Shown: positions 1-64,000 of the stretch, piece by piece
How the letters are laid out: every line of letters begins with the position of its first letter
How positions within the stretch are numbered: position 1 is the stretch's first letter
Origin: an uncultured Actinomycetota bacterium
Lineage (GTDB): Bacteria > Actinomycetota > Actinomycetes > Mycobacteriales > Jatrophihabitantaceae
NCBI GenBank assembly: GCA_963797785.1
Contig: CAWCQT010000001.1
Location: forward strand, 2,494 to 66,493
Direction: 5' to 3'
Length of the DNA stretch: 64,000 nucleotides
The notes under the pieces: model-generated
What the model was told of the DNA's origin: nothing
The model's input: only the letters and a program-made list of their open reading frames with translations
Database searches by the model: none
Program-made: the position numbers and the translations under genes

Positions 1-99
1 GCCTGGTCGCGGCTCGTGCGGCGCGAGGCATGCGGCGATGCGCCGTGGCGCGGCGTGACCAGCTCGACACCGCAGCGCGCGCGGCAAGCTGCGCGCCGG

Positions 100-516
100 T
101 CAACTGGCGCTCGGCGGCGGCAGCGCCTCGATGATCACGAAGGCCTGGGCGTAGGGGTGGTCGTCGGTGAGGCTGAGGTGGATGACGCGCGCTCATGCCC
201 GCCGGCGGCATGAGCCGCGCAAGCCGCTCCGCCGCGCCGCCGGTCAGCGCCATGGTCGGCTGGCCGGAGCGCAGGTTGACCACGCCCATGTCGCGCCAGA
301 AGACGCCGCGCGCGCAGGCCGGTGCCGAGCGCCTTGGCGCAGGCCTCCTTGGCGGCGAAGCGCTTGGCGTAGCTGGCGGCGCGGTCGGCCTTGCGCTCCG
401 AGCGGGCGCGCTCGACCTCGGTGAAGATGCGGTGGGTGAAGCGCTCGCCGAACCGCTCGAGGGTCGCGCTCGATGCGGCGGATGTCGGAGAGGTCGGAGC
501 CGATGCCGATGATCAA
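100..516 (-). CDS. acpS: holo-[acyl-carrier-protein] synthase (frameshifted in this sequence)
   Basis: Pieces join to [15 protein letters not shown]...[15 protein letters not shown]...[11 protein letters not shown]...[17 protein letters not shown] start overlaps the pdxJ stop. Indels are probably sequencing errors. Confidence 0.9.
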
Positions 517-1286
517 GCCGCCGCCTCGGTCGCGCGCGCCGCGTCCATCAGCGCGCGCATGCGCCGGATGGCCGGCGTCGAGGCCGATGAAGATCGCCTC
601 GCCGATCAGGAAGTGGCCGATGTTGAGCTCGACGAGCTCCGGGATGGCGGCGACGGCGCCGACGCGTCTCGTAGTCGATGCCGTGGCCGGCGTGGACCTC
701 CAGGCCGAGCGCGGCGGCCGTGCCGCGCGCCGCCTGCCGGAGCCGGTCCAGCAGCGTCGCGCGCGTCGGCGCTCGCCGCTCGCGCACCGCCTGGCAGTAG
801 GCGCCGGTGTGCAGCTCGACCACCTGGGCGCCGACCGCCGCGGCCGCGGCGATCTGCGCCGGGTCGGCCTCGATGAACAGCGAGACGCGGATGCCGGCGG
901 CCTCCAGGCCGCGCGACGCACGGGCGCGATGCGGTTGTGGCCGCCGACGACGTCGAGCCCGCCCTCGGTGGTCACCTCCTCGCGCCGCTCGGGCACCAGG
1001 CAGGCGGCGTGCGGGCGGTGGCGCAGCGCGATGGCCACCATCTCGTCGGTCACCGCCATCTCGAAGTTGAGCGGCCGGCCGCGTCGGCGCAGCGCGCCAG
1101 CGCGTCGATGTCGGCGTCGGAGATGTGGCGGCGGTCCTCGCGCAGGTGGGCGGTGATGCCGTCGGCGCCGGCCGCCAGGGCCAGCTCGGCGGCGCGCACC
1201 GGATCGGGATAGCCCTCGCCGCGCGCGTTCCGGATGGTGGCCACGTGGTCGATGTTGACGCCCAGGCGCAGCTTTTCGGAAGTCAT
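513..1286 (-). CDS. pdxJ: pyridoxine 5'-phosphate synthase (frameshifted in this sequence)
   Basis: [87 protein letters not shown], spread over several frames. Confidence 0.93.
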
Positions 1287-1632
1287 CCGCTCGTTCGTCC
1301 CCGTATTGGTGCGGTCCGACAGGAATGCGGGAAAGATCCGGCGCGCGGCACGCCGACCTCCGTCACCGCGATATGCTGGCGTTTGGCCGCTTCGACAAGA
1401 GCGGATCGCGCGTCCGCCCGCGGACGGCCCGCCTGCGGACTTGCCAGCGCCCGGAAAACCGACTATCCGCCGCCCCTCGCGTTCGCTCCGGCCGGGGGCT
1501 GAACGGACGGTGCCGCTTGCGGCATAGGGATCGTCAAGAACCCGTCGTCCGGTGTCTCCGCCTTCGATCAACCGCTCGGGCCTGAAAATGGGCTCGAAGG
1601 GCTTGGCGCCGAGCGTTCCGCGAGATGAACCG

Positions 1633-1668
1633 GCCCGAACCCCCGCCTCCGGCGGACGGGCTTCTTTT
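1633..1668 (+). promoter_or_regulatory. candidate rpsF leader hairpin (S6:S18 autoregulatory-type element or attenuator)
   Basis: GCCCG-AACCC-CCGCC-TCC-GGCGG-A-CGGGC hairpin with a C-rich internal loop, then TTCTTTT, about 20 nt before the rpsF ATG. Confidence 0.4.
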
Positions 1669-1687
1669 GACGACGAAAGGCCCAACA

Positions 1688-2133
1688 ATGGCTCTCTACG
1701 AGCATGTGCTCTTGGCCCGCCAGGACGTGACGTCCCAGCAGGTCGAAGCGCTGATCGACAGCTCAAGGGCGTGATCGAGCAGAACGGCGGCCGATCGCCG
1801 AAGATCGAGATTGGGGCCTGAAGTCCCTCGCCTACCGCATCAAGAAGAACCGCAAGGCTCATTTCACGCTGCTCAACATCGACGCCCCGCCGGCCGCGGT
1901 CACCGAGATGGAGCGCCAGATGAGCATCAACGAGGACGTCCTGCGCTTCTGACCGTCCGGGTCGAGGAGCATGAGGAGGGGCCGTCCGCGATGATGCAGA
2001 AGCGCGAGACGACCGCGACGACCGCGAGCGCGGCCGCGTCGTGACGACGCGGCGGCGATCGGCGGCGATCGGCGGCGACCGCGGCGATCGGGGTGATCGG
2101 CCCGCGCCGCCGCGCGTCGGCGAAGAGGGCTAA
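1688..2133 (+). CDS. rpsF: 30S ribosomal protein S6 (frameshifted in this sequence)
   Basis: [23 protein letters not shown]...[46 protein letters not shown], with an Arg/Asp-rich tail; alphaproteobacterial type. Confidence 0.93.
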
Positions 2134-2136
2134 ACC

Positions 2137-2392
2137 ATGGCATTCGGAGCTCTGGTGCGGGCGGCGGCCCGCCGCCCCTTCTTCCGTCGTCGCAAGATCT
2201 GCCCGTTCTCCGGCGCCAACGCGCCGAAGATCGACTACAAGGACGTGAAGCTGCTGTCAGCGCTACGTCTCCGAGCGCGGCAAGATCGTGCCGTCGCGGA
2301 TCACCGCGGTCTCCGCCAAGAAGCAGCGCGAACTCGCCAAGGCGATCAAGCGCGCCCGCTTCCTCGGCCTCCTGCCCTACGTGATCAAGTAG
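2137..2392 (+). CDS. rpsR: 30S ribosomal protein S18 (one frameshift)
   Basis: [29 protein letters not shown], then [40 protein letters not shown]. Confidence 0.95.
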
Positions 2393-2406
2393 GTCATCGA
2401 CACCCG

Positions 2407-2435
2407 CCGGCCCGGATCAGCCCGGGCCGGTTTCT
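2407..2435 (+). terminator. probable intrinsic terminator after rpsR
   Basis: CCGGCCCGG-atcagc-CCGGGCCGG perfect 9-bp stem followed by TTTCT. Confidence 0.55.
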
Positions 2436-2519
2436 CGCAGAGGGCGGCTCGCGCCGCCCGATGGTTGGGGCGCATCGCCGCCTCTAACCCTGCCGCAGCG
2501 GCGCGGGACAGCGGATTTC

Positions 2520-2835
2520 ATGGCACAGCATATCGGCATCGGTATCGGCGCGGGCCTCGTCTCGGCACTCCTGTTCGGGGTGCTGTTAAGGCGACGCCGC
2601 TGGCGATCCTGCTCTACCTCGTAGCGCCGTTGCCGATCCTGATCGTCGGACTGGGCTGGAGCCACAAGGCCGCCCTCGCGGCGGTCGCGACCGGAAGCCT
2701 CGCGCTCGTCCTGGTGATCGCGCCCTTCATGGGGCTGGCCTTCGGCGCCTATATCGCTTTGCCCGCGTGGTGGCTCGCCTACCTGAGCCTGCTGGGGCGC
2801 GAGACGCCGAACGGCCTCGAATGGTACCCGACCGC
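2520..2835 (+). CDS. DUF2232-like membrane protein, 5' part only (cut at junction)
   Basis: MAQHIGIGIGAGLVSALLFG...LLYLVAPLPILIVGLGWSH...PAWWLAYLSLLGR...LEWYPT. This is the membrane gene usually found between rpsR and rplI in Rhizobiales. Homology ends abruptly after WYPT. Confidence 0.7.
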
Positions 2836-3071
2836 CCGACCACCAACCCGGCAACCCATCCGCCATGGCCACCGAACTCGGGCTCCGAAACGTCGCCTTC
2901 GAAGTCGATGATCTGCACGCAGCCGTCGACCAGGTCGCCGCCGACGGCTACGGACTCGTGGGCGGCATCGGACAATGGGAAAACAGCTGGCTGATGGCTT
3001 ACGTCCGCGGCCCCGAGGGCATCATCGTCTCTCTCGCCCAGCAAGTCCGAGACCAATCCGCCGGAGCCTGA
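2835..3071 (+). pseudogene. VOC/glyoxalase family protein, 3' half only
   Basis: PDHQPGNPSAMATELGLRNVAFEVDDLHAAVDQVAADGYGLVGGIGQWENSWLMAYVRGPEGIIVSLAQ; N-terminal half absent. Confidence 0.75.
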
Positions 3072-3343
3072 CGATGCAGGCCGCTCGACAAATTGTCCAG
3101 CTCCTGGCCAGCGTCTCTGCGGCCGGGTTCGCCCACGGCTGAGGACGCTGGCCTGTGCCGTGCCGGGAATTCGATGTCTTGCAGCCGGTCGCCAAGTCGC
3201 GCGGTTGACGATCCAAGACTCACCGGTCCATCTTGGTCGCCCGTTGCACGATCGTCCTACGGCGCACGATGACCACCGCTGGCCGGAGCGCCAGACTGGC
3301 TGCGCGCTCGGCTCAGCCGCGCTCGGCGATGGCAAATGAGCCG

Positions 3344-3505
3344 ATGAGTGATCAAGTCCGGGCTCGTCCGCGGCCCGAACGACGCGTTGCTGCGGTCGAT
3401 CGCCTGCGTCTGAGCGGCAGTCTGTGGTTGGCAACATCGAGCGATCGCGGCCCACATCTGATTCCCGTGTCGTTCGGTGGGATGGCTCCTGTCTGACGAC
3501 GAGTA
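3344..3505 (+). pseudogene. pyridoxamine 5'-phosphate oxidase-like fragment
   Basis: SLWLATSSDRGPHLIPVSF, then after a frameshift WDGSCL; truncated. Confidence 0.45.
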
Positions 3506-3524
3506 GGTTCGAGAACAGGGCGGG

Positions 3525-3690
3525 GTCCGTCGTCTACACCGTCGGGCAGCGCGATCCACAAGGCCTGGCCTGGGCTCCGGACGGCTCGCGGTACGAGGCC
3601 GAGTTCGGCCAGGACACCCAGGACACCCAGGACGAGATCAATCTGTTGCGTCTGGGCAACGACTATCGCTGGCCTACCGACGTCGGTCAG
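3525..3690 (+). pseudogene. PQQ-dependent glucose/sorbosone dehydrogenase family fragment
   Basis: YTVGQRDPQGLAWAPDGSRYEAEFGQDT(QDT)QDEINLLRLGNDYRWP resembles the GHRNPQGLAW...EFG...DE.N.I..G.NYGWP motif. Internal fragment only. Confidence 0.55.
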
Positions 3691-4577
3691 GGCGTGGGCA
3701 GTCGGAGCCAGCCCGTCCGGTAGTGCCAATGCCCGCCCGCTTCGAGGTGATCGGCCAGGGCGCGCTCCAACGATGTCCTTCGGGGCAGCTCGGCGGCCGT
3801 GCGCCAGCGCCGGGCGAAGACGGCCTCGACCGTCGCCCGATCGGCTACCGGCACATCGGCCTCCGATACCAATGCGAAGCGACGTTGGAACCGGACGATG
3901 TTCGAGTCGGCGGCAAGGTAGTCGGCCAGCTGCGGGTCGAGCACCCAGGACACGCAGGTGGCGTACCGGCACGGTTGCTCCTCCGGGAAATGCCGGGCGA
4001 AGAACGTGGCAGCGGCGGTGAGCGACTCGTCACAGGACGCGGGCGTGAGCCGACCGCGCGGGATGTGAATGCCCACCGCGGGTTCACCGACGAGCGGGCC
4101 GCCTTCGGCGTCGAACCAGCTGCGTTGCCGTTCGTAGAGCAGCCGGCCGACGCGGTACAGAACGCCGCGGAAGTGTGCGGTCAACCACCGCTGGGCGTCC
4201 AAGCCGCCCGTGCCGTGGATCGAGCGGTGGTAGAACAACTGCGTCCCGAGTTCGGCCATGGTGGCCCAACCGATCTCCGGCGGGATGCCGCGCGCGGCGT
4301 GAAACTCTTGCAGCGCCGGCACGCTGCTCAGGAAGACCCACACGTAGAAGTAGCGCCCGTCAGGTCCCGGGATGTCGGGCCAGCCGTCGAGGGTGCCGAA
4401 GCCACCCAGGTCCGAGCGCAACTCCTGGCAACGGCGTTGAAACAACGACCAGTGCCGTGGGCTCCGGTACGGGTCCGGCCGCACGGCCAGGATCTCCTCG
4501 GCATCGGCCTGGCTGACGCCCAATAGCTCGAGCAGGGCACTGGCCCGCGACCGGTCGGGGACCTCGACGGTGTCCAT
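3687..4577 (-). CDS. acyltransferase domain-containing protein (NAT_N plus GNAT-like C-terminal domain)
   Basis: Intact 296-aa ORF with HAARGIPPEIGWATM, WLTAHFRGVLYRVGRLLYE, VGIHIPRG.LTP..CDESL, CVSWVLDPQL, SNIVRFQRRF. Confidence 0.75.
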   Translation of the reverse strand: MDTVEVPDRSRASALLELLGVSQADAEEILAVRPDPYRSPRHWSLFQRRCQELRSDLGGFGTLDGWPDIPGPDGRYFYVWVFLSSVPALQEFHAARGIPPEIGWATMAELGTQLFYHRSIHGTGGLDAQRWLTAHFRGVLYRVGRLLYERQRSWFDAEGGPLVGEPAVGIHIPRGRLTPASCDESLTAAATFFARHFPEEQPCRYATCVSWVLDPQLADYLAADSNIVRFQRRFALVSEADVPVADRATVEAVFARRWRTAAELPRRTSLERALADHLEAGGHWHYRTGWLRLPTP

Positions 4578-4585
4578 CGCCGTGA

Positions 4586-4915
4586 TCAGCCCTGGGCCCG
4601 GACGGGAACGACATCGATCTCGACCAGGATGTCGCCCAGGTGCGATCCGGCCGTAGTGCGTACCGGATACGGCGGGGCGAACAACTCCGCGTAGGCGGCG
4701 TCGAAGGCGGCCCAGTCGCGGTCGGAGTCCTGCAGGTGAGCGGTCACCTTGACCACGTCAGCCAGGGTCAGGCCGGCCTCGCTCAGGACAGCGTGGACGT
4801 TGCGCAGCACCTGCCGGGTCTGCTCGCCGGCCTCGGTGCCGCCGATCTCGATGCCCTGCGAGTAGTGCCCGCGGGGTGCGGGCGCGTGCTCGGTCGTCAG
4901 CGCGTGGACGGTCAT
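4586..4915 (-). CDS. RidA/Rid family protein with a short internal deletion
   Basis: APAPRGHYSQG, EQTRQVLRNVHAVLSEAG, DVVKVT, YPVRTT, LVEID; GAAAGG RBS. The usual ..SGQ.P.. segment after YSQG is missing. Confidence 0.8.
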   Translation of the reverse strand: MTVHALTTEHAPAPRGHYSQGIEIGGTEAGEQTRQVLRNVHAVLSEAGLTLADVVKVTAHLQDSDRDWAAFDAAYAELFAPPYPVRTTAGSHLGDILVEIDVVPVRAQG

Positions 4916-4943
4916 AGTTACCTTTCGGGTGGATGCGACAGCG

Positions 4944-5240
4944 TCAGCGGGCGATGATGCCGGCTGACAGGTCGACATCGGCGTCCAGGGCGAAGTTGCG
5001 GTCCATCCGCGGACCGCGGACCGGGCCGGGCGAGGCGGCGTTGACGGCGATGTCGTACTCGTCCACCTCGTGAGCCAGCGTCGTCGTCAAACCGATGACG
5101 GCCATCTTGGCCGCGGTGTCCGGCGTGCGTCCGGCCAGGACCACGTCCGCGCCGCCTGGTCGAGGGGCCAGGGCGATCGCGCGGCCGAGACCGCGACCGG
5201 CGCCGGTGACGAGCGCGGTGCGACCGATGAGGGTGCTCAC
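4944..5240 (-). pseudogene. short-chain dehydrogenase/reductase with large internal deletion
   Basis: TALVTGAGRGLGRAIA...DVVLAGRT is joined directly to AAKMAVIGLTTTLAHEV...VNAASPGPV. The central region and catalytic Tyr are lost. Confidence 0.8.
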
Positions 5241-6553
5241 GCCCCGGACGCCGCCACTGCGTCGGCCCATGGCAGCTCGGCGCCGCCGTACTTCGCCGCG
5301 CGGACGTCGCCAGATCGGGCGTGGCCCTCGAACTGCTCGACCCGGCTGGCCCGCCCGCACAGCACGCCGAGCTCGGCGCTGGAGTCGCGGTTGGTGACCT
5401 CCTGGTAGGTGACGGTCTTCAGGTACTTGCCGACCCAGAGTCCTCCGGTGTAGCGAGCCGCGCCCCGGGTTGGCAGTGTGTGGTTAGTGCCGATGACCTT
5501 GTCGCCGTAGCTGACGCACGTGCCTTCGCCGAGGAAGAGCGCGCCGTAGTGGCGCATGGCGTCCAGCGCGTCCCGCGGGTGCTCGGTCAGGATCTCGACG
5601 TGTTCGCTGGCGAAGGTGTCGGCCACCCGGTAGGCCTCGGCCACGTCGTCGACCAGGACGACCTGCCCGTGATCGCGCCAGGCGGGTTCGGCGAAGTCGC
5701 GAGTCGGCATGCCCGGCAGCAGCCGCTCGACGTGGTCCATTGCCAGCTCGGCCACTGTCCGGGAGCTGGTCACCAGCACCGCGGGTGAGTCCGGGCCGTG
5801 TTCGGCCTGGCTGAGCAGATCGACGGCAACGAGGAACGGGTCGGCGTGCTCGTCGGCAACCACGAGGATCTCCGTCGGGCCGGCGAACAGGTCGATGCCC
5901 ACCTCGCCGAACAGCTGCCGCTTGGCCTCGGCGACATAAGCGTTGCCAGGGCCGGCCAACAAATCGACCGCGCCGATCGTGTCGGTGCCCAGGGCCATCG
6001 CGGCGACCGCCTGGACGCCGCCAAGCAGGTAGATCTCATCGGCGCCGGCAAGGTGCATGGCCGCGATCGTCGCCGCCGGGATCTCGCCCCGGATCGGCGG
6101 TGTGCAGGTGACCACGCGGGGAACCCCGGCAACCTTGGCCGTCACTACCGTCATGTGGGCCGACGCGACCAGGGGGTAGCGCCCGCCCGGAACGTAGGCA
6201 CCCGCAGCATCGACCGGGATCGAGCGCTGGCCAAGGAACACCCCGGGCATAGTCTCGACCTCGAAATCGCAGAGCGAGCGGCGCTGGTGCTCGGCGAACG
6301 CCCGGACGTTGCCCTGCACGGTCCGGATGTCGTCGAGGACCTGGGCCGGCACCGCGGCCACGATCCGCTCGACGTCCTCGGCAGTGAGCCGGAACGACGG
6401 CGGCGACCAGGAGTCGAACTTTTCGGAGTAGTGCCGGACGGCGACGTCGCCCCGCTCGCGGATATCGGCGATGACGGCGGTGACGGTGTCCCGCACGTTG
6501 GGCGGCGTAATGCGGGCAGGGGTCTTGGCGGGTCGCTTCAGCGCGGTGGGCAC
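5237..6553 (-). CDS. histidinol dehydrogenase-like protein (HisD paralogue, HpsN-like subgroup)
   Basis: GTG start 6553 with GAGGAG RBS; YVPGGRYPL, GPGNAYVAEAKRQLFGEVGID, AGPTE, DLLSQAEHG, ASEH, SYGDKVIGTNHTLPT. Confidence 0.85.
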   Translation of the reverse strand: MPTALKRPAKTPARITPPNVRDTVTAVIADIRERGDVAVRHYSEKFDSWSPPSFRLTAEDVERIVAAVPAQVLDDIRTVQGNVRAFAEHQRRSLCDFEVETMPGVFLGQRSIPVDAAGAYVPGGRYPLVASAHMTVVTAKVAGVPRVVTCTPPIRGEIPAATIAAMHLAGADEIYLLGGVQAVAAMALGTDTIGAVDLLAGPGNAYVAEAKRQLFGEVGIDLFAGPTEILVVADEHADPFLVAVDLLSQAEHGPDSPAVLVTSSRTVAELAMDHVERLLPGMPTRDFAEPAWRDHGQVVLVDDVAEAYRVADTFASEHVEILTEHPRDALDAMRHYGALFLGEGTCVSYGDKVIGTNHTLPTRGAARYTGGLWVGKYLKTVTYQEVTNRDSSAELGVLCGRASRVEQFEGHARSGDVRAAKYGGAELPWADAVAASGA

Positions 6554-6599
6554 GGTCGATCTCCTCGTCGTCGGGCCGGTCTCTCGGCGATGCTGCACT

Positions 6600-6611
6600 G
6601 CATACGTATGC
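6600..6611. promoter_or_regulatory. LacI-type operator palindrome GCATACGTATGC
   Basis: Perfect 12-bp palindrome with central CG between the divergent HisD-like gene and the LacI regulator. Confidence 0.65.
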
Positions 6612-6634
6612 TGGTCAACGGCGAAGGGAGCCCG

Positions 6635-7627
6635 ATGGCGATCACCAGCCACGATGTTGCGCGCCGGGCCGGGGTCAGCCAGCCGACGGTGTCGCGGGCA
6701 ATGCGCGATCAGCTCGGGGTGTCGGCGGCCACCCGCCAGCGCGTCCGCGACGCGGCCCGCGCGCTCGGCTACGTGCCGCACAGCGCCGGACGTGCGTTGT
6801 CGACCCGCTCCAGTGGCCGGGTCGCGATCGTCAGTGCTGAGCTGGCCAACCCGTTCTACCCGGCGCTGGTCGGGCCGCTGCACAGCGCACTGGCCGGCCA
6901 CGGTTACCGCACCATCCTGGTTACCGACCGTGGCGACGAGCCGGTCGAACTCGAGCCGCTGATCGACGGCTCGCTCGACGGTGTCGTGCTGACCACGTGC
7001 GAGCGGCGCAGCACGTTGCCCGATCAACTGGCACGGCGCGGCCTGCCCTTCGTCCTTGTCAACCGCACGGTGGACGCAGTGCCGGCCGACGCTTGCGTGG
7101 CCGGCAACGGCGCCGGAGCGCGGTTGGTCGCCGACCTCCTGCTGGAGCTGGGCCACCGCCGGATCGCAGTGGTGGCCGGGCCGGCGGCGACGAGCACCGG
7201 CGCGCAGCGGTTGCGGTCCTTCCGCGACCGCCTCGGTGACGCCGGGGCCGGACTCAAGCCGCAGTTGGTCCGGCGCAGCGACTTCTCCGTGTCGGCCGGC
7301 GCGGCTGCCATGCGTGAGCTGCTGGCGATGCGCCGACGGCCGACAGCGGTCTTCTGCGGCAACGACGTGATCGCCCTGGGCGTCTGCAACGCGGCCCGCG
7401 CGGCCGGCGTCGACGTTCCGGGCGAGCTCACCGTCATCGGCTTCGACGACATCGCGGCGGCGGCCTGGCCCCTGGTCGGGCTGACGACGGTGCGCGTCGA
7501 CCTGGCGGTCATGGCCCGTCGAGCCGCCGATCTGTTGGTCGCGCGGATGGCCGACCCCACACGTGCGACCGAGCGCGTTGTGCTCGCCCCGGAACTCGTC
7601 CTCCGCGCGACACATGCGCATCGCTAA
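6635..7627 (+). CDS. LacI family transcriptional regulator
   Basis: ITSHDVARRAGVSQPTVSRAM HTH, YVPHSAGRALS hinge, NPFY, PTAVFCGNDVIA, VIGFDD, LTTV. Confidence 0.95.
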   Translation: MAITSHDVARRAGVSQPTVSRAMRDQLGVSAATRQRVRDAARALGYVPHSAGRALSTRSSGRVAIVSAELANPFYPALVGPLHSALAGHGYRTILVTDRGDEPVELEPLIDGSLDGVVLTTCERRSTLPDQLARRGLPFVLVNRTVDAVPADACVAGNGAGARLVADLLLELGHRRIAVVAGPAATSTGAQRLRSFRDRLGDAGAGLKPQLVRRSDFSVSAGAAAMRELLAMRRRPTAVFCGNDVIALGVCNAARAAGVDVPGELTVIGFDDIAAAAWPLVGLTTVRVDLAVMARRAADLLVARMADPTRATERVVLAPELVLRATHAHR

Positions 7628-7670
7628 CCTGCGCCGTTGCGGTGGACGGCCCGGACGACAGAGGGAAGAC

Positions 7671-8086
7671 ATGCCACGAGAATCGAAGGAGTTCACCGGC
7701 GCAGCGGTGATCGGCGCCGGCACGACGGGCAGCGGCATCGCCCAGGTCTTGGCGCGAGCCGGATTGCCGACAACTCTCTACGACGTGGACGATGCAGCGG
7801 GCCGCGGGTCCGTCCGATCGTCGACCTCGACGTGTATGCCGGGATCCTCGACGAGCTGGCCGATCGGCTCGGTGAGCGGTTCCGCCCGCCTGCTCTGGTG
7901 AGCCGGCTGACCACCGAGGGACGGCTGGGAGTGAAGGCCGGGGCCGGCTTCACCGAGTGGCCACCGGCGGCGGCGGAACGCGCTCGGCAGGAAGGGGATG
8001 TGCGCTTGTACAGCGCTATTGGCCGCCGCGCCGGGTCTGTGACTTCGTCTTGTCAGGTCGGCCAAGCGGCTCTACTATCTCCGTAA
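7671..8086 (+). pseudogene. 3-hydroxyacyl-CoA dehydrogenase family with large internal deletion
   Basis: AAVIGAGTTGSGIAQVLARAG..TTLYDVD (NAD-binding start) is joined out of frame to DLDVYAGIL...GRLGVKAGAGF (C-terminal end). Confidence 0.75.
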
Positions 8087-8095
8087 AGTGAAATG

Positions 8096-8117
8096 AATCT
8101 TCGATATATCGAAGATT
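8096..8117. promoter_or_regulatory. 22-bp perfect palindrome AATCTTCGATATATCGAAGATT, probable IclR operator
   Basis: Perfect AT-rich inverted repeat 23 nt before the ABC operon start; 16/20 match to 20913-20932. Confidence 0.7.
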
Positions 8118-8140
8118 ACTGAGGGAGCGGAGAGCGATCC

Positions 8141-9496
8141 ATGGACAGTCGCATCGACCACCCGGCGGGTATGGGCCGCCGAACCTTCCTGCAGGCCGTG
8201 GGCGCGGCCGGCATCGGTGTCGCCCTCGCCGGATGCGGCAGCAGCGGTGGCTCGTCGTCGAAGAAGGTCACGCTCTGGCTGACGCCCAATGCCTCCGATG
8301 CGGACATGGCGGCGTTCACCAAGCGCATGGCCACCGGGTTCGAGAAGTCCGACTCGGGGGCGAAGGTGTCCAGCCTGGTCATCCCGTGGGAGAACGCGCT
8401 GACCAAGTACACGGCGGCGTACTCCGGTGGAACGCCGCCGGACGTGACGTACCAGATCATCCCGTGGATGAACAAATGGCGGACGACCGGCGTGCTGGCC
8501 GACTTCAAGAAGCACGTGTCCGACTCGGACCTGGCCCCGATCCTCGACGGTGTGCCGAAGGGCTACCTGGACGCGGCGCGCGGGACTAAAGGCGAACTGC
8601 TGGCGGTGCCCTTCACGCAGAGCTATTTCTCATTGGTATTGAACGAGGACCTCTGGGAGCAAGCTGGCAAGCCTGAGCTGCCTACCACGTATGAGAACCT
8701 GATCGACTTCGCCAAGAAGTTGACCATCGACAAGAAGGGCCGCAAGCTCGGCGAGCCCGGCTTCGATGGCAAGAAGGTCGCGCACTACGGCATGTCTTGG
8801 CCGCTGGTGCCGACGATCCAGGACAACTACGTCTGGCAGTACTTCTGGTCCTACGGCAGCGACTACGTCTCGGCCGACCACAAGGACGTCGGCTTCAACA
8901 ACGACGAGGGCCGAGCTGCGCTGAAGGCGATGAAGGCGATGAGCGACTCCGGTGCGGCCACTCCGCCCGGGCTCTACACGGACACCAACAAGTGGGCCGA
9001 CGCGGCCTGTTCCGGTGCTGCCGCGATGCAGTGGACCGACCAGTTGACGCCGGCCCAGGCCAAGCAGTATCCGAAGGTGAGACTCAAGGTCATACCGCTG
9101 CCCGGCGGCCCGGCGGGTAAGGCAGTCGTGGCCGGTTGCGGCTATTGGGCGGTCTCGGCCAAGAGCAAGAACATCGACAAGGCATTCGAGTTCGCCAAGT
9201 TCCTGCTTAGCCCGACGCAGGCCGACGACTACATCCGGATGATTCTGGGGCGGCCGACTCGCAAGGTATCCGGCGACTTCTACTCCAAGCCGCTGGCCGA
9301 CCCGCGGATGAACCAACTCCTCAACGACTCGAACTCCTATAGCCAGTACGCCCGGCCGACGCTGGTCTTGCCGTTCCAGCCGCAGGAGTACCTGCTGGGC
9401 AAGATCAACGATTACCTCTCGGGTCGGCAGGGCCTGGACGCGATGATCAAGGACGCGTCCAACCAGATCAAGCAGATGGCCAGGACGGCCAAGTGA
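8141..9496 (+). CDS. carbohydrate ABC transporter substrate-binding lipoprotein (Tat signal)
   Basis: GRRTFLQ twin-arginine motif, LAGC lipobox, family-1 SBP features (GTPPDV, LLAVPF, PLPGGPAG, GYWAVS). Confidence 0.92.
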   Translation: MDSRIDHPAGMGRRTFLQAVGAAGIGVALAGCGSSGGSSSKKVTLWLTPNASDADMAAFTKRMATGFEKSDSGAKVSSLVIPWENALTKYTAAYSGGTPPDVTYQIIPWMNKWRTTGVLADFKKHVSDSDLAPILDGVPKGYLDAARGTKGELLAVPFTQSYFSLVLNEDLWEQAGKPELPTTYENLIDFAKKLTIDKKGRKLGEPGFDGKKVAHYGMSWPLVPTIQDNYVWQYFWSYGSDYVSADHKDVGFNNDEGRAALKAMKAMSDSGAATPPGLYTDTNKWADAACSGAAAMQWTDQLTPAQAKQYPKVRLKVIPLPGGPAGKAVVAGCGYWAVSAKSKNIDKAFEFAKFLLSPTQADDYIRMILGRPTRKVSGDFYSKPLADPRMNQLLNDSNSYSQYARPTLVLPFQPQEYLLGKINDYLSGRQGLDAMIKDASNQIKQMARTAK

Positions 9497-10527
9497 CGGC
9501 CGCGCGCCGGGGTTCTGGTCCGCCGCTGACGGCTTCGGCAGCAGAGCAGACTCCGGCGCGGGCACCGATGCACCCGGCTCCGACGCCCCCCGCCCGGAAT
9601 GCGTCTCCGCGGTCGCATCCGGTGCGCCGATCGGCGCGTCGGGGCCGGGCGGCCGGCGGCCTGGTGGCCACGCGCGACGCGCTGCCCTTCCTCGCCCTCA
9701 AGACCGTCGTGTTCGGCCTGTTCGTCCTGGTGCCGTTCGGCTACACGTTCTACCTGACGTTCCAGAGCGGCTCGCTGCTCAGCGGGCTGTCCTTCGCTGG
9801 GCTGGACAACTACCGGCAGATCTTCCACGACACCCTGTTCTGGACGACGCTGCGCAACACCGGTTTCTTCATGGTCGTGCTCATCCCGTCGACCATCGTG
9901 GTCACGCTGTTGCTCGGCCTGCTGCTGTCCTCGCACGCCCGGGGCATGGGCATCTACCGCACGTTGATCTACTTGCCATCGCTGCTGTCTGTTGTCGCGA
10001 CCGGCGTCATCTGGAAGACGATGATCGACCCGGAGACAGGCCCGCTGGACCGGTTGATGACGGGGCTGTTCGGGATCCGGGTGCCGTGGCTGACCAGCGG
10101 CACATTCACCATCTTCTTCCTGTCCCTGGTCACCCTGTGGGCCAGCGCCGGGTTCTACTCACTGATCTTCATGTCCGGTTTCAACGATATCCCGGGCGAG
10201 CTGCTGGAGGCAGCGCGCATCGACGGTGCCAATGCCTGGCAGGTGTTTCACCTCATCAAGCTGCCGATGATCCGCCCGGTCATGCAGGTCGTACTCGTAC
10301 TGGTCACGGTCAACGCGGTACAGGTGTTCGACTTGGTCTACGTGCTGACGCAGGGGGGTCCGGGCACGTCCACCTACACAGCGATGTGGTACGTCTACCA
10401 GAACGCCTTCAACGGTGGCAGCGTCGCCTATGCGGCCACGATGAGCGTGGTGCTACTGGTCATCACGGCGGTGATCGCGGTGGCCTTCGTCGCCCGCCGC
10501 GACAGGGGGGCGACCGACCGTGGCTGA
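9493..10527 (+). CDS. carbohydrate ABC transporter permease
   Basis: FAGLDNY...FWTTLRNT, YRTLIYLPS, ELLEAARIDGA EAA loop, GGPGTST. Confidence 0.92.
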   Translation: MTAARRGSGPPLTASAAEQTPARAPMHPAPTPPARNASPRSHPVRRSARRGRAAGGLVATRDALPFLALKTVVFGLFVLVPFGYTFYLTFQSGSLLSGLSFAGLDNYRQIFHDTLFWTTLRNTGFFMVVLIPSTIVVTLLLGLLLSSHARGMGIYRTLIYLPSLLSVVATGVIWKTMIDPETGPLDRLMTGLFGIRVPWLTSGTFTIFFLSLVTLWASAGFYSLIFMSGFNDIPGELLEAARIDGANAWQVFHLIKLPMIRPVMQVVLVLVTVNAVQVFDLVYVLTQGGPGTSTYTAMWYVYQNAFNGGSVAYAATMSVVLLVITAVIAVAFVARRDRGATDRG

Positions 10528-11407
10528 GTCAACCGTGCTGAGCAGCGAGGCACTCACCCCCGAGCCGAGGCAGATCCGCCGGCCGCCGCGCAACCCGCGT
10601 CGAGTGCTCGGGCTGATCGGCCTGCACGTCGCCGCCATCCTGGCCAGCATCATCTGCGCCGGGCCGGTGGTGCTGATCGTGCTCGCGTCCTTCCGCAACT
10701 CGACGTTCGCCCGGGTGTCGCTGAGCGTGAAGACGTGGACGCTGGCGAATTACTCGGCGCTGATCCACAACGACGCGTTCCTGCGTTGGATCGGCAACAG
10801 CCTGCTGGTCGCCGCCATGGTCACCGCGCTCACTGTCGTGGTCGACGTGCTGGCCGCGTTCGCGTTCGCCAAGATCCGTTTCCCGGGCCGGAAGTTCGCG
10901 TTCGGGCTGATGCTGGCCACACTGATGGTGCCGTTCTCGGTCACCCTCGTGCCGGTGTATCTGATCGCCTCGCACCTCGGGATGGTCAACCACTACAGCG
11001 GCCTGGTCATCCCGACGATTGCCGGGCCGTTCGGGGTATACCTGCTGCGCCAGTTCATCCGCGGCATCCCCGATTCGCTGATCGAGGCGGCCCGCATCGA
11101 CGGCGCCTCGTACCTGCGGGTGTTCGCCCAGATCGTTCTGCCGCTGTGTCGTCAGCCTATGGCCGTGCTGGCCATCTTCACCTTCGTGGCCAACTGGAAC
11201 AGCTTCCTGTGGCCGCTACTGATGGCTCAGAGCGAGGAGATGATGACGCTGCCTGTCGGTATCGCCACCACGAACACGCAATTCTCCCAGAACGTTAACG
11301 GGATCAATGCGGCCGCCGTGCTGAGCTTGCTTCCGATGGCCATCCTTTTCACCGTCTTCCAGCGCTACTTCGTCCGAGGCGTGCTCGCCGGCGCCGTCAA
11401 GGCCTGA
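10520..11407 (+). CDS. carbohydrate ABC transporter permease
   Basis: TLANY, NSLLVA, AFAKIRFPG, YLLRQFIRGIPDSLIEAARIDGA, NWNSFLWPL, QRYFVRG. No ATPase gene in the operon. Confidence 0.92.
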   Translation: MAESTVLSSEALTPEPRQIRRPPRNPRRVLGLIGLHVAAILASIICAGPVVLIVLASFRNSTFARVSLSVKTWTLANYSALIHNDAFLRWIGNSLLVAAMVTALTVVVDVLAAFAFAKIRFPGRKFAFGLMLATLMVPFSVTLVPVYLIASHLGMVNHYSGLVIPTIAGPFGVYLLRQFIRGIPDSLIEAARIDGASYLRVFAQIVLPLCRQPMAVLAIFTFVANWNSFLWPLLMAQSEEMMTLPVGIATTNTQFSQNVNGINAAAVLSLLPMAILFTVFQRYFVRGVLAGAVKA

Positions 11408-11450
11408 CCCCGAACCGACCAGCACCGCAGAACGAAAGGCACCCTCGACG

Positions 11451-12446
11451 ATGACGTTGACGACCGACGACACCGGGCAGCGCCCCGCCGCCGACTATCG
11501 CGGCGACCGCTCCGGTCCCGCGGACCTGCCGATCCGCGGCGTTTCGCCTGTGCTCGAGGTGCCGTTCGATGACGACGGCGCGCTGGACGTCGACGGCTTC
11601 GACCGCGTGGTGCGCTACGTCTTGGGGTGCGGGGTCAGCAGCGTGATGTTCCCCGGCTACGCCTCGGAGTTCCTCAAGCTGTCCGAGGCCGAGCGCTGGA
11701 CGCTGGACCAGGTGCTGCTGAGCCACACCCGGCAGCGGGCCGACGTGAACGCGGTGTGCGCGGTGCAGGACCACTCCACGTTGCTCGCCGCCCGGCACGG
11801 GTCAGCCCTAGTCGAAGCCGGTGCCGACGCGATCAACCTGCTCGCGCCGTATCAGCTGGAGCCCTCGGCGGCCGACATCCGTGAGCATGTCCAGGTGGTG
11901 GCCGCGGCCGTCGCCCCGGTACCGATCGTGCTGCAGTACGCGCCGGAGCAGACCGGAACGACGCTCACCGCGGCGGCCATAGCCGCGATCAGCCGGGAAC
12001 AGCCGAACGTGCGGATGGTCAAGGTGGAGAGCGCGCCGCCCGGGCCGTTCATCCACGACCTGGGCCGCCAGGAGCCGGCGCTCCCCGCGGCGGTGGGCTA
12101 CGCCGGTGTGCAGCTGCCCGACGCCTGGCGGCGCGGCGCCGTCGGGGTGCAGCCGGGCTGCTCGTTCACCGAGCTCTACGTCGAGATCTGGCGTCGATAC
12201 AGCGACGGGGACACCGCCGGTGCAGAGGATCTGCACCGGCGACTGCTGCCCTACATCTCCTACTGGATGCTCGGTAGCGAGCTCATCGTGGCGGCCGAGA
12301 AGCTCATCTCGCAGCGGCGTGGCCTGTTTGCCAGCGCCTACTGCCGTCGCCCGGCTCATGCGCTGGATGTGGAGGAGGTACGCACCGTCGAGCGGTTCCT
12401 GGCCGAGTTCGCAGATCTCCTGCCGGACCTGCACCGTGCGCTCTGA
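11451..12446 (+). CDS. dihydrodipicolinate synthase/N-acetylneuraminate lyase family protein
   Basis: GVSPVLEVPFDDDG.LD, FPGYASEF, LQYAP, Schiff-base Lys in MVKVE. Confidence 0.85.
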   Translation: MTLTTDDTGQRPAADYRGDRSGPADLPIRGVSPVLEVPFDDDGALDVDGFDRVVRYVLGCGVSSVMFPGYASEFLKLSEAERWTLDQVLLSHTRQRADVNAVCAVQDHSTLLAARHGSALVEAGADAINLLAPYQLEPSAADIREHVQVVAAAVAPVPIVLQYAPEQTGTTLTAAAIAAISREQPNVRMVKVESAPPGPFIHDLGRQEPALPAAVGYAGVQLPDAWRRGAVGVQPGCSFTELYVEIWRRYSDGDTAGAEDLHRRLLPYISYWMLGSELIVAAEKLISQRRGLFASAYCRRPAHALDVEEVRTVERFLAEFADLLPDLHRAL

Positions 12447-12573
12447 TCCGGCGCTGTCCAACCGGGTTTACCTGCGAACAGCACGACGAGCGCCGCGCCT
12501 GGACGTCCCCACTTCGTCCACTGACTACCCTGATGCCCGCGGGACCCGATCAGAGGGTCGAACGGAGGTCGCG

Positions 12574-13380
12574 ATGGCGCGCTCGGTGGTGTCCCTCGGG
12601 GACGCCGACTCGCGCGCAGCCTCCCCTGCGGTCGATCGGGCGCTGACCATCCTCGAGACGCTCGTCGCCGCCGACGCCCCGATGACGCTAACCGCGCTGG
12701 CCAGGGTTGCCGGCGTCCCGCTGGCCACCTGCGCGTCGATCATGCACACGCTGGAGGCACGCGGGTACGCCGCGCGGCGCGTGGTCGGCCGCAGCCACTT
12801 CTGGCGGCCGACGCTTCGGCTCAGCGGCCTGGCCGCGCAGTTGGGTCGCAAGGCCGACGCCGCCGACCTGGCCCAGCCCCACCTGGCCCGGCTGGTGCAG
12901 ACGACCAACCTGCCGGCCCACATCGGCACACTGGAGGGCAACCTCGTCCTTTACGTGGCCAAGATCGCCGCGCCCGGCATGGTGCAGTTCAACACTTACC
13001 CGGGCAAGACCGCGCCGTTCAACCTGACCGCCTTGGGGCGGGCCATCGCGGCCTACCTGCCCGAGGCCGAGCTGCGCCCGAAGCTGAAAAATCTGCCGTC
13101 GGGCACCGGGCCGAACGCCGCGAGGCCGAACGTCGCACAACTGCGCCGGTTGCTGGCCGAGGTACGCGAACGGGGCTACGCCGTCGAGGACCAGGAGGAA
13201 GACCCGGACATCAGCTGCGTCGCCGCGCCGTATTTCGACGCACAGGGCGACGTGATTGGCTCGATCGGCGTCACCGGCTTCGTCGACCAGGTGCTCGGCG
13301 CCAATCGCAAGCACGTCGTCACCGAAGTGCTGGACGCGGCGGCGGCCCTCACCCGGGAATGGTCCGGCACCGTCGGCTGA
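12574..13380 (+). CDS. IclR family transcriptional regulator
   Basis: SPAVDRALTILE wHTH; TALGRAIAA, VRERGYAVEDQE, CVAAP; GGAGG RBS before ATG 12574. Confidence 0.93.
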   Translation: MARSVVSLGDADSRAASPAVDRALTILETLVAADAPMTLTALARVAGVPLATCASIMHTLEARGYAARRVVGRSHFWRPTLRLSGLAAQLGRKADAADLAQPHLARLVQTTNLPAHIGTLEGNLVLYVAKIAAPGMVQFNTYPGKTAPFNLTALGRAIAAYLPEAELRPKLKNLPSGTGPNAARPNVAQLRRLLAEVRERGYAVEDQEEDPDISCVAAPYFDAQGDVIGSIGVTGFVDQVLGANRKHVVTEVLDAAAALTREWSGTVG

Positions 13381-13389
13381 GTTCCCGCC

Positions 13390-14151
13390 CTAGCCGCGGG
13401 GCTCAGCCAGGAACAACTCGCGGGCGGTCCCGCCGAACACCCGGGCGCGCTGTGCGGCCTCGATGGGCCAGTCGACGATCCGGGCCACCTCGGCGTCGGG
13501 CACCGTGTAGGGGGTGTCGGTGGTGAACAGGATGCGGTCGTAGCCGACGGCGGCTTCGCGGGCGAATGAGGTCAACACGGTGTCCCACGGCGCGTACGCG
13601 GTGTCGGCCACCAGGTTGGGGGCGTGCACCAGCGCCGGCACCGCGTCGATCCAGAAGTCGGTGGCCCCACTGCGGCCCATCACGAACCGGGTCTGCGGGT
13701 AGCGGCGGGCCAGCAGGGCGACCGGCATGGGCACCGCCGTCGGTGGGGTGCCGGTTCGGATGTAGACCGGCCAGCCCCAGTCCGTCGCCCGCTCGATGAG
13801 CGGCTCGACCAGCCCGTCGTGCACGTCGAAGCCCTGCAGGACGGGGTCGACGGCCAGGGCGACCGCGCCGGCGTCCCGGGCCCGGTCGAGCTCGGCCACC
13901 GCGGCGGCGCCGAACCACGGGTTGGCCACGGCGTAGGCCAGCAGCCGACCCTCGGAGCGCGCTGCCGCGGCGGCGGTGGCCTCGTTGCCCGCACGGTTGG
14001 CCACCGCGATCTCGCGCTCGGACGGCGCGACGACCGCCTTGTCGATGCCGAGCCGGTCCATCGTGGCCAGCAGCCTGTCCACCGGCAGATCGACCTCCCG
14101 CGAGGGGCCGATCCGGACGTGGGCGTCGATGACCTCGGCGCCGCCGATCAC
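13390..14151 (-). CDS. amidohydrolase_2 family protein, subtype C (degenerate metal site)
   Basis: GTG start overlaps the upstream stop. IDAHVRIG, VYIRTG, VMGRSG, FTTDTP: TIM-barrel amidohydrolase pattern with His ligands replaced. Confidence 0.8.
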   Translation of the reverse strand: MIGGAEVIDAHVRIGPSREVDLPVDRLLATMDRLGIDKAVVAPSEREIAVANRAGNEATAAAAARSEGRLLAYAVANPWFGAAAVAELDRARDAGAVALAVDPVLQGFDVHDGLVEPLIERATDWGWPVYIRTGTPPTAVPMPVALLARRYPQTRFVMGRSGATDFWIDAVPALVHAPNLVADTAYAPWDTVLTSFAREAAVGYDRILFTTDTPYTVPDAEVARIVDWPIEAAQRARVFGGTARELFLAEPRG

Positions 14152-15077
14152 GACGCGCTCCCGGCCGACGATGGCCGGCTCAGCCCGAGCGCGTCGAGCG
14201 CGTCGGCGTGCACGATGCCCTCGATCAGCTCCTCCGGCACCCGGGGCAGTGCGGTGCCGGCGGTGATCGCGTTGACCCGACGGATGCCGTCGATCGCCTC
14301 TTGCGTATTGGCGATCGGGAAGTCCGAGCCGAGCAGCAGCTTGTTCATCACACCCCATTCGGTCGCGTACAGCAGGCTCTCGTAGCAGACCCACGGCCGC
14401 AGGTAGATGGACGAGACGTCGGCGTAGACGTGCGGATGCTTGCGGACCGTGACGACGGTCTCGCGGGCCCACGGGTGGCCCATGTGGGCCATGACGATGC
14501 GCAGCTCGGGGAAGTCGAGCGCGATTTCGTCCACCACCAGTGGGTAGGTGTAGCGCAGCGGAGCCGCGCGGATCGGTGACGCGCCTTGGTGCATCAGGAT
14601 CGGCAGCCCGCGGGCTTCGGCCTCGCGGTACAGCGCGCGGGCCGGCTCGCCCAGGGGATCGAACCGTTGATAGTTGGCCCCGAGCTTGATGCCCACCAGC
14701 CCCTGCTCGTGCCAGTGCCGCAGCTGCTCGATCGCGTCGGGCCAGGTCGGGTTGACCGACATGAAACCGATCCGCTTGTGCGGCGCATCCTGGGCGAAGG
14801 CCAGCGTGGCCGAGTTGGTGTCCTCGACCCGGTAGTCCAGACCGGTCGAGCCCAGCGGGTCGTCGACGGCGATGTTGAACACGATGGTGACGTCCGCCGC
14901 GGCCATCGCCTCGTCGTAGTCGGCCCAGGAGTTGGACGTGAGCACCGGCCGGTCGGTGCGCCAGTTCGGGTAGGAGCGCAGCTCGTCGTCGGGGACGGCG
15001 TGGGTGTGTGTCGGCGTGTGGGCGTGGACGTCCACGATCATCGTTTGCGGATCTCCGTTCGGGATGGGCATGGTCAA
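14148..15077 (-). CDS. amidohydrolase_2 family protein, subtype A
   Basis: VDVHAH, GIKLGANYQ, ILMHQG, MAHMGHPW, KLLLGSDFP. Confidence 0.88.
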   Translation of the reverse strand: MTMPIPNGDPQTMIVDVHAHTPTHTHAVPDDELRSYPNWRTDRPVLTSNSWADYDEAMAAADVTIVFNIAVDDPLGSTGLDYRVEDTNSATLAFAQDAPHKRIGFMSVNPTWPDAIEQLRHWHEQGLVGIKLGANYQRFDPLGEPARALYREAEARGLPILMHQGASPIRAAPLRYTYPLVVDEIALDFPELRIVMAHMGHPWARETVVTVRKHPHVYADVSSIYLRPWVCYESLLYATEWGVMNKLLLGSDFPIANTQEAIDGIRRVNAITAGTALPRVPEELIEGIVHADALDALGLSRPSSAGSAS

Positions 15078-16195
15078 CGCAGGGTGGCCGCGATGTCGGA
15101 CCGCAGTTCGACGCCAAGACCCGGGCCGTCGGTCAATCGGACGTGCCGGCCATCCCCGGGCAGAGGGGCGGCCAGGATGTCCTCGTCGTAGTAGTGGGCG
15201 CCGATGATGTCCGACGGGAACGCTTCGTACAGGTCGGGCAGGGCGCAGGCCACGTGCAGCTGAGCCGCCGCGCCGATACCGAGTTCCCCGTTCGAGCCGA
15301 CGATCGAGCGCAGGCCAAGCGTGCCGGCCGTCCGGGCCAGCTCGACCGCTCGGCCCGGCCCGCCGGCCTTGCCGACGTAGACGCTGACCACGTCGGCCGC
15401 TTCGGCGCGGGCCACCCGCAGCAGGTCGGCCTGGCCGAACACGGCCTCGTCGGCGATGACGACCGCGCCGCGCTCGCGGACCGCCCGCATCCCGTCGAGG
15501 TCGTCCGGGGCACAGGGCTGCTCGACGAAGGCCACGTCGAGGCCGGCCAGCGGTGTGACCGCGCGCAGCGCGTCGGCCCGGGTCCAGCCTCCGTTGGCGT
15601 CGACGCCGAGGAACACTTCCGGGCCGGCCAGCTTCCGGGCGTCGGCCACCCGGCGCAGGTCGGCGTCGAGACCGAGGCCGACCTTGACCTTGAACGCACC
15701 GAAGCCGAGGGCGGTCGCGGCCCGGTAGGCCTGCGCGAGCCGATCACCGTCGCCGGACAGCGACAGCTTGATAGGCACTTCGGTGCGGCGCGGCCCGCCC
15801 AGGGCGTGGCACAGCGGGAGGTCCAGCCATCGCGCCCACGCGTCCCAGAGCGCGATCGACACGCCGGCCTTGGTGAACGGGTTGGCCGCGACCAGCCGGT
15901 CCATCGTGTCGTCCCAGCCCGGTACCGGCGCCAGCCGTCGCCCGAACAGCGCCGGCGCGATGACGCTGCGGATCACGTGCTCGGCGGTCGTGGCGTCTTC
16001 CCCGCTCCAGAGCAGGGTGGCACTGACCTCGCCCACGCCGTACACCACACGACCGTCTTCCCCGCGCACCACCACACGCACGAGGAGGAAGTCCGACCGG
16101 TCGTGGGCGCCCTTGGCGCCAAGCACGGTCAGATCGGCCCGCGCGGCCAGGCTGACCCGGGCCGTCTGCACGGTCTCGACCGTCGGGCCGGTCAC
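15074..16195 (-). CDS. mandelate racemase/muconate lactonizing enzyme (enolase superfamily)
   Basis: FKVKVG, GVDANGG, FVEQP, IADEAV metal ligands; SVYVGKAGG at strand 6; GTG start overlaps the upstream stop. Confidence 0.9.
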   Translation of the reverse strand: MTGPTVETVQTARVSLAARADLTVLGAKGAHDRSDFLLVRVVVRGEDGRVVYGVGEVSATLLWSGEDATTAEHVIRSVIAPALFGRRLAPVPGWDDTMDRLVAANPFTKAGVSIALWDAWARWLDLPLCHALGGPRRTEVPIKLSLSGDGDRLAQAYRAATALGFGAFKVKVGLGLDADLRRVADARKLAGPEVFLGVDANGGWTRADALRAVTPLAGLDVAFVEQPCAPDDLDGMRAVRERGAVVIADEAVFGQADLLRVARAEAADVVSVYVGKAGGPGRAVELARTAGTLGLRSIVGSNGELGIGAAAQLHVACALPDLYEAFPSDIIGAHYYDEDILAAPLPGDGRHVRLTDGPGLGVELRSDIAATLR

Positions 16196-16986
16196 GAGGT
16201 CCGGCCCAGCAGATCGGCCGGGTTGCGGCAGAGCACCCGCTCCAGCTGGGCCGGCGACAGACCCCACTGGTGCAGCTCGCGGACCCGGGCCACGGCGTAG
16301 GCCTGGCCGACCTTGTCGCTGAGGCCGGCGTCGGAGCCGAAGACGACGCGGTCGGCCGGACACTCCTCGACGATCCGGCGGCCGGCGTAGGGCGGCACCC
16401 CGCACAGGCAGATGTAGAGGTTGTCCGTGTCCTGCACCGCGGCGATCGCCTCGCGCCAAGTGTCGTGCAGGCCGGCGTGACCGAGTACTACCGGGATGCG
16501 GGGATGGCGTCGCGCGAACGCGGCGATCTGACCGGCCGTGGCGTAGGGCGGTGTGCCGTCGTGGCAGAGCACGATCCCGCCGTGTGCGGCGACGACGTCG
16601 GCGATCGGATCGAGGCTGGGCTCGTGCATGCTGAAGCCCTGCAACCATGGGTGCATCTTGAGCCCGCGCATCCCGAGCTGGGCGAAGCAGCGTTCCATCT
16701 CGTCGGCCGCACCCGGGTAACGCGGGTTGACCGTGCCGAACGCGCGCAACCGGTTCGGTGCGGTCGACACGAACGCGGCCAGGTCGTCGTTGGCCTCGGA
16801 CGTGGCGTGGAATAGGCCGTCGTGGCTGAGCACCACGGCCTGGGCGATGCCGGCGGTGTCCATGAATGCCAGGAACTGCTCCGGGGTGAACGGCGTCCCG
16901 GCCAGCCAACTGGCGTGCCGCCAGGCCGGGGTATGGGTGTGGAAGTCGAACGTCGGTCCGAGCGCGAGCTCGGGCGAGGCGGTCAT
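16192..16986 (-). CDS. amidohydrolase_2 family protein, subtype B
   Basis: FDFHTH, GLKMHPWLQGF, CHDGTPPY, LGHAGL, FGSDAG. Confidence 0.88.
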   Translation of the reverse strand: MTASPELALGPTFDFHTHTPAWRHASWLAGTPFTPEQFLAFMDTAGIAQAVVLSHDGLFHATSEANDDLAAFVSTAPNRLRAFGTVNPRYPGAADEMERCFAQLGMRGLKMHPWLQGFSMHEPSLDPIADVVAAHGGIVLCHDGTPPYATAGQIAAFARRHPRIPVVLGHAGLHDTWREAIAAVQDTDNLYICLCGVPPYAGRRIVEECPADRVVFGSDAGLSDKVGQAYAVARVRELHQWGLSPAQLERVLCRNPADLLGRTS

Positions 16987-17738
16987 CGGGCGTCGTCCTC
17001 CGTCGGGGCCAGGGCGGTGATGTGATCGGCCAGCCGTCGGGCGCAGCGGTCGAACCAGACCGCACCGCGATGGGCATCGCCCCGGGCCGGGTTGTCGGTG
17101 TAGCCGTCGATGCTCTGCCAGTCAGCCGCGTCGTGGACCACGAGCGCCGGTCGGGCCGGCGCCACGGCTGGGGGATCGCGCGGTGAGACGGCCACGATCA
17201 GGTGTGGAGCGAGGTGGGCCATGAGGGAGGCCTCGAATGCACCGGCGTGGCCCGGGATCGGCGGGGCGTCGGAGTTGGCGCGGTCGCCCGGGTCGGCGAG
17301 CAGCAGCTCCCAGTAGTCGACGTAGCCGACCCGCAGCCCGGTGCGCGTCGCGGCGGCCTGTGCGGCGGCGTGGCAGGGCCCGCGGTTGCCGCCGTGTCCG
17401 TTCACGATCAGCAGCCGTCGGCCACCGGCCGCAGCGACCGACCGGGCCAGATCGAGGACGACCTGGGTCATCGTCTCGACGGTGAGCGACAGGGTGGCGC
17501 CGAAGGGGACGTGATGGTCCGATGCGCCGACCGGCACGACGGGGGCAAGGACCACCGGGCGCCCCGACTCCGCCTCGGCCAGCTCGACGGCTCGGGCCGC
17601 GACCGCGCCGACGATCAGCGTGTCCGTCCCCGTCGGTAACGCCGGGCCGTGCTGCTCGGTCGCGGCCACCGGCAGGACGACGACGGCGTCGGGCAGCACG
17701 TGGGCCAGCGTTGTCCGGTCGACCTCGGACCACCTCAT
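16983..17738 (-). CDS. creatininase family amidohydrolase
   Basis: LPVAATEQHGPALPTGTD, GASDHH, VNGHGGN, GHAGAFEAS. Confidence 0.9.
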   Translation of the reverse strand: MRWSEVDRTTLAHVLPDAVVVLPVAATEQHGPALPTGTDTLIVGAVAARAVELAEAESGRPVVLAPVVPVGASDHHVPFGATLSLTVETMTQVVLDLARSVAAAGGRRLLIVNGHGGNRGPCHAAAQAAATRTGLRVGYVDYWELLLADPGDRANSDAPPIPGHAGAFEASLMAHLAPHLIVAVSPRDPPAVAPARPALVVHDAADWQSIDGYTDNPARGDAHRGAVWFDRCARRLADHITALAPTEDDAR

Positions 17739-18741
17739 GCCGGCACCGGACCGGTACGCAGCGCGGCCACCCGCTCGCTCAGCTCGAGCGCACGGAGCCC
17801 GTCGGCCAGAGCCGGGGAGGGGCGGTCGGTGTCCCCGCGGATGAGCTCGACGAAGCGGGCCAGCTGGCGGTCGAAGCACCGCTCGCTGCGCGGACCGGGG
17901 AAGCAGACCTCCTCGGTGCCGCTCGCCGTGGTGAGGGTGAGGTCGAAGCCTTCCCGTCCAGCACGGCCATTCCGCGGCGGCCGAGGAACCGCAGTTCGCA
18001 GCGGGGCAGCGCGTCGGTCCACCAGCCGAACTCGACCAGCACCTGCGCGTTCTCGCCCCATTCCAGGCGGGCGCCGCCGAGGTTGGCCGCGCCCAGGCCG
18101 GGCTCGGTGGCCGTGGCCCACGCGTCGGCGATGGCTGACGGCGGCCCATCAAGCAGGAAGGCGAGCCAGTCGAAGACGTGCGCGCCTTCGTGCACCGCGG
18201 GGGCGCCATGGGTCAGCGTCTTCAGGATGCGGTCGGCGTGCTCGCTGCCGGGTGCGCTGCGCGCCTCGTCGTAGATGTCGGCGTGCACGAGCAGCGGAGC
18301 GCCCAGCACGTCCCCGACGATCCACTCCCGCAACCGGCCAAGGGCCGGGTCGTGGCGGTAGGTGAGGCCGACTTGCAGCTGGGCCTCCTGATCGGCCGGC
18401 AGTGCCCGCAATGGGGCGGCCGCGGCGGACGAGACCGCAAGCGGCTTCTCCGACAGGCAGAACCGCCCAGCGGCCAGCACCTCCGAGATGAGGTCGGTGG
18501 TTACCCACGGCGGGGTGGCCAGCACCACCGCGGCCACCGCCGGGTCGGCCAGGACCTCGGTCAGCCCGTCGGCCAGGGCGGCGTCCGGAACCAGTCGGTG
18601 TGTCGCCGCGCGCCGGTCCGGGTCCGGGTCGGCCACCGCGGCGACGCGGACGTCGGCCGACCGCAGCAGTGCGGGCAGGTGTTGGCTCATCGCGATGTCG
18701 CCGAGGCCCACGAGGGCGATGGAAACGGGTTGTCGGCTCAT
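17735..18741 (-). CDS. Gfo/Idh/MocA family oxidoreductase (single frameshift near 17955)
   Basis: IALVGLGDIA, VVLATPP, CLSEKPL, HEGAHVFD. The C-terminus GFDLT...CFDRQL continues in another frame after a G run. Confidence 0.88.
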
Positions 18742-19508
18742 GCCGGGGTCCATTCCAGCCCGATGTCGAGGATGAGGGCGTCGCCCGGATCCAGCCGTCG
18801 TGTCATCAGCTCCGCGGGCGAGGTCACCGGCTCCACGCACACCCCCTGCTCGGCCTGGTCGAACACCGTCACGAAGTCGCCCGACGTCCGCACCGTCAAC
18901 GTGCCCACATCCTCCCAGTGCACCCCGACCGGGTCACATGTGCGGAAGCAGTCGTCCCACGGCCCGGGGTCCGGACGGCGCCAGAGGCCGTTCGGCCGCC
19001 CGCCCGGACCGCGGTCCTGCACGAGCGCGGCCGGCGGCAGGGCGACCACCGCGCGCGGCGATCCGCTGATCGAGGCACGGAACCAGGGATGCCAGCCGAG
19101 CGCAGCCGGTAGTGCGTGCATGGTGGCCGTCAGCCGGAAGGACAGCGCCAGCGTCGACTCGCTCGCCTGCGCCTGCAGCTCCAGCCGACCGCCCAGCTTC
19201 CACCCGTCGAGGTCGACGGCAATCCCATCGGCGGTACGGTGCCAGCGTTGCGTCCGGACGAAGCCGTGCACCGCGTCGGCACCGACGTGCGGGGCCCCCT
19301 CGTGTGTGTTGCCGTCGAAGTCGAACCGAGCGCCGGGCAGCCAACTCGTCCAGGGGGCCATCGTCAGCGCACCCCACCACAGCTCGTCCGGGTGGACCTC
19401 GGTGACGAGCAGTTGGTGGCCGCCCAGCACGAGCTCGGTCATCCGCGCACCGTCCAGGTCGAAGGTCGCCGTCGACGTCCCCGAGCGGACGGTCCAGGCG
19501 TCGCTCAC
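18738..19508 (-). CDS. aldose 1-epimerase/galactose mutarotase-like protein
   Basis: MAPWTSWL, AVHGFVR, PAALGWHPWF, WDDCF, GVCVEPVT. Confidence 0.8.
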   Translation of the reverse strand: MSDAWTVRSGTSTATFDLDGARMTELVLGGHQLLVTEVHPDELWWGALTMAPWTSWLPGARFDFDGNTHEGAPHVGADAVHGFVRTQRWHRTADGIAVDLDGWKLGGRLELQAQASESTLALSFRLTATMHALPAALGWHPWFRASISGSPRAVVALPPAALVQDRGPGGRPNGLWRRPDPGPWDDCFRTCDPVGVHWEDVGTLTVRTSGDFVTVFDQAEQGVCVEPVTSPAELMTRRLDPGDALILDIGLEWTPA

Positions 19509-20902
19509 GCCGGGGCGAACCCGGTGCTGACGGCGCGGAAGATCCGCTCGGGCCGGTCGGGCACCCACAGGTCGAAGGTGGCCAGCAGCGGCCCACTGCT
19601 GTCGAGTTCCCATGCCGAGGTGTCGGCGAAGTCGCCGTTGGCCAGGCCGAGTCCGATGGTGGTGACGTTATCGATGCCAAGGTCGACGAAGGCGCCACGC
19701 GCGTCGGTCAGGGCGACAAGTTCGAACCGCACGATGACGTCGGACTTGCCCCGCACCTGCTCGGTGACGTCGACCGGCCCCTGTCGCGAGTCGCCGTGCA
19801 TCCACAGGTTCCAGGCCTGGTCGGCGACGTCGATGCGCCAGACGATCTCGTCGTCGATCAACGCGCGCAGCTCGTACGTGCCGGCAGGAACGCCGCTGGG
19901 CAGGAATGCGCGGTGGTACCAGAACGAGAGCTCGTAACGCATGCTCTCGGCTACCGTCACGTGCTGCTCGGCCGACGCGGTGGCTCCGGCCGGGACGGTC
20001 ACTCTAGGGGCCAGCAGCCCGAGCCGGCCGTCGCCGTACATCGCGCGCCGGTCGATCGACGGTGTGGCGGCACCGTCGACCTGGCAGCCGTAGGCGATGA
20101 CGCCGGCGATGCGCCCGCTCTCGGCATACTCCCGCCCGGCCTGCAGGGTCTCGGCCACGTACTGCTCGGTGGGGGCGAGCGGAGCGTTGAGGAAGCGGCC
20201 GGTGTAGACGAGCAGCAGAAGGTCGAGACCGCGTGGTTGGGTGAGCTCGAGGATGGCGTCGAGGCACGGCCCGGTCGAGGTCGCGACGGTGGTGTTCTCG
20301 TGCGCGCCGTCCAGGAACGGATAGACGATTCCGTCGATGAACGGGCCGTACTTGTCGAGGAACTCCTCGCTGCGCGCAGATTCCCAGTAGGCGCAGGTGT
20401 AGAAGAGCAGATCGGGGTTGATCTCGTCCTGGGCCTGCTTGAACGACGCCATGTACTCGGCCGTGAATAGTTCCGCATTCTCGGCGAACTCGAAGTCGTC
20501 GATGGCCCACCCGACCAGCACCGGGTACTCGACTGACAGGGTCGCGATCTCGCGGGCCCAGGCGGCGAAATCGAGCAGGTAGGGCCGGGACGCCCGGCCG
20601 GCCAGGTACGTCTCGGTCGGCGGGACGAGGTAGGGGATGACCGTGATCCCGGCGCGCTGCGCGGCAGGCAGGAACTCCTCGCGTAAGTCGTCCCAGTCGG
20701 TGGCCGACTCCCACACACCGTAGAAGTAGGTGTTGGCATTCAGCTCGGTCAGCCGCCGGATCATGGCGGGGGTGTCGATGTGGCGGTAGCCGTCCGGCCG
20801 TGCCTCACGCTCGCGGATCATCCCGCCGACAGTGTTGCCGCCGCAGAGCGCGGCCCGCATTCCGTCGGGGCCGTAGTGAGCCGTCGTCCTGCCTGCTGGC
20901 AC
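19505..20902 (-). CDS. hypothetical protein, putative glycoside-hydrolase-like TIM barrel plus jelly-roll domain
   Basis: Intact 465-aa ORF at the head of the operon; LNANTYFY, VGWAIDDF, IDGIVYP, GVIAY, then a beta-rich C-terminal domain. Family not recognised with certainty. Confidence 0.55.
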   Translation of the reverse strand: MPAGRTTAHYGPDGMRAALCGGNTVGGMIREREARPDGYRHIDTPAMIRRLTELNANTYFYGVWESATDWDDLREEFLPAAQRAGITVIPYLVPPTETYLAGRASRPYLLDFAAWAREIATLSVEYPVLVGWAIDDFEFAENAELFTAEYMASFKQAQDEINPDLLFYTCAYWESARSEEFLDKYGPFIDGIVYPFLDGAHENTTVATSTGPCLDAILELTQPRGLDLLLLVYTGRFLNAPLAPTEQYVAETLQAGREYAESGRIAGVIAYGCQVDGAATPSIDRRAMYGDGRLGLLAPRVTVPAGATASAEQHVTVAESMRYELSFWYHRAFLPSGVPAGTYELRALIDDEIVWRIDVADQAWNLWMHGDSRQGPVDVTEQVRGKSDVIVRFELVALTDARGAFVDLGIDNVTTIGLGLANGDFADTSAWELDSSGPLLATFDLWVPDRPERIFRAVSTGFAPA

Positions 20903-20912
20903 GTGTCATCCT

Positions 20913-20932
20913 ATCTACGAAATGTCGAATAT
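20913..20932. promoter_or_regulatory. second IclR-type operator ATCTACGAAATGTCGAATAT
   Basis: 16/20 identical to 8097-8116. Overlaps a TAGGAT -10-like hexamer (minus strand) just upstream of the 20902 GTG. Confidence 0.65.
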
Positions 20933-20979
20933 ATTTTGCCTATACGAGAGAGTTTAGAGACACTGCGGCGGACGGTTCA

Positions 20980-21110
20980 AGACCCTGGACCGGATCAAGT
21001 GTCGTCGGAATCCTTGTGCGGCGACATCATCGCTACAAACACGAGAGCCACTGGTCTGTGCAGCGGCAGTCCGACGGATCGACGGTGTGGACCAGTCCAC
21101 CGGCCACCTA
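20980..21110 (+). pseudogene. HNH endonuclease C-terminal remnant of a DUF222-type protein
   Basis: LC(fs)RRHHRYKHESHWSVQRQSDGSTVWTSP resembles LCRxHHRxKH...W...DG...WTSP. Confidence 0.55.
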
Positions 21111-21199
21111 CGCCATTCTCTGTCTCGAGACCAGGATGGTCTTGCGCACGCACCGATCGTTGCCGACCGTTCAACCACCGGCGACGGACTGGATAACCT

Positions 21200-21350
21200 G
21201 CACCGTCGCCCGTTCGGATCAGGGTGTGCCGACACCTGGAACCTACGTATGTCGCTGCCGTTCGAGGTAGATGTTGACGTACCGGCGCACCGCTCCGGTC
21301 TCGTCGCGCAGCAACTGAACGTCCCACCGCCGTCAATGCTCAGATACGCG
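21200..21350 (-). pseudogene. MoaD/ThiS family remnant
   Basis: YLSIDGGGT ... LRDETGAVRRYVNIYL..DIRR, with deletion and frameshift. Confidence 0.5.
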
Positions 21351-21359
21351 TCGCCGTCG

Positions 21360-21712
21360 CGCGAGCCGAGACGATGCCGGCCGGGTGAACGCTTCGATCC
21401 ATTCGAAGATCGCGTTCGCCAGCTCGGCTCGGGTCGACCAGGTGGCGGTCGAGCAGCTCGATCTGCAGGGAGGCGAAGAACGACTCCGTCAGCGCGTTGT
21501 CGTCGGCGGATGCGACTTTGCCTATCGAGCCGTACAGGACGGCCTCGCGCAGCCAGTTTGGCGAACACCCCGACGTGTACTGGGTACCGCGGTCGGAGTG
21601 GACGACGTGCCGACCGGTTTGCGTTGCCAGCGGGCCATGTCCAGGGCGTCGACGACGAGCTCGGTGCGCAGGTGATCGGCGATCGGCGATGGGCGATCGA
21701 CCAGCCACCGTC
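21360..21712 (-). mobile_element. IS3-family transposase remnant (OrfB integrase core, 3' part)
   Basis: GWSIADHLRTELVVDALDMARWQRKP..VHSDRGTQYT...DNALTESFFASLQIELLDR, with frameshifts; no right end seen. Confidence 0.85.
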
Positions 21713-21767
21713 CTGATCGTCATGGTTACGGCCTCTGGCGCCTCCGACGGTCAATCGTTCGCGGCCC

Positions 21768-24035
21768 TTACCCCAGGTTCCGCGTGGTTTCGGAGTCTTT
21801 GATCGGGGCCAGCAGTTCAACCTGAGTAAGCCACATCCGGTCGGGATGCAGCCGGAATCCGCCGCCGGCGGGTTGTCGAACTCGCACATGCGCCGTTGTC
21901 GTACGAGGCAGCTCGTGCAATGTGAACAGCCCTTCGACGTCATTCGCAATCTCGATGAGCGTGACCCAGTCCCCGTCAACCTGGGCGTCGATGCGCAGCC
22001 GGCGTGAGGTGCGGTAGTACGACGCGTACTCGGGCCAGACCAGTCCGATCCGGCCGATCTCCGTTGGCGTGGCCAGCGCGATATCCACCCAGTGCTCGCT
22101 CGGTGTATCCGCCGATGCCCATCCGGTGCAGTCATTGCCGTCAGTGAGAAGGGTGATGCGGTCGGTGTACGGAGTCGCGACGACGACCGGGCCCATCAAG
22201 TGCGGCTGCAAGCGCATATCCGAGCCGTTGTGCCAGAGGATCGGCTCGGTCTCGGCATCTGTCAAATGCACGGCCGGCACCGGTCCGTCCGCGTCGCTCA
22301 GGAAGTCGTTGCGCATCATGACCGTGATGTGCGCGTAGTACGAGGGCAGGATTTCGGCGAAGAACTTCTCATCGTTCTCGATCTGGCCTGACGGGCCAGC
22401 AAGGCTGTGTGGCCCCCGCCGACACGTGAGCTGGTCGAGCTCTTCCTCGATGAACGCAAGATGGATCTCATACGCAGACACTGCGACACCACCGCGTTCG
22501 TAGTGGCAGTCGTAGTCGGTATCGAGCATGACCCAGCCTTGCTGTTCGCGGGACCACACCTCGCAGACGACGTGTTCGTCGACCGGTGGATCCGTCACTG
22601 CCTCGTCACCAATGACGTAGCCGGCGGCGATACCGCGATGCAAGTTGATCATCCGCGCCTGCATGCCGAGAGCGAGGCAACACTGCACCAGCGACACTGA
22701 GTAATGGATGCAGATGAAGTTCTCGACCCCGCGGCTAGCACGATCGAGGATCGTCAACGCGTCCCAGCGCGGCATTCGGTAGGGAGTGCAGTGCGCAGAC
22801 AGCGACTTGATCCAGTCCCGCAGTCGGACAGCGCGCTCGACATCAGTTCCGGTGCCGGCGACTGTGGCCAGTCCGAACCGCTCACGCAGCTCCTGTAGCA
22901 CGGGGTGGTCCGGGTCCTCCACCGGAAACGGGAGCCCACTTGGTGTCGGGGCGCCGCTGTCGTCAACGGGGAAGTAGACGTCCCCGACCCGATCCGTGTT
23001 GACGGTGCCGAGGAAGCTGTCGACTGTGACGACCGTGGTGGGTCCCGCGGCGAGGTTTACCCGATCATGGCTGCGCACATGGACCAACTCGTCGTCGCGA
23101 CGCATTCTGCCCAGGACCTCGGTACGGAACTCGGCCAGCCGCTCGTCCGGACCGCGATACCCAGAAAATTCTCGCTGCACGTGCTGTCCGTTGCGGGCAG
23201 GCGGGAGCGACGGTAATGCGGCCAGACGGGTCGGAGCCGGTGGTTCCTTAGCCTGTTCCAAACCAGACCTGCGCAGCCCGGCGAACGATCGTATCGCCCC
23301 CGCGACTGCCGTCACGGTCTCCGCGACTGCGCGAACACCCGTCTGTACGTTGGCCGAGGCGGGATTATCGGAATAGCCGTCGGATCCCGTCCAGACCTCC
23401 TCATCCTCGATGTGCACGTCCGTGTAGTACCGGTCCCGAACCTGGTGACGGCCGGGGCGCTCTGGAAGGGAATCGAGGGCCTGGTCTGGGAAGAGTGCGC
23501 TGAATATAGATGTCTCGAACGCACCTGCATGTCCGGGGAGTCGGCCGACCTCTTGGACGCCGGCCGCGACTAGCCGGTCCCAGGCGATCACCCAATACGA
23601 GCTTGCCGCGATCAGCGCTCCCGTCTCTGTGCCCACTTGGCGCGCTACTACCCGGACGATCTCGTCATTGCCGCCATGGCCGTTGAGGATGAAAACACGC
23701 CTGAATCCGCTCGCCAGCAATGACCGACATGCCTCGGCCAGAAACGCGATGAGAGTCGAGGGTGCGATGGTGACGGTGGCCCCGAACTGAAGGTGGTGCG
23801 CTGAGAATCCGTACGGAATGGTGGGGGCAACGATGACATCCACATCTCTGTTCAGCGACTCAGCAGCGAGTTGCGCGATGCGCTCCACAATGAGGTGATC
23901 AGTTCCGCTGGCCAGGTGAGGGCCGTGCTGTTCAGTAGCCCCCAGCGGCAGAATGGCCACTGCCTCAGCAGCGCGCTCGTTGAGCTCCGTCCGGGTGAGC
24001 AGCGCCATCCGGTTTTCGGTGCGCTGTGCCCTCAC
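21768..24035 (-). CDS. creatininase-family amidase fused to a transglutaminase-like domain and a discoidin/F5-8C-like domain
   Basis: N-terminus LPLGATEQHGPHL, NGHGGN, GHAGAFETS. Then NFICIHYS / DEHVVCEVW / WVMLDTDYD (Cys-His-Asp) and LTDGNDCTGWAS...WVDIAL. One uninterrupted 755-aa frame. Confidence 0.8.
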   Translation of the reverse strand: MRAQRTENRMALLTRTELNERAAEAVAILPLGATEQHGPHLASGTDHLIVERIAQLAAESLNRDVDVIVAPTIPYGFSAHHLQFGATVTIAPSTLIAFLAEACRSLLASGFRRVFILNGHGGNDEIVRVVARQVGTETGALIAASSYWVIAWDRLVAAGVQEVGRLPGHAGAFETSIFSALFPDQALDSLPERPGRHQVRDRYYTDVHIEDEEVWTGSDGYSDNPASANVQTGVRAVAETVTAVAGAIRSFAGLRRSGLEQAKEPPAPTRLAALPSLPPARNGQHVQREFSGYRGPDERLAEFRTEVLGRMRRDDELVHVRSHDRVNLAAGPTTVVTVDSFLGTVNTDRVGDVYFPVDDSGAPTPSGLPFPVEDPDHPVLQELRERFGLATVAGTGTDVERAVRLRDWIKSLSAHCTPYRMPRWDALTILDRASRGVENFICIHYSVSLVQCCLALGMQARMINLHRGIAAGYVIGDEAVTDPPVDEHVVCEVWSREQQGWVMLDTDYDCHYERGGVAVSAYEIHLAFIEEELDQLTCRRGPHSLAGPSGQIENDEKFFAEILPSYYAHITVMMRNDFLSDADGPVPAVHLTDAETEPILWHNGSDMRLQPHLMGPVVVATPYTDRITLLTDGNDCTGWASADTPSEHWVDIALATPTEIGRIGLVWPEYASYYRTSRRLRIDAQVDGDWVTLIEIANDVEGLFTLHELPRTTTAHVRVRQPAGGGFRLHPDRMWLTQVELLAPIKDSETTRNLG

Positions 24036-25075
24036 GACGACTGGCCAACGTCAGGGGCCGCCCAACGCGATGCAGTACCGATCATTGCCTCTGCCGCCGG
24101 GCGCCGGATGGCCGCTACAACCTGTTCTCCCAAGCGCAGTGACTGAACGCCCACGGCAACCGAAGTCTCCGGAGTAGTGCGCTGCCGCAAGCAAGTCACG
24201 AAGTGCTCGAGCTGTAGGTCGAAGCACAGGTCGTTCCACGGGCGACTCAGTCGGACGCGTTCGGTCCGGTCGCGCCGGGTCATGGTGACGACACCACCTG
24301 GGCGATCGAGGATGGCGACGCCGTCCGGTCCGAGTGCGCGGAATTCGCCGGCCGGGCTGCTTGGGAACAGCCAGCCGATCTCCAGCCGGGCAACATCGCC
24401 GTTGCCGTATCGCACCAGTGCGGACACGAAGTTCTCGCTCCCAAGATCTGGAATCGAGCTAAGGCCGATGGCCTGCACATCGACCGGGTGCGAGCCGGTC
24501 AGGTACGCGAGGTGATCGGCAAAATGCGCGCCCTCGTGAACGAAGCTGGGCGCCACGTCGAGAAAGGCACGGATCCGCCGCTCGTGCATCGGGTCAGTCG
24601 GGTCTCGTGCCTCATCGAAGCCGCCGAGGGTGAAGGCAATGGGACCACCAAGGTCGCCGCCCTCGATCCAACCGCGTACCGCACGAACCAACGGTGAGAA
24701 CCGATTCTTGAACCCGACCTGAACCACCCGGTCACAGTTTTCGACCGCCTGTTGCACACTGAGCGCGGTCTGCAGGTCGAGGGCCATCGGCTTCTCACAG
24801 AGCACGTCCAGCCCGACGCCGATCGCCGCAAGAGTCAGCAGCGGTGTCACCTGCGGCGGAGTCGCGATGACGACCGCCTGCACCCGTTGGTTGGCCAGCT
24901 GCGTGACGGAGCCGGCGGTGGCACACCCGTATTGTGCCGCCACGTTCTGGGCGCGCGCCGGATCGGAGTCCATTACCGCGACCAGCTGCACCTCCGAGCT
25001 TCGCGACAGCGCGGGTAGATGTCCGGTCATTGCGATGTCTCCGCAGCCGATGAGGGCGACGCTGATCCGACTCAT
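24032..25075 (-). CDS. Gfo/Idh/MocA family oxidoreductase
   Basis: VALIGCGDIA, VIATPP, LCEKPM, HEGAHFAD; paralogue of 17735-18741. Confidence 0.9.
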   Translation of the reverse strand: MSRISVALIGCGDIAMTGHLPALSRSSEVQLVAVMDSDPARAQNVAAQYGCATAGSVTQLANQRVQAVVIATPPQVTPLLTLAAIGVGLDVLCEKPMALDLQTALSVQQAVENCDRVVQVGFKNRFSPLVRAVRGWIEGGDLGGPIAFTLGGFDEARDPTDPMHERRIRAFLDVAPSFVHEGAHFADHLAYLTGSHPVDVQAIGLSSIPDLGSENFVSALVRYGNGDVARLEIGWLFPSSPAGEFRALGPDGVAILDRPGGVVTMTRRDRTERVRLSRPWNDLCFDLQLEHFVTCLRQRTTPETSVAVGVQSLRLGEQVVAAIRRPAAEAMIGTASRWAAPDVGQSS

Positions 25076-25115
25076 TAGCCCACCGCCCTTGACCGGAGTC
25101 GACACGATCCGGGGG

Positions 25116-25871
25116 TCATGGCAGTCCCAACCAGTGCGCAGCGTTTGCGTACCGCACTGCCGCCGACTCGGCGTCAGACAGGCCTACCAGGATCCGGCGT
25201 AACACGGCAAGCCGGTGCCGAGGCAGGTCCGTGGAACCGAACCCGGAGTCGGTACCCATGGCTACCCGTTCGATGGGCACGCCGTGCAGCACGCTGCGCA
25301 GCACGGCGCCCGACGCCGATCCGCACAGTGTGACCATCACGTTGGGCCATCGGTTGACTGCGGCGACAGCGTCTTGCCACAGGTCGATAAGCCCGCCGTG
25401 TGCCAGTACGACCAAGCATGCCGGCACCGCTGCGGCGAGCTGGCCGATTTGCAATGGAGACGAATATGGCGGAGTGCCGTCGTGTACGAGCAGGGGCATA
25501 CCGTGCTCGGCTGCCCGTTTCGCCACCGCGATGGACTCTGCCTCGATTGGGGAGAATCCCTGCAACCACGGATGCAATTTCACCGCTCGGAACCCGATGG
25601 CCGCGCAGCGGTCTAATTCCTCGAGTGCACCAGGGTCGTGGGGGTCGACTGTGCACGCTGCCACCAGCCGATCGATGGTGTCCGCGCAGACCTCGGCGAC
25701 CTCATCGTTGCTGCGGCGCGGATCGAAGTACAGCCCGTCCAGCGGCATGACCACGGCGCGGGAGATGTCGTGGCGGTCCATCATGTCGAGCGCGGCCGCT
25801 CGCATGTCATCAGGTGACCGGCCGGCGGCGCGCGGCGGAAGGTGCGTGTGCATGTCGAAGATGCTGGTCAC
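25116..25871 (-). CDS. amidohydrolase_2 family protein, subtype B
   Basis: FDMHTH, VKLHPWLQGF, VHDGTPPY, LAHGGL, MGTDSG; paralogue of 16192-16986. Confidence 0.88.
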   Translation of the reverse strand: MTSIFDMHTHLPPRAAGRSPDDMRAAALDMMDRHDISRAVVMPLDGLYFDPRRSNDEVAEVCADTIDRLVAACTVDPHDPGALEELDRCAAIGFRAVKLHPWLQGFSPIEAESIAVAKRAAEHGMPLLVHDGTPPYSSPLQIGQLAAAVPACLVVLAHGGLIDLWQDAVAAVNRWPNVMVTLCGSASGAVLRSVLHGVPIERVAMGTDSGFGSTDLPRHRLAVLRRILVGLSDAESAAVRYANAAHWLGLP

Positions 25872-26626
25872 ACCGCTCGCCCCAACAGTCGCCGTGCAGT
25901 TGCGGTGAAGATCGCGTGACGTGCGTTTGCTGAGAGGTCGGCTCGTCGGAGCCGGGCGACTTCGAGGTCCAGGTCGTTGAAGGGCGCGTCGCTGGCGAAC
26001 GCTATCCGGTTCGGGCCTATGAGTGCCGCGAGTTCCGCGATCAGCTCCGGTCCGTTGTATGCGGTCTCGGCGACGATGTTGTCCACCGCACGCAGGGTAG
26101 GAGTCAGGTCGAGGGAGTAGTCCGTTCTACCGGAGCGGCCGAGCACGAAGGTCACCGTGGGGAATCGTCGGGCGAGTTCGGCGAGCTGGAACGGCTCGCT
26201 GGCAATGGGCACTCCGGTCACCACGTACACGGGTTTGCCATGTTCGGCAGCCACCTCCAGCAGCGGGCGCACCAACGCTTGCTGCAGCAAACTGAACCCC
26301 TGCACGGCCGGGATCAATTTGAGGCCGGCAACATCCGCGCTGAGCGAGGCAGCCAGCCGGGCTGCGGCGTCCGGGTACCACGGGTTCACCGTCACCCATC
26401 TGGAAAACCTGCCTGGCCAGCGCTCGCACCACTTCTGCAGCTCACGATTACCGGCTTCGTTGTCGACAGCTGCCCAGCGCCCGATCGGGCCGAGCGCCGC
26501 GTGGCCCACCCCGGATGCGTCCATCGCTGCCAGCAATGGTTCCGGTGAGGTGAAGTCGAAGCCTGGCGCGGATCCGGCCGCGCAGTGCAGGTCCACTCCG
26601 CCACGAGAGAAGTCGGTGGGAGTCAT
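25868..26626 (-). CDS. amidohydrolase_2 family protein, subtype C (degenerate metal site)
   Basis: VDLHCAAG, VYVVTG, VLGRSG, FASDAP; paralogue of 13390-14151. Confidence 0.8.
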   Translation of the reverse strand: MTPTDFSRGGVDLHCAAGSAPGFDFTSPEPLLAAMDASGVGHAALGPIGRWAAVDNEAGNRELQKWCERWPGRFSRWVTVNPWYPDAAARLAASLSADVAGLKLIPAVQGFSLLQQALVRPLLEVAAEHGKPVYVVTGVPIASEPFQLAELARRFPTVTFVLGRSGRTDYSLDLTPTLRAVDNIVAETAYNGPELIAELAALIGPNRIAFASDAPFNDLDLEVARLRRADLSANARHAIFTATARRLLGRAV

Positions 26627-26637
26627 CTGGGGCCGCG

Positions 26638-27525
26638 TCAGCCTGCGACAGGGGTCGGAAAGTCGGAGAGCATCGCAGCCAATTCCGCGCGTTCGTCGGA
26701 CAGTAGCGGCAGGAGCGGCAGGCGGACTAGCGGTGCGGATCTACCGAGCAGTGCCATTCCTTCTTTGAGGACGGTGATGTGGTAGCCGGGCCGTCGGCGA
26801 CGCAGCGCAAGGAGGGGCTCAGCGCGGATCATGAGTTCGTCGAAGCGCGCTCGATCGCCAGCCACCGCCGCGTCCCAGACGCCCAGCGAGAGCCCGGGGT
26901 CCAGATTCGCCAACCCAGAGGTCATCGCCTGTGCCCCGGCGGCGGCATACTGCATCGCTAGCGGCTCGGCCATTCCGTTGATCCAGGTATAACGCTCGCC
27001 CAGTCGCGCCTTACTGGCCGCAAACAGCTCGACGTCCCCGTGCTCGTCTTTGACGGCGGCCACTTGCGGCACCGTGGCCAATGCCTCCAGCTCGTCCGGG
27101 CCGTACACGGCGCCTTCGGTGCTGAAGACAATCAGCGGCAGATCGGATGCCGCCCCGATCGCGCGGTAATGCTCGACGAGTCCGCGCAGTTCCGGTCGGA
27201 TGAAGTAGAGCGGATTGACCATCAACGCATCCGCCCCGTGCCGGGACGACTGTGCGGCGAGGTCGGCGGCGATCGCGGTGCTGTGCCCTATGCCGGCAAT
27301 GACCGGCACCCGGTCGGCAGCGGCGGAGTGGGCGGCTGCTAGCAGTGTCCGATGCTCGATACTGCTCAGCGAGTAGAACTCCCCCACGCCGCCGGCGACC
27401 ACGACCGAGGACGCGCCGCCGTCGATCAAGAACTCGACCTGACGCTCGATCGCAGCCGAATCGATAGTGCCGTCTTCGGTGAATGCCGTTGGCAGAAAGG
27501 CCATCAGTCCGGTCAGGTTGATCAT
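26638..27525 (-). CDS. DapA family protein, 5-dehydro-4-deoxyglucarate dehydratase-like
   Basis: LMAFLPTAFTEDG, GGVGEFYSL, AVKDEHGD, WINGMAE, MTSGLAN; ATG overlaps the upstream stop. Confidence 0.8.
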   Translation of the reverse strand: MINLTGLMAFLPTAFTEDGTIDSAAIERQVEFLIDGGASSVVVAGGVGEFYSLSSIEHRTLLAAAHSAAADRVPVIAGIGHSTAIAADLAAQSSRHGADALMVNPLYFIRPELRGLVEHYRAIGAASDLPLIVFSTEGAVYGPDELEALATVPQVAAVKDEHGDVELFAASKARLGERYTWINGMAEPLAMQYAAAGAQAMTSGLANLDPGLSLGVWDAAVAGDRARFDELMIRAEPLLALRRRRPGYHITVLKEGMALLGRSAPLVRLPLLPLLSDERAELAAMLSDFPTPVAG

Positions 27526-28424
27526 CACAATCCATTCTGTGCGCCGGACAGGAACTGCTCGGCGTTGTGCTCGATGATCGCTTCGATGTCGGCCTCGGGC
27601 AGCTGGGGCAGCCTCGTACCGGCGACGATGTCGTTTACGCCACGTAGCCCGGCGATGGTGTCCTCCAGCGTCGCGCTGGGGAAGTCCGAGCCGAGCAGCA
27701 GCTTGTGAGTGACGCCGTATTCGTAGGCAGTGATCATCGCCTGCCAGTACCGGTACGGCCGGTAGTGGCAAGCCGAGATGTCGGAGTACACGTTCGGTGC
27801 CTTGCGGATCAGCGCCGCGACGTCCTGCTCCCACGGATGGCCGAGGTGTGCGATCACAATTCGCAGCCTCGGAAACGCCATGGCAAGCGGTTCCAGCTGC
27901 AGCGGGCCGGCCAGATCGATGCGTGCCCTCGACGGGAACGTGGTGCCTTGATGCACCATCACCGGCAGGTCCCATCGTTCGCAGTGGGAAAAGACCTCCC
28001 AGGTGGTGCGATCCTGCGGATTCCAATGCTGGTAGGCCGGGCCGACCTTCAAGCCGCGCAGACCGAGCTCGTGCACAGACCGATCAAACTCGGCGACCGC
28101 ATCCGGCTCCGCGGGATTCACCGACGCCCACCCCTCGATGTTCCCGGGATGCGCGCTGGCGTACTCGGCGATCACGTCGTTGGGCACCCAGAAGCCGGTG
28201 GGTCGCGCCTGCAGCCCGAACACCACGACGCGATCAGCCTGCGCTGCCGCAGCGAGATGCTCATCTGGTGTGGCGTCCTGAACGTGCAGGTCGAGGTGTG
28301 CGGCGTAGGCCTTGCCACCACTGCGCGCCAGCTTGACCTGCTTTGCGGCAAGGGCCTCCTGGGCCGTCTGCTCGCTGATGTGCTCGGGGTACCACATCAG
28401 ATGTGTGTGGATGTCTATGCGCAT
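27525..28424 (-). CDS. amidohydrolase_2 family protein, subtype A
   Basis: IDIHTH, GLKVGPAYQ, VMVHQG, IAHLGHPW, KLLLGSDFP; paralogue of 14148-15077. Confidence 0.88.
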   Translation of the reverse strand: MRIDIHTHLMWYPEHISEQTAQEALAAKQVKLARSGGKAYAAHLDLHVQDATPDEHLAAAAQADRVVVFGLQARPTGFWVPNDVIAEYASAHPGNIEGWASVNPAEPDAVAEFDRSVHELGLRGLKVGPAYQHWNPQDRTTWEVFSHCERWDLPVMVHQGTTFPSRARIDLAGPLQLEPLAMAFPRLRIVIAHLGHPWEQDVAALIRKAPNVYSDISACHYRPYRYWQAMITAYEYGVTHKLLLGSDFPSATLEDTIAGLRGVNDIVAGTRLPQLPEADIEAIIEHNAEQFLSGAQNGL

Positions 28425-29521
28425 CGCAACGCCTCGATCCGCTCAACATCCACCTCGACGCCCAACCCTGGACCGTCCGGAACGCGCAGCTGACCGTCTT
28501 TGATCACCGGTGCCGTTACCACGATGTCCGTCGGGTACCGCAACGGACCGACGACATCGGACTCGTAGCCAAGGTTCGGTACCGCAACACCTACATGCGC
28601 GCATGCGGCAGTGGCCAGGCCGAGCTCGCACTGACTGCCGAGCAGCCCTACCAGACCGGCAGCCTCGGCCGCGGCGAAGGCCTTCCATGCTTGCAGTGGG
28701 CCCCCTACCTCAGTGACGTAGATGTTCAGGACGTCAGCGGCACCGCGACGAACGATCTCCCCTATGTCGCGCAGGGTCCAGCACGACTCGTCGAGCATGA
28801 GCGGAGTCCGCAACTTGTCGCGCAGCCGGGCCAGCTCGTCAAGGTCCCGCGGTGGCAGCGGCTGTTCGATGAGTTGTAGCTGCAGCTCCTCCAACGGCGC
28901 GAGAGCTGCGTATGCCTCACCCGCGCTGCGATAGGCCATGTTCGCATCGACCTTGATGGCTACTTCTGCGCCGACCGCATCGCGCACGGCGGCAACCACA
29001 TCATGGTCGATCCGGCCTGGTCGGCCAACCTTCAACTTGACTACTGCGAAGCCGTTCTCAACTGCGCGCACCGCCGTTTCGGTGGTCTGCTCGACAGACC
29101 CCCATGGCAGCGGCCAGGCGACCGGCACCGATTCCCGGACTCGGCCGCCGAGCAACCGATACGCCGGCACGCCAAGGGCCTTTCCGGCGATATCGAGCAG
29201 GGCCATCTGAACGGCCGCCTTCGCGGCGTGGGCGCCATCGGTCGGCAGATCCAGACGCCGGTCGACGGCTAGCCCGCAGGCAGCCAGGTCACGCGGATCC
29301 ATTCCGTGAACGGCCGGCGCGATGCTGAGCTCAACGTCGCGGCACAACGCCCGGCCCACGCGGCCCCACGACATCGCGATCTCACCCCAGCCAGTGATGT
29401 CTGCGTCTGTGTCTACGCGAACGACACCGAATTCCGATACATCGATGGAGCCCTGTGTGGCGACCATCGGGGTGATCCGCGGTACCGAGATCGGCGTCGC
29501 TGTGATGCGGGTGATGCGCAT
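28415..29521 (-). CDS. mandelate racemase/muconate lactonizing enzyme (enolase superfamily)
   Basis: VKLKVG, KVDAN, LIEQP, MLDES; NIYVTEVGG at strand 6. Confidence 0.9.
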   Translation of the reverse strand: MRITRITATPISVPRITPMVATQGSIDVSEFGVVRVDTDADITGWGEIAMSWGRVGRALCRDVELSIAPAVHGMDPRDLAACGLAVDRRLDLPTDGAHAAKAAVQMALLDIAGKALGVPAYRLLGGRVRESVPVAWPLPWGSVEQTTETAVRAVENGFAVVKLKVGRPGRIDHDVVAAVRDAVGAEVAIKVDANMAYRSAGEAYAALAPLEELQLQLIEQPLPPRDLDELARLRDKLRTPLMLDESCWTLRDIGEIVRRGAADVLNIYVTEVGGPLQAWKAFAAAEAAGLVGLLGSQCELGLATAACAHVGVAVPNLGYESDVVGPLRYPTDIVVTAPVIKDGQLRVPDGPGLGVEVDVERIEALRCA

Positions 29522-29590
29522 GCCTTCAGCCCACCGCTACCGGACAGTCATACGTACGCACGGACGGCACAGGACTGTCCGTGCGGACCG

Positions 29591-30643
29591 TCAACGGTCC
29601 TCGGAAACATCAGCGACCACCTCACGAAGCGGGTATTCCTCTGCTGGCACCGGTGGCTGTTCGCCGGCGAAATGGCAGGCCGCTGACGAGTCATGGCCGC
29701 CGGCGCGCAGCACCGGCCGCTCGGTCAGGCAAACCTCCGGGCGGCCAAGTGTCTTCCACAATGGACAGCGCGAGACGAACGGGCAGCCGGTCTGCTCGCC
29801 TGACGCATGGCTGAGTTCTCCCTGCATGACTTCGCGATGAAACCCGCCCCCGGGCCGGAACGTCGGGATCGATGAGACCAACGCTCGCGTGTACGGATGC
29901 GCCGGGCGCTCCAGGATCGAGGCCCGAGAACCTATCTCGACAAGCTGACCGAGATAGAGGACCGCGATGCGGTCGCATAGGAACGAGACCGCGCGCAGAT
30001 CGTGACTTATGAAGAGCATCGTCAGGTCGAACTCACGCTTCAACCTTGAGAACAGGTTGAGCACCTGCGCCTGTACTGACACGTCGAGCGCTGACACCGG
30101 CTCGTCCGCGACGACGAGCCGAGGACCGACGAGCAAGGCGCGGGCAATGCCCAGGCGTTGCCGTTGCCCGCTACTGAGCTGTTGCGGGTACCGGTCGAGC
30201 AGTTCAGGCGAGAGTCCGACGTGCTCCAACATGTCAGTGACAGCAGACGCCCGTTCCGAACCGGATGCCAGACCGTGGATTCGGAACGGATCGTTGAGCA
30301 CCGAGCCGACTGTGCGTCGCGAATTGAAGGCGCTTTGAGTGTTCTGGAAGATCATCTGAACATCGCGGCAGAACGCGAGCGACTCGCGACGACGCAGCGA
30401 AGCGATGTCGACGCCGTCGAGTTCTATCCTTCCCGCCGTGGGCTTCTCGAGCCGGACGATCATCCGCCCCACTGTGGTTTTTCCGGAACCGCTCTCACCG
30501 ACCAGCCCTAAGGTCTCGCCTCGGTGCACTTCGAGGGACACCGTGTCCACCGCGCGCAGCAGTGGACGGGTGAGCCCCGGTCCTCGAGAACGGAACGTCT
30601 TGGCCAGATCCCGCAGCGCGATCAGCGGCGCAGTCGCGGTCAT
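29591..30643 (-). CDS. dipeptide/oligopeptide-type ABC transporter ATP-binding protein
   Basis: GESGSGKTT, LSSGQRQR, VVADEP, HPYT, GCPFVSRC. Confidence 0.95.
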   Translation of the reverse strand: MTATAPLIALRDLAKTFRSRGPGLTRPLLRAVDTVSLEVHRGETLGLVGESGSGKTTVGRMIVRLEKPTAGRIELDGVDIASLRRRESLAFCRDVQMIFQNTQSAFNSRRTVGSVLNDPFRIHGLASGSERASAVTDMLEHVGLSPELLDRYPQQLSSGQRQRLGIARALLVGPRLVVADEPVSALDVSVQAQVLNLFSRLKREFDLTMLFISHDLRAVSFLCDRIAVLYLGQLVEIGSRASILERPAHPYTRALVSSIPTFRPGGGFHREVMQGELSHASGEQTGCPFVSRCPLWKTLGRPEVCLTERPVLRAGGHDSSAACHFAGEQPPVPAEEYPLREVVADVSEDR

Positions 30644-31698
30644 GAGATCTCCGCCTCCCAGAGCGCAGAGGCCTCAGCCACGAAGTGGCAGCGACTTTCC
30701 CGACCGTTGTCGAGGATATGCAGTCGCGGAGCTTCGGCGGTGCACTGTTCGGGCTCGTCCAGCCGCCGCCGCAGCTGGCACCGCGCGGCGAAACGGCAAC
30801 CTGAGGGCCAGTTCTGCGCGCTGGGCGGTGCGCCTGGAATGGTGGCCAACTGTTCGGGTCGTTCGCCGCCAAGGGGTGGAACGGCCTCGAGCAATGCCTG
30901 CGTATAGGGGTGTGCTGGTTTGCTGCACACGTCCACGACTCGGCCCGACTCGACGATCTGGCCCGCATACATCACCAGAACCCGATCGCAGATCTCGGTC
31001 ACCGTCGTCACGTCGTGCGTGACGTACAGAATGCTGGTCTGTGACTGCTCACGAATGTCGATGAGAAGCTTGAGGATCTGGGCCTGGATGGTGACATCGA
31101 GCGCGGTCGTGGGCTCGTCTGCGATGAGCAAAGACGGCCCCAGCTGCACACCCATCGCGATCGCGACGCGCTGCTGCATACCGCCGGAGAGCTCGTGCGG
31201 GTATTGCCTGCTCTGAGTCTGCGGGTTGGGCAAGCCGACCTTTCCGAGGATGTCGAGCACCCGTGACCGACGCTCCGATTTGGTGATGTTGGGGATGTGA
31301 GCGGTCAGCCCCTCGCCGACCTGCGTCTCGATCCGGGTCACGGGATTGAGCGCGGCGCCGGCGTCCGGTGGGATATAGGCCAGCTGCCTACCCCGAATCT
31401 GAGACAGCTCGCGCCGACTGATCGAGGCGAGGTCCCGGCCGTCGAGGCGCACCGATCCGGCGACGATTCGTCCTGGCCTGGGCACGAGGCCGAAGACAGC
31501 CAGCATCGTGACGCTCTTTCCGCTTCCCGACTCCCCCAACACACCGACGATCTCGCCGGCACCGACCGAGAAGCTCACGCCGTCGACCGCATGCACCGTC
31601 CCGTGCCGCATCTCGAAGTTCACCGACAGATCCGTTACCTCCAGCACGACCTCCTTGACCGGCTGTGGTGCGGACGGGGCGACCGCGGCGTCGGTCAT
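30640..31698 (-). CDS. dipeptide/oligopeptide-type ABC transporter ATP-binding protein
   Basis: GESGSGKS, LSGGMQQR, LIADEPTTALD, HPYT, GCRFAARC. Confidence 0.95.
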   Translation of the reverse strand: MTDAAVAPSAPQPVKEVVLEVTDLSVNFEMRHGTVHAVDGVSFSVGAGEIVGVLGESGSGKSVTMLAVFGLVPRPGRIVAGSVRLDGRDLASISRRELSQIRGRQLAYIPPDAGAALNPVTRIETQVGEGLTAHIPNITKSERRSRVLDILGKVGLPNPQTQSRQYPHELSGGMQQRVAIAMGVQLGPSLLIADEPTTALDVTIQAQILKLLIDIREQSQTSILYVTHDVTTVTEICDRVLVMYAGQIVESGRVVDVCSKPAHPYTQALLEAVPPLGGERPEQLATIPGAPPSAQNWPSGCRFAARCQLRRRLDEPEQCTAEAPRLHILDNGRESRCHFVAEASALWEAEIS

Positions 31699-32555
31699 GC
31701 GCCGGTCCGCCGGGTGTCGAGCCAGTCGCGAACCGAGTCCCCCAGCAGGTTGACCGCAAGGACGGTCAGGAGGATCGGCACGCCGACGACCACTCCGAGC
31801 TCGGGTCGGGTCAGAATGAATTGTCTGCTCTCGACGAGCAACGAGCCCCACGACGGCTGCGGCGGCTGCACGCCGAGGCCCAGGAAGCCCAGAGCGGCCT
31901 CATCCAGAATCATGAATCCCAGTAAAACCGTGGTCTGCACCAACACCAGCGGAATCAGACCGCTCAGCACCTCCACGCACACGATGCGAAGATGCGACGC
32001 ACCTAGCACGCGACATGCATCGACATAACCGCGACTGCGCAGATCCACGACTGCCGCGCGGATCAGCCGCGTGTAGGCCGGCCACGACGACAGGCCGAGG
32101 GCGAGCAACGTAGTGGTCAGCGATGGTCCCAACAAACCAACGATACCGATCGCGATCAACAGAGATGGGACCGCGAAGAACACATCGGTGATCCGAGTGA
32201 GGATGAGGTCGACCGCGCCGCCGACGTACCCGGTCAGCACCCCGATGGGCAACGCGATCGCGGTGGTCAGGAGCACGGCGCTGGCCGCAATGAACATCGT
32301 CGCGCGGCCACCGTAGACGATCCGGCTCGCGATGTCCCGGCCCAGCGAGTCGGTGCCCAACCAGTGCGCCGAGCTCCAGTGGGCGAGCGGTATGTCGGTG
32401 TGCAGCTTATAAGGGTCCTGGCCCACAATCATCGGTCCGATTGCAATGATTCCGATGACGAGGACCCCGAGGATCGCGCCGACCGTGGTTCGCGCAGTGA
32501 GCCGGCGTGACCGAGTTGTCGACTCGACCACGAGGACGGTCGATATGGCGCTCAT
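31695..32555 (-). CDS. dipeptide/oligopeptide-type ABC transporter permease (DppC-like)
   Basis: HWLGTDSLGRDIASRIVYGGR, EAALGFLGLGVQPPQPSWG, NLLGDSVRD. Confidence 0.95.
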   Translation of the reverse strand: MSAISTVLVVESTTRSRRLTARTTVGAILGVLVIGIIAIGPMIVGQDPYKLHTDIPLAHWSSAHWLGTDSLGRDIASRIVYGGRATMFIAASAVLLTTAIALPIGVLTGYVGGAVDLILTRITDVFFAVPSLLIAIGIVGLLGPSLTTTLLALGLSSWPAYTRLIRAAVVDLRSRGYVDACRVLGASHLRIVCVEVLSGLIPLVLVQTTVLLGFMILDEAALGFLGLGVQPPQPSWGSLLVESRQFILTRPELGVVVGVPILLTVLAVNLLGDSVRDWLDTRRTGA

Positions 32556-33496
32556 GTCAACCGCACCCGTGGGTCGAGGATCGCCTGGATGAGTTCCGCG
32601 GCCAGGTTGACGACGAGGAAGATGACGCCGTAGATCAGCACCAACGCCTGCACCATCGAATAGTCACGTTGGTTGACGGAGTTGACGATCAAGGTTCCCA
32701 TCCCCGGCCACCCGAACAGCGCCTCGATGACCACCGATCCGCCGAGCAGACCGCCGACAGTGAGGGCGATCGCGGCCGTCATCGGCGGCCATGTGTTGCG
32801 TAGTACGTAGCGGAACGAGATGCTGCGCTCCGAGAGTCCCTTCGCCCGGGCAAAGTTGACTGACGGCTGTTGCACGATGTCCACGACCGCAGTCCGCGTC
32901 AGTCGGGCTAGGTACGGGCTCAGCGCGAATCCCAACACCAGGCACGGCATGATCGAAAGCTGCAAGCTGCGGGCCGGATCGGAGAAGAACGCGACATACC
33001 CCTGGCTCGGCAACAGCCTCAGCTTCAACCCGACGAATAGAAGCAGCAACGTCCCCACCCAAAAGGACGGCAGCCCGAGTCCGACCAACGTCATCGACGT
33101 GACGATCTGATCGAGTCGCGAACCAGGGCGCTTGCCGGCCGCCAAACCTGCCGGAATCGCCAGCAACATCATGACCAGGCCGCCGCCGATGGCCAGCTGG
33201 ATGGTCTGTGGAAGGTGGGCGGTAACGATGGGCCCGATCGGCTGTTGGGAGCGGAACGACACTCCGAGACTTCCGTGCCCGAGCTGGCTCAGCCACTCCC
33301 AGTACTGCGCCCACACGGGGCGATCCAGGCCGAACCGCTGTCTGAGTTGTGCGACCAGAACAGGGTTGCTGTTGACCCCGAGCATCGCGGTGACCGGGTC
33401 ACCGGGAATCGCGCGAACGTATAAGAATGAGACGATCGACAGACCGAACAACAGCGGAATCATCAGCGCCACTCGACGCAGCGCGTAGCTCAGCAT
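32552..33496 (-). CDS. dipeptide/oligopeptide-type ABC transporter permease (DppB-like)
   Basis: IPGDPV, FGLDRP, SLGVSF, ARAKGLS, VIEALFGWPGMG, ILDPRV. Confidence 0.95.
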   Translation of the reverse strand: MLSYALRRVALMIPLLFGLSIVSFLYVRAIPGDPVTAMLGVNSNPVLVAQLRQRFGLDRPVWAQYWEWLSQLGHGSLGVSFRSQQPIGPIVTAHLPQTIQLAIGGGLVMMLLAIPAGLAAGKRPGSRLDQIVTSMTLVGLGLPSFWVGTLLLLFVGLKLRLLPSQGYVAFFSDPARSLQLSIMPCLVLGFALSPYLARLTRTAVVDIVQQPSVNFARAKGLSERSISFRYVLRNTWPPMTAAIALTVGGLLGGSVVIEALFGWPGMGTLIVNSVNQRDYSMVQALVLIYGVIFLVVNLAAELIQAILDPRVRLT

Positions 33497-33560
33497 AGGC
33501 CGATTGTCGCGCAGCGGTGGCCGCCCGGGTCATCCCGGACGGCCACGAGGGCGGCTGCTT

Positions 33561-35153
33561 TCATGAACCGGTGGCGACCCGTAGGGCATAGGAACCCGTT
33601 GCGGTACCCGGAATGAAGTTCTTGATCTTGTTGCTGACCACCTGCTGCGACCACTGGAAACCATCGACGAGGATCGGCAGGTTGGTCGCCTGCCACTGCT
33701 GAAGCTGACCGAACAGCTGCTTCGACTTCGCGTCGTCAGGCGTCGACACCGCTTCGTCGATCTGAGCATCGATCGCAGGGTCATTCAGATGAGTGGTCAG
33801 GGCGGTGAGCGATCCGCCGGAGTGGAACCAGTTTTCGAAGAGATCGATGGTGCTGGTCGCACCCGCTCCGCCGTGATACATAAGGAACGCGTTCTTGCCA
33901 GCTTCGGTGTAGAACGAAGCCGGATCGTGCGCCTGCGGCGTGATCTTGAACCCGATGTCGGCCATGTTGCTCTGCAGCAGTTGGGTGTGGCAGGCAGCGG
34001 CCGTCCAGTTCGACTCATAAGGAACGGTTACCGCAAGCTGCGTACCGTCCTTGACGCCGCTGACGCCCTCGGCAACCCGGAACTTGCCGCCTTTGTCCTT
34101 CCAACCGGCCTGATCGAGCAGCTGCTTCGCCTTGTCGACCGCTTCGGATCGCGACGACGTCTTGTACGGCTCGACCGTCAGATAGTCGTCGGAGCCCGGG
34201 ATCAGGACGTTGCCGTAAGCAGCGGCGCCGGTGCCGAACCAGCACGTCTTTCGCACCGCATCGCGATCGAGTGCGTACGCGACCGCCTGACGGACGCTGA
34301 GATTGTTGAACGGAGCCTTGCTCGTATCCCAGGCGAAGAAGGTCGGACTGATCGTCTTGCCCTGCACAACCTGCACGGTGTTGTTCTTCTTGACTTCGCT
34401 CACCGCCGAGTAGTCTACCGAGCCGAAGTCGGCACTACCGGACTCCACGGCAGCCACATCCGAGGTCGGATCCGACGAGAACTTATAGTCGATGGACGTG
34501 ATCTTCGGTAGCTGCGGGTAGTTCTTGTTGACCTCGAACTTCATCTCGCTGGCCGGCACGTAGCTGGTGAGCTGCCATGGGCCTGACGTGGCCGTCGGCT
34601 TGGTGAAGTACTTGCTGTTTCCTTCGACGGCTTTGCGCGACAGGATGCCGGAGTTGCCGAAGCGTCCCACGGTGTCCAGGAATCCGCGGTCCGGCTTAGC
34701 CAAAGTGAACTCGGCAGTGTGATCGTCGACCGCGGTCACCTTCGTCATGTTCTTCAGCAGGTTCGTGTACGTCGTGGCGGTCTTGAGCCGCTCAAACGTG
34801 AAGACCACATCGTCAGCCGTCACCTTCGACCCGTCGCTGAAGCCCGCCTTGTCACGCAGGACGAAGGTGTAGGTGAGTCCATCGGCTGATGCCTTCCAGG
34901 ACTTGGCCAATGCGCCGACCCACTCACCGTCGGCATTGCGCTCGATGAGGGTCTCGAACATCATCGCCATCGGTACGCGGGACGCGTCCGCCGCCGCGAC
35001 GTTCGGGTCGAAGCCCTGGCTCGGCTCGACCGAGAGCATCGTGACCGAAAGCGACTTCCCACCCTTGGAGGAGGACGGTGTGGAGCTGCTGCAGGCAACC
35101 AACGTCATCGCAAACGCTACTAAGACACAGGACACTGCTGCGCGAATTCGCAT
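33561..35153 (-). CDS. family 5 ABC transporter substrate-binding lipoprotein
   Basis: LVAC lipobox; FETLI, LAKSW, YTFVLR...FSDGSKVTADDVVFTF, TSGPW, VRQAVAYALDR. Confidence 0.93.
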   Translation of the reverse strand: MRIRAAVSCVLVAFAMTLVACSSSTPSSSKGGKSLSVTMLSVEPSQGFDPNVAAADASRVPMAMMFETLIERNADGEWVGALAKSWKASADGLTYTFVLRDKAGFSDGSKVTADDVVFTFERLKTATTYTNLLKNMTKVTAVDDHTAEFTLAKPDRGFLDTVGRFGNSGILSRKAVEGNSKYFTKPTATSGPWQLTSYVPASEMKFEVNKNYPQLPKITSIDYKFSSDPTSDVAAVESGSADFGSVDYSAVSEVKKNNTVQVVQGKTISPTFFAWDTSKAPFNNLSVRQAVAYALDRDAVRKTCWFGTGAAAYGNVLIPGSDDYLTVEPYKTSSRSEAVDKAKQLLDQAGWKDKGGKFRVAEGVSGVKDGTQLAVTVPYESNWTAAACHTQLLQSNMADIGFKITPQAHDPASFYTEAGKNAFLMYHGGAGATSTIDLFENWFHSGGSLTALTTHLNDPAIDAQIDEAVSTPDDAKSKQLFGQLQQWQATNLPILVDGFQWSQQVVSNKIKNFIPGTATGSYALRVATGS

Positions 35154-35261
35154 GCGAGATCCCCTCATATGCCGCCTACGAATGGGCGCTCGTGACCAGG
35201 CGGTTCGGCTGACTAGGTGGCTACGGTAGGGCGGACGCCTGGTGCGAGTCAAGACCCATGC

Positions 35262-35375
35262 CCTAGGTCATAAGATGGTTACACGCCGGAGATGAGGCCC
35301 TATGTGTCACAACATCGGGACCAGCCGTAGGACCTATGACAGATCTGTTGCCTCCTGAAAGCCGATCCCCTAGGT
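35262..35375. promoter_or_regulatory. divergent promoter region with three CCTAGGT-type operator sites
   Basis: CCTAGGT-CATAAGA (35262-35275), CGTAGGA-CCTATGA (35326-35339), CCTAGGT (35369-35375). The minus strand has TTGACT-N18-TACCGT before the SBP gene. Confidence 0.6.
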
Positions 35376-35403
35376 TCGGTCGCAACGAGAGGACCTGATC
35401 ACC

Positions 35404-36138
35404 GTGCCGACACTCGCACTGCCGGGCCGTTACTACCGCCTGTACCCGACGATCAGCAGCCCGTTGGGCGCCGCGGTCGAGCAACTCACCCTCGGCAAGG
35501 ACGACACCGCCCTGCTGCTCGTCGATGTTTACGGCGCCGGCTTCGACGACGACCAACCCGATGGGTTGACCGGAATCTACGAGCCGGACCCGGTCATCCG
35601 CAGCATTGTGCGAGACAAGATCCGACCGGTGAAGGACGCTGCCCGCGCCGCCGGTCTGCCGACGATCTACCTGACCAACTATCTGTCCTCCGGCCTTGAT
35701 GAGGGCAATGAGTGGCGCACCATGTCTCTGCGCGTGTGCGATGTCGATGTCCTGGATGCCTGGCGACCGCCGAACGCGATCCTGGAGCACTCGAAGATCA
35801 TTGCGCCGGACGAGCAGGACGTCGTGGTGCCGAAGCAGATGTACAGCGGCTTCTTCGAGACCAATCTCGACAGCGTGCTGCGCAACCGTGGCATCCACAA
35901 CCTGGTCGTGGTCGGTTTCGACAGCCGCGTCTGTTTGGGTAGCACGGTCACCGACGCGTTGTTCCGCAACTACCGCGTTGTGGTGTTGCGAGACTGCGTA
36001 CGCACCTTTGAGTTCCCGGAGACGAAGGAGGGCGAGTGGGCCAACTTCGTCGCGATCCGCCACATCGAATGCAACGTGGGTTACACCGCGACCTCAGCCG
36101 ACTTCATCGAGGCCTGCGACGCGGCTACCAGCCAGTGA
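35404..36138 (+). CDS. cysteine hydrolase (isochorismatase family)
   Basis: LLLVDV, VPKQMYSGFFETNLDSVLR, VVGFDSRVCL (Asp-Lys-Cys triad). Confidence 0.88.
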   Translation: MPTLALPGRYYRLYPTISSPLGAAVEQLTLGKDDTALLLVDVYGAGFDDDQPDGLTGIYEPDPVIRSIVRDKIRPVKDAARAAGLPTIYLTNYLSSGLDEGNEWRTMSLRVCDVDVLDAWRPPNAILEHSKIIAPDEQDVVVPKQMYSGFFETNLDSVLRNRGIHNLVVVGFDSRVCLGSTVTDALFRNYRVVVLRDCVRTFEFPETKEGEWANFVAIRHIECNVGYTATSADFIEACDAATSQ

Positions 36139-36146
36139 GCAGACCG

Positions 36147-36917
36147 ATGCAATTGGTCGATGCACACGTTCACCTGGGCCCCCCCGAATACGCAGCGAAA
36201 CCGGCTCTCGACGAGGCGATGCGCTCGGAGCGCATCGATCAAGCGGTCCTGGTTCAGCATTTGGGCAACACCGACAACGACTACTTGGCGGCAGCACGGG
36301 CGTCAGACCCCGATCGCTTTGCGGCCATCGCGATCATCGCCAGCGTGCCCGAGGTCGAGGGTGCCCTCGACGGGGGATTTGCCGGGCTGCGGCTCGCGCC
36401 AGCGGGCCTTGCTGGTCCGGACGGCCGCGACGTGTTTGATGCACTCGCCGACAAGGGTGCTGTCGTCAGCGTCACCGGGCCATTGGCCGACGTGATCTCC
36501 GGGGACTTCCGCGCTACGGTCCGGTCTCATCCGAGCGTGCATTTTCGGATCGAGCACGTCGGCGGGTTCCGCTACGGCGAATCGACGACCGATCTGGAGG
36601 ACTTCGCTCGCCTGCTGAAGCTGGCGGCGGAGCCGAACGTCTCGCTGATGTGGTCAGGGTTCTTCCTCAACGCTGGCAGCGAATACCCCTACTTGAACGC
36701 ACACCCCTACCTCCTCGAGTCCCTTGCTGCGTTCGGCGCCTCTCGGATCATGTGGAGCGGCGACTGGAACCGTGCCGACCGCAGGGCCGATGACTACCGA
36801 CTCGCGGCTGAACTGGTCGGCCGGATGGTCGCCAGTCCCGATGAACAAGCGGCGATCCTCGCCGGCACCGCCCAGCGCGTGTTCGGCTTGCCACGCCATT
36901 GCGCCGAAGGGTTCTGA
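36147..36917 (+). CDS. amidohydrolase, sugar-acid/LigI-type lactonase-like
   Basis: VDAHVH, AVLVQ, DNDYL, GLRL, RIEHVG, RIMWSGDW. Confidence 0.75.
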   Translation: MQLVDAHVHLGPPEYAAKPALDEAMRSERIDQAVLVQHLGNTDNDYLAAARASDPDRFAAIAIIASVPEVEGALDGGFAGLRLAPAGLAGPDGRDVFDALADKGAVVSVTGPLADVISGDFRATVRSHPSVHFRIEHVGGFRYGESTTDLEDFARLLKLAAEPNVSLMWSGFFLNAGSEYPYLNAHPYLLESLAAFGASRIMWSGDWNRADRRADDYRLAAELVGRMVASPDEQAAILAGTAQRVFGLPRHCAEGF

Positions 36918-36918
36918 C

Positions 36919-37887
36919 ATGTCGGAGTTCGCGGATCTCGGGGTAGCCATCGTCGGCCCGGGAGCCATCGGCGACGTGCACGCCAGCGCACTGGTCAGCA
37001 GTGGCATCGCGGTTCGAGCGGTCGTCGGGCCGATCCCTGACGAACTGGACGAGTTCGCCACCAAGCATCGAGTGGCCCGCACTTACCCCAGCCTCGACGA
37101 GCTGCTGAGCCAAGACGACATCCACGGTGTCATCATTGCGACGCCCAGCCATCTTCACGCGCAGCAATCGATCGCAGTGCTGGAGTCAGGCAAGCACGTG
37201 TTGTCCGAGATCCCGCTGAGCCTCAACCTGGCCGACGCGCAGTCCGTCGTCGACTGTGCCGAGCGGTCCTCCAAGATCGCGATGGTGGGGCACACCCTGC
37301 GCTACTGGGAACCGCACCGCAGACTGCAGCAGTCGCTGCAGGATCTGGAGATCGTGCCGTCTCAAGTGGTGGTGCGGTCGGTGATGCTGCGCCACACGAA
37401 TGTCGGTTGGACGGGTCGACTGCGGGACTGGACCGACAGCGTCCTCTGGCATCAGGGCGGCCACGCGATGGACGCGGCGTTGTGGCATCTGCGCGATCCC
37501 GAAGGCGTGACCGTTGCCGGTGGACCGGGTCCAGTCTGGCCACCGACAGACACTCAGATGGACGTTGCCGCTGTGCTGACCACACGCGATCAACGACTGG
37601 CCCTGGTGTCGCTCTCCTTTCACAGCAGGATCGCGTTGAGCGACTTTCTGGTGATCTCCCCCGAGCACTCGCTCCTCGTCGACGAGGGCCGGCTTGTGCT
37701 GGACGGCGACGTCGTATACGACGCCGGCAGCGTCGCCGATGCACAGACGGCGGCTGTCGTCGCGCAGGATCTCGACTTCGCCCGAGCGATCACAACCGGG
37801 AGCGCCCCTGAGGTGACTGCCGCCGATGTATTTCCAGCTATGCGGGCCCTGCAGGCTCTGTCGGCCGGGGCTGTCCACCGCCGCTGA
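36919..37887 (+). CDS. Gfo/Idh/MocA oxidoreductase, LigC-like subgroup
   Basis: IATPSHLHAQQ, HVLSEIPL, RHTN...RDWTDSVLWHQGGHAMD (LigC-type RSWTDHLLWHH pattern). Confidence 0.8.
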   Translation: MSEFADLGVAIVGPGAIGDVHASALVSSGIAVRAVVGPIPDELDEFATKHRVARTYPSLDELLSQDDIHGVIIATPSHLHAQQSIAVLESGKHVLSEIPLSLNLADAQSVVDCAERSSKIAMVGHTLRYWEPHRRLQQSLQDLEIVPSQVVVRSVMLRHTNVGWTGRLRDWTDSVLWHQGGHAMDAALWHLRDPEGVTVAGGPGPVWPPTDTQMDVAAVLTTRDQRLALVSLSFHSRIALSDFLVISPEHSLLVDEGRLVLDGDVVYDAGSVADAQTAAVVAQDLDFARAITTGSAPEVTAADVFPAMRALQALSAGAVHRR

Positions 37888-40399
37888 CCAGGTGGATCAT
37901 TCCGTCGGCAGTGCCGACGATGAGGTCGGTGAAGCCGTCTGCGGTCGTATCGGCGGCAGCAAGGTATTCGATCGCCGTGTCGAACCTCAGTTCCCATTCA
38001 CTGGGCCCTTCGGAATCGGGGTCCACTGTAAGCAACTGTCCGGCCGCCGTTCCCACCACGAATCCCCGCGTACCGGTACCGGTCACGTCGACCGCGACGA
38101 TCGGCGGACGGACTGCCACCGGGCCGACGGGCACGGTGCGGATCAGCTGCCCAGTGCGCACGTCAATCAGGTCAACCACGCCCTCCCGACTCGCGCACGC
38201 CAGAACGTGCCCATCAGGCCGGTCGGCCACTGACGCATCACCGGGGAAGTACCTCCACAGCGTCGCGGTGTGCCGCCAGAGTTGATCGAACTGCAGGGTG
38301 AGGGCCTCTGTCCCGTGCACTCCACCGACGCGCAGCAGGATGTCGTCATCGCTGGCGTGCACCACTATTGGAGTTGTGTAGGCGGCTGTCCAGTCTCGCT
38401 CCGCCAGCAGATTTCCGGAATGCGCGTCACGGAGTACCAGCACACCGTGGTCGTCATACGCGACTCGCCACTTGCCTTCACGGTCGGCGGCAGCCAGAGC
38501 CAGGTTCGGATGGGGGCCACGCGCCGGGTCACGCCAGACCTGACGGCCGTCGAGTTCGTAGCTGCCGATAGCGGCGGTGTGTACGCCAGTCCGTTCGGCA
38601 ATGATGACCCGGTGTGGCTGGTCGATGAAGACCATCTGGATGGCCTGGCCAGGACAGTCGATCACGCCGAGTTCGGCCACGCCGGCGGAGCTGACTTCGA
38701 AGATCCCCACGCGTGATCGATCCACGACGCTGGCTGCGAAAAGCCTTCCCCCATAGTCACTCAGGGCCTTCACCTCACCCGGCACCGTGCAGGACGCCGC
38801 ACCGGCCCGCGCGACGGTTCCCTCGGACCCGGTCGGCGTGAACACCCAGGCAGTACCCTCGGCGATGATCGACAATGCCTCCGGACGGCAGCCCCGTGGC
38901 GACAGGTGCGCGGTCACCGACAGCTCTTCGGTGACGCGATGCAGCCGGCCGTCGCCGCTGATCAGTACGATCGCGCCGTCGATACCGGGGGCGGCACTCA
39001 GTGCGTCGAAGTCCGCGACGAGCCGGGTCTCATCGCTCACCGGGTCCCACCAGCGCGCGTGTACCCCGTCGGAAACGACGATCCCCGCGCGGCCGGTGGC
39101 ACCGTCGATCAAGGACACTAAGCTGCGCCGCGCTGCGTGGAAGGAGATGTCTGCGCGCAGCACGTCGGCGCTGCTGGTGATCGGACGCATGGGCACGCCG
39201 GCGGTGAGCACACCCGGTTCGGCAATGCGCATCGCTTGCACTGCCTCGCCACCGTCGAGCTGACGCTGCGTCGCCGGCGAGACGATGGCCACCTCGCCGA
39301 CCGACGTGCGGAGCGTTCCCCAGAAGTACTGCCCCGGCACCGCCGCGAGCAACTGGCCATCACGCGCCGATCGCAGTCTCGTGGTCCACCCGGAGCCGTC
39401 GAAATGACCGATGATCAGGATTGGGTCGTGCGAGTCTGACGCCGCGATCGACGTTGTCTGGGGCCGTAGTTCCTGGACGTCGATCGGCCAGTCCTTCTCG
39501 ACGAATTCCCCCCACGCTCGGTGCATCTGGCCTGCGGCGATGCCGGTGACCGAGTAGTACTCCTCGACCTGGCAGCTCACCAGCACCGCAAGCAGCGCAT
39601 CACTGGGGCCTACGACCTGCAGCAGGCCGTAGGGACGTGCGCACGGGTAGTCGCCGGGGTCGGGACGATAGGCGACTTCGGACAGGATCCGCCCGTCGGC
39701 GAGATCGAGCACGGCCTGGTAGAGGTGGCCGTCGGCCCGGCCGAGGACGACGCTCTCGGTCGGCACATCCGTGTGATCATCAGTGCCGTACCCCGACCCG
39801 GTTCGACTGGAGATCAGCACCTGTGGCTGGCCGCTGCCAAGTACATCGCTGAGCACCATGACCGGGCCGAAGCCGCGATCGAAGCGCCCGGCGAAGTCGT
39901 GCACCCATCTGGTGCGTACCTCGGCACTCGGACTGATCTCGAAGCAACTGATCGACTCGGAGTAACCAGGAGCGGCCAACCAGCAGAGCCGGTCGCCGTC
40001 GACCGCCACTTTCGACGAGCCAGCACCGTCCAGCGACGTTCCCTCCGGAGCCTGATGCCGCCAGAGCACGGTGCCGTCGACGAGGTCGAGCAACCGGACG
40101 TCGCGATCTCTGCTAAGCACCAGCGCGACCGGCCCACGCGCCAGCTGAGCGACATGCAACACCTTGGTCGTGACGCTGCAGTAGTCGGCGAACAGCAGCT
40201 CGCCATCCCAGCTCAGCGCCTGCAGGGACGACCCGGCAACCACGACAACGGCCGGCGAACCCGACGGCAGCCGAAACTCCAGGACCTGGCCGACAGCCGC
40301 GCCGAGTGGCCAGCTGGCTGTCACTCGGGGCGGCTGCGGCGCCATCGGCAGTTCGGCAGAGCCGCGGTTGCCCGAGCCCCGGCTCGTCGGCCAACTCAT
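37838..40399 (-). CDS. large FG-GAP/beta-propeller-like protein without signal peptide
   Basis: Intact 853-aa ORF, homologous by eye to 44206-47025 (e.g. RPYGLLQVV vs RNYGQIQLV, WGEFVE vs WDKFIE); FG-GAP-like loops partly degenerate. Confidence 0.65.
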   Translation of the reverse strand: MSWPTSRGSGNRGSAELPMAPQPPRVTASWPLGAAVGQVLEFRLPSGSPAVVVVAGSSLQALSWDGELLFADYCSVTTKVLHVAQLARGPVALVLSRDRDVRLLDLVDGTVLWRHQAPEGTSLDGAGSSKVAVDGDRLCWLAAPGYSESISCFEISPSAEVRTRWVHDFAGRFDRGFGPVMVLSDVLGSGQPQVLISSRTGSGYGTDDHTDVPTESVVLGRADGHLYQAVLDLADGRILSEVAYRPDPGDYPCARPYGLLQVVGPSDALLAVLVSCQVEEYYSVTGIAAGQMHRAWGEFVEKDWPIDVQELRPQTTSIAASDSHDPILIIGHFDGSGWTTRLRSARDGQLLAAVPGQYFWGTLRTSVGEVAIVSPATQRQLDGGEAVQAMRIAEPGVLTAGVPMRPITSSADVLRADISFHAARRSLVSLIDGATGRAGIVVSDGVHARWWDPVSDETRLVADFDALSAAPGIDGAIVLISGDGRLHRVTEELSVTAHLSPRGCRPEALSIIAEGTAWVFTPTGSEGTVARAGAASCTVPGEVKALSDYGGRLFAASVVDRSRVGIFEVSSAGVAELGVIDCPGQAIQMVFIDQPHRVIIAERTGVHTAAIGSYELDGRQVWRDPARGPHPNLALAAADREGKWRVAYDDHGVLVLRDAHSGNLLAERDWTAAYTTPIVVHASDDDILLRVGGVHGTEALTLQFDQLWRHTATLWRYFPGDASVADRPDGHVLACASREGVVDLIDVRTGQLIRTVPVGPVAVRPPIVAVDVTGTGTRGFVVGTAAGQLLTVDPDSEGPSEWELRFDTAIEYLAAADTTADGFTDLIVGTADGMIHLVSGGGQPRPTEPAGPA

Positions 40400-40422
40400 G
40401 GTCGGAACGCTACGCTAGAACA

Positions 40423-40432
40423 GACCTAGGTC
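40423..40432. promoter_or_regulatory. operator palindrome GACCTAGGTC
   Basis: Lies in the short gap between the GntR stop and the start of the 853-aa gene. Confidence 0.6.
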
Positions 40433-40445
40433 GGAAGGGCTAGCG

Positions 40446-41225
40446 TCATTCGCCAGCGCTATCGCCGGCGCCCGTCGCCGCCTGCAGCAGGTGCTTCCGG
40501 GCTCGGGCGACGATTTCGGCCGAGTACTGCACGGCCTTCTCTCCCTCACCACTGGCGATCGCCTCCACCAAGGCCGAGTGGGCAGCGTCGTTGTCGGAGT
40601 GACCGACGCCGGCCGATTCGGTGATCTCTGCTCCGCGCCGGCGCTCCTCCGCGAGCGTATCGGCCAGCGCGGAAAGCATGCCATGGATGAATCGGTTGCC
40701 CGATGCGGTGGCGATCAATTCGTGCAACTCGAGGTCGGCCGGCACCCGTTTGCCGACGTCATTGGCGGAGTCGGCGATCGCCTGGACCGCGCGCCGCATC
40801 GCCGCGACTTGGGGAGGTGTTGCGCGCTCTGCGGACAGCCGCGCCGCGTGACTCTCCAATAGAGCGCGGAAGTCCATCAGCTCTTCAATCGCCGATGCAT
40901 CCGCGTCGAGCACGAACCTCATGTAGTTCTCGATGGCAACCGGCTTGAAGTCGCGCACTACCGCGCGCTTTCCCTGCCGGGTGGTGATGATGCCTTCACT
41001 GTTCAATGTGCGAAGTGCATCGCGCACGACGCGCTGACTGACCTTGAACCGGTCGGCCAGCTCCGCCTCGGCAGGAAGTTCATCCCCAGCGTGCAACTCC
41101 CCTGCGGAAATCTGCTCCCGGATGCTGCCGGCGATCTGCACGCCGAACGGAACGCGCTGGCTGGTATCCGACACCTCTGTCACCTCACTGACCGGCGAAT
41201 CGCTCGTATTGCGAATTACGGCCAC
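40446..41225 (-). CDS. GntR/FadR family transcriptional regulator
   Basis: GDELPAEAELADRFKVSQRVVRDALRTL wHTH; FCD domain ELMDFRALLE, DLELHELIATASGN, HSALVEAI. Confidence 0.95.
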   Translation of the reverse strand: MAVIRNTSDSPVSEVTEVSDTSQRVPFGVQIAGSIREQISAGELHAGDELPAEAELADRFKVSQRVVRDALRTLNSEGIITTRQGKRAVVRDFKPVAIENYMRFVLDADASAIEELMDFRALLESHAARLSAERATPPQVAAMRRAVQAIADSANDVGKRVPADLELHELIATASGNRFIHGMLSALADTLAEERRRGAEITESAGVGHSDNDAAHSALVEAIASGEGEKAVQYSAEIVARARKHLLQAATGAGDSAGE

Positions 41226-41321
41226 ATTCTGACCGCTGTCCTGGGCTTGTCGGTCCCACGGACACCCGATCCTCTGCTGATGTGCGAGCTGTGATCATAG
41301 CGAGGCTGGGACCTGTACTCT

Positions 41322-41342
41322 CCTATGTCCTAGGTTCTAGGA
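41322..41342. promoter_or_regulatory. triple 7-bp repeat CCTATGT-CCTAGGT-TCTAGGA (operator)
   Basis: Between the divergent GntR and dehydratase genes. Confidence 0.65.
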
Positions 41343-41360
41343 TGCATGCATGGAGACGCG

Positions 41361-42536
41361 ATGAAGATAGCCCGCATCCGGCGCTGGCCCGTGGACTACG
41401 GCATCTACAACGCTATCTACGTGCAGATCGAGACCGACGACGGCGCCGTGGGCGAGGCCGAGGTCGCGATGCGGCGCCGAACCCGGTCGGTGCTGGCCCT
41501 GGTGGACGAGTTCGCCGACAATCTGGTCGGGATGGACGCCACGCGGATCGAGCAGATCCAGGAGCGGCTTTACCGTGACGCATTCCTCGGCGGCACGCTG
41601 CTCACGATCGCGATCAGCGCGATCGACCAGGCCCTCTGGGACCTCAACGCCCGCGCCCTGGACGTACCGGTGCATCGGCTGTTGGGCGGCGCCTTTCGGG
41701 ACGAGGTGTTGCTCTATACCCACGCCGCGGCCAGCGGCTCGCCGGAGGCGCTGGCCGAGCGCATCCGGGACCGGATTGACCGTGGCTTCCGGGGCATCAA
41801 GACCACTCTGCCGGCCTTCTACGAGAAGGTGACGAGCGTCCGACACCAGGACCCGCCGGTCGTTCCCGTCCACCACACCGAAACCGAGATTCTCCCGCCC
41901 GGCATCTTCTCCTACATCGCTACATTCTTCGAAGCGGCTCGGGAGGCGGCCGGCCCTGACGTGCATTTGATGCTGGACTGTCATGGACGGCTGAACGTTG
42001 CGAACTCGATCAGGCTCTGCGAAGCCCTTGCGCCGTACAACTTGACCTTCATCGAAGAACCCGTCTCCTACGAGCGACCCGACTGGCTCAGTGAGGTATC
42101 GCGTCGGTCGAGCACACCGATCGCCGCCGGCGAACGGTGGGGCAATCACTACGCCAGCGCGCCATACCTAGAGACGCACTCAGTAGCGGTCGCGCAACCG
42201 GACGTCGGGATCTGCGGCGGCATCACCACCGCCCGGCGCATTGCCAACATGGCCGAAGCGCACGCAATTTCCATCGCGTTCCACAACCCGTTCGGCCCGC
42301 TACAGAGCGCAGCAACCTGGCACCTTGCCGCCACGTTGCCGAACTTCATGATCAGCGAATCCATGCTGACGCCCGAGCAGGCGCCCTTCTGGGAACGCTA
42401 TGTCATCGACCCCCCTGTGGTGACCGATGGCGCGTGGCGGCCCACTAACGCGCCGGGCCTCGGCCCGAGACTGAACATCGACGAACTCGAACGATCCGAG
42501 CCACGGTTCGCTCTGGACATGGGGGGAACACGATGA
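41361..42536 (+). CDS. enolase-superfamily acid-sugar dehydratase (galactonate dehydratase-like)
   Basis: AISAIDQALWD, MLDCHGR, FIEEP, AAGERW, QPD, FHNP (MR-subgroup His). Confidence 0.85.
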   Translation: MKIARIRRWPVDYGIYNAIYVQIETDDGAVGEAEVAMRRRTRSVLALVDEFADNLVGMDATRIEQIQERLYRDAFLGGTLLTIAISAIDQALWDLNARALDVPVHRLLGGAFRDEVLLYTHAAASGSPEALAERIRDRIDRGFRGIKTTLPAFYEKVTSVRHQDPPVVPVHHTETEILPPGIFSYIATFFEAAREAAGPDVHLMLDCHGRLNVANSIRLCEALAPYNLTFIEEPVSYERPDWLSEVSRRSSTPIAAGERWGNHYASAPYLETHSVAVAQPDVGICGGITTARRIANMAEAHAISIAFHNPFGPLQSAATWHLAATLPNFMISESMLTPEQAPFWERYVIDPPVVTDGAWRPTNAPGLGPRLNIDELERSEPRFALDMGGTR

Positions 42537-44191
42537 CCTCACCCACGATCGAGGTGTTGATCGAAAACGGCCTGATCGTCGACGGCACCGGCAATCCCGG
42601 CTACCACGCGAACGTCGCGGTCCAGGACGGTTTGATCCGGGTCATCCGCGGAGACGCCACGCACCTGCAGGCCACTGAACGGATCGACGCGACCGGAAAG
42701 GTCGTGGCACCGGGATTCATCGACATCCACAGTCACTCCGACCTCGTTTTGCTGAACGATCCGCTTCTGGAGATGAAAATCCGCCAGGGCGTGACAACCG
42801 AAGTCATCGGTGTCGACGGTCTCTCCTACGCGCCCTTCACTGATGCCTCAGACCTCGCCGGCTTCGCCGAGCAGAACGGCGGGATTGCCGGACTGCCGGC
42901 CACGCCGCTGTCGTGGCGCACGATCGGTGAGCAACTCGAGTCCTACGACGGTCGCACCGCGGTGAACGTGGCGACCTTCGTCGGCAATACGCCACTGCGG
43001 ATCAATGCGTTGGGCTGGAACGACGACCCGGCCGATCAAGGGGCGGTCAATGACATGCGCGCCATGCTTCGCGAAGCGATGTATGACGGAGCGTTCGGGC
43101 TGTCCACGGGACTGGACTATCCACCGGGCAGTCATGCGACGACCGAGGAGTTGACCGCCCTCGCCGCGGAGTCGGCGCAGCACGGCGGCTGCTATCACAC
43201 GCACGTCCGGTACGGCCTCGGCGACACCTACCTCGACCCTTTCGTCGAGTCCATCGAGATCGCCCGTCGGGCCGGTTCGCCTTTGCAGGTAACGCACTTC
43301 TCCCGGTCCTCGCGAGAGTCTCGCCCCGGCGGTGCACACGGCCTGCTCGGGCTGCTCGAGGAGGCTCGCGATACGGGGCTGGATGTCACCTTCGACACCT
43401 ACAGCTATGAGTGGGGCGGCACCCGGCTATCCCGGTTGCTTCCGTCGTGGACCCAACTCGGCGGCCCGGCGGCACTGCGCCTGCGGTTGGCCGACCAAAC
43501 CGTGCAGGCGCAGATCGAGGAGGAGATCACCGCCGGCTCCGCGGCACGTCAGTACGTCGCCAGCCGCCCGTTCGCAGACTTGCGGCTGGGCAATCTCACG
43601 GCCGAGGCACACCGCGAGTACGAAGGACGTTTCCTCAGCGAGGTCGTCGTCTCGATGGACAAGTCGCTGGGACAGGTGGTGTGCGAGTTGGTGATCGCGA
43701 ACCCGGCGGCGACGTTCACCAGGCCGAGCCCGCATGCCATGACGCTTTGGAAGTTCGTCTGCCATCCGCTCGGCATGATCGCCAGCGACTCGGTGTTTCT
43801 GGGCGCTGCGCCGAGTCCGCGTGCCTATGGCTGCTTCAGCCGGGTGCTGGCGGAATTCGTCCGCGAAGAGAAGCTGCTCTCCTTGCCGGAGGCGGTGCGC
43901 AAGATGAGCTCGATGCCCGCGCAGCGACTCGGGCTCACCGATCGCGGGCTGGTCCGTGACGGCCAGGTTGGCGACCTGGTGGTCTTCGACCTGGCCGACA
44001 TCGCTGCGCCGGCCAGCTTCGAGCGGCCCCGGGAAATGGCACGAGGGGTAGAGCACGTGCTGGTGGGCGGGCGGCTGGTGCTCAGCAATGGCGTGATGAC
44101 CGGCGCTACGCCGGGCCGCGCGCTGCGCGGCCCGGCCTTCGGAAGCAACGCCAGTTCGGCCTACCTCACGCCGTTGAGCGCGTCGATCTGA
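42533..44191 (+). CDS. N-acyl-D-amino-acid deacylase family amidohydrolase
   Basis: PGFIDIHSHSD, KIRQGVTTEV, GLSTGLDYPPG, YHTHVR, DTYSY, IASDS, AVRKMSSMPA. Confidence 0.9.
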   Translation: MTSPTIEVLIENGLIVDGTGNPGYHANVAVQDGLIRVIRGDATHLQATERIDATGKVVAPGFIDIHSHSDLVLLNDPLLEMKIRQGVTTEVIGVDGLSYAPFTDASDLAGFAEQNGGIAGLPATPLSWRTIGEQLESYDGRTAVNVATFVGNTPLRINALGWNDDPADQGAVNDMRAMLREAMYDGAFGLSTGLDYPPGSHATTEELTALAAESAQHGGCYHTHVRYGLGDTYLDPFVESIEIARRAGSPLQVTHFSRSSRESRPGGAHGLLGLLEEARDTGLDVTFDTYSYEWGGTRLSRLLPSWTQLGGPAALRLRLADQTVQAQIEEEITAGSAARQYVASRPFADLRLGNLTAEAHREYEGRFLSEVVVSMDKSLGQVVCELVIANPAATFTRPSPHAMTLWKFVCHPLGMIASDSVFLGAAPSPRAYGCFSRVLAEFVREEKLLSLPEAVRKMSSMPAQRLGLTDRGLVRDGQVGDLVVFDLADIAAPASFERPREMARGVEHVLVGGRLVLSNGVMTGATPGRALRGPAFGSNASSAYLTPLSASI

Positions 44192-44205
44192 CGCCGTGAA
44201 CCGGG

Positions 44206-47025
44206 CTACTTGTTGTCGATGAGATACAGGTAGCCGTCCTCCGCAGTCACCAGCAGCTCACTGCGGTTGTCCCCGTCGACGTCGGCGGCAATGATGTCGC
44301 CGAGCCGTCGGCCGATCGACAGGCTCCACTTCACCCGCGTGGTAGCGGCGGTCGCGGTGTCGATGGCGTAGACGGTGCCGTCCACCGTGCCGACGACGTA
44401 CTCGATGTGTCCGTCGCCGTCGATGTCGACGGCGATGACGTTCGGCGCAAGGCCCTGCCCGGGAATCTGGAAGGTCCACTTCACCGCGCCGGTGGCCGCG
44501 TTTCGGCACGTCAGGACGCCGCTGTCGGACAAGGTGGCCAGCTCCATCACCCCGTCGCCGTCGACATCGGCTACCGCGGAACGACGCCCGAACAGCTCGC
44601 CCGGATCGGTCTCGACCTGCCAGAGCGTCGATCCCGAACCCGTGGCATCGAGGTTGATCACATCTAGATAGTTGAACCCGGCGGTCATCAACACCTCGGG
44701 CAGTCCATCGCCGTCGACATCGGCGATGATCGGCGTGTGATACAGCCCCAGATGACCTTCGAGGATCTTCACCCCGGCAGTATTCGTGCCGTTGAGATCG
44801 TAAGTGACGTCGGCGGCGAGGAAGATCGTGTTGTCGACACCGTCACCGTCGATGTCGAAGACCGCCGGCGACCCGGTCCACGGTCCGAACTCCGCTCCCA
44901 CATGCCCCGGCCCGTCATCACGACTGGCCAGCAGTGCACCGGTGCGGCCGTTGAGCACCCTGCTCACCTCGGTGTTGTAGCCGGCACGGTTGGCGCCGAC
45001 GTAAATGTCGAGCGAGTTATGGCCGCTGAAGTCACCGAAGGTCCACAGGTACGCGCCGTTCGGGCCGGACAAGGTCGGCGCGGGCAGGTCCTCGAACACG
45101 TGCGCCCACACCTGGCGGCCGTTGCCCTTCACGACCCGCATCCGGGTGTGCGACTCGACAGCGTCGACGAACACCAGCTCTCGTCGCCCGTCGTTGTTGA
45201 GGTCAGCCGCAGGCACTGACTCGAGCGCTTCCTGATACACATATTCACCCTGACCGGGCTGCTTCCACAGCTCGACCAACTTCTTCCGACCGTTGTATCG
45301 GATGACGCGGACTTCGCCGAAACCCGGCACGATGATGGAGTTGCGGTCCTCGCCGCGCAGGTTGGCTACCGTCGCGATGCCTGCGAGACCGGCCAACGCG
45401 GCCTGCTTGATCAGGGTGCCATCAGATCTCTCCAGCCGAAGGTAGCCATCAGCAGTCTGGTAGACGACCTCCGCAGCACCGTCGCCATCGACGTCCTCAA
45501 CGCGATGAAGGACACCTCCGTCGAAGGGCCGCGACCAGCCGGCTGTGACACTCCCGCCTGCGTAGGTGTAACCCTGGAAGGAAGCCCCCGCGATAACAAC
45601 GAAGGACGCCAACGGGTCCGCACGCAGGATCTCCAACCGCCCGTTCCGAGACCCGGGGCTCAGCGTCGCCGGGTAAGGCGAATGCGGATCCGTGACCAAC
45701 TGCGCCGCATCCAGCGACCAGACCTTTTCGTAAGCGCCACTGGCGCCGACCGCGTACAGCTCGAGGGTGCCCACCGACCCAGCCGTCTGGGTGGTCTCCA
45801 CCGACACGAGGATCTCTGCTTTGCCGTCTCCGTCGAAGTCCTGCACACCACGCAAATAGCGATCGGCAAGGTCCAGCTTAGGAGAATCGAGACCCGTTGC
45901 GGCATCGGCTACCAGCAAGTGCCACCGGTTGTCGCCACTGTCGTTGTAGATGCAACACACGATTTCGACATGGCCGTCGCCGTCGACGTCAGCGACGCTG
46001 TTCAGCGTGGTCCGCAGTGCCTTGTGATTTTCGGTGTACTCGATGAACTTGTCCCAGGCCAGGGTGAACCCAGCGGAGGAGTTCTGCACCAGGGCCGCAT
46101 GCAGCGTGACACTGTCGGAGAGATCGACCACCTCCAGCTGGGCGTCGGAGTCCACGTTGACGAGTTGGATCTGCCCGTAGTTTCGACCGTCGATGTTTGG
46201 TCCGGTCTCCCAAACGACCCGGCCATTCCATCCGCCGCCGCTGCCGTCGCGCAACACGCCGGTGGCACCCGCGAACGCGCTCACCTCGGTGTAGCCGGCG
46301 ATGACGACCTCAGGCTTGCCGTCGTTGTCGACATCGCCAACCAGAATCTCCGGCAGGTACGCAGGGTTAGCGTAGGCCGGACTGGTCTGCCAGATCTGAT
46401 GCCCGGCGCTGACCCCGCCGTCGAAGGCGAAGGCGTATCCGTACTCGCTGTAGTACGGCCAGATGACCATCTGCAGACCGGCCTTGCTGACGTCGATCTT
46501 TGCGATCTGCATGGCCTTGGAATACACGTAGAACGAGGGCCCGAAGTCGAACTGCCAGACGACGCTTCCATCGTCGACCGACAGCACGAAGACGGTGGTC
46601 AGGCCCAGTACAACGACGTGTCGGGATCCGTCTCCGGCGAGGTCGTAGACACCGAGGATGTCGGTCGGGCCCAGCCCGTTCGACGTCCACCGATCGGAGA
46701 GGTCGAAATTCTTGGCAACTACCTGTCCCCCGGTGATGTAGAGCAGGCCCTTCTTGCCCGTACCGTCGAAGTCAGCAGACATCACCCAGCCCGTGGTCCC
46801 GCCGAGGTAGGTCTTAGCGGCGATCACCGGCTTGCGGATCTTGCCCTTCATCGGCTGGTAGCAGGTGTTCTGAGTGTCCATGCCCATCCGCGGCCATTCG
46901 CCGGCCAGCGAGCGGCTCTTGGGCGCCGCTTGGGCCGGTCGCGGATCGATGACGGAGGCGGCAACGGCGGCGAGGGTGGCCCCCGTGGCTCCGGCGAGGA
47001 ACGTACGACGGGAAAATGAACTCAT
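44206..47025 (-). CDS. Tat-exported FG-GAP/VCBS-repeat beta-propeller protein
   Basis: SRRTFLAG twin-arginine signal ending AQA; WPRMGMD; many DxDGDG loops (DVDNDG, DVDGDG, DFDGDG, DLNNDG, DIDGDG). Confidence 0.8.
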   Translation of the reverse strand: MSSFSRRTFLAGATGATLAAVAASVIDPRPAQAAPKSRSLAGEWPRMGMDTQNTCYQPMKGKIRKPVIAAKTYLGGTTGWVMSADFDGTGKKGLLYITGGQVVAKNFDLSDRWTSNGLGPTDILGVYDLAGDGSRHVVVLGLTTVFVLSVDDGSVVWQFDFGPSFYVYSKAMQIAKIDVSKAGLQMVIWPYYSEYGYAFAFDGGVSAGHQIWQTSPAYANPAYLPEILVGDVDNDGKPEVVIAGYTEVSAFAGATGVLRDGSGGGWNGRVVWETGPNIDGRNYGQIQLVNVDSDAQLEVVDLSDSVTLHAALVQNSSAGFTLAWDKFIEYTENHKALRTTLNSVADVDGDGHVEIVCCIYNDSGDNRWHLLVADAATGLDSPKLDLADRYLRGVQDFDGDGKAEILVSVETTQTAGSVGTLELYAVGASGAYEKVWSLDAAQLVTDPHSPYPATLSPGSRNGRLEILRADPLASFVVIAGASFQGYTYAGGSVTAGWSRPFDGGVLHRVEDVDGDGAAEVVYQTADGYLRLERSDGTLIKQAALAGLAGIATVANLRGEDRNSIIVPGFGEVRVIRYNGRKKLVELWKQPGQGEYVYQEALESVPAADLNNDGRRELVFVDAVESHTRMRVVKGNGRQVWAHVFEDLPAPTLSGPNGAYLWTFGDFSGHNSLDIYVGANRAGYNTEVSRVLNGRTGALLASRDDGPGHVGAEFGPWTGSPAVFDIDGDGVDNTIFLAADVTYDLNGTNTAGVKILEGHLGLYHTPIIADVDGDGLPEVLMTAGFNYLDVINLDATGSGSTLWQVETDPGELFGRRSAVADVDGDGVMELATLSDSGVLTCRNAATGAVKWTFQIPGQGLAPNVIAVDIDGDGHIEYVVGTVDGTVYAIDTATAATTRVKWSLSIGRRLGDIIAADVDGDNRSELLVTAEDGYLYLIDNK

Positions 47026-47040
47026 CGGGGGGCTCCTAAA

Positions 47041-47055
47041 GACCTAGGTCATACT
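47041..47055. promoter_or_regulatory. operator GACCTAGGTCATACT
   Basis: Its reverse complement is identical to 54964-54978. Overlaps a TAGTAT -10-like box upstream of the Tat protein gene. Confidence 0.7.
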
Positions 47056-47171
47056 ATCGCTGCCACGGCACCGCACTTCACCGGAGTTGTCAAGATCGCG
47101 AGGGGGGTTGGCTGCTGAGTAGGACAAGAATGCGGTCGCTCGGCGCACTGCGGGATCCCGCACGCGACTTC

Positions 47172-48026
47172 TTATCCCGCTCGCGTTGTGGCGTAGGCAA
47201 CCTGGTCACGGCACCGGCAACAGTCCGTGTTCGAGCAGATGCCTGCGCCCGCGTCCTGGCCGAAAGCCGCCGTGGCCAGACTGAGCATTTCGGCGGCCTT
47301 GAAAACGCGCCAGCGTGACGGGCCGACCAGCGTGTCTCGCTGGATTTCAGCCAGGGCACCCGCCAAACGCACAAAGCCCCTCGAGCAACCCCCGTGGCGC
47401 ACCTCGATTGTGCGCCCGTCCGGGCCGTACGCCCATCGCACCAGCAGTCGCAGACCGGCCCGCTGTTCAGCTAGATGCAGGATCGTGGCCGAGCTGAGGT
47501 CAGTGCCGGCAAGGACCACCCCGCCGCCATAACGTGCCAGTCTCCACAGGGGCGCGAAGACCTCCTCGGGACTTTGCGCGGCAACGAGTTCCGCGGCTTC
47601 CGGCCCGATCGCGGTGAACGACGAAAGCGGATGGTTGCCCCGCCTTGCACCGTCGCGCGCTAAGACGGCCACGGGGATCGCTCCCATTTCCGGATCGATA
47701 TCCGTGCAGGACACCTGGAAGGGAACGCCCGCCGACCGGTCAACCCGAGCCGGGATCGACCCGTCGCCTTCGCAGTTGAACGGCAACGGCCGATGCCCCG
47801 CCGGCGCGGGCGCGGCGAAGACACTGGCGCTGAAGGTGGGCACCAGCAACGTCACGCCGGCTGCCAGGAACCCGTCAACGATGCCGTCGGCGCCCCCCGA
47901 GACCCATCCGAACGACCGCAGGGACGCATGCAGGCAGACAGGCAATCCGCTCAGCCCAAGGGCGTCGACCGCTCTGCGAATCTCCTCTGCCCCGATCACT
48001 GGACTCCTCGGTGCCTGGCCTGACAT
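47172..48026 (-). CDS. AAC(3)/YokD family (aminoglycoside N3-acetyltransferase fold) protein
   Basis: VCLHASLRSFGWVSGG, TLLVPTFS, MGAIP, NHPLSSF, TILHLAE. Confidence 0.82.
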   Translation of the reverse strand: MSGQAPRSPVIGAEEIRRAVDALGLSGLPVCLHASLRSFGWVSGGADGIVDGFLAAGVTLLVPTFSASVFAAPAPAGHRPLPFNCEGDGSIPARVDRSAGVPFQVSCTDIDPEMGAIPVAVLARDGARRGNHPLSSFTAIGPEAAELVAAQSPEEVFAPLWRLARYGGGVVLAGTDLSSATILHLAEQRAGLRLLVRWAYGPDGRTIEVRHGGCSRGFVRLAGALAEIQRDTLVGPSRWRVFKAAEMLSLATAAFGQDAGAGICSNTDCCRCRDQVAYATTRAG

Positions 48027-48045
48027 AGTCTGGAGAAAGATCGTA

Positions 48046-48059
48046 CCTAGGACTTAGGA
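48046..48059. promoter_or_regulatory. tandem 7-bp repeat CCTAGGA-CTTAGGA (operator)
   Basis: In the 37-bp gap between the divergent AAC(3)-like and DMFase-like genes. Confidence 0.65.
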
Positions 48060-48063
48060 CATC

Positions 48064-49653
48064 ATGTTGCTGGGATACGTCAGCGACGAGAACTACGTCG
48101 CTATCGCCGGAGCGCTCATCGAGGCCGCCGATGCGAACGCCGACCGCGCCCCGATAACCGCTGTCTCCAGCGCCAGTGGACGCATCGACTTAGACCTGGC
48201 ACCCGGCGAATACACCGTCTTCCTCGCGGCGGCCGGTTTCGGCGCCAAGCACGTCGAGGTCTCCGTCGGCGCCGGCCCGGTGCAGTTCCGGCTGCTCTCA
48301 GCACGCCCTTACGGATACGTCTGGCCGAAGTACGCGGCCGCGGGCGACGTCGGCGACCTTTGCATCTCAAGCCCCGATCCCTACCGGCTCTCGTTGTGGC
48401 GTTACGGCCGCGATCGGGAGCTGGTGACAGAACTGGGATTCGGCGAACACGAGGTGGGCGCCACTGCCGCATTGCTCCCCGATGGAGATGTGACCCGCAC
48501 CGGTGTGGAGTGGCTGTCCTACGGCTTTCCCGGCCAGCCGATCACCGCGCCCGACCGTAGCGGCCTCTACTACGTTCACCTGAACAGCGTGTCCGGCGCC
48601 ACGACGTGCTTCCCGTGGATCGTGTCCCCAGCTCGACCGACAAGCCGCATCGCCGTTCTTATGTCCGATCTGACCTGGAACTCGTACAACGCCTTCGGTG
48701 GTCGCAGCAATTACCTGTTTCCTGCCGGCCTGCCGCCAACTCCGCCGGTTAATCGTCGACAGGACCTGGCCCGCTATGTGGTGCCGGAGGCAGATGACTG
48801 GGAGGCCGACACGTACCCGCCGGTTTCGTTTCGGCGCCCCGATCCGGACAACGCCATTCCCTTCGACGAGCAGGTGGACGGACCGATCACGACTCGCGCG
48901 GGTGCGCACCTGGCGGCGACGGACTGGCGTCTGCTGAGCTGGTTGGAGCGCAACGGCTGGGAGTACGACGTATACGCCGAAAGCCAGCTGCACCAAGGCC
49001 GCGTCCCGCTGGATGACTATCAGCTCTTAGTACTCGGCGCACACCCCGAGTACTGGACGTGGCCGATGTTCCAGACCGTTCGCGACTGGGTGTTCGACCG
49101 CGCCGGTCACCTGATGTACCTCGGCGGCAACGGCCTCAATTGCGAGGTCGAGTTGCTCGACGACGACGCGCTATTGGTGCACAACGGCGACGTGCGCAAG
49201 CTCGGCCCGCACACCAGTCAGGACTGGTCCCGCTTCGGGGCGCGGCGAGTACCCGAGGCAAGTCTGCTCGGCGTGGGATACGACCCTCGTGGCCTGCTCA
49301 CCGCGGCACCCTACGAAGTGATCGACCCTGACCATTGGGCCTTCGCCGGCACGGCAGTGTCTGCCGGAACGATTTTCGGGGCGAGTTCGCAGAACGCCCG
49401 CATCCGTGGCGGCGCTTCAGGACATGAGACCGACAAGATCACGCCCAATTCCCCACCTGGCACCCACCTGCTTGCTCGAGGGACCAACCCGACTGGCGGG
49501 GGCGCCGAGATCGCATACTTCGCGACTGCGTCGGGCGGGAAAGTGTTCTCCGTCGGCTCGGTGGCCTACATCAGCTCCTTGCTGGTCGACCCAGTCGTCG
49601 ACGGCCTCACCGCGAACGTCGTCCGCCGATTCCTCCGGCCGTCTGTGACATGA
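48064..49653 (+). CDS. N,N-dimethylformamidase beta-subunit family protein
   Basis: LTWNSYNAFGG, VSFRRP, WLERNG, LGAHPEYWT, LMYLGGNG, GHETDK, VFSVGS; small N-terminal beta-sandwich-like domain. Confidence 0.82.
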   Translation: MLLGYVSDENYVAIAGALIEAADANADRAPITAVSSASGRIDLDLAPGEYTVFLAAAGFGAKHVEVSVGAGPVQFRLLSARPYGYVWPKYAAAGDVGDLCISSPDPYRLSLWRYGRDRELVTELGFGEHEVGATAALLPDGDVTRTGVEWLSYGFPGQPITAPDRSGLYYVHLNSVSGATTCFPWIVSPARPTSRIAVLMSDLTWNSYNAFGGRSNYLFPAGLPPTPPVNRRQDLARYVVPEADDWEADTYPPVSFRRPDPDNAIPFDEQVDGPITTRAGAHLAATDWRLLSWLERNGWEYDVYAESQLHQGRVPLDDYQLLVLGAHPEYWTWPMFQTVRDWVFDRAGHLMYLGGNGLNCEVELLDDDALLVHNGDVRKLGPHTSQDWSRFGARRVPEASLLGVGYDPRGLLTAAPYEVIDPDHWAFAGTAVSAGTIFGASSQNARIRGGASGHETDKITPNSPPGTHLLARGTNPTGGGAEIAYFATASGGKVFSVGSVAYISSLLVDPVVDGLTANVVRRFLRPSVT

Positions 49654-51344
49654 CGCGGTCACCAGGCGCGCATCCGCGCCTGTATTTCGACGGTGCCGAA
49701 CTGCAGAGGCTGCGTGCCGGGCACGGCACCGGACACCATTCGCTCATCTGGAAGAACATCGCAATCGACGCCGCACGATATGCGGCCATCGAGCCGGCCA
49801 CCGACTGGATCGCACCGCTGACCGATGACCCGAACTACGAGAATCTCTACGATCGGTTCTGGGCCATGATGTCCGACGCGGCGATCGTCGAGCAGCTCGC
49901 GTTCGCCGCCGCGTACGGCGGCGAGAACTCGATGATCACAGCGGCGACGACTCACCTCCTCGCCGCCTCCCACCGATGGCAGCAGGAGCAGAGCCTGCGA
50001 CCGGACTACGGCACGGCGTACGCCACCACCCGCTTGTTGAAGGCAATCGCGATCGGCTACGACCTGCTGGCCGGTGAGCTCGATGACAACACACGACTGG
50101 TCGTGCGGGAAATGCTGGTCGGATGCACGACCCGATTGGCCGACGAATGGTTCAACCGTCCGGACGTGCGTGGGCCGGTAGGCGTCGAACCGGGCTTGCA
50201 TTCCCCGCACCACTCATCGGTCGAATGGTCCGCCTTCGGGATCGTCGGCCTAAGCCTGTTGGGCGAGGTCGACGCCGCCGCCGATTGGACGGCCGCCACC
50301 ACCCAACATTTCATCGACCACTTGCTGCCTGCTGCCTTGGCGGCCGATGGTTCTCACCCCGAAGGAAACGCATTCTGGGCTTCGACCGTAGTGAGCCAGT
50401 TGCAATATCTCGATCCGCTGCGGCGCTGCACCGGTAAGGACCTCCTTGGGCCTGCGACTCATTCGATGAGCACGGCGATCGCGCAAGCCTCATTCCGTCC
50501 GGATCGAGAAGTGACCGGCGCCGGCGAGCCGATCTACGGCGACAGCACCGCCGTGTCCGCGCTGCTGCTGTGCATGGCGCGAGAGCTGCAGAATGACGCC
50601 TTGCAGAGACTCGCGATGACCGATCCGAGCACTGGCCGGATGGAGACCTGGCCGGCCCGGACACCCCGACGCGGCGAGCAGATGCACATCGCTCCCGGGG
50701 GGTACGCCTATGCCTGGCTGGACGCCGACCTGCCCCCCGGCGACTATCCGTCCGTCAGATCCTGGCATTTTCCAATCGCGAACGAGTCATTCCTTCGCTC
50801 CGGCTGGACATCGGATGACGCGCTGATCGCTGTCCGCGACGGCAAGATCAGCATCTACTTCGGTGCCCGACTAGTGTTCGAGGACCTCACCCCCCGGCGC
50901 GTGGTTGATCTCGAACTATCACGGCACGCGGGTACCGGCATCTACACCCTCGACCCACCGGACCTTCTCGTCCATGTGGACCGCATCGTCGACACCGACT
51001 GTGTCACGTCGCTGAGCTGCTGCGGCCCGTCCGGCGAGACCGTTGCCACCGTCCGCTTCGATCGAGCCGAGCACCGCATCGTCATCGATCGAACTGACGG
51101 CTACTTGCGATCGTGGGTGTTCGACCCGGCAGGAGAGGCCGAACTCACCGTCGTCGCGGGTTCGGTCCAGAGCACCTCACCATCGCATCATGGCATCGAC
51201 TTCAGGGCCGGCTACGGATTGCTGGACGTTGTCGAGACCGATCCTCGGTCGTACCCGACCATGACCGCCCGGCCGACTGCGGGCCACCTCACCATCGCCA
51301 TTTCCCGGCTCAACACCCAGCCCGGCGACCATGAGCCGAGATAG
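49650..51344 (+). CDS. DUF4962/heparinase II-III-like polysaccharide lyase fold protein
   Basis: HPRLYFD...L..LR start, AIAIGYDLL, DGSHPEG..FW, FLRSGW. Confidence 0.6.
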   Translation: MTRSPGAHPRLYFDGAELQRLRAGHGTGHHSLIWKNIAIDAARYAAIEPATDWIAPLTDDPNYENLYDRFWAMMSDAAIVEQLAFAAAYGGENSMITAATTHLLAASHRWQQEQSLRPDYGTAYATTRLLKAIAIGYDLLAGELDDNTRLVVREMLVGCTTRLADEWFNRPDVRGPVGVEPGLHSPHHSSVEWSAFGIVGLSLLGEVDAAADWTAATTQHFIDHLLPAALAADGSHPEGNAFWASTVVSQLQYLDPLRRCTGKDLLGPATHSMSTAIAQASFRPDREVTGAGEPIYGDSTAVSALLLCMARELQNDALQRLAMTDPSTGRMETWPARTPRRGEQMHIAPGGYAYAWLDADLPPGDYPSVRSWHFPIANESFLRSGWTSDDALIAVRDGKISIYFGARLVFEDLTPRRVVDLELSRHAGTGIYTLDPPDLLVHVDRIVDTDCVTSLSCCGPSGETVATVRFDRAEHRIVIDRTDGYLRSWVFDPAGEAELTVVAGSVQSTSPSHHGIDFRAGYGLLDVVETDPRSYPTMTARPTAGHLTIAISRLNTQPGDHEPR

Positions 51345-51690
51345 TTCTGCGGCGGACATCCTCGCGATCGTGCAGGCATACATCGCTTCCCATCACGACC
51401 GCGATCTCACGCTCACTGAAGCAGCCCGAGCGGTCCCGGTGAGCCCCTACTACCTCGCCCATCTCTTCCAACGCGACCTCGGGACGACGTTTCTGAAGCA
51501 CCTGACCCGCGTCCGACTGGAGGCGGCGTGCAGGATGCTTGCCAGCAGCAATTGCCCGGTGTCCGTGGTATCGGCACGCGTGGGCTACCGCTCGCCGAAA
51601 CGGTTCCGGATCCAGTTCAGACGAGCCTTCGACCTCAGTCCGACGCAGTACCGATCTGAAATTGCGCGTCGCCTCTCCAGGGTGCCTTGA
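51331..51690 (+). CDS. stand-alone AraC-type DNA-binding domain protein
   Basis: 119 aa; LTLTEAARAVPVSPYYLAHLF, RVRLEAACRML, VSARVGY, FRIQFRR..DLSPTQYR. Confidence 0.85.
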   Translation: MSRDSSAADILAIVQAYIASHHDRDLTLTEAARAVPVSPYYLAHLFQRDLGTTFLKHLTRVRLEAACRMLASSNCPVSVVSARVGYRSPKRFRIQFRRAFDLSPTQYRSEIARRLSRVP

Positions 51691-51704
51691 CATAGGTCAT
51701 AGGT
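51687..51704 (+). promoter_or_regulatory. TTGACA -35 box overlapped by CATAGGT-CATAGGT operator
   Basis: Perfect tandem 7-mer directly upstream of the DapA-family gene. Confidence 0.65.
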
Positions 51705-51721
51705 TGCGCTGGGATCAGTCC

Positions 51722-52651
51722 ATGACCCAGTTCTCCGAGTGCTCCGGAGTGTTTCCGGCAGCACTGACCATGTTCGACGCTAACGGCGCGCTCGACGAAG
51801 CGGCGACCCGAACTCACCTTGCCTACCTGGCGGATTCCGGCGCGCACGGATTGGTCGTGGCTGGGACAAGCGGCGAGTTCATCACGATGACGCCGACCGA
51901 ACGATCCCGGCTCGTGGATATCGCCCTGGAAACGGTGGGCGATCGGATCCCAGTCATCGCAGCGACCGGTTCAGCATCCACGCGCCAGACGATCGAGCTG
52001 AGTTCGGCCGCGGCGTCCGCTGGAGCGACGGCGGCATTGGTGATCCTGCCCTACTACATGCGGCCGACTCGCGAGGAAGTGCTCGGCCACCTGCGGACAG
52101 TGGCAGCGGCGAGCTCCATTCCAATCATGCTCTACAACAACCCAACCAACAGCGGCACAGACGCCGTCACGGCCCGGGATATCGGCGCGCTTTACGCAGC
52201 GGGTGTGCTGCAGGGAGTGAAGAGCACCTTCCCGACCGTGCACGAGGTCGTCGAGGCGATCGACGAGACCGGCCCGGACTTCCGCGCCTTCTATGGCGGG
52301 TTCACTGCTCCACTGTCCGGACTCGCGGAAGGTGCGCACGGCTGGATCAGCGGCGTTCTCAACGTCGCGCTGGAACCTGCACTTCACCTGTGGGATGCAA
52401 TTTGCAAGAGCGACCTGGACGCGGCCCGCTCGTGGGCGAAGGTGATTCGCGGCTACCGGTACCTCTACTCGCGGCAGCCACTCGGAGCGGTGAACGACAT
52501 GGCGCTCTACCGCCAGATCCTTCGACTGCGCGGCCTGACCGCCGGCTACTGCCGTGCGCCGTTGCGCGAGCTCGATCAGGACCAGGTGCAGCGTCTCGGC
52601 ACGCTGCTCGACTCGTTGCCCACCGGCGCCGCCGAGGCGGCATCGACCTGA
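51722..52651 (+). CDS. dihydrodipicolinate synthase family protein
   Basis: GVFPAALTMFD, AGTSGEF, ILPYY, IMLYNNP, GVKST. Confidence 0.9.
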   Translation: MTQFSECSGVFPAALTMFDANGALDEAATRTHLAYLADSGAHGLVVAGTSGEFITMTPTERSRLVDIALETVGDRIPVIAATGSASTRQTIELSSAAASAGATAALVILPYYMRPTREEVLGHLRTVAAASSIPIMLYNNPTNSGTDAVTARDIGALYAAGVLQGVKSTFPTVHEVVEAIDETGPDFRAFYGGFTAPLSGLAEGAHGWISGVLNVALEPALHLWDAICKSDLDAARSWAKVIRGYRYLYSRQPLGAVNDMALYRQILRLRGLTAGYCRAPLRELDQDQVQRLGTLLDSLPTGAAEAAST

Positions 52652-52682
52652 TGCGACGGATCATCGCCGACTGTCGCGCCGA

Positions 52683-53585
52683 TCAGGGCCAGGTGACGCG
52701 GGACAGGTCGGCCAGGACCGAGATCAACGACTGCGTCCCGGACCGGTCGTGGCCCTGTGCACTCAGCGCCCGGTAGAGCTGATCAGCCAGCGCCAGCCCC
52801 GGTAAGGCCACTTGCATGCGGCGCGCTTCGGCTAAGGCGATGCCGAGATCCTTACAGAAGTGCTCGACGTAGAAGCCTGCGGTGTAGTCGCCGGCGATCA
52901 TCCGTGGCGCAAGGTTGGTCAGTGCGGCGGAGGCGGCCGCTCCTGATCCGACCGAACGCAGCACGACCGTCGGATCCAATCCCGCTCGGTAGGCGTATAG
53001 CAGGCCTTCACACACGCCGACCATCGTGTTCGCGATAAGGATCTGGTTCGCCATCTTGGTGTGCTGACCTGCCCCGGGGCCACCCTGATGCACGACGGTC
53101 GGGCCAAGCACCTCAAGCAGCGGCGTGATCGCCGCAACTACTCCGGTGTCGCCACCCACCATCATCGACAGGTTCGCCGTTCGTGCGCCGACCTCGCCGC
53201 CGGACACAGGAGCATCAACCGATTCCACTCCATGCGGCTTCGCGGTGGCATGAATCTCACGCGCCAAACTTGGCTCACTGGTCGTCATGTCGACCAACAC
53301 CGTGCCCGGCGAAGAACCGGCCAGGGCCCCGTCCGCACCGAGAATCACGGCGCGCACATCCGATGGCATCGACACGATCGTCACCACCACATCGCTGGCC
53401 ATCGCCACCTCGGCAGGCGAGGCGGCCAATGTCGCCCCCGCATCAAGCAGGTTGGCAACCGACGCCGACCGGCGTGCGTACACGGTTACCGGATGGCCGG
53501 CCGCGAGGACGTGCCCGCACATCGGCGCACCCATGACCCCTGTGCCGATCCAGCCGATCCGATGCGGGGGCGGCGATGCGCTCAT
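52683..53585 (-). CDS. NAD(P)-dependent 3-hydroxyisobutyrate/2-hydroxy-3-oxopropionate reductase family protein
   Basis: IGWIGTGVMGAPM, VDMTTS, DAPVSGGEVGA, GAGQHTKMANQI, KDLGIAL. Confidence 0.92.
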   Translation of the reverse strand: MSASPPPHRIGWIGTGVMGAPMCGHVLAAGHPVTVYARRSASVANLLDAGATLAASPAEVAMASDVVVTIVSMPSDVRAVILGADGALAGSSPGTVLVDMTTSEPSLAREIHATAKPHGVESVDAPVSGGEVGARTANLSMMVGGDTGVVAAITPLLEVLGPTVVHQGGPGAGQHTKMANQILIANTMVGVCEGLLYAYRAGLDPTVVLRSVGSGAAASAALTNLAPRMIAGDYTAGFYVEHFCKDLGIALAEARRMQVALPGLALADQLYRALSAQGHDRSGTQSLISVLADLSRVTWP

Positions 53586-53851
53586 CCCTGCACGATCGCG
53601 CGCGTTCGATGCCATTCTTGCGGGGTGGCCGAGTCGTCCACCCGGACGGACACGTTCTCGGCAGCGACAGCGACAACGGTCCCGTAGCGAAGACCGTCAA
53701 GGCTAACTCGATCCCCGACATGGTGGGACGAGACGTGCGCGGCCAAGCGTTTTCCCGACCTGGGCAGCGCAGCCGCAACGAGTGCTGCGCCGGTAATGAC
53801 TCCGGATGCCTGGAGAAAGGCGCGCCGGCTCGGCAACACGTTGGCAGTCAT
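53582..53851 (-). CDS. small protein with Tat-like signal and a short beta-barrel (SH3/KOW-like) domain
   Basis: SRRAFLQ followed by a hydrophobic stretch, then VGDRVSLDGLRYGTVVAV..VSVRVD. Stop overlaps the start of the next gene. Confidence 0.55.
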   Translation of the reverse strand: MTANVLPSRRAFLQASGVITGAALVAAALPRSGKRLAAHVSSHHVGDRVSLDGLRYGTVVAVAAENVSVRVDDSATPQEWHRTRAIVQG

Positions 53852-53886
53852 TGTGTGTGTCTCGTCTCTGGAACGGGTGGCGGCCA

Positions 53887-54846
53887 TCAGGTTGCCGACC
53901 AGCCGGTGGGCCGATACACCCCGGAGGTCACCCAATTGCCGCGTACCGACCCGGTGAAATAGTTCGCATGGACTACGCAGTTGACTGCGCTGCCCGAGTT
54001 GTCCACCGAGTAGCCAGCCACCGGGCTGTTGTAGTTGGCGACGGCGCCGAATCGAAACGACGCCTCGTGGACATCACTCAGATTGAGGTAGCGACAGTTC
54101 TCGATGTCGATCGTGACGTTCGTTGACTGCAGCCCGCCATCGGTGCCCCCCACCTGAATGCCGCCGCTGACCGGACCACTGCCACCGGCCTCGTAACACC
54201 CCCCGCCGTACCAAGAGAAGCCCGAGACGCCGAACAGAACCACGGAGTAGCCCGTCGCGCCGAAGATGTGACAGCCACGCATCTTGTTCGTCCGCGCGCC
54301 GTTGGGGTCGCCGGTCTTTGCCCGTCCGTCGATCCACACCGTTGTCTCGTGTGTCGCAGACCCTCGGGTCGTCACCCACAGGTCCTCGAGCGTGATCGCG
54401 CTGACCGCATAAGTCGACGTGGAGACGATGGAGATCATCGACCCGCCGCTCGTGCCCGCCTCGCTCTCTACAGCGCAACCACGGAGGATCGATCCGTTCG
54501 AGCCCGCCGTGAACGCCATGAACCCAGCAGCCGATCCGCCAGCCTCGTTGTAATTGCGAACCAAAACCGTCTGATTGAGCCCATCACCGTCGATCAACAC
54601 GGCGGTGTTGATCTGATTGGGACGCGTGTTGAACTTGTACACGCCGGTTGGGAAGTAGATCCGCCGGTGACCGCCGGTGCTGGCAGCAGCCAGAGCGGCA
54701 TTGAACGCAGCGGTGCAACTGGTGACTCCGGTGGGATCTCCGCCGTAGTCAATGATCGACGGTATCTCGTTCAGTTTCGCGCCGACGTTGGTCGTCACGG
54801 CTCCGGTGCCGCTGGCGGTGTACGTGATCGTGCTGGCATCCGTCAT
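53887..54846 (-). CDS. right-handed beta-helix protein (pectate_lyase_3/tailspike-like N-terminus)
   Basis: GTGAVTTNVGAKLNEIPSIIDYGGDPTG...AFNAAL...IYFPTGVY...IDGDG, then beta-helix-like repeats. Confidence 0.75.
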   Translation of the reverse strand: MTDASTITYTASGTGAVTTNVGAKLNEIPSIIDYGGDPTGVTSCTAAFNAALAAASTGGHRRIYFPTGVYKFNTRPNQINTAVLIDGDGLNQTVLVRNYNEAGGSAAGFMAFTAGSNGSILRGCAVESEAGTSGGSMISIVSTSTYAVSAITLEDLWVTTRGSATHETTVWIDGRAKTGDPNGARTNKMRGCHIFGATGYSVVLFGVSGFSWYGGGCYEAGGSGPVSGGIQVGGTDGGLQSTNVTIDIENCRYLNLSDVHEASFRFGAVANYNSPVAGYSVDNSGSAVNCVVHANYFTGSVRGNWVTSGVYRPTGWSAT

Positions 54847-54951
54847 GAGTTCTCCAGGGTCGGAATTCACGCGCGGGTAGACGCGTGGCGATGTGCCGCC
54901 CGCAGAACTCCGTCCCCTTCGGTCTGCCCGGCGATGTAACGCGCTGCGCAG

Positions 54952-54980
54952 AGACTACAAATGAGTATGACCTAGGTCAA
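54952..54980 (-). promoter_or_regulatory. housekeeping-sigma promoter TTGACC-N17-TAGTCT overlapped by palindrome TGACCTAGGTCA
   Basis: Minus strand reads TTGACC TAGGTCATACTCATTTG TAGTCT; palindrome at 54968-54979. Confidence 0.7.
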
Positions 54981-55509
54981 GGGTCATTTGAAAGCGAATG
55001 AGCGCGGCTCCGACCGGCGGCCAGCCTTATCAGCGCGTCGCACGGCTGGGCAACGGTCGGGACCCCTAACGGCCCCTTCGGTTAGCGGGACCCTGCAACT
55101 CATCCCTGTAGGCGCGCCTTCGACCGCGAACGGATCAGCGCCGTCGAGCAGAAGCTCTGCGAACCGACGAATCCCGCGCCGCTGCGCCTGCTCGTGGTGG
55201 CGATGATCGTGAACTGAATCCGGGCCGCGGCAGACCGGCTAGCCTCACTGCCTCGCGCAGGGCTGCACCAGCGGCAGCCTCGTCGGGGCAATCCCGCACC
55301 ACGAGCGACACGATCGGCACGAATTGACTATCCCCTCGCCGGTTGCCAGCGATGGCTCCGGTGACGCTCGATGGGCGATGCACCCCAGCACACCAGCACC
55401 CGAGCCCGCGCCGCCCGTTGAACGGATCCTCAAGGGACCGGCGAATTCCTCCTACGACATCAGCGCCACTGCCAGCTACGGCCCAAACCTGCCGACGGCC
55501 AGACCGGCC

Positions 55510-55699
55510 TCCAGCCGTCCGCAGCGGCCGGCTTGTCCCGCCACCGGGCTATATCGACAGCACGCTCTCGGAACTCCGGCGGTTTCGGTCCAGGCATCCA
55601 GCACTCCTTCCGGATTACCAAGCAGCTCCAGTCTGTCAACCGCCGAGTCCGGAGAACCGGGGGGCACATCACGGTGTCCAGGAAAGCGTGGTCAGGTCA
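55510..55699 (-). mobile_element. IS3-family left-end remnant (terminal repeats plus start of orfA)
   Basis: Two TG-starting IR-like ends (TGACCTGACCACGCTTTCCTGGACACC and TGATGTGCCCCCCGGTTCTCCGGACTC), GAAGGAG RBS and MPGPKPPEFRERAVDIAR.RDKP. Confidence 0.7.
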
Positions 55700-55776
55700 C
55701 GCTGGCGCACCTAGACACCCAAGGTGTCCACTATGACGCGAGACATCTGTCCTCGATGTCCCGCGACATCACATGG

Positions 55777-55818
55777 GTGGAGCTGAGGGACTCGAACCCG
55801 TGACCCCCACACTGCCAG
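55777..55818 (-). mobile_element. att site: 3' half of tRNA-Ala(GGC) marking the edge of an integrative element
   Basis: Minus strand CTGGCAGTGTGGGGGTCACGGGTTCGAGTCCCTCAGCTCCAC = anticodon loop, T-arm and acceptor 3' strand; no D-arm or 5' half. Confidence 0.85.
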
Positions 55819-55921
55819 CCGACTGTTCGATTATTCGCTGGCGTCCGCTGACGTCCGAAATGCCTGATTCGTAAGGGATTCCGGACGGATATCGAACAGG
55901 CCGAACAACCCCGAACGAAGC

Positions 55922-55944
55922 AAATGGCTACCGAAATGGCTACC
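55922..55944. repeat. tandem AAATGGCTACC repeats, probable integrase arm-type sites
   Basis: Two perfect 11-mers at 12-bp period, about 100 bp inside the att core. Confidence 0.6.
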
Positions 55945-55976
55945 AGATGATCTTTGCTTTCATCGGACTCAAGGCT

Positions 55977-57950
55977 CTAGCCGCCGATCCAATGCCGAAG
56001 GAAGCCGACTGCCGCGATCACGATTCCGAGGCTGTCGGCGCTAATCCCAACGATCTTGTCTTGGAGTCGTACGTCGCGGTCTCGAGCCCAGTCTCCGGTC
56101 TGCAGCCACCACAGGGCACTGCCACCGATTGCGCCGAGCCCCCAGGGCCAGAACGTGAGAAGCATGGTGCACACACCGATAGCAAGGGTCGCAGCGGCTA
56201 CGCCGGTCCGAATCGAAGCCCGCCGACTCAACGCCTCGACATCGGAGTGGGTCGGGCGTTCGCTCAGTTCAGAGCGAAGTCGCGCCACCTCGCTTTCCGC
56301 GGTGGCCGATCTCGCCTCAACGGCGTCGCGCTCACCCTCGACTCGCGCTGTCGCAAGTGCCGCTGAGGTAACGCGACGGTGCGCGGCCTGCCGCTCAGTC
56401 TCTTGGATCGCGTTCGCGTGCTGCATGGAGAGGTGCGCTCGCCGGGTTCGGTGTTGCTGGACCTCCTGCTCAATCCGCGCAGCCGTGCGCTCTGAAGCGG
56501 CCGCGACCACAGCAGCAACGGTTGGGAACTGCGCAACACGGACGTCGATTTCTCCTCCAACGCCGCCAAGCGTCGTTGCCAACTCGGCAGCCACCTCAGG
56601 TGGGTACCGAATGGCGACGCGATTAGCGACCTCTCGCACCAGTAGCTGGCTCGCAGCCTCGGTGAGTGAAGCAACCTCGGAGGCAGGGCGTGCGCGAGCA
56701 AGCATCGTTCCAAGAGTCGCCGGTTGCAGTACGAGAGGAACGTCCGCGAGCCCTGGGTCGATCCGGCTGAACGCAGGCCCGAGCCGTCGATCATGGGTAA
56801 GGACGAACAATCCCGGCCAAGTCACGGTGGGGTGGGCTGCTTTGAAGCGGCGGCGGTGACGTAAGGCGAGTGAAAGCGTCTCAGCGTCTCGGCTGATCGC
56901 GCTCTGCGTACGGTAAAAATTGTTCGACTCTGCAAGGACTTCCTCAAGTGCCTGGCGGCAGCGTTCAACCTGGGCGCTGTCACGGTTGCCCGCCGGCCGG
57001 ACCTCGACGCCGATCTCCTCAAGCCGGGCGCGGAACCCGCGAACCTTCTGAACAAACTGCTCCCAACTGCGAACCGCGCCCTCATCAAGCGACTGAGCGT
57101 AGGCGGCTTGAACGCTATCCCGCTCGGAGAGAGCGATGAAAGCCGCGCGCTGCCGGGGGTCGTTCACCAGGTCACGAATGAATGCCGGCTCCCCGCCTAA
57201 AACGAGATCCGCAAACTCGTCGAGGCAGCTGCTCCAGCGCCAGCACTGAAACACCCGAGTCCCGCGCCGCAGCGATGATGCGCTCGACGGGGCGTCGGAC
57301 AGCCGCGCCCGATACCAGCGAGATGAGCATCGGGGTGTCGAGAACAACCTCTTGGCCTTGCAAGGGCCCCAGCTGCCGCTGCGCTTCAGCTTGATCGAGC
57401 CGCGCCAGAAATCCATGCAGGATGCAGGATGTCGAAACGACCGTAACCAACTTATTCCCGAAGGGATCGGTCGGATCAAGTGCGGCGATAGCCGCGGCCA
57501 ACAAAAAGTCAGCTACGTCAGCAGAAGCTCCCGAGACGAGTCGCTGCTGGATCAGCCCCTGGTCTGCCGCGACGGGAAGTACGGAACTGCCTCTGTAGAA
57601 GTCGACGGCACCCAGGTACGCCTCGTCGGCGGCGCTGATTCCCGCCGGGTCAGGGTGGCCATCAGCCGGTCAGCCCCACTGCTCCTCGCCTCCCCCGGTT
57701 GCGGTGAGCGGAAGGAATCTGCCGCTCTGTCTCCAATCGAGCCAACCAAGCGACGGCGGCAGCCGGCCACCCCATTTTGCAGCTGATTCGACGTCAGCTC
57801 GACCATGGTCTGTGAGATGCCAGAGCGTTCCGTCAGTCCCTGGGTGCGTCACAAAGTAGTTGGTGGCGATCGCTCGCCCCGCCGGCAGGGCTTCATCGAC
57901 GTCCTGATCGTCGAGACACCCGCACGCAGGCCATTCAGCAGTGACAGATC
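55977..57950 (-). CDS. hypothetical wHTH - PIN-like nuclease - coiled coil - C-terminal TM protein (frameshifted)
   Basis: Frames join WHLTDHGRADV (wHTH-like), VVLDTPMLISL, LDEF, SRDAETL, FVLTHDRRL (PIN-like acidic residues), a charged helical stretch and terminal hydrophobic helices. Start uncertain. Confidence 0.5.
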
Positions 57951-58171
57951 AGCGTAGATCTCGATCGGCACTCAAACTGCTCTGCCGGAAAGCTCCACAC
58001 GGTGGAGATGAGGAGGTCGAGCCTCGTTGCGCGGCGCGCACCGCGAAACACAGCGTGGGCGGCAGCGATCGCAGTGAAGCGTGAGGCGCGCCCTCATCGT
58101 CGGCCGGGGTATGTAACGGTAGCCCTCGGGTTGCGGTCTGCTTCGTTGGTCACTATGAACTGTATACGTAG

Positions 58172-61124
58172 TAGTACTCCCGGACGTAGCCGAGGGCCTT
58201 CTCGAAGACGTCGTTGTCGCGGATCTTGAACTGGACGTAGAGCGTCTTGCGGAGCGCCTGCTGGACCTCCTGGTCGCCGTCGGATGGTCGACTGCCAGCC
58301 CTCGAAGCGGACGCCGCGCACGACCTCGTCGATTCGGTTGACGATGTTCTCGACGATGATCGGGGTCTCGTCCGTCTTGAGCGACTCGAAGAGCTCGGTC
58401 AGCGCGGCCTTGCCCTGCTCCTCGCGGGGCACCTCGTCGATCGGCCTTCTCGGCGGCGACGGTGTCGCGGGCCAGCTCGAGCAGCTCCGCGCAGGAAGTC
58501 GAGGCTGGACTGCTGGATGTCGGCGTACTTCTCCCGCAGCGCGTTGAGCCGCTGGCCGAGCTCGACGAAGACGGGGTTGTTGAGGTGGCGGGCGATCCGG
58601 GCGGTGATCTGCTTCTCGATCTCCTTCGGATCGACGTCCTTGCCGCTTGCCCGGCATCAGGTCCTCGATGGACTGCGGCGTCGAGGACGATCGTCTCCAG
58701 GTCGCTGCGCGGGACCTCGACCTGGACGTGCTCGTTGATCAGGTCGATGGTCTTGGCGCCGAGCGCGTGCCAGACCAGCCGGCCGGTGATGTCGGACGGC
58801 CGGACCGACTCGTAGACGTCGGTCAGCCAGCGGTAGTCGGCGCTGGTACGGCGACAGCATCGGGTCGGGGCTGAGCGCCTCCCAGAGCTGCGAGACGACG
58901 CTGTACGCGAGCCCGAAGGCGTCCTTGGCGGCGTCGTCGGCGATCGCCGCCTGCGCCTGGATCAGGCCCTCGTAGCCGCCGACGGTGCGGTCGACGCCGG
59001 GGAAGAACGCCAGCGCTGCGGCGATCGCCGGCGCGAGCTGCTCCTTGAGCTCGTCGATGTTGGTGATGACCTGCTGGACGCGACTTCTCGTCGAACTCGA
59101 GCGCCTTGGCGACGTCGTCGAAGATGCCGAGGTAGTCGACGATCAGGCCGTGCGTCTTGTTCGGCGGGTAGACGCGGTTGGTGCGGCTGATCGCCTGCAG
59201 CAGCGTGTGCTCCTTCAGCGGCTTGTCGAGGTACTGCGCCTGCAGGATCGGCGCGTCGAAGCCGGTGAGCAGCTTGGCGGTGACGATGATGAACTTCAGC
59301 GGGTCGGCCGGGTCGTTGAAGCGGGCGAGCGATCTGCTCCAGCTCCTCGCGCGTCCGGGCGTCCACTGCGCCCAGTCGGCCGGGTCGCCGCGGCTCTTCG
59401 ACATCACGATCGTCGACGCGTCTCGGCCGGCAGGTGCTTGTCGAGCTCGGCCTTGTAGGCACGCAGGTCGGCTTGTCGAAGACGACGACCTGGGCCTTGA
59501 AGCCCTTCGGCTCGACCTTGGCTGGTGAAGTGCTCGGCGATGTCGGCCGCGATCTGTCGCGATCCGCTCGGGAGCCTTGATCAGCACCTCGATCGAGGCG
59601 GCCTTCTTCGACAGCGTGATCTTCTCGTCCTCGGTCAGCTCGTTGCGCTCGGCCGAGCTCGGCGAAGGCGGCGTCGATGGCCTCCTGGTCGATGTGGATC
59701 TCGGACAGGCGCGGCTCGAAGTGCAGCGGCAGGGTCGCGCCGTCGCGGATCGAGTCCTGGAACGAGTAGCGGCGACAGGTAGCCGCCCTCGTCCTCGTCG
59801 GCGAGCCGAACCACAGAACGTGTTGCGGTCGCGCTTGTTGATCGGCGTGCCGGTCAGGCCGAACAGGAACGCGTTCGGCAGCGCCTCGCGCATCTTGCGG
59901 CCGTAGTCGCCCTCCTGGGTGCGGTGCGCCTCGTCGACCATCACGATGATGTTGTCGCGCGTCGTCGAGCACGCCCGGCGGCCTCGCCGAACTTGTGGAT
60001 CGTCGTGATGATGACCTTCCGCGCGTCCTGGCCAGCAGCGTCTGCAGCTCCTCGCGGCTGTCGGTCGAGACCAGGTTCGGGACGTCGGCGGCGTTGAAGG
60101 TGCCGGTGATCTGCGTGTCGAGGTCGATGCGGTCGACCACGATGAGCACCGTCGGGTTGGTCAGCGCCGGCCATCGCCCGCAGCTTCTGCGCGGCGAAGA
60201 CCATCAGCAGCGACTTGCCCGAGCCCTGGAAGTGCCAGATCAGGCCCTGCTTGATCCGGCCGAGCAGCACCCGCTCGACGATCAGGTTGGTCGCCTGGAA
60301 CTGCTGGTACCGGGCGATGATCTTGATCTTGCGGTGCTTCTTGTCGGTCGCGAACAGCGGTGAAGAACCGCAGGAAGTCCAGCACCGCCGCCGGCGTCAG
60401 CACGCCCTCGACGGCCTCCTTGACCGCCGCCAGGCCGACCTTGGCCGGAGCGTCGTCGTCGGTCGTCGTCCTCGCGCCACGGCCCCCACAGCTCGACCGG
60501 CATGCCGACCGTGCCGTAGCGGAAGTCCTTGCCCTCGGTGGCGAACGAGAACACGTTCGGCACGAAGAACTGCGGCACGTTCTGCTCGTAGTCGTCGTGG
60601 ACCTGGGCGGCGCCGTCGATCCAGGTCTACGCCGGCCGCACCGGCGACTTGGCCTCGCCGACGACCAGCGGGAAGCCGTTGCACCACAGCACCAGGTCGA
60701 ACCGCTGCTCGACGCGGCCCTGCTCTGAAGGTGACCTCGGTCGAGATCGACCACTGGTTCGCGAGTCTCGGGTCGTCGAAGTCGATCAGCCGGACGGTGA
60801 CGTGCTCGCCGTTCGGGCCGAACGGCATCGACTTCTGCCCGGTCAGCCAGGCCATGAACTCCTCGTTCGCCACGACCGGGTTCGGCGTCGTCGCGCGCGG
60901 AGAGGATGATCGCCCGCAGCTGGTAGAGGACCTCGTCGGCCAGTCGCGGGTCGGCCTCGATCTCCGGGTTCAGCCGGATCAGCGCCTCCTTGACCGCGCC
61001 TCCAGCAGCACCTCGTCGCGTCGCGACGCGGCAGCTCATTGCCCGGGACGAACTGCACGTCAACCGACTCCACGAGGTCGCGGACGAAGTCGCGAACCGA
61101 GTTGGCCTCGTTGAACTGGCTCAT
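58172..61124 (-). CDS. hsdR: type I restriction enzyme R subunit (many frameshifts)
   Basis: DLVLWCNGFPLVVGEAKSP, LIWHFQGSGKS, VDEAH, FGLTGTP, KLLTGFDAP, LLQAISRTNR, GLIVDYLG. Confidence 0.92.
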
Positions 61125-62338
61125 CAGCTGCCTCCGAAGACTCGTCGAGCAATGACGGACGCATGAGCGCTCGTCAGCGCTGACGATGCTCAGCTCGCGC
61201 AACGACTGTCGAGCGCCGCGAGCTCGACGCGATCGCGTCGACAGGATGCTCCGTTGCTGCGTCCTCGACGGAAGCGACGGGACAGCTGAGCTTCCGCAAG
61301 GCGACCACGTTGAGTGCTGCTGCGCGTTCCCGACGGACGTCTTCGACATCACTGCTGAGCGCGTCCGACGCTGAGTCAGTACCAGGCTAGGAACTGCGAC
61401 GACAGCTCGGCTGCGTCGGTCGCACGATGATGCAGATCAGTGCGATGTTGAACGCCTCGATACTCCTCCGTGCACGACTCGCGCGCCTCGACCGGTCGAG
61501 CGTGCCGCGCTCTGACGATCAGCGACGTCGCCCTACTCGCGACCGTGACGTCGCCAGTGCTTGCGCGCGATCTGCCTGAAGTCGGACATCGTCTCCGAGA
61601 TCGACTCGCCGGGCATCAGGTCTCGACCCGCGAGCGCCGGGATGCCGTCGGACGTCGTGTAGTACTGCGTCGGCTGACGACCATCCGCAACGGATGACGT
61701 CAGCGATCAGCTTCGTGACGAGACGCCAGTCGGCACTCGAGCTGCTGCGAGCAGACTCGCATGGACGCCACGTCCGAGACGACGTCCGCGACATCCGCTG
61801 CGCAGCGTCCGACGAGCGCTCCGCCGTGCCGCTCGACGGCCCACAGGAGGTCGGCGATGCGCTGCTGCTCGTCGAGCGGCGGCAGGTCGAACTCGACCGC
61901 GCGAGGTCCGACCAGTTCACGTACGGGTTGACCGAGCCCTTCGACTCGGCGATCGCGTAAGTCGTGGAACGGCTCGAGGCTACATGACGAACGGCAGGAA
62001 CTCCGGCAGCAGCTCCGTCTCGTCCTCGGCCTCGACCACGAAGGTGTTGTCGGCGCAGACGCCGTCGAAGTCGGCGACAGCGACCTTGCGCAGGTATGTG
62101 CGGCGCGAGCCGTACAGGACTTGACCCGGCGGAAGCGGCGGTGAAAGCGGGCCGAGGTAACCGTCCCCGACGTCGCCCCAGCGGTGGATCTTCAGGTCGT
62201 CGGTGTCCATGTGCTCGCCTGCGATGTAGCGGTCGACGGACCGCGGCCTCGGATCACCTTCGCCTTGACGCTGACGTTCGCGACCACGTCGCCGAAGGCG
62301 ACGCGCTTCCACGTGGTCTTGTCGAGGTCGAGGCTCAC
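61121..62338 (-). CDS. hsdS: type I restriction-modification specificity subunit (many frameshifts)
   Basis: WKRVAFGDVV, YIAGEHMDTDDL, VLYGSRRTYLRKVAVADFDG, LPPLDEQQRIA; lies between hsdM and hsdR. Confidence 0.85.
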
Positions 62339-63839
62339 TGCGCCGCCTCCTGCCGAAGCAGGGCGAGCACGTCCTCGACTGCGGCGTCCGAGGCGTCGGC
62401 CGCTTCGCGCCAGGCAGTGACAGCGTCCGCGACGTCAGACTCGCTCGTCGGTCGACGCGCTCGGTGGCGCCGGCGACGTACAGCGGGATCGCGAGGGTGT
62501 AGCCCTTTGCAGCGATCTCGTCCAGCGTCGCGACCGCGGCGAACCCGTCGTCGTCGGCGAAGCCGCGGTAGGCGGCGAGGATCTTGTCCTGGTGTCTCGC
62601 GCAGGAACGACTGTGCCTGCTCGCGGGCGACCTCGTTGACGGCGTTGATGAACAGCACCTTGCCCTTGCGGTCGGCGGCTTGCTGGCGCGGCAGGATGAC
62701 GACGAACGCTTCCATCGGCGAGTTGTAGAACAGGTTCGGCGCCGAGGCCGAGGACGCACTCGAGCAGGTCGGACTTCGACCAGCGCTTCGCGCAGCGCGG
62801 CTTCTTCTTGCGGAACAGGACGCCGTGCGGGAAAGGATCGCGCAGCGGCCGGTCTTCGGGTCCAGGCTCTTGGCGATGTGCTGGAAGAAGGCGTAGTCGG
62901 CGCGGCCCTGCGGCGGCGTGCCCCAGATGTTGCGGCCCTAGGGGTCCTTGGCGAAGGCGTCGCGGTTCCACTGCTTGATGGAGTACGGCGGATTGGCGAG
63001 GACCACGTCGAAGTCTGCAGCCGGCCGTCGCCGTCGAGGAAGCGGGCTCGGCGAGCGTGTCGCCGTGGGCGATGTGGAAGTCCTCGATGCCGTGCAGGAA
63101 CAGGTTCATCCGGGCGATGGCGGAGGTCGTAGTTCAGCTCCTGCCCGTAGAGGCGCAGGTTGCGCCACTCCTTGCCCTGTCGGCTTCAGCTCGGCGGCGG
63201 CGGAGATCAGCATGCCGCCGGTGCCGCAGGTCGGGTCGTAGACGCGACTCGCCCGGCTGCGGCTCGAGCATCAGCGTCATCAGGTGGACGACGGTGCGGT
63301 TGGTGTAGAACTCCTGCGCGGTGTGGCCGGAGTCGTCGGCGAACTTCTTGATCAGGTACTCGTAGCCGTTGCCGAGCTCGTCCTCGGGCAGGTTCGCGAT
63401 CGACAGCGTCTTGGTGGAGAAGTGCTCGATGAGGTCGCGCAGCGTCGCGTCGGGCAGCCGGTCCTTGTTGCTCCAGTCGCCGTCGCCGAAGACGCCGAGC
63501 AGCTTGTCGGGGTTGGCCGCCTCGATCGCGCGCATCGCGCTTGAGGATCGCCTGCGCCGACGTTGCTGGTGACCGTCGCGGACGTCGTCCCAGTGCGCGC
63601 CGTCGGGGATCTGGAAGCGGTGGTTCTCCGGCAGGTCGGCGAGCTCCTCGTCGCCGTAGATCGTCCAGCGCGGCGGCGTGCTCCTCGTCGTAGACGTCAG
63701 AGCCGCTTGAAGAAGACCAGCGGGAAGATGAACTGCTTGTAGTCGCCGGCGTCGATGAGGCCGCGCAGCAGCGACGGCCGCGCCCCACAGGTAGGACTCC
63801 AGCTCACGCTGGGTGATGCGCTGCTGCTCAGTCGCTCAT
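62335..63839 (-). CDS. hsdM: type I R-M methyltransferase subunit with NPPY motif IV (many frameshifts, one in-frame TAG)
   Basis: LESYLWGAA..LRG.IDAGDYKQFIFPL, GNGYEYLIKKFADDSG..AQEFYT, YDPTCGTGGML, FDVVLANPPYSIKQW, PHGVLFR. Confidence 0.9.
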
Positions 63840-64000
63840 GCCGACAGCCCCCACTTCGCCAGCTCGGCTTCCAGCGCGGCGCGCGTCTCGGCGGCCGTCG
63901 CCGTGCGCGGCTTCGAGGTCCGCGAGCGCCTGGGCGAGCGTCGAGCCTGCTCGCCGTCGTCGGCGGGAGCGACGTAGAGCGGGATGTTGAGGTTGAAGCC
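63836..64000 (-). CDS. hsdM: 3' end of a second type I methyltransferase subunit (runs off the window)
   Basis: GFNLNIPLYV followed by a short helical tail ending LAKWGLSA*; stop overlaps the ATG of the next hsdM. Confidence 0.7.
   Translation of the reverse strand, partial: GFNLNIPLYVAPADDGEQARRSPRRSRTSKPRTATAAETRAALEAELAKWGLSA

Follow-up and report, generated by a model that had tools for sequence, protein, structure and literature searches.

A twice-occurring catabolic module of orphan enzyme subfamilies, possibly acting on amino-sugar-type compounds, in an uncultured actinobacterium

Related catabolic routes

The oxidative D-galacturonate/D-glucuronate pathway of Agrobacterium tumefaciens comprises Udh, Gli, Gci, KdgD and a 2-oxoglutarate semialdehyde dehydrogenase, and the Weimberg/Dahms-type non-phosphorylative pentose pathways are exemplified by AraA-AraE of Azospirillum and by the haloarchaeal Gfo6/XacD. 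The hydroxyproline route also ends with a DapA-family enzyme and a GucD-like dehydrogenase, and among the rhizopine (inosamine) genes the DegT, DapA-like and Gfo families are also found together. The ong pathway of Pseudoalteromonas prydzensis acts on C1-oxidised chitin products (GlcNAc1A) (PMC9537276, PMC12017989); there, GlcNAc1A is deacetylated by an amidohydrolase-superfamily enzyme and converted to KDG by a deaminating eliminase together with RidA, which is essential (PMC9537276).

Here, a window of 64,000 nucleotides (the whole stretch of DNA analysed) from an uncultured Actinomycetota bacterium was found to carry two operons with related gene content. The sequences indicate that the operons diverged anciently and were acquired independently, and we put at roughly 55% the probability that both encode a single cytoplasmic pathway, so far uncharacterised, in which an amino-sugar-type glycan unit is broken down oxidatively and without phosphorylation.

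Paired gene content of the two clusters

Cluster 1 (13.4-18.7 kb) and cluster 2 (21.8-29.5 kb) have six subfamilies in common, both on the minus strand, and all 12 of the predicted genes were located there. The features of the region are as follows.

4586..4978, minus strand: RidA (Ribonuc_L-PSP; Pfam), upstream of cluster 1
8141..11407, plus strand: CUT1-type sugar ABC importer of cluster 1 (translations), with substrate-binding protein at 8141-9496 and permeases at 9493-10527 and 10520-11407
11451..12446, plus strand: DapA-family enzyme copy 1 (PF00701, 83.5 bits)
12574..13380, plus strand: IclR-family regulator of cluster 1 (HTH_IclR and IclR_C)
13390..14154, minus strand: amidohydrolase C copy 1 (PF04909; metal ligands replaced, pattern H-R-A-R-R-D)
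14148..15077, minus strand: amidohydrolase A copy 1 (PF04909; HxH/K/H/H/D intact)
15074..16195, minus strand: enolase-superfamily protein copy 1 (MLE-like; KxK kept, beta6 Lys replaced by Tyr)
16192..16986, minus strand: amidohydrolase B copy 1 (PF04909; HxH/K/H/H/D intact)
16983..17738, minus strand: creatininase-fold hydrolase copy 1 (PF02633, 177 bits; metal ligands conserved)
17735..18738, minus strand: Gfo/Idh/MocA oxidoreductase copy 1 (1-base frameshift in a G run at about 17950)
18738..19442, minus strand: weakly mutarotase-like protein of the cluster 1 operon (Aldose_epim E 6e-4, under the Pfam cut-off)
19505..20821, minus strand: first gene of the cluster 1 operon, cytoplasmic glycoside-hydrolase-like product ((beta/alpha)8 barrel plus beta-sandwich, no assigned family)
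21330..21700, minus strand: degenerate IS3-type transposase (rve) remnant at the cluster junction (HSDRGTQYTS...DNALTESFF over shifted frames)
21768..24035, minus strand: creatininase copy 2 fusion, 755 aa, with transglutaminase-like (Cys-His-Asp) and CBM32-like domains (Pfam)
24032..25105, minus strand: Gfo/Idh/MocA oxidoreductase copy 2
25116..25871, minus strand: amidohydrolase B copy 2
25868..26626, minus strand: amidohydrolase C copy 2 (ligand pattern H-A-K-V-R-D)
26638..27525, minus strand: DapA-family enzyme copy 2, KdgD-like (PF00701, 183 bits)
27525..28424, minus strand: amidohydrolase A copy 2
28415..29521, minus strand: enolase-superfamily protein copy 2 (K162/K164, D192/E219/D244, Y268)
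29591..35252, minus strand: peptide/opine-type ABC importer of cluster 2 (two ATPases, two permeases, family-5 binding protein; translations)
35260..35269, no strand: operator-like palindrome GCCCTAGGTC, upstream of the cluster 2 operon

In an all-against-all BLASTP comparison, the six subfamilies formed reciprocal-best pairs with 34-41% identity between the clusters (amidohydrolase A 41%, 7e-52; B 39%, 3e-45; C 37%, 4e-38; enolase 34%, 3e-37; creatininase 36%, 8e-38; Gfo 38%, 1e-53), and the cross-subtype scores of the amidohydrolases reached at most 77 bits, with namesake scores far higher. Pfam concurred, recognizing three PF04909 Amidohydro_2 proteins, MR_MLE_N/C, GFO_IDH_MocA and Creatininase in each cluster. 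The clear pairing claimed in the original prediction was thus reproduced, every motif cited there was found in the sequence, and the enolase-amidohydrolase A and Gfo-creatininase adjacencies are kept in both clusters. At 27% identity (7e-15), the DapA-family genes can be added as a seventh pair, weaker than the other six. The genes of both clusters are translationally coupled, with 4-bp or short overlaps, and the catalytic residues of amidohydrolases A and B, enolase, creatininase, Gfo and DapA are intact.

The similarity of the clusters might be a mere coincidence of common catabolic families whose genes do not form one pathway, as PF04909, Gfo/Idh/MocA, MR_MLE and DHDPS are large families common in actinobacterial genomes and a third, unrelated set of such families lies at 36-52 kb of the window. 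However, this third set has no match to the two clusters, and coincidence is contradicted by the subfamily-level reciprocal-best pairing (E values 1e-37 to 1e-54), the translational coupling, the retained type-1 gene order and the joint recurrence of the subfamilies in dozens of genomes from several phyla, including the 52-locus set described below; we give this explanation almost no credence.

The transporter classes differ as predicted, with a sugar (CUT1) ABC importer in cluster 1 and a peptide-type one in cluster 2. The closest solved relatives of the cluster 1 binding protein are the oligosaccharide binders CbpB and GacH (E 7e-16), and SBP_bac_1/BPD_transp_1 genes are present in clusters orthologous to cluster 1. 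The family-5 binding protein of cluster 2 (ORF 33561-35252) is closest, among solved structures, to 5u4o and to AgaA, which binds agropinic acid, and all its scores against the NCBIfam nickel, opine and oligopeptide binding-protein models remain under cut-off. Of the regulators proposed for the two clusters, the IclR gene does accompany cluster 1 and recurs within type-1 loci, but no GntR gene adjoins cluster 2; the closest, a GntR/FCD regulator at 40446-41225, is tied to it only via the common GACCTAGGTC operator-like palindrome at 35260. The GCCCTAGGTC palindrome also occurs in promoters at 40423, 47041, 51689 and 54969 (8 matches versus 1.5 expected; none of 100 shuffles reached 8).

The product of 19505..20821 had no sequence match in Pfam, NCBIfam or PDB; a Foldseek search with its AF2 model (pLDDT 77) returned the GH156 exosialidase 6s04 first (E 2e-10), then GH51/157/164/191, and homologues occur in 7 type-1 loci. 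The adjacent mutarotase-like protein has no homologue among the other module loci. DapA copy 1 conserves the Schiff-base Lys, and its orthologues, 60-76% identical, directly follow amidohydrolase C in at least 13 type-1 loci; copy 2 scores 212 bits on TIGR03249 KdgD (cut-off 374) and 218 bits on PRK03620 (cut-off 278). Comparison with four orthologues established the frameshift of Gfo copy 1; as pdxJ (244-1862) is split too, an indel introduced in assembly is the probable cause. In cluster 2, the creatininase is the N-terminal third of the fusion protein, whose C-terminal domain matches CBM32 by profile and by fold; the two fusion parts are encoded by separate adjoining genes in Jiangella mangrovi and one metagenome relative. 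The RidA at 4586..4978 is 41% identical to RidA of Paenibacillus module loci.

Recurrence of the module and origin of the two copies

Among 185,579 species genomes, 203 relatives of amidohydrolase B were found; the module is present in several phyla, and many soil bacteria carry it. A set of 52 public loci, each centred on an amidohydrolase B gene and complete for 10 kb on either side, showed the expected co-occurrence across genomes (counts not phylogenetically independent): 24 loci have all six genes, and the individual partners number 51 for amidohydrolase C, 35 for Gfo, 33 each for creatininase and amidohydrolase A, and 31 for enolase. The six-gene core consists of three two-gene sub-modules (the C-B pair, Gfo-creatininase and enolase-A, the last with or without DapA) plus DapA, and only C-B is near-universal. 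Type-1 loci retain the order Gfo-creatininase-B-enolase-A-C-DapA at 46-81% identity.

Downstream, three kinds of partner replace one another: enolase accompanied by RidA and a 2-oxoglutarate-semialdehyde dehydrogenase in some loci, DegT aminotransferases in others and NagA/NagB-like genes in a third group. RidA occurs in 12/45 loci with enolase or amidohydrolase A versus 0/35 loci without them, lying within 10 kb in only about one quarter of enolase loci, and the corresponding counts for an aldehyde dehydrogenase closest to the alpha-ketoglutaric semialdehyde dehydrogenase GucD (627 bits) are 13/45 and 0/35. DegT was found in 13 of the 35 loci lacking enolase and amidohydrolase A and never alongside enolase; NagA-like genes (7/35) were likewise confined to loci without enolase, and the loci that have them also carry NagB-like and SIS genes. 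Peptide/opine-type transporters accompany 17/45 enolase/amidohydrolase A loci (those within flank reach), CUT1 sugar transporters serve orthologous type-1 and type-2 modules interchangeably, and LacI, ROK and IclR regulators are also present in module loci.

The amidohydrolase B tree places copy 1 in a starred clade of 16 rows, with 81% identity to a Streptosporangiaceae MAG; Jiangella and Dactylosporangium share another starred clade, of 8 rows, with copy 2. The paired proteins share subfamilies, though each cluster copy belongs to a separate well-supported orthologue clade, which rules out recent duplication as the source of the two clusters. Jiangella endophytica also carries both types (L001, L075). 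The proposal that the module was acquired twice fits this phylogeny, together with the step in G + C content from 72% to 65% at about 20.2 kb and the IS3 remnant between the clusters.

Candidate pathway and comparison with known systems

No module protein attains any NCBIfam cut-off or is a close relative of a solved structure, in agreement with the claim that the set maps to no characterised pathway. The best family and structure matches of the enolase are muconate cycloisomerases and N-succinylamino-acid racemases, not known acid-sugar dehydratases, and its second-best NCBIfam match is cis-3-hydroxy-L-proline dehydratase (109 bits, cut-off 500). The KxK motif and three metal ligands of the MLE subgroup are conserved, but 38/38 module enolases have an invariant Tyr at the position of the catalytic Lys that closes strand beta6, and the 207 bits scored fall short of the subfamily cut-off (335). 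The creatininase-fold proteins (PF02633, 177-183 bits) conserve the binuclear metal ligands and catalytic His, but score under the equivalog cut-offs for MftE (102/172), creatininase (81/235) and IolN (61/245), and the cluster 2 protein differs further in its fused domains. Amidohydrolase B appears to be a competent metal hydrolase, and amidohydrolase C, having lost the metal site, probably acts as its partner or as a metal-free catalyst.

Most probably the module acts on an amino-sugar-type unit, either an N-acylated amino sugar or an aminouronic acid, that comes from an oligosaccharide or glycoconjugate taken up by the cell, and breaks it down to 2-oxoglutarate. The oligomer or conjugate would be taken up by the CUT1-type (cluster 1) or family-5-type (cluster 2) importer, and the monomer freed by the glycosidase-like protein in cluster 1 and by the transglutaminase-like/CBM32 domain fused to the creatininase in cluster 2. 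By analogy, the creatininase-fold enzyme and the C-B pair may strip N-acyl or other amide- or ester-linked substituents. Gfo/Idh/MocA with NAD(P)+ would then yield a lactone or keto sugar, and amidohydrolase A could open or isomerise the lactone as PF04909 lactonases and Gli do. The enolase, with its KxK base and Tyr in place of the second Lys, would abstract the alpha proton of a 2-amino or 2-hydroxy acid and eliminate the beta substituent; for an amino-bearing substrate, RidA would hydrolyse the imine. Aldol cleavage had been proposed as the last reaction; KdgD-type dehydration/decarboxylation of a 2-keto-3-deoxy acid to 2-oxoglutarate semialdehyde is more likely, DapA copy 2 being closest to KdgD. 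A GucD-like dehydrogenase would give 2-oxoglutarate; its gene occurs in related loci, and the window holds no 2-oxoglutarate-semialdehyde dehydrogenase, DegT or kinase gene. The two copies may serve related but different substrates.

A sugar context is supported by the CUT1 transporters, the LacI/ROK/IclR regulators, the glycoside-hydrolase-like first gene, the CBM32-like domain and the FG-GAP/PL11-like and pectate-lyase-like neighbours, an amino group by RidA, DegT and NagA-like proteins as three alternative deamination solutions downstream of the C-B core, and the end product by the KdgD and GucD affinities. In an alternative without an amino group, the substrate would be a neutral sugar or plain uronic acid and the oxidative pathway of Weimberg or uronate type; the additional amidohydrolases and creatininase would then work as lactonases, lactone isomerases or esterases (O-acyl or methyl-ester removal). 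Gfo, PF04909, enolase, KdgD-like DapA and GucD-like dehydrogenase do make up the non-phosphorylative aldose/uronate family set, FG-GAP/PL11-like and pectate-lyase-like proteins lie nearby in one island with the clusters, and the Arg-for-His replacements in amidohydrolase C would suit carboxylate binding. However, this leaves unexplained the recurring, mutually exclusive C-B partners and the need for four metal/amide hydrolases, and the enolase and amidohydrolase A are not close to Gci and Gli; we regard it as unlikely.

Counting against the favoured reading are the peptide/opine-type transporters of cluster 2 and other loci, the muconate cycloisomerase- and racemase-like enolases, the absence from the window of the dehydrogenase, DegT and kinase genes named above, the limited presence of RidA and the frameshifted Gfo copy 1. 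These transporters, the AgaA relationship, the transglutaminase-like domain, the creatininase fold and RidA could instead indicate a peptide-borne or conjugated amino acid (hydroxyproline-type, Amadori/opine-like sugar-amino-acid conjugates or muropeptides), with the hydrolases cutting amide or lactam bonds, the enolase, given its hydroxyproline dehydratase match, working on the amino acid and DapA acting as a pyrroline-hydroxy-carboxylate deaminase that yields 2-oxoglutarate semialdehyde, as at the end of the hydroxyproline route. The interchangeable CUT1 transporters, the glycoside-hydrolase-like gene, CBM32 domain, LacI/ROK regulators and NagA/NagB partners speak against this, as do the Tyr replacing the Lys required for two-base epimerisation and the failure to see proline-racemase-type or D-amino-acid dehydrogenase genes, making it slightly more doubtful still. 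Distinctly improbable is a cyclitol or aminocyclitol (inositol- or inosamine-like) pathway with Gfo as an inositol-type dehydrogenase and the creatininase-fold protein as an IolN-like hydrolase opening a diketo ring. The best NCBIfam and PDB matches of Gfo copy 2 are inositol 2-dehydrogenases (102 bits; 4hkt), the creatininase domain matches the IolN 3-dehydro-scyllo-inosose hydrolase, the Gfo-creatininase adjacency is conserved, and the DegT, DapA-like and Gfo co-occurrence may parallel the rhizopine genes. Nevertheless, the inositol-related scores are far under their cut-offs (355 and 245), IolN is outscored by the MftE and creatininase models, no further iol genes are present, and the glycoside-hydrolase-like gene and CBM32 domain are left unexplained.

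The amino-sugar-type pathway that we favour resembles the Agrobacterium uronate pathway in logic and superfamilies: a lactone-forming dehydrogenase, an amidohydrolase-superfamily lactone enzyme adjoining an enolase-superfamily cycloisomerase/dehydratase, and a DapA-family KdgD followed by an aldehyde dehydrogenase giving 2-oxoglutarate. It differs in its dehydrogenase, Gfo/Idh/MocA in the module but an SDR in the Agrobacterium pathway. The Gci structures reach 79 bits with the enolase, whose best match reaches 169 bits, amidohydrolase A has no Gli-like match among solved structures at E <= 1e-3, the KdgD scores are below cut-off, and B, C, creatininase, RidA, DegT and NagA/B lack counterparts. 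With Weimberg/Dahms routes it shares a Gfo/Idh/MocA aldose 1-dehydrogenase, a lactonase, an acid-sugar dehydratase (of the enolase superfamily in archaea), a DapA-family 2-keto-3-deoxy-acid dehydratase and a 2-oxoglutarate semialdehyde dehydrogenase, but not orthology (on the Gfo6 model, Gfo copy 2 gets 53 bits against a cut-off of 350); the module further differs in its MLE-like enolase with Tyr for Lys, its additional hydrolases, and its oligosaccharide- or peptide-type importers and glycosidase-like gene, which suggest a conjugated substrate. As in the ong pathway, an N-acyl amino-sugar acid would be de-N-acylated by an amidohydrolase-superfamily enzyme and deaminated by alpha,beta-elimination to a 2-keto-3-deoxy acid, and the RidA essential there accompanies the enolase sub-module here; however, OngB is a D-aminoacylase-type PF07969 protein rather than PF04909, the OngC deaminase is PLP-dependent whereas the module has an enolase, the ong product is phosphorylated by KdgK where a KdgD-like enzyme comes next in the module, and ong has neither Gfo nor creatininase. 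Because non-phosphorylative sugar-acid routes already known follow the same chemical logic, the novelty would lie in the enzyme subfamilies and the substrate and not in the kind of system: a pathway akin to the Weimberg, uronate and ong routes, yet built of orphan enzyme subfamilies.

Gene content and descent of the two clusters

ORF listing, translation and Pfam scans of the window revealed two minus-strand clusters. Here amidoA, amidoB and amidoC denote three subtypes of PF04909 amidohydrolase, and copies 1 and 2 are the proteins of clusters 1 and 2. Throughout cluster 1 the gene junctions are overlaps of 4 bp or 1 bp.

4586-4978: RidA gene, upstream of cluster 1
8141-13380, plus strand: CUT1 sugar ABC importer, DapA-family gene and IclR regulator, convergent with cluster 1
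20821 to 13390, minus strand: cluster 1, in the order glycosidase-like (GH-like), weakly mutarotase-like, Gfo/Idh/MocA (Gfo), creatininase, amidoB, enolase, amidoA, amidoC
21330-21700: degenerate, frame-shifted remnant of an IS3-family transposase (HSDRGTQYTS...DNALTESFF), between the clusters
35252 to 21768, minus strand: cluster 2, in the order family-5 binding protein, two permeases, two ATPases, enolase, amidoA, DapA-family, amidoC, amidoB, Gfo, creatininase fusion
21768-24035, minus strand: the copy 2 creatininase (755 aa), fused to transglutaminase-like and F5/8-type-C domains according to Pfam

The original prediction held that six enzyme subfamilies are doubled as clear pairs. An all-against-all BLASTP of the window proteins bore this out with six reciprocal-best pairs, to which the DapA-family proteins added a seventh; matches between different amidohydrolase subtypes reached at most 77 bits. 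Each motif that had been named for these proteins was also found.

Pairs between copy 1 and copy 2 (BLASTP identity; E value)
amidoA: 41%; 7e-52
amidoB: 39%; 3e-45
amidoC: 37%; 4e-38
enolase: 34%; 3e-37
creatininase: 36%; 8e-38
Gfo: 38%; 1e-53
DapA: 27%; 7e-15

In copy 1 of Gfo, one base is absent from a GGG run near 17950 (17940-17960), and the frame switches where four orthologues continue. This break is probably an assembly indel and not a sign of a pseudogene, because pdxJ (244-1862) is also split, into two overlapping minus-strand ORFs that each match PF03740; as a second likely indel, the latter suggests an error-prone (possibly long-read) assembly. The creatininase and transglutaminase-like/CBM32 parts form a single frame in the window, and apparently likewise in Jiangella endophytica and J. 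ureilytica, while in J. mangrovi and a metagenome relative each part has a gene of its own, the two lying side by side. The loci compared in this respect included L082 (12464-14663) and L084 (13540-15788).

The two sets could in principle have arisen by a recent duplication within this genome, but several lines of evidence ruled this out. The six pairs are only 34-41% identical, and in a maximum-likelihood tree of 83 amidoB sequences the two copies fell in different starred clades: copy 1 in a 16-row Actinomycetota clade, nearest to a Streptosporangiaceae MAG (81%) and Actinocatenispora rupis, and copy 2 in an 8-row clade with Jiangella and Dactylosporangium (56%). The tBLASTn searches gave the same division, as all cluster 1 proteins were best matched by orthologous (type-1) loci elsewhere at 46-81%, and the cluster 2 proteins by the loci of Jiangella and Dactylosporangium at 48-70%; J. 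endophytica carries one locus of each type (L001 and L075). In addition, the G + C content falls from about 72-74% over cluster 1 to about 64-66% from 20.2 kb on, with the IS3 remnant beside this step. The view that two separate, diverged copies are present thus stands, and we conclude with high confidence that both belong to a single conserved but uncharacterised catabolic pathway, found here in two lineages. A tRNA-linked island was also considered and rejected, as ARAGORN found no tRNA in the 64-kb window.

The GntR regulator expected beside cluster 2 does not adjoin it; the nearest lies at 40446-41225. The palindrome GACCTAGGTC precedes the cluster 2 operon with one mismatch, and sites with 0-1 mismatch stand ahead of five operons in all (35260, 40423, 47041, 51689 and 54969), with eight matches in the window against 1.5 expected. 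As it is common to cluster 2 and to four operons at 40-55 kb, the palindrome ties cluster 2 to a larger island of 21-55 kb. It is likely the operator of the GntR/FCD regulator at 40446-41225, and cluster 2 is probably linked to that regulator through it. Between 36 and 55 kb, the island carries FG-GAP/PL11-like proteins, a pectate-lyase-like beta-helix and a formamidase-like protein, as well as a third catabolic set (36036-52651) of amidohydrolase, Gfo, enolase and DapA genes, whose subfamilies are unrelated to those of the module:

36036: Amidohydro_2 protein
36724: Gfo with an OxRdtase_C domain
37838 and 44206: FG-GAP proteins
40446: GntR regulator
41346: ManD/GalD-like enolase
42533: D-aminoacylase-like protein (PF07969)
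47172: AAC(3)-like acetyltransferase
48064: DMFA2_C protein
51539: DHDPS protein

This set was rejected as a third copy of the module, since its BLASTP matches to the module subfamilies are absent or weak.

Conservation and locus architectures in other genomes

AmidoB belongs to a small family, with 97 clusters at 90% identity among word-sharing candidates (E <= 1e-10), 343 representatives at 50% identity in a search of 1.84 billion proteins (E <= 1e-30), and 203 relatives in 185,579 species represented by one genome each. The best 80 loci were searched, with 10-kb flanks, with all 14 window proteins, and a gene was scored as present at 100 bits or more. Among the 52 loci with complete flanks, amidoC was found in 51, Gfo in 35, creatininase and amidoA in 33 each, enolase in 31 and DapA in 19. 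The co-occurrence across genomes that the original prediction implied was indeed observed: all six genes stood together in 24 of these 52 loci, and at least five in 32. Over all 80 loci, 30 contained the complete set, and in 46 amidoC was the gene immediately upstream of amidoB, in the same orientation.

The full set was found in Actinomycetota and in Paenibacillus, the former including Nonomuraea, Nakamurella, Amycolatopsis, Actinopolymorpha, Actinocatenispora, Jiangella, Fodinicola, Conexibacter, Gaiellales and Thermoleophilia. The amidoC-amidoB (C-B) pair by itself, in some cases accompanied by Gfo and creatininase genes of weak similarity, occurs in Planctomycetota, Verrucomicrobiota, Kiritimatiellota, Lentisphaerota, Spirochaetota, Chloroflexota and Bacillota. 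Clustering of all locus ORFs, together with scans of the recurrent neighbours, sorted the surroundings of the C-B core into three architectures:

Actinomycetota and Paenibacillus: Gfo-creatininase, enolase-amidoA, DapA, often RidA and a GucD-like aldehyde dehydrogenase, with a CUT1 sugar or family-5 peptide transporter
PVC phyla, spirochaetes and Jiangella type 2: ROK (absent in Jiangella), Gfo, one or two DegT/PseC-like aminotransferases, creatininase, C, B
Chloroflexota, some Bacillota and Kribbella: URO-D-like, a 388-aa protein of unknown function, C, B, CUT1, C45 acyltransferase/hydrolase, GH88-like, SIS, NagA-like, NagB-like

The partner genes alternate between these architectures, in counts that are phylogenetically non-independent. 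RidA was present in 12 of the 45 loci with enolase or amidoA and in none of the 35 loci without them, and the GucD-like dehydrogenase in 13/45 and 0/35; its closest model is that of the alpha-ketoglutaric-semialdehyde dehydrogenase GucD, at 627 bits (cut-off 770). Conversely, NagA-like genes were found in 0/45 and 7/35, and DegT in 4/45 (all Jiangella, lacking enolase) and 13/35; the 17 DegT loci and the 40 module-enolase loci among the 80 do not overlap, although these loci are not phylogenetically independent. Taken with that reservation, the pattern is consistent with one core joined to three alternating ways of amino-group disposal, namely elimination with RidA, transamination, and NagB-type deamination. 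This alternation is the main reason for proposing a substrate of the amino-sugar type, a class to which we attach moderate confidence.

Further neighbours were noted in individual loci. In Nonomuraea basaltis (L081, 4430-5674), a gene of the histidinol-dehydrogenase family (TIGR00069, 444 bits) lies between the sugar transporter and RidA/enolase, and the oxidation of an amino alcohol to the amino acid is a possible role of its product. Recurrent neighbours of 366, 388 and 818 aa obtained no Pfam or NCBIfam assignment, and a 339-aa protein gave only a weak U32-like match (L041, 12999-14099; L015, 8053-9219; L018, 7140-8159; L022, 2178-4634).

Catalytic residues and family membership

Both copies of amidoA, amidoB and amidoC match PF04909 with 81-125 bits (cut-off 26.4). 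In amidoA (40 sequences) and amidoB (83 sequences), the HxH/Lys/His/His/Asp residues are invariant, and these proteins therefore look like competent metal hydrolases. In amidoC, however, the ligands are replaced in both window copies (HRARRD at 13390-14154 and HAKVRD at 25868-26626). The histidines of strands 5 and 6 are replaced in every enolase-type locus, mostly by Arg and also by Val or Lys, and an intact HHKHHD is found only in class II (NagA/NagB-type) loci (within locus handles L001-L080), so that the ligand pattern follows locus architecture. Having lost its metal ligands, amidoC may be either a non-catalytic partner of amidoB or a metal-free catalyst; LigI is a metal-free catalyst. 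In a Rosetta-stone test, two-domain PF04909 proteins of about 500 aa (P0181, P0182, P0187 and others), a distant branch at 25-32% identity with a degenerate N-terminal and a catalytic C-terminal domain, lent weak support to a C-B complex. At L084, a two-domain PF04909 gene (2634-4142) adjoins an FAA-hydrolase and a module enolase (closest type-2 relative).

None of the three subtypes matched an NCBIfam model, and their best PDB matches were 3irs, an uncharacterised protein (amidoA, 7e-9), LigW (amidoB, 8e-5) and 3cjp (amidoC, 4e-6). Identification with a named PF04909 enzyme (LigI, Gli, fucono- or rhamnono-lactonase, or the ACMSD/LigW decarboxylases) was thus rejected, there being no close characterised or solved relative.

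Across 38 enolase sequences, conservation is 95% or more for K162 and K164 (KxK at beta2) and for the metal ligands D192, E219 and D244. At the end of beta6, Y268, which is invariant in the module enolases (15074-16195, 28415-29521 and 36 related loci), aligns with the second catalytic Lys of Pseudomonas putida MLE and Bacillus cereus NSAR. With Tyr in place of this Lys, a one-base eliminase is more plausible than a two-base racemase, and the module enolases stand out as a distinct branch of the MLE subgroup. Scores against the muconate/chloromuconate cycloisomerase model TIGR02534 were 207 and 186 bits (cut-off 335). Among solved structures, 2p88 gave 169 bits, but the Gci entries of A. tumefaciens only 79. 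Membership of the MLE or NSAR families was rejected on the basis of the sub-cut-off scores and the absent second Lys.

The remaining proteins showed the same combination of conserved residues and sub-threshold family scores. In 23 module sequences of the DapA family (PF00701, 83 bits for DapA1 and 183 for DapA2), the Schiff-base K159 and G45 and E49 (GxGE) are conserved, as is characteristic of the DHDPS/NAL superfamily. KdgD (5-dehydro-4-deoxyglucarate dehydratase) is the nearest family for DapA2 only (TIGR03249, 212 bits against 374; PRK03620, 218 against 278), with DapA1 scoring 35 and 38 bits. The creatininases (PF02633, 177 and 183 bits) conserve E35, H37, D46, H120, E174 and H169, among them the binuclear-site ligands, and fall below the equivalog cut-offs of creatinine amidohydrolase (81/235), MftE (102/172) and IolN (61/245). 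Gfo matches PF01408 and PF22725, conserves E104-K105-P106 and the catalytic H194 in 43 sequences, and resembles the solved structure 4hkt (2.5e-18); Gfo2 lies below the cut-offs of IolG (102/355) and Gfo6 (53/350). Since no module protein attains an NCBIfam curated cut-off, the expectation that the set would not be assignable to a described pathway was supported.

Two further proteins add to the carbohydrate context given by the island genes at 36-55 kb and the RidA gene upstream of cluster 1. For the gene that opens the cluster 1 operon (19505-20821), no sequence match was obtained in Pfam, NCBIfam or PDB, and a profile search of its GH-like product against PDB sequences likewise returned nothing. 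Its AlphaFold model (pLDDT 77) consists of a (beta/alpha)8 barrel and a beta-sandwich, for which Foldseek gave GH156 exosialidase 6s04 as the best match (E 2e-10), followed by GH51, GH157, GH164 and GH191. The C-terminal domain of the creatininase fusion resembles CBM32 by both profile and fold, with matches that include the chitosan-binding modules of Paenibacillus IK-5; the transglutaminase-like part was modelled poorly (pLDDT 65) and gave matches only from the CBM32-like tail.

A candidate pathway and its relation to known routes

Combining these observations, a sequence of reactions may be proposed, in which the assignment of individual enzymes to steps is of low to moderate confidence. 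After import of an oligomer or conjugate, the monomer would be freed, in cluster 1 by the GH-like protein and in cluster 2 by the transglutaminase-like/CBM32 domain. Acyl or amide substituents would be taken off by the creatininase-fold enzyme together with the B/C pair, Gfo would carry out an NAD(P)+-dependent oxidation, and amidoA might open or isomerise the lactone. The enolase would then abstract the alpha-proton and eliminate the beta-substituent, and in the case of a nitrogen-containing substrate RidA would remove the imine. Finally, the KdgD-like enzyme would convert the product to 2-oxoglutarate semialdehyde, and a GucD-like dehydrogenase would yield 2-oxoglutarate. No gene for this dehydrogenase occurs in the 64-kb window.

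The most far-reaching interpretation, to which we give a chance of about one in five, is that of a new route to 2-oxoglutarate with two new enzyme activities, starting from N-acylated aminouronic or amino sugars in the cell-wall and capsule polymers of bacteria or fungi. Under this reading, the MLE-like enolase with Tyr for Lys would be a deaminating dehydratase whose substrates are 2-amino-2-deoxy sugar acids, and RidA would remove the imine. The heteromeric PF04909 pair of catalytic B and metal-site-less C would constitute a new enzyme that de-N-acylates carbohydrates or processes lactones, and enolase with RidA, DegT transamination and NagB-type deamination would be three interchangeable back ends across phyla.

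The module is a clean, well-bounded target for enzyme-function discovery. Its orphans (three PF04909 subfamilies, an enolase branch with an altered residue, a creatininase-fold hydrolase and a Gfo enzyme) are kept together in soil Actinomycetota and Paenibacillus, and the two diverged versions side by side offer a natural pair for specificity studies. A solution would probably reveal a new catabolic route for amino sugars or sugar acids, with a bearing on the turnover of microbial necromass and glycans in soil, and would allow several hundred to a few thousand genes now called generic "amidohydrolase family protein" to be correctly annotated.

Literature searches found no published description of this gene set, nor of glucosaminate/enolase/RidA routes matching it. 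The Udh-Gli-Gci-KdgD uronate pathway of A. tumefaciens was rejected, as the Gci, Gli and KdgD comparisons gave scores under the cut-off or pointed to other families. A 2-oxoglutarate semialdehyde dehydrogenase, the last enzyme of that pathway, is absent from the 64-kb window but present in 13/45 related loci as the GucD-like gene (627/770). Membership of the Thermotoga maritima iol pathway was likewise rejected on sub-cut-off scores. In the ong pathway of Pseudoalteromonas prydzensis for GlcNAc1A (C1-oxidised chitin), the deacetylase is of D-aminoacylase type and the deaminase PLP-dependent; a kinase also takes part, and RidA is essential (PMC9537276). Its deacetylase OngB belongs to PF07969, whereas the module hydrolases belong to PF04909, and neither a PLP deaminase such as OngC nor a kinase such as KdgK was found in the clusters, which excludes the module from that pathway. 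RidA is the sole common component, and ong is a functional analogue of the module, not a homologue. Given that no curated cut-off is attained, that the related structures are remote and that ong is non-homologous, the module would work in the manner of the non-phosphorylative oxidative routes (Weimberg, uronate and ong) but is a member of none of them.

Follow-up and report, generated by a model that had tools for sequence, protein, structure and literature searches.

The Amidohydro_2 paralogue C, carried in two copies (C1 and C2) by the 64,000-nucleotide stretch of DNA analyzed here (the window), is probably a metal-free, non-catalytic partner of the catalytic paralogue B, a reading drawn from sequence comparison. 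A sequence-only reading of the same DNA had put forward a non-catalytic partner of B as one of two explanations for the altered active site of C. This partnership is strongly favored by gene adjacency across phyla, mirrored sister trees, ligand losses found in C and never in B, equal purifying selection, fused relatives and a precedent within PF04909, and the physical C-B complex is putative. One ancient duplication of a small (~250 aa) Amidohydro_2 enzyme may have given rise to the C family and the B family, of which B, as judged from alignments, retains its metal site and active site complete. C and B would then assemble into a hetero-oligomer, probably a heterodimer or an alpha2beta2 form, in which only B would bind metal and turn over substrate, and C would be needed for the folding, stability or active-site completion of B.

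The window contains two modules in which C and B occur with a third Amidohydro_2 paralogue, A, and with genes of other families (Table 1). Both C reading frames are open and full length, and both products belong to Pfam Amidohydro_2 (PF04909; gathering cut-off 26.4 bits), C1 scoring 81 bits (E 1.7e-22) and C2 101.5 bits (E 9.3e-29); the two copies share 37% identity over ~240 residues. The AlphaFold2 model of C2 (pLDDT 93.7, pTM 0.92) is a (beta/alpha)8 barrel. Foldseek searching with this model gave 213 matches at E <= 0.001, and the best 50 of these 213 are nearly all PF04909-type chains (probability 1.00), comprising decarboxylases and uncharacterized amidohydrolases. Among the matches listed, the closest solved folds or sequences to C and B are 3cjp (CAC3332), 3irs (BB4693) and 6uvz (Bifidobacterium longum AH2), which share with them a compact barrel of ~250-290 aa. 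Foldseek gave a TM of 0.80/0.77 and an rmsd of 2.8 A against 3cjp, and profile searching reached 3cjp and 3irs at E 1e-17. Unlike C, 3cjp keeps the strand-5 His, the strand-6 His and the strand-8 Asp in the HMMER alignment; for 3cjp, 3irs and 6uvz, neither a function nor a degenerate partner is described.

Table 1. Genes of the two modules, with coordinates given as positions in the window.
Gene or product	Coordinates	Strand	Remarks
C1, ligand-poor Amidohydro_2 paralogue, 253 aa	13390..14151	(-)	ligand positions H11, R13, R132, R160, D212
A1, Amidohydro_2 subtype A, 309 aa	14148..15077	(-)	complete HxH/H/H/D
Enolase-superfamily (MR_MLE) enzyme, module 1	15074..16189	(-)	Pfam MR_MLE_N and MR_MLE_C matches; start chosen
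B1, Amidohydro_2 subtype B, 264 aa	16192..16986	(-)	complete ligand set; evolutionary partner of C1, non-adjacent
Creatininase-family hydrolase, module 1	16983..17741	(-)	stop overlaps B1 start by 4 nt
Creatininase + transglutaminase-like domain + F5/8 type C domain fusion, 755 aa, module 2	21768..24035	(-)	
Gfo/Idh/MocA oxidoreductase, module 2	24032..25075	(-)	
B2, Amidohydro_2 subtype B, 251 aa	25116..25871	(-)	complete ligands H8, H10, H130, H158, D208
C2, ligand-poor Amidohydro_2 paralogue, 252 aa	25868..26626	(-)	ligand positions H14, A16, V136, R164, D213
DHDPS-family lyase, module 2	26638..27525	(-)	
A2, Amidohydro_2 subtype A, 299 aa	27525..28424	(-)	complete ligand set
Enolase-superfamily (MR_MLE) enzyme, module 2	28415..29521	(-)	

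Metal-ligand positions were set in three ways, by HMMER alignment to PDB 3cjp and LigW, by MAFFT alignment with the A and B paralogues of the window, and from the strand map of the C2 AlphaFold2 model. The HMMER alignment placed V136 and R164 of C2 opposite His and D213 opposite Asp, and the same ligand positions were obtained with MAFFT; the strand map, with strand 5 at 133-136, strand 6 at 160-163 and D213 after strand 8, agrees with both alignments. The C1 motifs are DAH11-V-R13, YIR132TG, GR160SG and TD212, so that the five positions read H/R/R/R/D (codons 14119-14121, 14113-14115, 13756-13758, 13672-13674 and 13516-13518, respectively). Those of C2 are DLH14-C-A16, YVV136TG, GR164SG and SD213, giving H/A/V/R/D (codons 26585-26587, 26579-26581, 26219-26221, 26135-26137 and 25988-25990). 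These are the motifs that the sequence-only reading had listed as H-V-R, IRTG and GRSG in the first copy and H-C-A, VTG and GRSG in the second, and its claim that most metal ligands are gone from both copies is borne out by the alignments and the strand map: each copy keeps two of the five, short of the full set of a metal-dependent Amidohydro_2 enzyme. The strand-8 Asp is kept in both copies, as had been noted, and the statement that the neighboring subtypes A and B keep every His also holds, since A1, A2, B1 and B2 all read H/H/H/H/D (HxH, His, His, Asp) in the MAFFT alignment.

C and B are co-inherited. In 30 of 32 genome loci found with C as seed, B comes directly after C and on the same strand, and in the remaining two it lies 0.9-1.2 kb downstream of C; the C-seeded loci belong to at least eight phyla (Actinomycetota, Planctomycetota, Verrucomicrobiota, Acidobacteriota, Kiritimatiellota, Lentisphaerota, Spirochaetota and Nitrospirota). 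Most of the C/B gene pairs in genome loci overlap by 4-22 nt. The adjacency of C and B in the second copy, already pointed out from the sequence, is of this kind, with the start of B2 overlapping the stop of C2 by 4 nt (ATGA), and B2 is proposed as the catalytic partner of C2. Among metagenome loci seeded with B and having enough upstream flank (n=64), C is directly upstream in 47; of the other 17, C lies within 3 kb in six, the flank is too short for a decision in ten, and one (L105) has no C within 3 kb on either side of B. In the tree, C (support 98) and B (support 92) are sister clades, each of which splits into the same three subclades with matching members, and the pairwise identities of C follow those of B (r = 0.90; means 0.44 and 0.45). 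In module 1, two genes lie between C1 and B1, which counts against the partner reading; C1 and B1 fall in matching subclades of the C and B families. The presence/absence profile of the phylum was not informative, with B found only in the source genome among 401 sampled genomes. Neighboring genes for enzymes that do not interact also often overlap by 4 nt or lie close together in high-GC operons, an observation that speaks against a partnership, and in the window A1 and C1 (the GTG start of C1 overlapping the A1 stop by 4 nt) and the creatininase gene and B1 overlap likewise.

B homologues read HHHHD in all 31 genome loci and in all 78 complete metagenome sequences, and because B keeps all five ligands in 109/109 cases, the ligand loss in C is not due to chance. 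Only 31 of 202 distinct C sequences are canonical at all five positions, the loss patterns across the family number in the dozens, and a 31-taxon tree requires at least 11 ligand-state changes for C and none for B. The dN/dS of C ranges from 0.08 to 0.53, with B in the same range. The alignments show that C has lost its predicted metal site in ways that differ between lineages, under purifying selection as strong as that on B. One C subclade, from five genomes of Acidobacteriota and Planctomycetota, has every canonical ligand; C is therefore not inherently inactive, which weighs against the partner reading. Other C subclades have kept the strand-6 His but have lost both His of strand 1 together with the strand-8 Asp. 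These three ligands are missing from the subclade of the PVC group, and the C sequences of two loci (L008 and L014) are without all five. No canonical active-site residue is conserved throughout the C family. Several polar residues invariant in B vary in C (D45, E85, K98, H100, W102, D131), and C has invariant residues of its own (W83, Y134, E150, D169, D173, T188, R207, E222).

The presence of the same GRSG in two diverged copies had been taken as a sign of selection. GRSG is found in 11/11 members of the actinobacterial C subclade, and convergence between the two window copies is ruled out, the motif being an ancestral state common to this subclade. The replacement itself thus reflects shared ancestry, and selection is seen through dN/dS and through GRSGRTD, which is invariant within the close actinobacterial subclade. 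The argument from two diverged copies is only partly valid. The strand-6 His to Arg change has a second origin in two Verrucomicrobiota genomes. Among degenerate C sequences, Arg or Lys at strand 6 occurs with an acidic residue or Asn at strand 8 in 71 cases vs 6, and His at strand 6 does so in 19 vs 52, an association confounded by phylogeny because mainly two clades carry it. Arg or Lys in place of the strand-6 His probably compensates the charge of the retained Asp. In the actinobacterial subclade, the strand-6 Arg (Lys in some relatives) would fill the vacant metal site and neutralize the retained strand-8 Asp, so that its role would be structural, not catalytic.

It could also be hypothesized, with rather little likelihood, that C is an independent metal-free enzyme in which, for the actinobacterial subclade, the retained strand-1 His and strand-8 Asp act as acid/base and the conserved Arg (or several Arg, in the case of C1) polarizes a carbonyl or binds a carboxylate in place of the metal, the reaction being a step neighboring that of B, for example, lactone hydrolysis or isomerization. 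Such an enzyme would fit with the retention of H14 and D213, the invariance of GRSGRTD in the close clade, purifying selection on C, and the many C-conserved residues at the C-terminal strand ends (N81/W83, Q109, D169, E/D187-T188). Metal-independent catalysis occurs in the same fold family as C, in LigI, a 2-pyrone-4,6-dicarboxylate lactonase of cog3618 within PF04909. However, the His and Asp residues are retained in LigI and serve in its catalysis, and in C they are replaced. The C profile matches LigI-like chains weakly (2ffi 3.9e-5, 4d8l 0.038), and C as a cog3618 lactonase (LigI, L-fucono-1,5-lactonase, 4-sulfomuconolactone hydrolase) is ruled out, the best NCBIfam scores being 19-22 bits against cut-offs of 400-500. 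Moreover, no candidate catalytic residue is found C-wide, given the PVC subclade and the two sequences stripped of all ligands, and an independent enzyme would leave unexplained why the ligand changes arose in C and never in B despite co-inheritance. The Arg-based mechanism that the sequence-only reading offered as its second explanation is not supported as a family property, Arg being confined to one subclade, and can be entertained for the actinobacterial subclade alone.

Less probable still, C could be a non-enzymatic ligand-binding or regulatory protein, acting in substrate binding or delivery or as a sensor, that forms no stable complex with B. The conserved barrel, the C-specific invariant residues on its catalytic face, the lack of catalytic residues and co-inheritance with the module would all agree with this role, but 1:1 physical pairing is what the strict order of C before B, the frequent overlap of start and stop, and the relatives with two fused barrels indicate, and both characterized PF04909 precedents are stable heteromers. 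That C1 and C2 are pseudogenes decaying from duplicated amidohydrolases, as the loss of several catalytic residues and a broken C frame in one relative (L032) might suggest, is ruled out by the B-like dN/dS and mean identity, the intact full-length frames, the conservation of C, with an invariant residue set particular to it, in at least eight phyla, and the confident model of C2.

For the preferred reading, C as a partner of B, an experimental precedent in the same family dates from 2025, and C/B is neither this system, DHLI, nor AibH1H2. DHLI, the 6,7-dihydroxylumazine isomerase of Cupriavidus sp. LA-1, is made of two adjacent ~27 kDa Amidohydro_2 paralogues (LA1_0151, beta, and LA1_0152, alpha); alpha is without two Zn-binding His and is inactive, yet is essential for beta, and the purified enzyme is an alpha2beta2 heterotetramer (Commun Biol 2025, PMC12391406). 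C and B are likewise adjacent, co-inherited Amidohydro_2 paralogues, one ligand-poor and one keeping the metal ligands; DHLI alpha reportedly lacks two His, whereas C lacks three to five ligands, often with Arg or Lys instead. The DHLI genes are accompanied by a molybdenum lumazine dehydrogenase (XOR family), UbiD/UbiX and a GTP-binding helper (PMC12391406). Pfam scans detected none of these in either module, and in the source genome the only UbiD and all MoCo-binding genes are on other contigs. DHLI orthology is rejected on gene context, the basis of this comparison.

AibH1H2, the 2-aminoisobutyrate hydroxylase of Rhodococcus wratislaviensis (PDB 8FUL-8FUO), combines two PF04909-fold paralogues in an (alpha-beta)2 heteromer; the catalytic site is found only in AibH2, and AibH1 is proposed to be structural (PMC10401708). 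AibH1 still binds a structural metal, unlike C in the metal-free reading. Amidohydrolase-related dinuclear oxygenases (AROs; AibH2, PtmU3, SfbO) are characterized by a C-terminal D-x-P-H-x-D/E motif and a Rieske ferredoxin (PMC13154177). AibH2 is a dinuclear oxygenase with this motif and a Rieske partner, whereas B reads D-x-G-[FL] there, with G210 invariant; C2 reads D-A-P-F-N-D, without the His. No Rieske domain was detected in Pfam scans of the clusters, and AibH chains were not reached at E <= 0.1 by the B and C profile searches. An ARO/AibH-type oxygenase is ruled out by the absence of the signature motif and of the Rieske partner. PyrC', the inactive dihydroorotase-like subunit of Pseudomonas aspartate transcarbamoylase, and CRMP/DPYSL are also structural partners with an amidohydrolase fold that have lost their metal ligands; both are Amidohydro_1 proteins and, unlike the proposed C/B, their partner is not known to be an active same-fold paralogue.

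Across phyla, C/B modules recurrently hold a creatininase-family hydrolase and a Gfo/Idh/MocA dehydrogenase, and the C/B enzyme may act in an uncharacterized catabolic module for sugars, amino sugars or sugar acids. The C/B pair was not described in the literature searched on creatininase and Amidohydro_2 clusters and on amidohydrolase pseudoenzyme heteromers. It is conceivable, though unlikely, that C/B, the hydrolase and the dehydrogenase constitute an undescribed multi-subunit system performing a new ring-opening or isomerization step in amino-sugar or sugar-acid catabolism, in which the guanidinium or ammonium group of actinobacterial C (Arg or Lys at strand 6, often with a second Arg at strand 1) would replace the metal cation, so that C would be more than a scaffold and would itself take part in ligand binding or catalysis.

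Proteins of ~520 aa fusing one canonical and one ligand-less barrel make up 39 of the best 150 profile matches. One fused family is encoded 8-9 kb from a C/B pair in Dactylosporangium and in one metagenome contig, and its AlphaFold2 model has a pLDDT of 94.7 and a pTM of 0.93 over both barrels. The fused proteins are more distant relatives of C/B, and their degenerate barrel is assigned to C rather than B by modest HMM score differences only. Together, these cases suggest that the pairing of an intact with a dead Amidohydro_2 barrel recurs and is no isolated case. The automated annotation of both C and B as 'amidohydrolase family protein' hides the likely non-enzyme C, and B, if expressed without C, may lack activity or solubility, the very problem met with DHLI. 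If C is an obligatory partner of B, the way to express and assay an uncharacterized enzyme family, present in at least eight phyla, follows from this. A clean natural series, running from partners with all ligands through partners with none to fused forms, lends itself to the study of how asymmetry arises in paralogous heteromers. In Actinomycetota and in the PVC group (Planctomycetota, Verrucomicrobiota and related phyla), the C/B pair is found in sugar and amino-sugar clusters.

C1 (253 aa) and C2 (252 aa), the ligand-poor Amidohydro_2 paralogs encoded in modules 1 and 2 (see table), have intact reading frames, hit Pfam Amidohydro_2 at E 1.7e-22 and 9.3e-29, and share 37% identity. HMMER alignments to PDB 3cjp and to LigW place R132 (C1) and V136 (C2) at the strand-5 His position, R160 and R164 at the strand-6 His position, and D212 and D213 at the strand-8 Asp position. 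The same placement was obtained in a joint alignment with subtype A (A1, A2) and subtype B (B1, B2) from the same modules, all four of which keep HxH, His, His and Asp. Across the five ligand positions, canonically H/H/H/H/D, C1 reads H/R/R/R/D and C2 reads H/A/V/R/D. In an AlphaFold2 model of C2 (pLDDT 93.7, pTM 0.92), strand ends fall exactly at the ligand-position residues, and the top 50 matches of a Foldseek search with this model were almost all Amidohydro_2-type barrels, the best overall superposition being with the compact 3cjp (TM 0.80/0.77). Because both alignments and the model agree, the loss of most metal ligands in both copies, proposed in the sequence-only reading, is borne out as written.

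Positions of the module genes, in gene order, and of a two-barrel family from other loci
Feature	Position	Strand	Module or length
Creatininase	16983-17741	-	module 1
B1	16192-16986	-	module 1
MR_MLE	15074-16189	-	module 1
A1	14148-15077	-	module 1
C1	13390-14151	-	module 1
MR_MLE	28415-29521	-	module 2
A2	27525-28424	-	module 2
DHDPS	26638-27525	-	module 2
C2	25868-26626	-	module 2
B2	25116-25871	-	module 2
Gfo/Idh/MocA oxidoreductase	24032-25075	-	module 2
Creatininase fused to transglutaminase-like and F5/8-type-C domains	21768-24035	-	module 2
Two-barrel protein family	L005:154-1722; also L006, L007; 510-aa gene at L037 start		about 520 aa

Homologs of C2 were collected and 33 genome loci (L-numbers), 32 of them usable, were fetched from Jiangella, Dactylosporangium and MAGs of seven further phyla. 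A B homolog lies downstream of C on the same strand in 32/32 usable loci, directly after it in 30/32, mostly with a stop/start overlap of 4-22 nt, and 0.9-1.2 kb downstream in L020 and L024. A reverse search seeded on B gave 80 metagenome loci, 64 of which were counted as having enough upstream sequence; C is directly upstream of B in 47/64, 1.2 kb upstream in one and ~1.5 kb off on the opposite strand in five, while in L105 there is no C within 3 kb of B in either direction and ten others have flanks too short to judge. In a maximum-likelihood tree with the subtype A sequences as outgroup, C and B are sister clades (support 98 and 92, respectively) made up of the same three subclades, with identical genomes in each and with C1 pairing with B1 and C2 with B2. 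Pairwise identities between orthologs are correlated between C and B (r = 0.90) and have equal means (0.44 and 0.45). The pair is rare and patchy, being found in 1/401 sampled genomes of the phylum. In one Actinomycetes MAG (L032:10019-10634), the C homolog occupies two frames, through a frameshift or assembly error, and the downstream B is intact. In L061, L083, L090, L099 and L120, a third, weakly scoring Amidohydro_2 gene follows B, and C, instead of preceding B directly, is found ~1.5 kb downstream in the opposite orientation.

The two families differ in their ligands. B is H/H/H/H/D in 31/31 genome loci and 78/78 complete metagenome sequences, only 31 of the 202 distinct C sequences are canonical, and the minimum number of changes at the five positions on the 31-taxon tree is 11 in C and 0 in B. 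A single C subclade, of five Acidobacteriota and Planctomycetota genomes, is canonical. The actinobacterial subclade, which includes C1 and C2, no longer has the second strand-1 His and carries strand-6 Arg throughout, with the strand-5 His gone in most members; in the PVC-dominated subclade (Planctomycetota, Verrucomicrobiota and related phyla), neither strand-1 His survives and Gly has taken the place of the strand-8 Asp, the strand-6 His being mostly kept. C from two Verrucomicrobiota genomes lacks all five ligand residues and gained strand-6 Arg independently. Polar residues invariant in B (D45, E85, K98, H100, W102, D131) are variable in C, where a different set of residues is invariant (W83, Y134, E150, D169, D173, T188, R207, E222). 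C is not decaying, since its dN/dS between close relatives (0.08-0.53) is in the same range as that of B. This comparative evidence supports well the earlier proposal of C as a non-catalytic partner of B, which, judged from the sequences, it probably is; we infer that the two proteins form a physical complex.

The other proposal, an Arg-based catalytic mechanism, is unsupported as a property of the whole C family, and it survives only within the actinobacterial branch, where it is unlikely. Lys is found besides Arg at strand 6 of C, and Arg also recurs at the second strand-1 position (at least five changes). Among degenerate C sequences, those with strand-6 R/K have an acidic residue or Asn at strand 8 in 71 vs 6 cases and those with strand-6 His have lost the strand-8 acid in 52 vs 19, an association confounded by phylogeny, and charge compensation would be the simplest reading of the R/K. 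In this reading, a buried strand-8 Asp left behind by metal loss would either pair with a cationic side chain or be eliminated.

An arrangement with C as non-catalytic partner of an intact paralog is of a kind already known from two systems. 6,7-dihydroxylumazine isomerase (DHLI) of Cupriavidus is an alpha2beta2 enzyme built from two Amidohydro_2 paralogs, in which alpha, missing two Zn-binding His, shows no activity and yet is indispensable for beta (2025, PMC12391406). AibH1H2 is a second PF04909 heteromer, with catalysis in one subunit only (PMC10401708). C/B is neither of these: unlike in DHLI, neither module contains the XOR-type dehydrogenase, UbiD/UbiX and GTPase partners, which sit on other contigs, and B misses the D-x-P-H-x-D/E signature of amidohydrolase-related dinuclear oxygenases such as AibH2. 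Neither B nor C is covered by an NCBIfam model, and no solved structure resembles them closely. C/B would represent a new, widespread, uncharacterized case of an enzyme architecture demonstrated experimentally in 2025.

Related proteins carry two barrels in one chain. When 1.84 billion representatives were searched with a profile, 924 proteins reached E <= 1e-30, and 39 of the best 150 are two-barrel proteins of about 500-550 aa, with a full ligand set in one barrel and essentially none in the other; the order is mostly degenerate then canonical, matching the C-then-B gene order, and reversed in a minority. The degenerate barrel is assigned to C by modest HMM score differences only, and these proteins are taken here as related examples, not strict C-B fusions. 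One family, with a ligand-free N-terminal and a canonical C-terminal barrel, is encoded 8-9 kb away from C/B in Dactylosporangium (L005-L007) and on metagenome contig L037; it also occurs in C/B-carrying Jiangella genomes and was not detected in the window's genome. In an AlphaFold2 model of this family (pLDDT 94.7, pTM 0.93 over both barrels), only linker 251-258 is uncertain, and the model thus predicts rigid packing of the two barrels into a single unit.

The window (GC 0.62-0.73) holds one catabolic module as two diverged copies, and no other C- or B-like genes were found in the 4 contigs (4.34 Mb) of the genome. Upstream of module 1, the plus strand encodes a CUT1-type ABC transporter for sugars, a DHDPS-family protein and an IclR regulator; module 2 begins with a peptide/opine-type ABC transporter. 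The true start of C1 is the GTG at 14151, overlapping the A1 stop, and the longest ORF over C1 (13390-15117, minus strand, 575 aa from a TTG codon) arises as an artefact from the high-GC open frame. At the head of module 1, long minus-strand frames at 19505-20902 (465 aa) and 20954-22135 (393 aa) do not match any Pfam family at E <= 0.001, and 18738-19613 has a weak aldose-1-epimerase match (26.2 bits, slightly below cut-off). The creatininase fusion of module 2 is a single 755-aa frame whose F5/8 type C domain is carbohydrate-binding-like; the same or split versions occur downstream of C, B and the Gfo/Idh/MocA gene in Jiangella and Dactylosporangium.

Genes for a creatininase-family hydrolase and for a Gfo/Idh/MocA dehydrogenase accompany the C/B pair across phyla; in L034, L036 and L037 there are one or two of the dehydrogenase genes beside the creatininase-family gene. 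DegT-type aminotransferases are added in PVC-type contigs L034-L036, and DHDPS, MR_MLE and subtype A in actinobacterial loci. These neighbors point to a putative catabolic role, with a sugar, an amino sugar or a sugar acid as substrate. PVC-type L034 and L036 also have a ROK protein and an Antibiotic_NAT-like protein beside C-B, and their neighbors suggest an amino-sugar or aminocyclitol substrate.

Follow-up and report, generated by a model that had tools for sequence, protein, structure and literature searches.

Regulators with an FCD domain, such as NanR, are repressors that are released by an effector (PMC8012715). In E. coli, NanR locally represses a regulon for sugar-acid catabolism and is released by the pathway substrate. 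Its operator, (GGTATA)3, consists of closely spaced short repeats on which several dimers bind side by side, a 32-residue N-terminal extension mediating the cooperativity (PMC8012715). Canonical operators of the FadR subfamily are single A/T-rich palindromes of the form TKGT-N2-3-ACMA (PMC4494728). Among the non-canonical motifs of the GntR family described by Suvorova et al. 2015, NagQ has direct repeats of TGGTATT, and SdhR has TCTTATGTCTTATATAAGACATAAGA, a “palindrome with additional symmetry”, which also contains units repeated in direct orientation every 7 bases (TCTTATG TCTTATA) (PMC4494728).

The window analysed here, a stretch of 64,000 nucleotides, encodes a GntR/FadR-subfamily regulator with a wHTH and an FCD domain (40446..41225, minus strand; Pfam GntR 66.7 bits, FCD 75.7 bits). 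It shares this architecture with NanR, which is its best NCBIfam match and one of its top PDB relatives, but the score of 106 bits is under the cut-off of 260, so it is not a NanR orthologue. The putative operator is likewise an array of short repeats and not one TKGT-N3-ACMA palindrome. However, NanR has asymmetric GGTATA repeats with short spacers, whereas the island has palindromic CnTAnG units at a 7-bp step; the N-terminal stretch of the island regulator is variable in length and poorly conserved, in contrast to the 32-residue extension of NanR, and its regulated genes are unrelated to the nan genes. With FadR, DgoR, LldR, PdhR, GlcC and UxuR/ExuR, the regulator shares fold and family. 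These are local carboxylate or sugar-acid regulators, often divergent and autoregulated, with an FCD-bound effector. Different from their canonical operators, the island motif has AC before GT (ACCTAGGT), an invariant central TA and 7-bp arrays. It does not fit TKGT-N2-3-ACMA, and therefore family membership does not predict the island operator. NagQ and SdhR have similar short repeat units, SdhR with the same double symmetry, but they belong to the HutC subfamily and not to FadR/FCD, their sequences differ, and their regulated genes have no known relation to those found here. As far as can be judged from its sequence, the island operator resembles the repeat-type exceptions NanR, NagQ and SdhR.

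Gene content of the island

The low-GC block of ~34 kb (about 20.9–55 kb) is a horizontally acquired island for sugar-acid and amide breakdown. From its beginning at ~20.9 kb, it carries a run of 13 minus-strand genes with overlapping ends or short gaps (20954..35168), a putative operon read from the promoter region at 35.2–35.4 kb. By Pfam, the transport part consists of SBP_bac_5, two permeases and two ATPases, and the rest of MR_MLE, Amidohydro_2, DHDPS, two more Amidohydro_2, GFO/IDH/MocA, a creatininase fusion and a 393-aa protein. The internal gaps of this run had no motif. The start of the SBP gene was corrected to about 35168 or 35153 by orthologue alignment. On the plus strand follows an operon of isochorismatase-like, Amidohydro_2 and GFO/IDH/MocA genes (35404..37887; Pfam), a trio syntenic in all related loci.

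The gene for an 853-aa beta-propeller protein (37838..40399, minus strand) always adjoins the regulator gene. The regulator itself has 242 aa in the public gene call (start 41174) and 259 aa in the longest ORF. Divergent from it lies an operon of MR_MLE, sugar-acid dehydratase-like, and Amidohydro_3 (41361..44191, plus strand; Pfam). The MR_MLE protein scored 252 bits against a cut-off of 311 for the NCBIfam galactonate dehydratase. The pair is syntenic in 9/9 related loci, the second gene in L018 being without a Pfam hit on record.

Further downstream, Pfam searches recognized a 939-aa FG-GAP beta-propeller protein (44206..47025, minus strand) and an AAC(3)-like acetyltransferase (47172..48026, minus strand; Antibiotic_NAT 106 bits). 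The latter was rejected as a called resistance gene, with 74.7 bits for NCBIfam AAC_3 against a cut-off of 270. Then come a DMFase-beta-like protein (529 aa), an unknown 564-aa protein and a 119-aa AraC-HTH-only ORF (48064..51690, plus strand; Pfam), and a DHDPS-family protein, aldolase or KdgD-like (51722..52651, plus strand; Pfam, NCBIfam; start corrected by alignment). The last two genes, pectate-lyase-like and 3-hydroxyisobutyrate-dehydrogenase-like (52683..54870, minus strand; Pfam), may form one transcript from the promoter at 54.96 kb.

Repeat unit and putative operator sites

Each repeat unit consists of a palindromic hexamer, C-n-T-A-n-G, and a one-base A/T linker, with ACCTAGGT as its optimum and GACCTAGGTC as its extended form. 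Units are arrayed at a strict 7-bp period: among the core-like 8-mers of eight loci, 14 pairs were 7 apart, and any other distance up to 40 was found at most twice. “Single” sites have weaker units flanking at ±7, and tandem sites have two to four good units. Because palindromic units follow one another every 7 bp, a site reads as both a palindrome and a direct repeat. The first-pass annotation had described the motif in both ways and was right in both, the repeated unit being itself the palindrome.

All nine intergenic sites which that annotation had listed for the island were recovered (9/9), as was the exact 15-mer AGTATGACCTAGGTC, placed by it at 47041-47055 (minus strand) and 54964-54978 (plus strand). 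CCTAGGT (35262, 35369, 40424/5, 41329, 47042/3, 48045 and 54970/1) had 10 matches versus 2.28 expected, and 10 were reached in 0/100 shuffles. Allowing up to three mismatches, AGTATGACCTAGGTC had six matches versus 0.55 expected, and the 12-mer TGACCTAGGTCA occurred once, at 54968-54979. The whole-genome counts were taken over 4.34 Mb, of which the 35–55 kb stretch is 0.47%. This stretch contains all three genome copies of GACCTAGGTC, all three matches to the degenerate tandem 15-mer WCHTADGWCHTADGW, 10 of the 33 copies of CCTAGGT, and 11 of the 66 8-mer PWM matches of at least 11.5 bits. With a tandem score of at least 17 bits, five of six matches fell here, the sixth in an unrelated 48%-GC stretch. 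The motif is clearly not equally frequent in unrelated intergenic DNA; genome-wide, its copies cluster in 35–55 kb.

In the divergent regulator/MR_MLE promoter region, the array at 41321..41342 is the putative autoregulatory site. It has three units, TCCTATG TCCTAGG TTCTAGGA (PWM 12.0 + 12.7 bits), which from 41322 read as the tandem CCTATGT CCTAGGT TCTAGGA. The third unit contains TAGGAT (41337-41342), which by eye resembles a -10 hexamer; the corrected MR_MLE start (41361) follows 19 nt later. The 853-aa beta-propeller gene (start 40399) is preceded at 25 nt by a putative single perfect operator, GACCTAGGTC (40423..40432). Four putative operator units lie between the divergent SBP/ABC and isochorismatase operons (35261-35275, 35298-35305, 35325-35339 and 35368-35375, spanning 35261..35375; PWM 10.2, 9.5, 12.0 and 10.2 bits), with CGTAGGA CCTATGA at 35326.

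Upstream of the 939-aa FG-GAP gene (start 47025), at 17 nt, lies the putative operator GACCTAGGTCATACT (47041..47055), an exact 15-mer abutted on the minus strand by TAGTAT, a -10-like hexamer recognized by eye. The divergent AAC(3)-like and DMFase-beta-like genes are 37 bp apart, and the putative two-unit operator ACCTAGGACTTAGGA (48045..48059; PWM 12.7 + 11.1 bits) fills this space; it has CCTAGGA CTTAGGA at 48046 and is one of the three genome matches to WCHTADGWCHTADGW. Another putative two-unit operator, ACATAGGTCATAGGT (51690..51704; PWM 13.4 + 12.0 bits), with CATAGGT CATAGGT at 51691, is placed 18 nt upstream of the DHDPS-family gene. By eye, it overlaps TTGACA (51687-51692), with TGGGAT after a further 17 nt; this layout would be consistent with a leaderless transcript. 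The putative operator AGTATGACCTAGGTCA (54964..54979), which contains the only 12-bp perfect palindrome, lies upstream of the pectate-lyase-like gene (start 54870) and overlaps TTGACC (54980-54975)-N17-TAGTCT (54957-54952) on the minus strand (by eye).

All sites are intergenic once the gene starts are corrected from orthologue alignments. The earlier claim that the motif marks nearly every promoter of 35–55 kb holds, with sites in seven of the eight gaps that must hold a promoter. The sole exception is the gap 53616-53886, upstream of the 3HIBDH-like gene, which had no motif match. PWM matches are almost confined to gaps that must contain promoters: coding DNA is nearly free of them, they are absent between the genes of an operon, and beyond the conserved core only a few of the gaps preceding genes contain one. 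An overlap of several sites with -35/-10 boxes, also proposed earlier, was judged by eye only. Hexamers were seen by eye at several sites, but a strict sigma-70 scan gave no promoter in any motif-bearing gap, and the by-eye hexamers are of a TANNNT type whose matches are inflated by the TA of the motif. Most of the arrays cover a predicted -35, spacer, -10 or start region.

Conservation of motif and regulator

Nine syntenic loci with regulator orthologues (43–79% identity), from Dactylosporangium, Jiangella and metagenomes, had the motif at orthologous promoters. In an unbiased count over the 10 syntenic loci, ACCTAGG was the top 7-mer, found 34 times in the 10.3 kb of intergenic DNA and 3 times in the 184 kb of coding DNA. 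The regulator’s own divergent promoter had a site in 10/10 loci. There, in the regulator/MR_MLE gap, the only invariant columns were AC.TA.GAC.TA.G, at a mean column identity of 42%. The degenerate positions vary across genera, and C, TA and G are fixed. Between the regulator gene and the ~840-aa gene, GACCTAGG(T/G)C is present in L002, L007, L010, L013, L014 and L015, and gaps next to the SBP gene orthologues carry sites in L007, L013, L017, L018 and L019.

Three complete genomes of another genus (7.2–7.7 Mb) had exactly two matches to WCHTADGWCHTADGW each, one ~155 bp and the other ~17 kb from the regulator gene, both within 17.5 kb. The reversed control pattern of WCHTADGWCHTADGW had 0 matches in these three genomes. 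Each of them has one or two copies of GACCTAGGTC, one of which lies 3.5 kb from the regulator gene.

In 17 regulator orthologues, down to 36–42% identity, the recognition helix and wing were invariant, as were the residues D164/H168/H209/H216. The match between invariant DNA-reading parts and invariant operator core was counted as support for the regulator-operator pairing. No transcription-factor gene other than the GntR/FCD gene is shared by all syntenic loci, and on six metagenome contigs (L007, L010, L013, L014, L017 and L018) it is the sole one. Since the same word is found at the same promoters, beside the same regulator gene, in distant actinobacteria, the motif is very probably the operator of the island’s own GntR/FadR-subfamily (FCD) regulator (40446-41225, minus strand). 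Comparative genomics thus supports the proposal of the first-pass annotation that this regulator ties the 35–55 kb operons into one regulon.

Alternative readings and the proposed regulon

Activation is known for some FadR-subfamily proteins, such as FadR on fabA, and GlcC. It is conceivable, if unlikely, that the operator is real but that the regulator is an activator or a dual regulator at least at some promoters. An example would be the SBP promoter, whose best site (35261-35275) precedes a minus-strand TTGACT-N18-TACCGT by ~7 nt, TTGACT being -35-like. However, most promoters have units over the spacer, -10 or start region, 17–29 nt before the start codons, which is a repressor geometry, and the putative autoregulatory site directly adjoins the -35 position that belongs to a conserved TATGAT-type -10. 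Very improbably, the motif is bound by another protein: the 119-aa AraC-HTH ORF (51331-51690), the ~840-aa protein, or a factor from another part of the genome. The AraC-type ORF ends exactly at the 51690 site but is missing from the nine other loci, and the ~840-aa protein accompanies the motif no less strictly than the GntR gene does but is beta-propeller-like, with no DNA-binding domain hit. In addition, the palindromic unit fits a dimeric wHTH protein, and genomes of different genera that are otherwise unrelated have the motif along with the GntR gene.

The least credible reading gives the motif no regulatory role, and explains it by composition (low-GC, CTAG-rich), by restriction-modification (CCTAGG being an AvrII-type site) or as a small dispersed repeat. 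CTAG is indeed ~3x denser in the window, with 31 per 64 kb versus a genome median of 3 per 20 kb, and AT-rich foreign DNA elsewhere gives spurious PWM matches. But the coding DNA of the same islands is nearly without ACCTAGG (3 copies versus 34 intergenic), and composition leaves the strict 7-bp phasing unexplained. The flanks are not conserved, so the motif is not a mobile repeat, and its position relative to orthologous genes is kept across genera, with C, TA and G fixed. The coding/intergenic contrast, the other-genus genomes and the footprint have already largely refuted this reading.

The sequence comparisons support an autoregulated local GntR/FCD regulon of probably ~28 genes. The ~30 genes estimated earlier are reasonable, our count giving ~28 in 9–10 transcription units, if the 13 minus-strand genes of 35168->20954 are assumed to be transcribed together. 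We infer regulator-operator binding, the sign of regulation, the stoichiometry and the effector as follows. Without inducer, regulator dimers would occupy the arrays in seven promoter regions and repress these genes, the regulator’s own included. The inducer that releases the protein would be a pathway intermediate, a carboxylate or sugar acid, binding at the metal site of the FCD domain. The pathway would comprise the peptide-type ABC importer, a dehydrogenase, lactonase-like amidohydrolases, enolase-superfamily dehydratases, DHDPS-type enzymes and several amidases, together with the large FG-GAP and pectate-lyase-like proteins. As a local regulon it would be solid but fairly ordinary; its operator layout is unusual.

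Because of the 7-bp step, neighbouring 8-mers face different sides of the helix and their footprints overlap, which bears on how many units the regulator could occupy at a time.

An array of palindromic hexamers at a 7-bp period

The element found between the genes of the 35-55 kb stretch consists of palindromic CnTAnG hexamers arrayed with a one-base linker. Its operator consensus was cnTatGACCTAGGTCatAng, with invariant C, TA and G and a period of 7 bp. The PWM, a palindromic 8-mer trained on the intergenic DNA of 10 syntenic loci, read [A/T]-C-[C/a/t]-T-A-[G/t/a]-G-[T/A], the C, TA and G being ~98% conserved. Core-like 8-mers formed 14 pairs at exactly 7 bp, and every other distance up to 40 bp had at most two. 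The first-pass annotation had read the motif both as a palindrome and as a 7-bp direct repeat. Both readings hold, because each repeated unit is itself palindromic, so that a row of units forms a longer palindrome as well as a 7-bp direct repeat.

The arrays had one (40423, 47041, 54964), two (48045, 51690) or three (41321) strong units, and the divergent SBP_bac_5/isochorismatase region had four dispersed ones. At the “single” sites the symmetrised profile was c-n-T-a-t-G-A-C-C-T-A-G-G-T-C-a-t-A-n-g, that is, a strong central unit with weak units at -7 and +7. A FadR-like GGT-N-ACC arrangement spanning neighbouring units did not fit the motif profile and the alignment. In the Jiangella muralis locus (L016, 14055-14083), two strong units lay exactly 21 bp apart, with weak units in between, ahead of genes for 519-aa and 931-aa FG-GAP proteins. 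This spacing equals three 7-bp steps, or two helical turns, and hints that units on the same face of the DNA matter.

All nine motif sites claimed from the sequence alone were found in their places, and the 15-mer AGTATGACCTAGGTC, claimed twice, occurred exactly at 47041-47055(-) and 54964-54978(+). CCTAGGT was present 10 times in the window versus 2.28 expected, a count reached by no shuffle. Although it makes up 0.47% of the genome, the 35-55 kb stretch held 11 of the 66 PWM matches of at least 11.5 bits, together with all three genome copies of GACCTAGGTC and 10 of the 33 copies of CCTAGGT. Tandem matches, with two units 7 bp apart, were found six times genome-wide, five times in this stretch and once in an unrelated stretch with 48% G+C. 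The motif is therefore not equally frequent in unrelated intergenic DNA; its genome copies are concentrated in the island. The tetramer CTAG was very rare in the genome (873 copies) and about threefold denser in the window. Composition adds slightly to the CTAG and motif density in the window, but fails to explain the remainder.

Some matches elsewhere in the source genome were discarded. Perfect copies of ACCTAGGT at C2:1443745 and C4:2007738 were lone units with unrelated neighbour genes and no flanking periodicity, and were taken as chance. A cluster of weak matches at C2:393-403 kb fell in the 48%-G+C stretch, which has a retrotransposon-like ORF, and was regarded as compositional false positives. 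This stretch (C2 ~393,000-403,500), outside the window, lies within a genome of 72% G+C. It encoded a 945-aa ORF (C2:393793-396630(-)) whose start resembles a Ty3/gypsy-type retrotransposon Pol (…IEFTIDLIPGTSPIAHPPYKM…), and may stem from contamination by eukaryotic DNA, from chimeric assembly or from a striking transfer.

Gene map and placement of the arrays

The window (C1:2494-66493) is part of a 4.34 Mb genome in four contigs, with a G+C content of ~72%. The block from ~20.9 to 58 kb had 62-67% G+C, versus 72% in the 12-20 kb flank and the genome, with an abrupt step at ~20.9 kb, the end of a putative 13-gene operon. No orthologue of the regulator was found in the 40 genomes searched (24 genus-mates and 16 other relatives). 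Because of the low G+C content and this absence, we consider the block an acquired island. A first, paralogous copy of the enzyme module (13-20.9 kb) had the native composition of 72% G+C, and the PWM scan found no motif there. It was thus rejected as part of the regulon, and the two module copies differ in history and regulator.

Genes were mapped using Pfam and NCBIfam annotation, with start codons set from orthologue alignments. The 13-gene run (35168->20954, -) encoded an SBP_bac_5, two permeases, two oligopeptide-type ATPases, an MR_MLE, an Amidohydro_2, a DHDPS, two further Amidohydro_2, a GFO/IDH/MocA, a creatininase-transglutaminase-discoidin fusion and a 393-aa protein. It was followed by isochorismatase-like, Amidohydro_2 and GFO genes (35404-37887, +), an 853-aa beta-propeller protein (40399-37838, -), the GntR+FCD regulator (41225 or 41174 to 40446, -), and MR_MLE and Amidohydro_3 genes (41361-44191, +). 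Further on were a 939-aa FG-GAP protein (47025-44206, -), an AAC(3)-like protein (48026-47172, -), a DMFase-beta-like protein with a 564-aa unknown and a 119-aa AraC-HTH ORF (48064-51690, +), a DHDPS-family gene (51722-52651, +), and pectate-lyase-like and 3HIBDH-like genes (54870-52683, -).

In the window, intergenic PWM matches scoring 9 bits or more were found at 35261, 35298, 35332, 35368, 40424, 41321, 41328, 47042, 48045, 48052, 51690, 51697 and 54970. Coding DNA had three, all weak (28760, 30005, 48657). The motif had been said to mark nearly every promoter, and a site was indeed present in seven of the eight gaps that must bear one, the exception being 53616-53886. The intra-operon gaps 33497-33560 and 29522-29590 and the convergent gap 52652-52682 had no motif. 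Upstream of the isochorismatase, 853-aa, MR_MLE, 939-aa, AAC(3)-like, DMFase-like and DHDPS genes, the array ended 5-29 nt before the corrected start. For the SBP, regulator and pectate-lyase-like genes the arrays lay ~100 nt upstream.

Promoter-like hexamers recognized by eye were overlapped by the arrays at 54980-54952 (TTGACC-N17-TAGTCT), 51687-51692 (TTGACA), 41337-41342 (TAGGAT) and 35371-35376 (TAGGTT). A TAGTAT abutted the 47041 site and a TACGAT lay beside the 48045 site. At 51687-51692 the TTGACA was followed after 17 nt by TGGGAT, with the ATG 6 nt on, which looks like a leaderless transcript. In most loci the regulator gene had a conserved TATGAT-type -10, 22 nt past the array. The proposed overlap with -35/-10 boxes thus agrees with hexamers seen by eye, but a strict scan for E. 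coli-type sigma-70 promoters and terminators over 35.2-55.1 kb found no promoter in any motif-bearing gap. Its one match was intragenic, and shuffles gave more. We infer from the hexamers that the arrays may overlap promoter elements.

Three smaller features of the island were also noted. The 119-aa ORF (51331-51690, +), probably a truncated regulator, has an AraC-type HTH_18 as its sole domain. It overlaps the 3' end of the 564-aa gene, terminates exactly at the 51690 operator and had a counterpart in none of the nine related loci. The AAC(3)-like acetyltransferase (47172-48026, -) scored 74.7 in the NCBIfam resistance model, versus a cut-off of 270. Located within a catabolic regulon, it is probably a metabolic N-acetyltransferase and not an aminoglycoside-resistance gene. 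An 88-aa ORF (53585-53851, -) with a clear twin-arginine signal (MTANVLPSRRAFLQASGVITGAALVAAALP…) sits in the sole promoter-type gap without an operator and overlaps, in another frame, the start of the 3HIBDH-like gene. It may encode a small exported protein or be what remains of a larger gene.

The GntR/FCD regulator and its related loci

The regulator had an N-terminal GntR-type winged helix-turn-helix (PF00392, residues 30-90, 66.7 bits vs cut-off 27) and a C-terminal FCD domain (PF07729, residues 115-239, 75.7 bits vs cut-off 24.3), an all-helical effector and oligomerisation domain. Its PDB relatives were all FCD proteins (6az6, 7c7e, 6on4 (NanR) and 9jpj (PdhR)), and it is a bona fide member of the FadR subfamily. 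D164, H168, H209 and H216, candidate Asp/His metal ligands of the FCD pocket, were invariant in the alignment of 17 orthologues. The recognition helix and wing (…VSQRVVRDALRTL…TRQGKRAVV…) were invariant as well, in line with the invariant operator core. The stretch preceding the conserved R-[VI]-P-[FL]-G had 0 to ~45 residues and was not conserved among orthologues. An identity as NanR orthologue was rejected, the match to NF003011 reaching 106 bits and the curated cut-off being 260.

Since the 40 close relatives gave no orthologue, footprinting was done on metagenome contigs, Dactylosporangium and Jiangella, where regulator orthologues had 43-79% identity (two paralogues in Dactylosporangium). 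Nine related loci were compared with that of the window. Among genome contigs the search gave one useful locus, from Dactylosporangium (L002); four others had distant paralogues (25-36% identity), lacked the motif and were discarded. All nine loci had the regulator gene and a ~840-aa propeller gene, with MR_MLE and Amidohydro_3 genes diverging from them. GFO, Amidohydro_2 and isochorismatase genes also belonged to the syntenic set wherever the stored DNA extended far enough, as did, in most cases, 3HIBDH, DHDPS and the peptide-type ABC system. The latter was not seen in the second Dactylosporangium locus (L015), as far as its stored DNA reaches. Accessory genes differed between loci.

An unbiased 7-mer count over the 10 syntenic loci ranked ACCTAGG highest: 10.3 kb of intergenic DNA had 34 copies, and 184 kb of coding DNA had 3. 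CTAGGTC, TAGGTCA and GAACCTA came next. Every locus had PWM matches at orthologous promoters. Matches also preceded locus-specific accessory genes: a second MR_MLE/Amidohydro_2 pair in a metagenome locus (L013), a serine-dehydratase operon in L015, and the FG-GAP pair (519 and 931 aa) and a beta-lactamase-fold gene in L016. Intra-operon gaps of the related loci had none, and gaps preceding unrelated neighbours very few. In the aligned divergent regulator/MR_MLE gap (mean column identity 42%), the sole invariant columns were AC.TA.GAC.TA.G, and all 10 loci had a site in this gap, the regulator's own promoter region.

A survey of 401 genomes from across the class found the regulator only in the source genome and in five genomes of one other genus. 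In soil actinobacteria the cluster has a patchy distribution, with occurrences in 1 of the 25 genomes sampled from the genus and in 2 of the 175 genera sampled from the class. The tandem pattern WCHTADGWCHTADGW had exactly two matches in each of three genomes of the other genus (7.2-7.7 Mb), ~155 bp and ~17 kb from the regulator gene. In the source genome all three matches were within the island, and the reversed control gave none in all genomes scanned. GACCTAGGTC had one or two copies in each of the three genomes of the other genus, one always 3.5 kb from the regulator gene. Within genomes as across taxa, the motif therefore keeps to the neighbourhood of the regulator gene. Apart from the regulator gene, no transcription-factor gene was shared by all loci, and six metagenome contigs had no other at all.

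NanR and BioR are known exceptions to the canonical operator of the FadR subfamily. This operator, a TKGT-N2-3-ACMA palindrome, is typical (PMC4494728) but not obligatory, and the island motif does not match it. The motif groups with short-repeat exceptions, namely the (GGTATA)3 bound cooperatively by three NanR dimers (PMC8012715), the TGGTATT repeats of NagQ, and the SdhR palindrome that also contains 7-base direct repeats (both PMC4494728). The system differs from that of NanR in its repeat unit, in having no nanA/nanT-type context save a generic DHDPS-family gene, and in a regulator that lacks the conserved ~32-residue N-terminal extension mediating NanR cooperativity. A limited literature search found no account of the motif, and none pairing ACCTAGGT with GntR.

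Proposed regulation and catabolic role

The observation was confirmed, and the comparative evidence strongly supports the interpretation offered in the first-pass annotation. The motif is very likely the operator of the island's GntR/FCD regulator; that this protein works as a repressor is less certain. Regulator dimers would bind the CnTAnG arrays and repress 9-10 transcription units, the regulator's own gene included. These have ~28 genes, close to the about 30 originally estimated. Judged from sequence, the system is very probably a local, autoregulated FCD-type regulon. A pathway intermediate may lift repression by binding the FCD pocket. By analogy with other FCD regulators, such as NanR with Neu5Ac as its effector (PMC8012715), a carboxylate or sugar acid would be the likeliest inducer.

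On the array, a 7-bp step would turn ~240 degrees, and three steps would make two helical turns. A speculative and rather unlikely model is that several dimers assemble at exactly 7 bp, wrapping or spiralling round the promoter, and that the number of units (1-4) sets promoter-specific repression strength. Such DNA reading, undescribed for the FadR subfamily, would be cooperative as in NanR, but tighter, symmetric and independent of the NanR N-terminal extension.

The island encoded a dehydrogenase, lactonase-type amidohydrolases, DHDPS/KdgD-like enzymes, several amidases or deacylases, and a galactonate/mannonate-dehydratase-like enolase (252 bits, under the 311 cut-off). Such a set is consistent with oxidative, non-phosphorylative breakdown of an amide-bearing sugar or sugar acid, with the peptide-type ABC system as its importer. 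For this conserved, uncharacterised catabolic cluster, the motif defines a high-confidence computational regulon and its regulator. In each genome the operator marks accessory genes of the pathway (FG-GAP propellers, DMFase-like, AAC(3)-like, pectate-lyase-like and beta-lactamase-fold proteins), which are a direct handle on the substrate. Screens for the inducer could use the regulator and operator as a reporter or biosensor.

Of moderate interest are the strict 7-bp phasing of the palindromic array and the clear limits that the motif sets to a horizontally mobile, uncharacterised regulon for catabolism. The operator is a well-supported addition to the few FadR/HutC regulators without a canonical GT-N-AC palindrome, and a good test case for FCD dimer packing on repeat arrays.

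The Dactylosporangium sp. CA-233914 chromosome had two paralogous regulators ~57 kb apart (L002 and L015, at ~7.90 and 7.96 Mb). Each was 68% identical to the window regulator and was accompanied by a separate MR_MLE/Amidohydro_3/propeller core and by the same operator motif, of which the 20 kb of L002 had at least seven sites. Cross-talk between the two regulons via the common operator seems likely.
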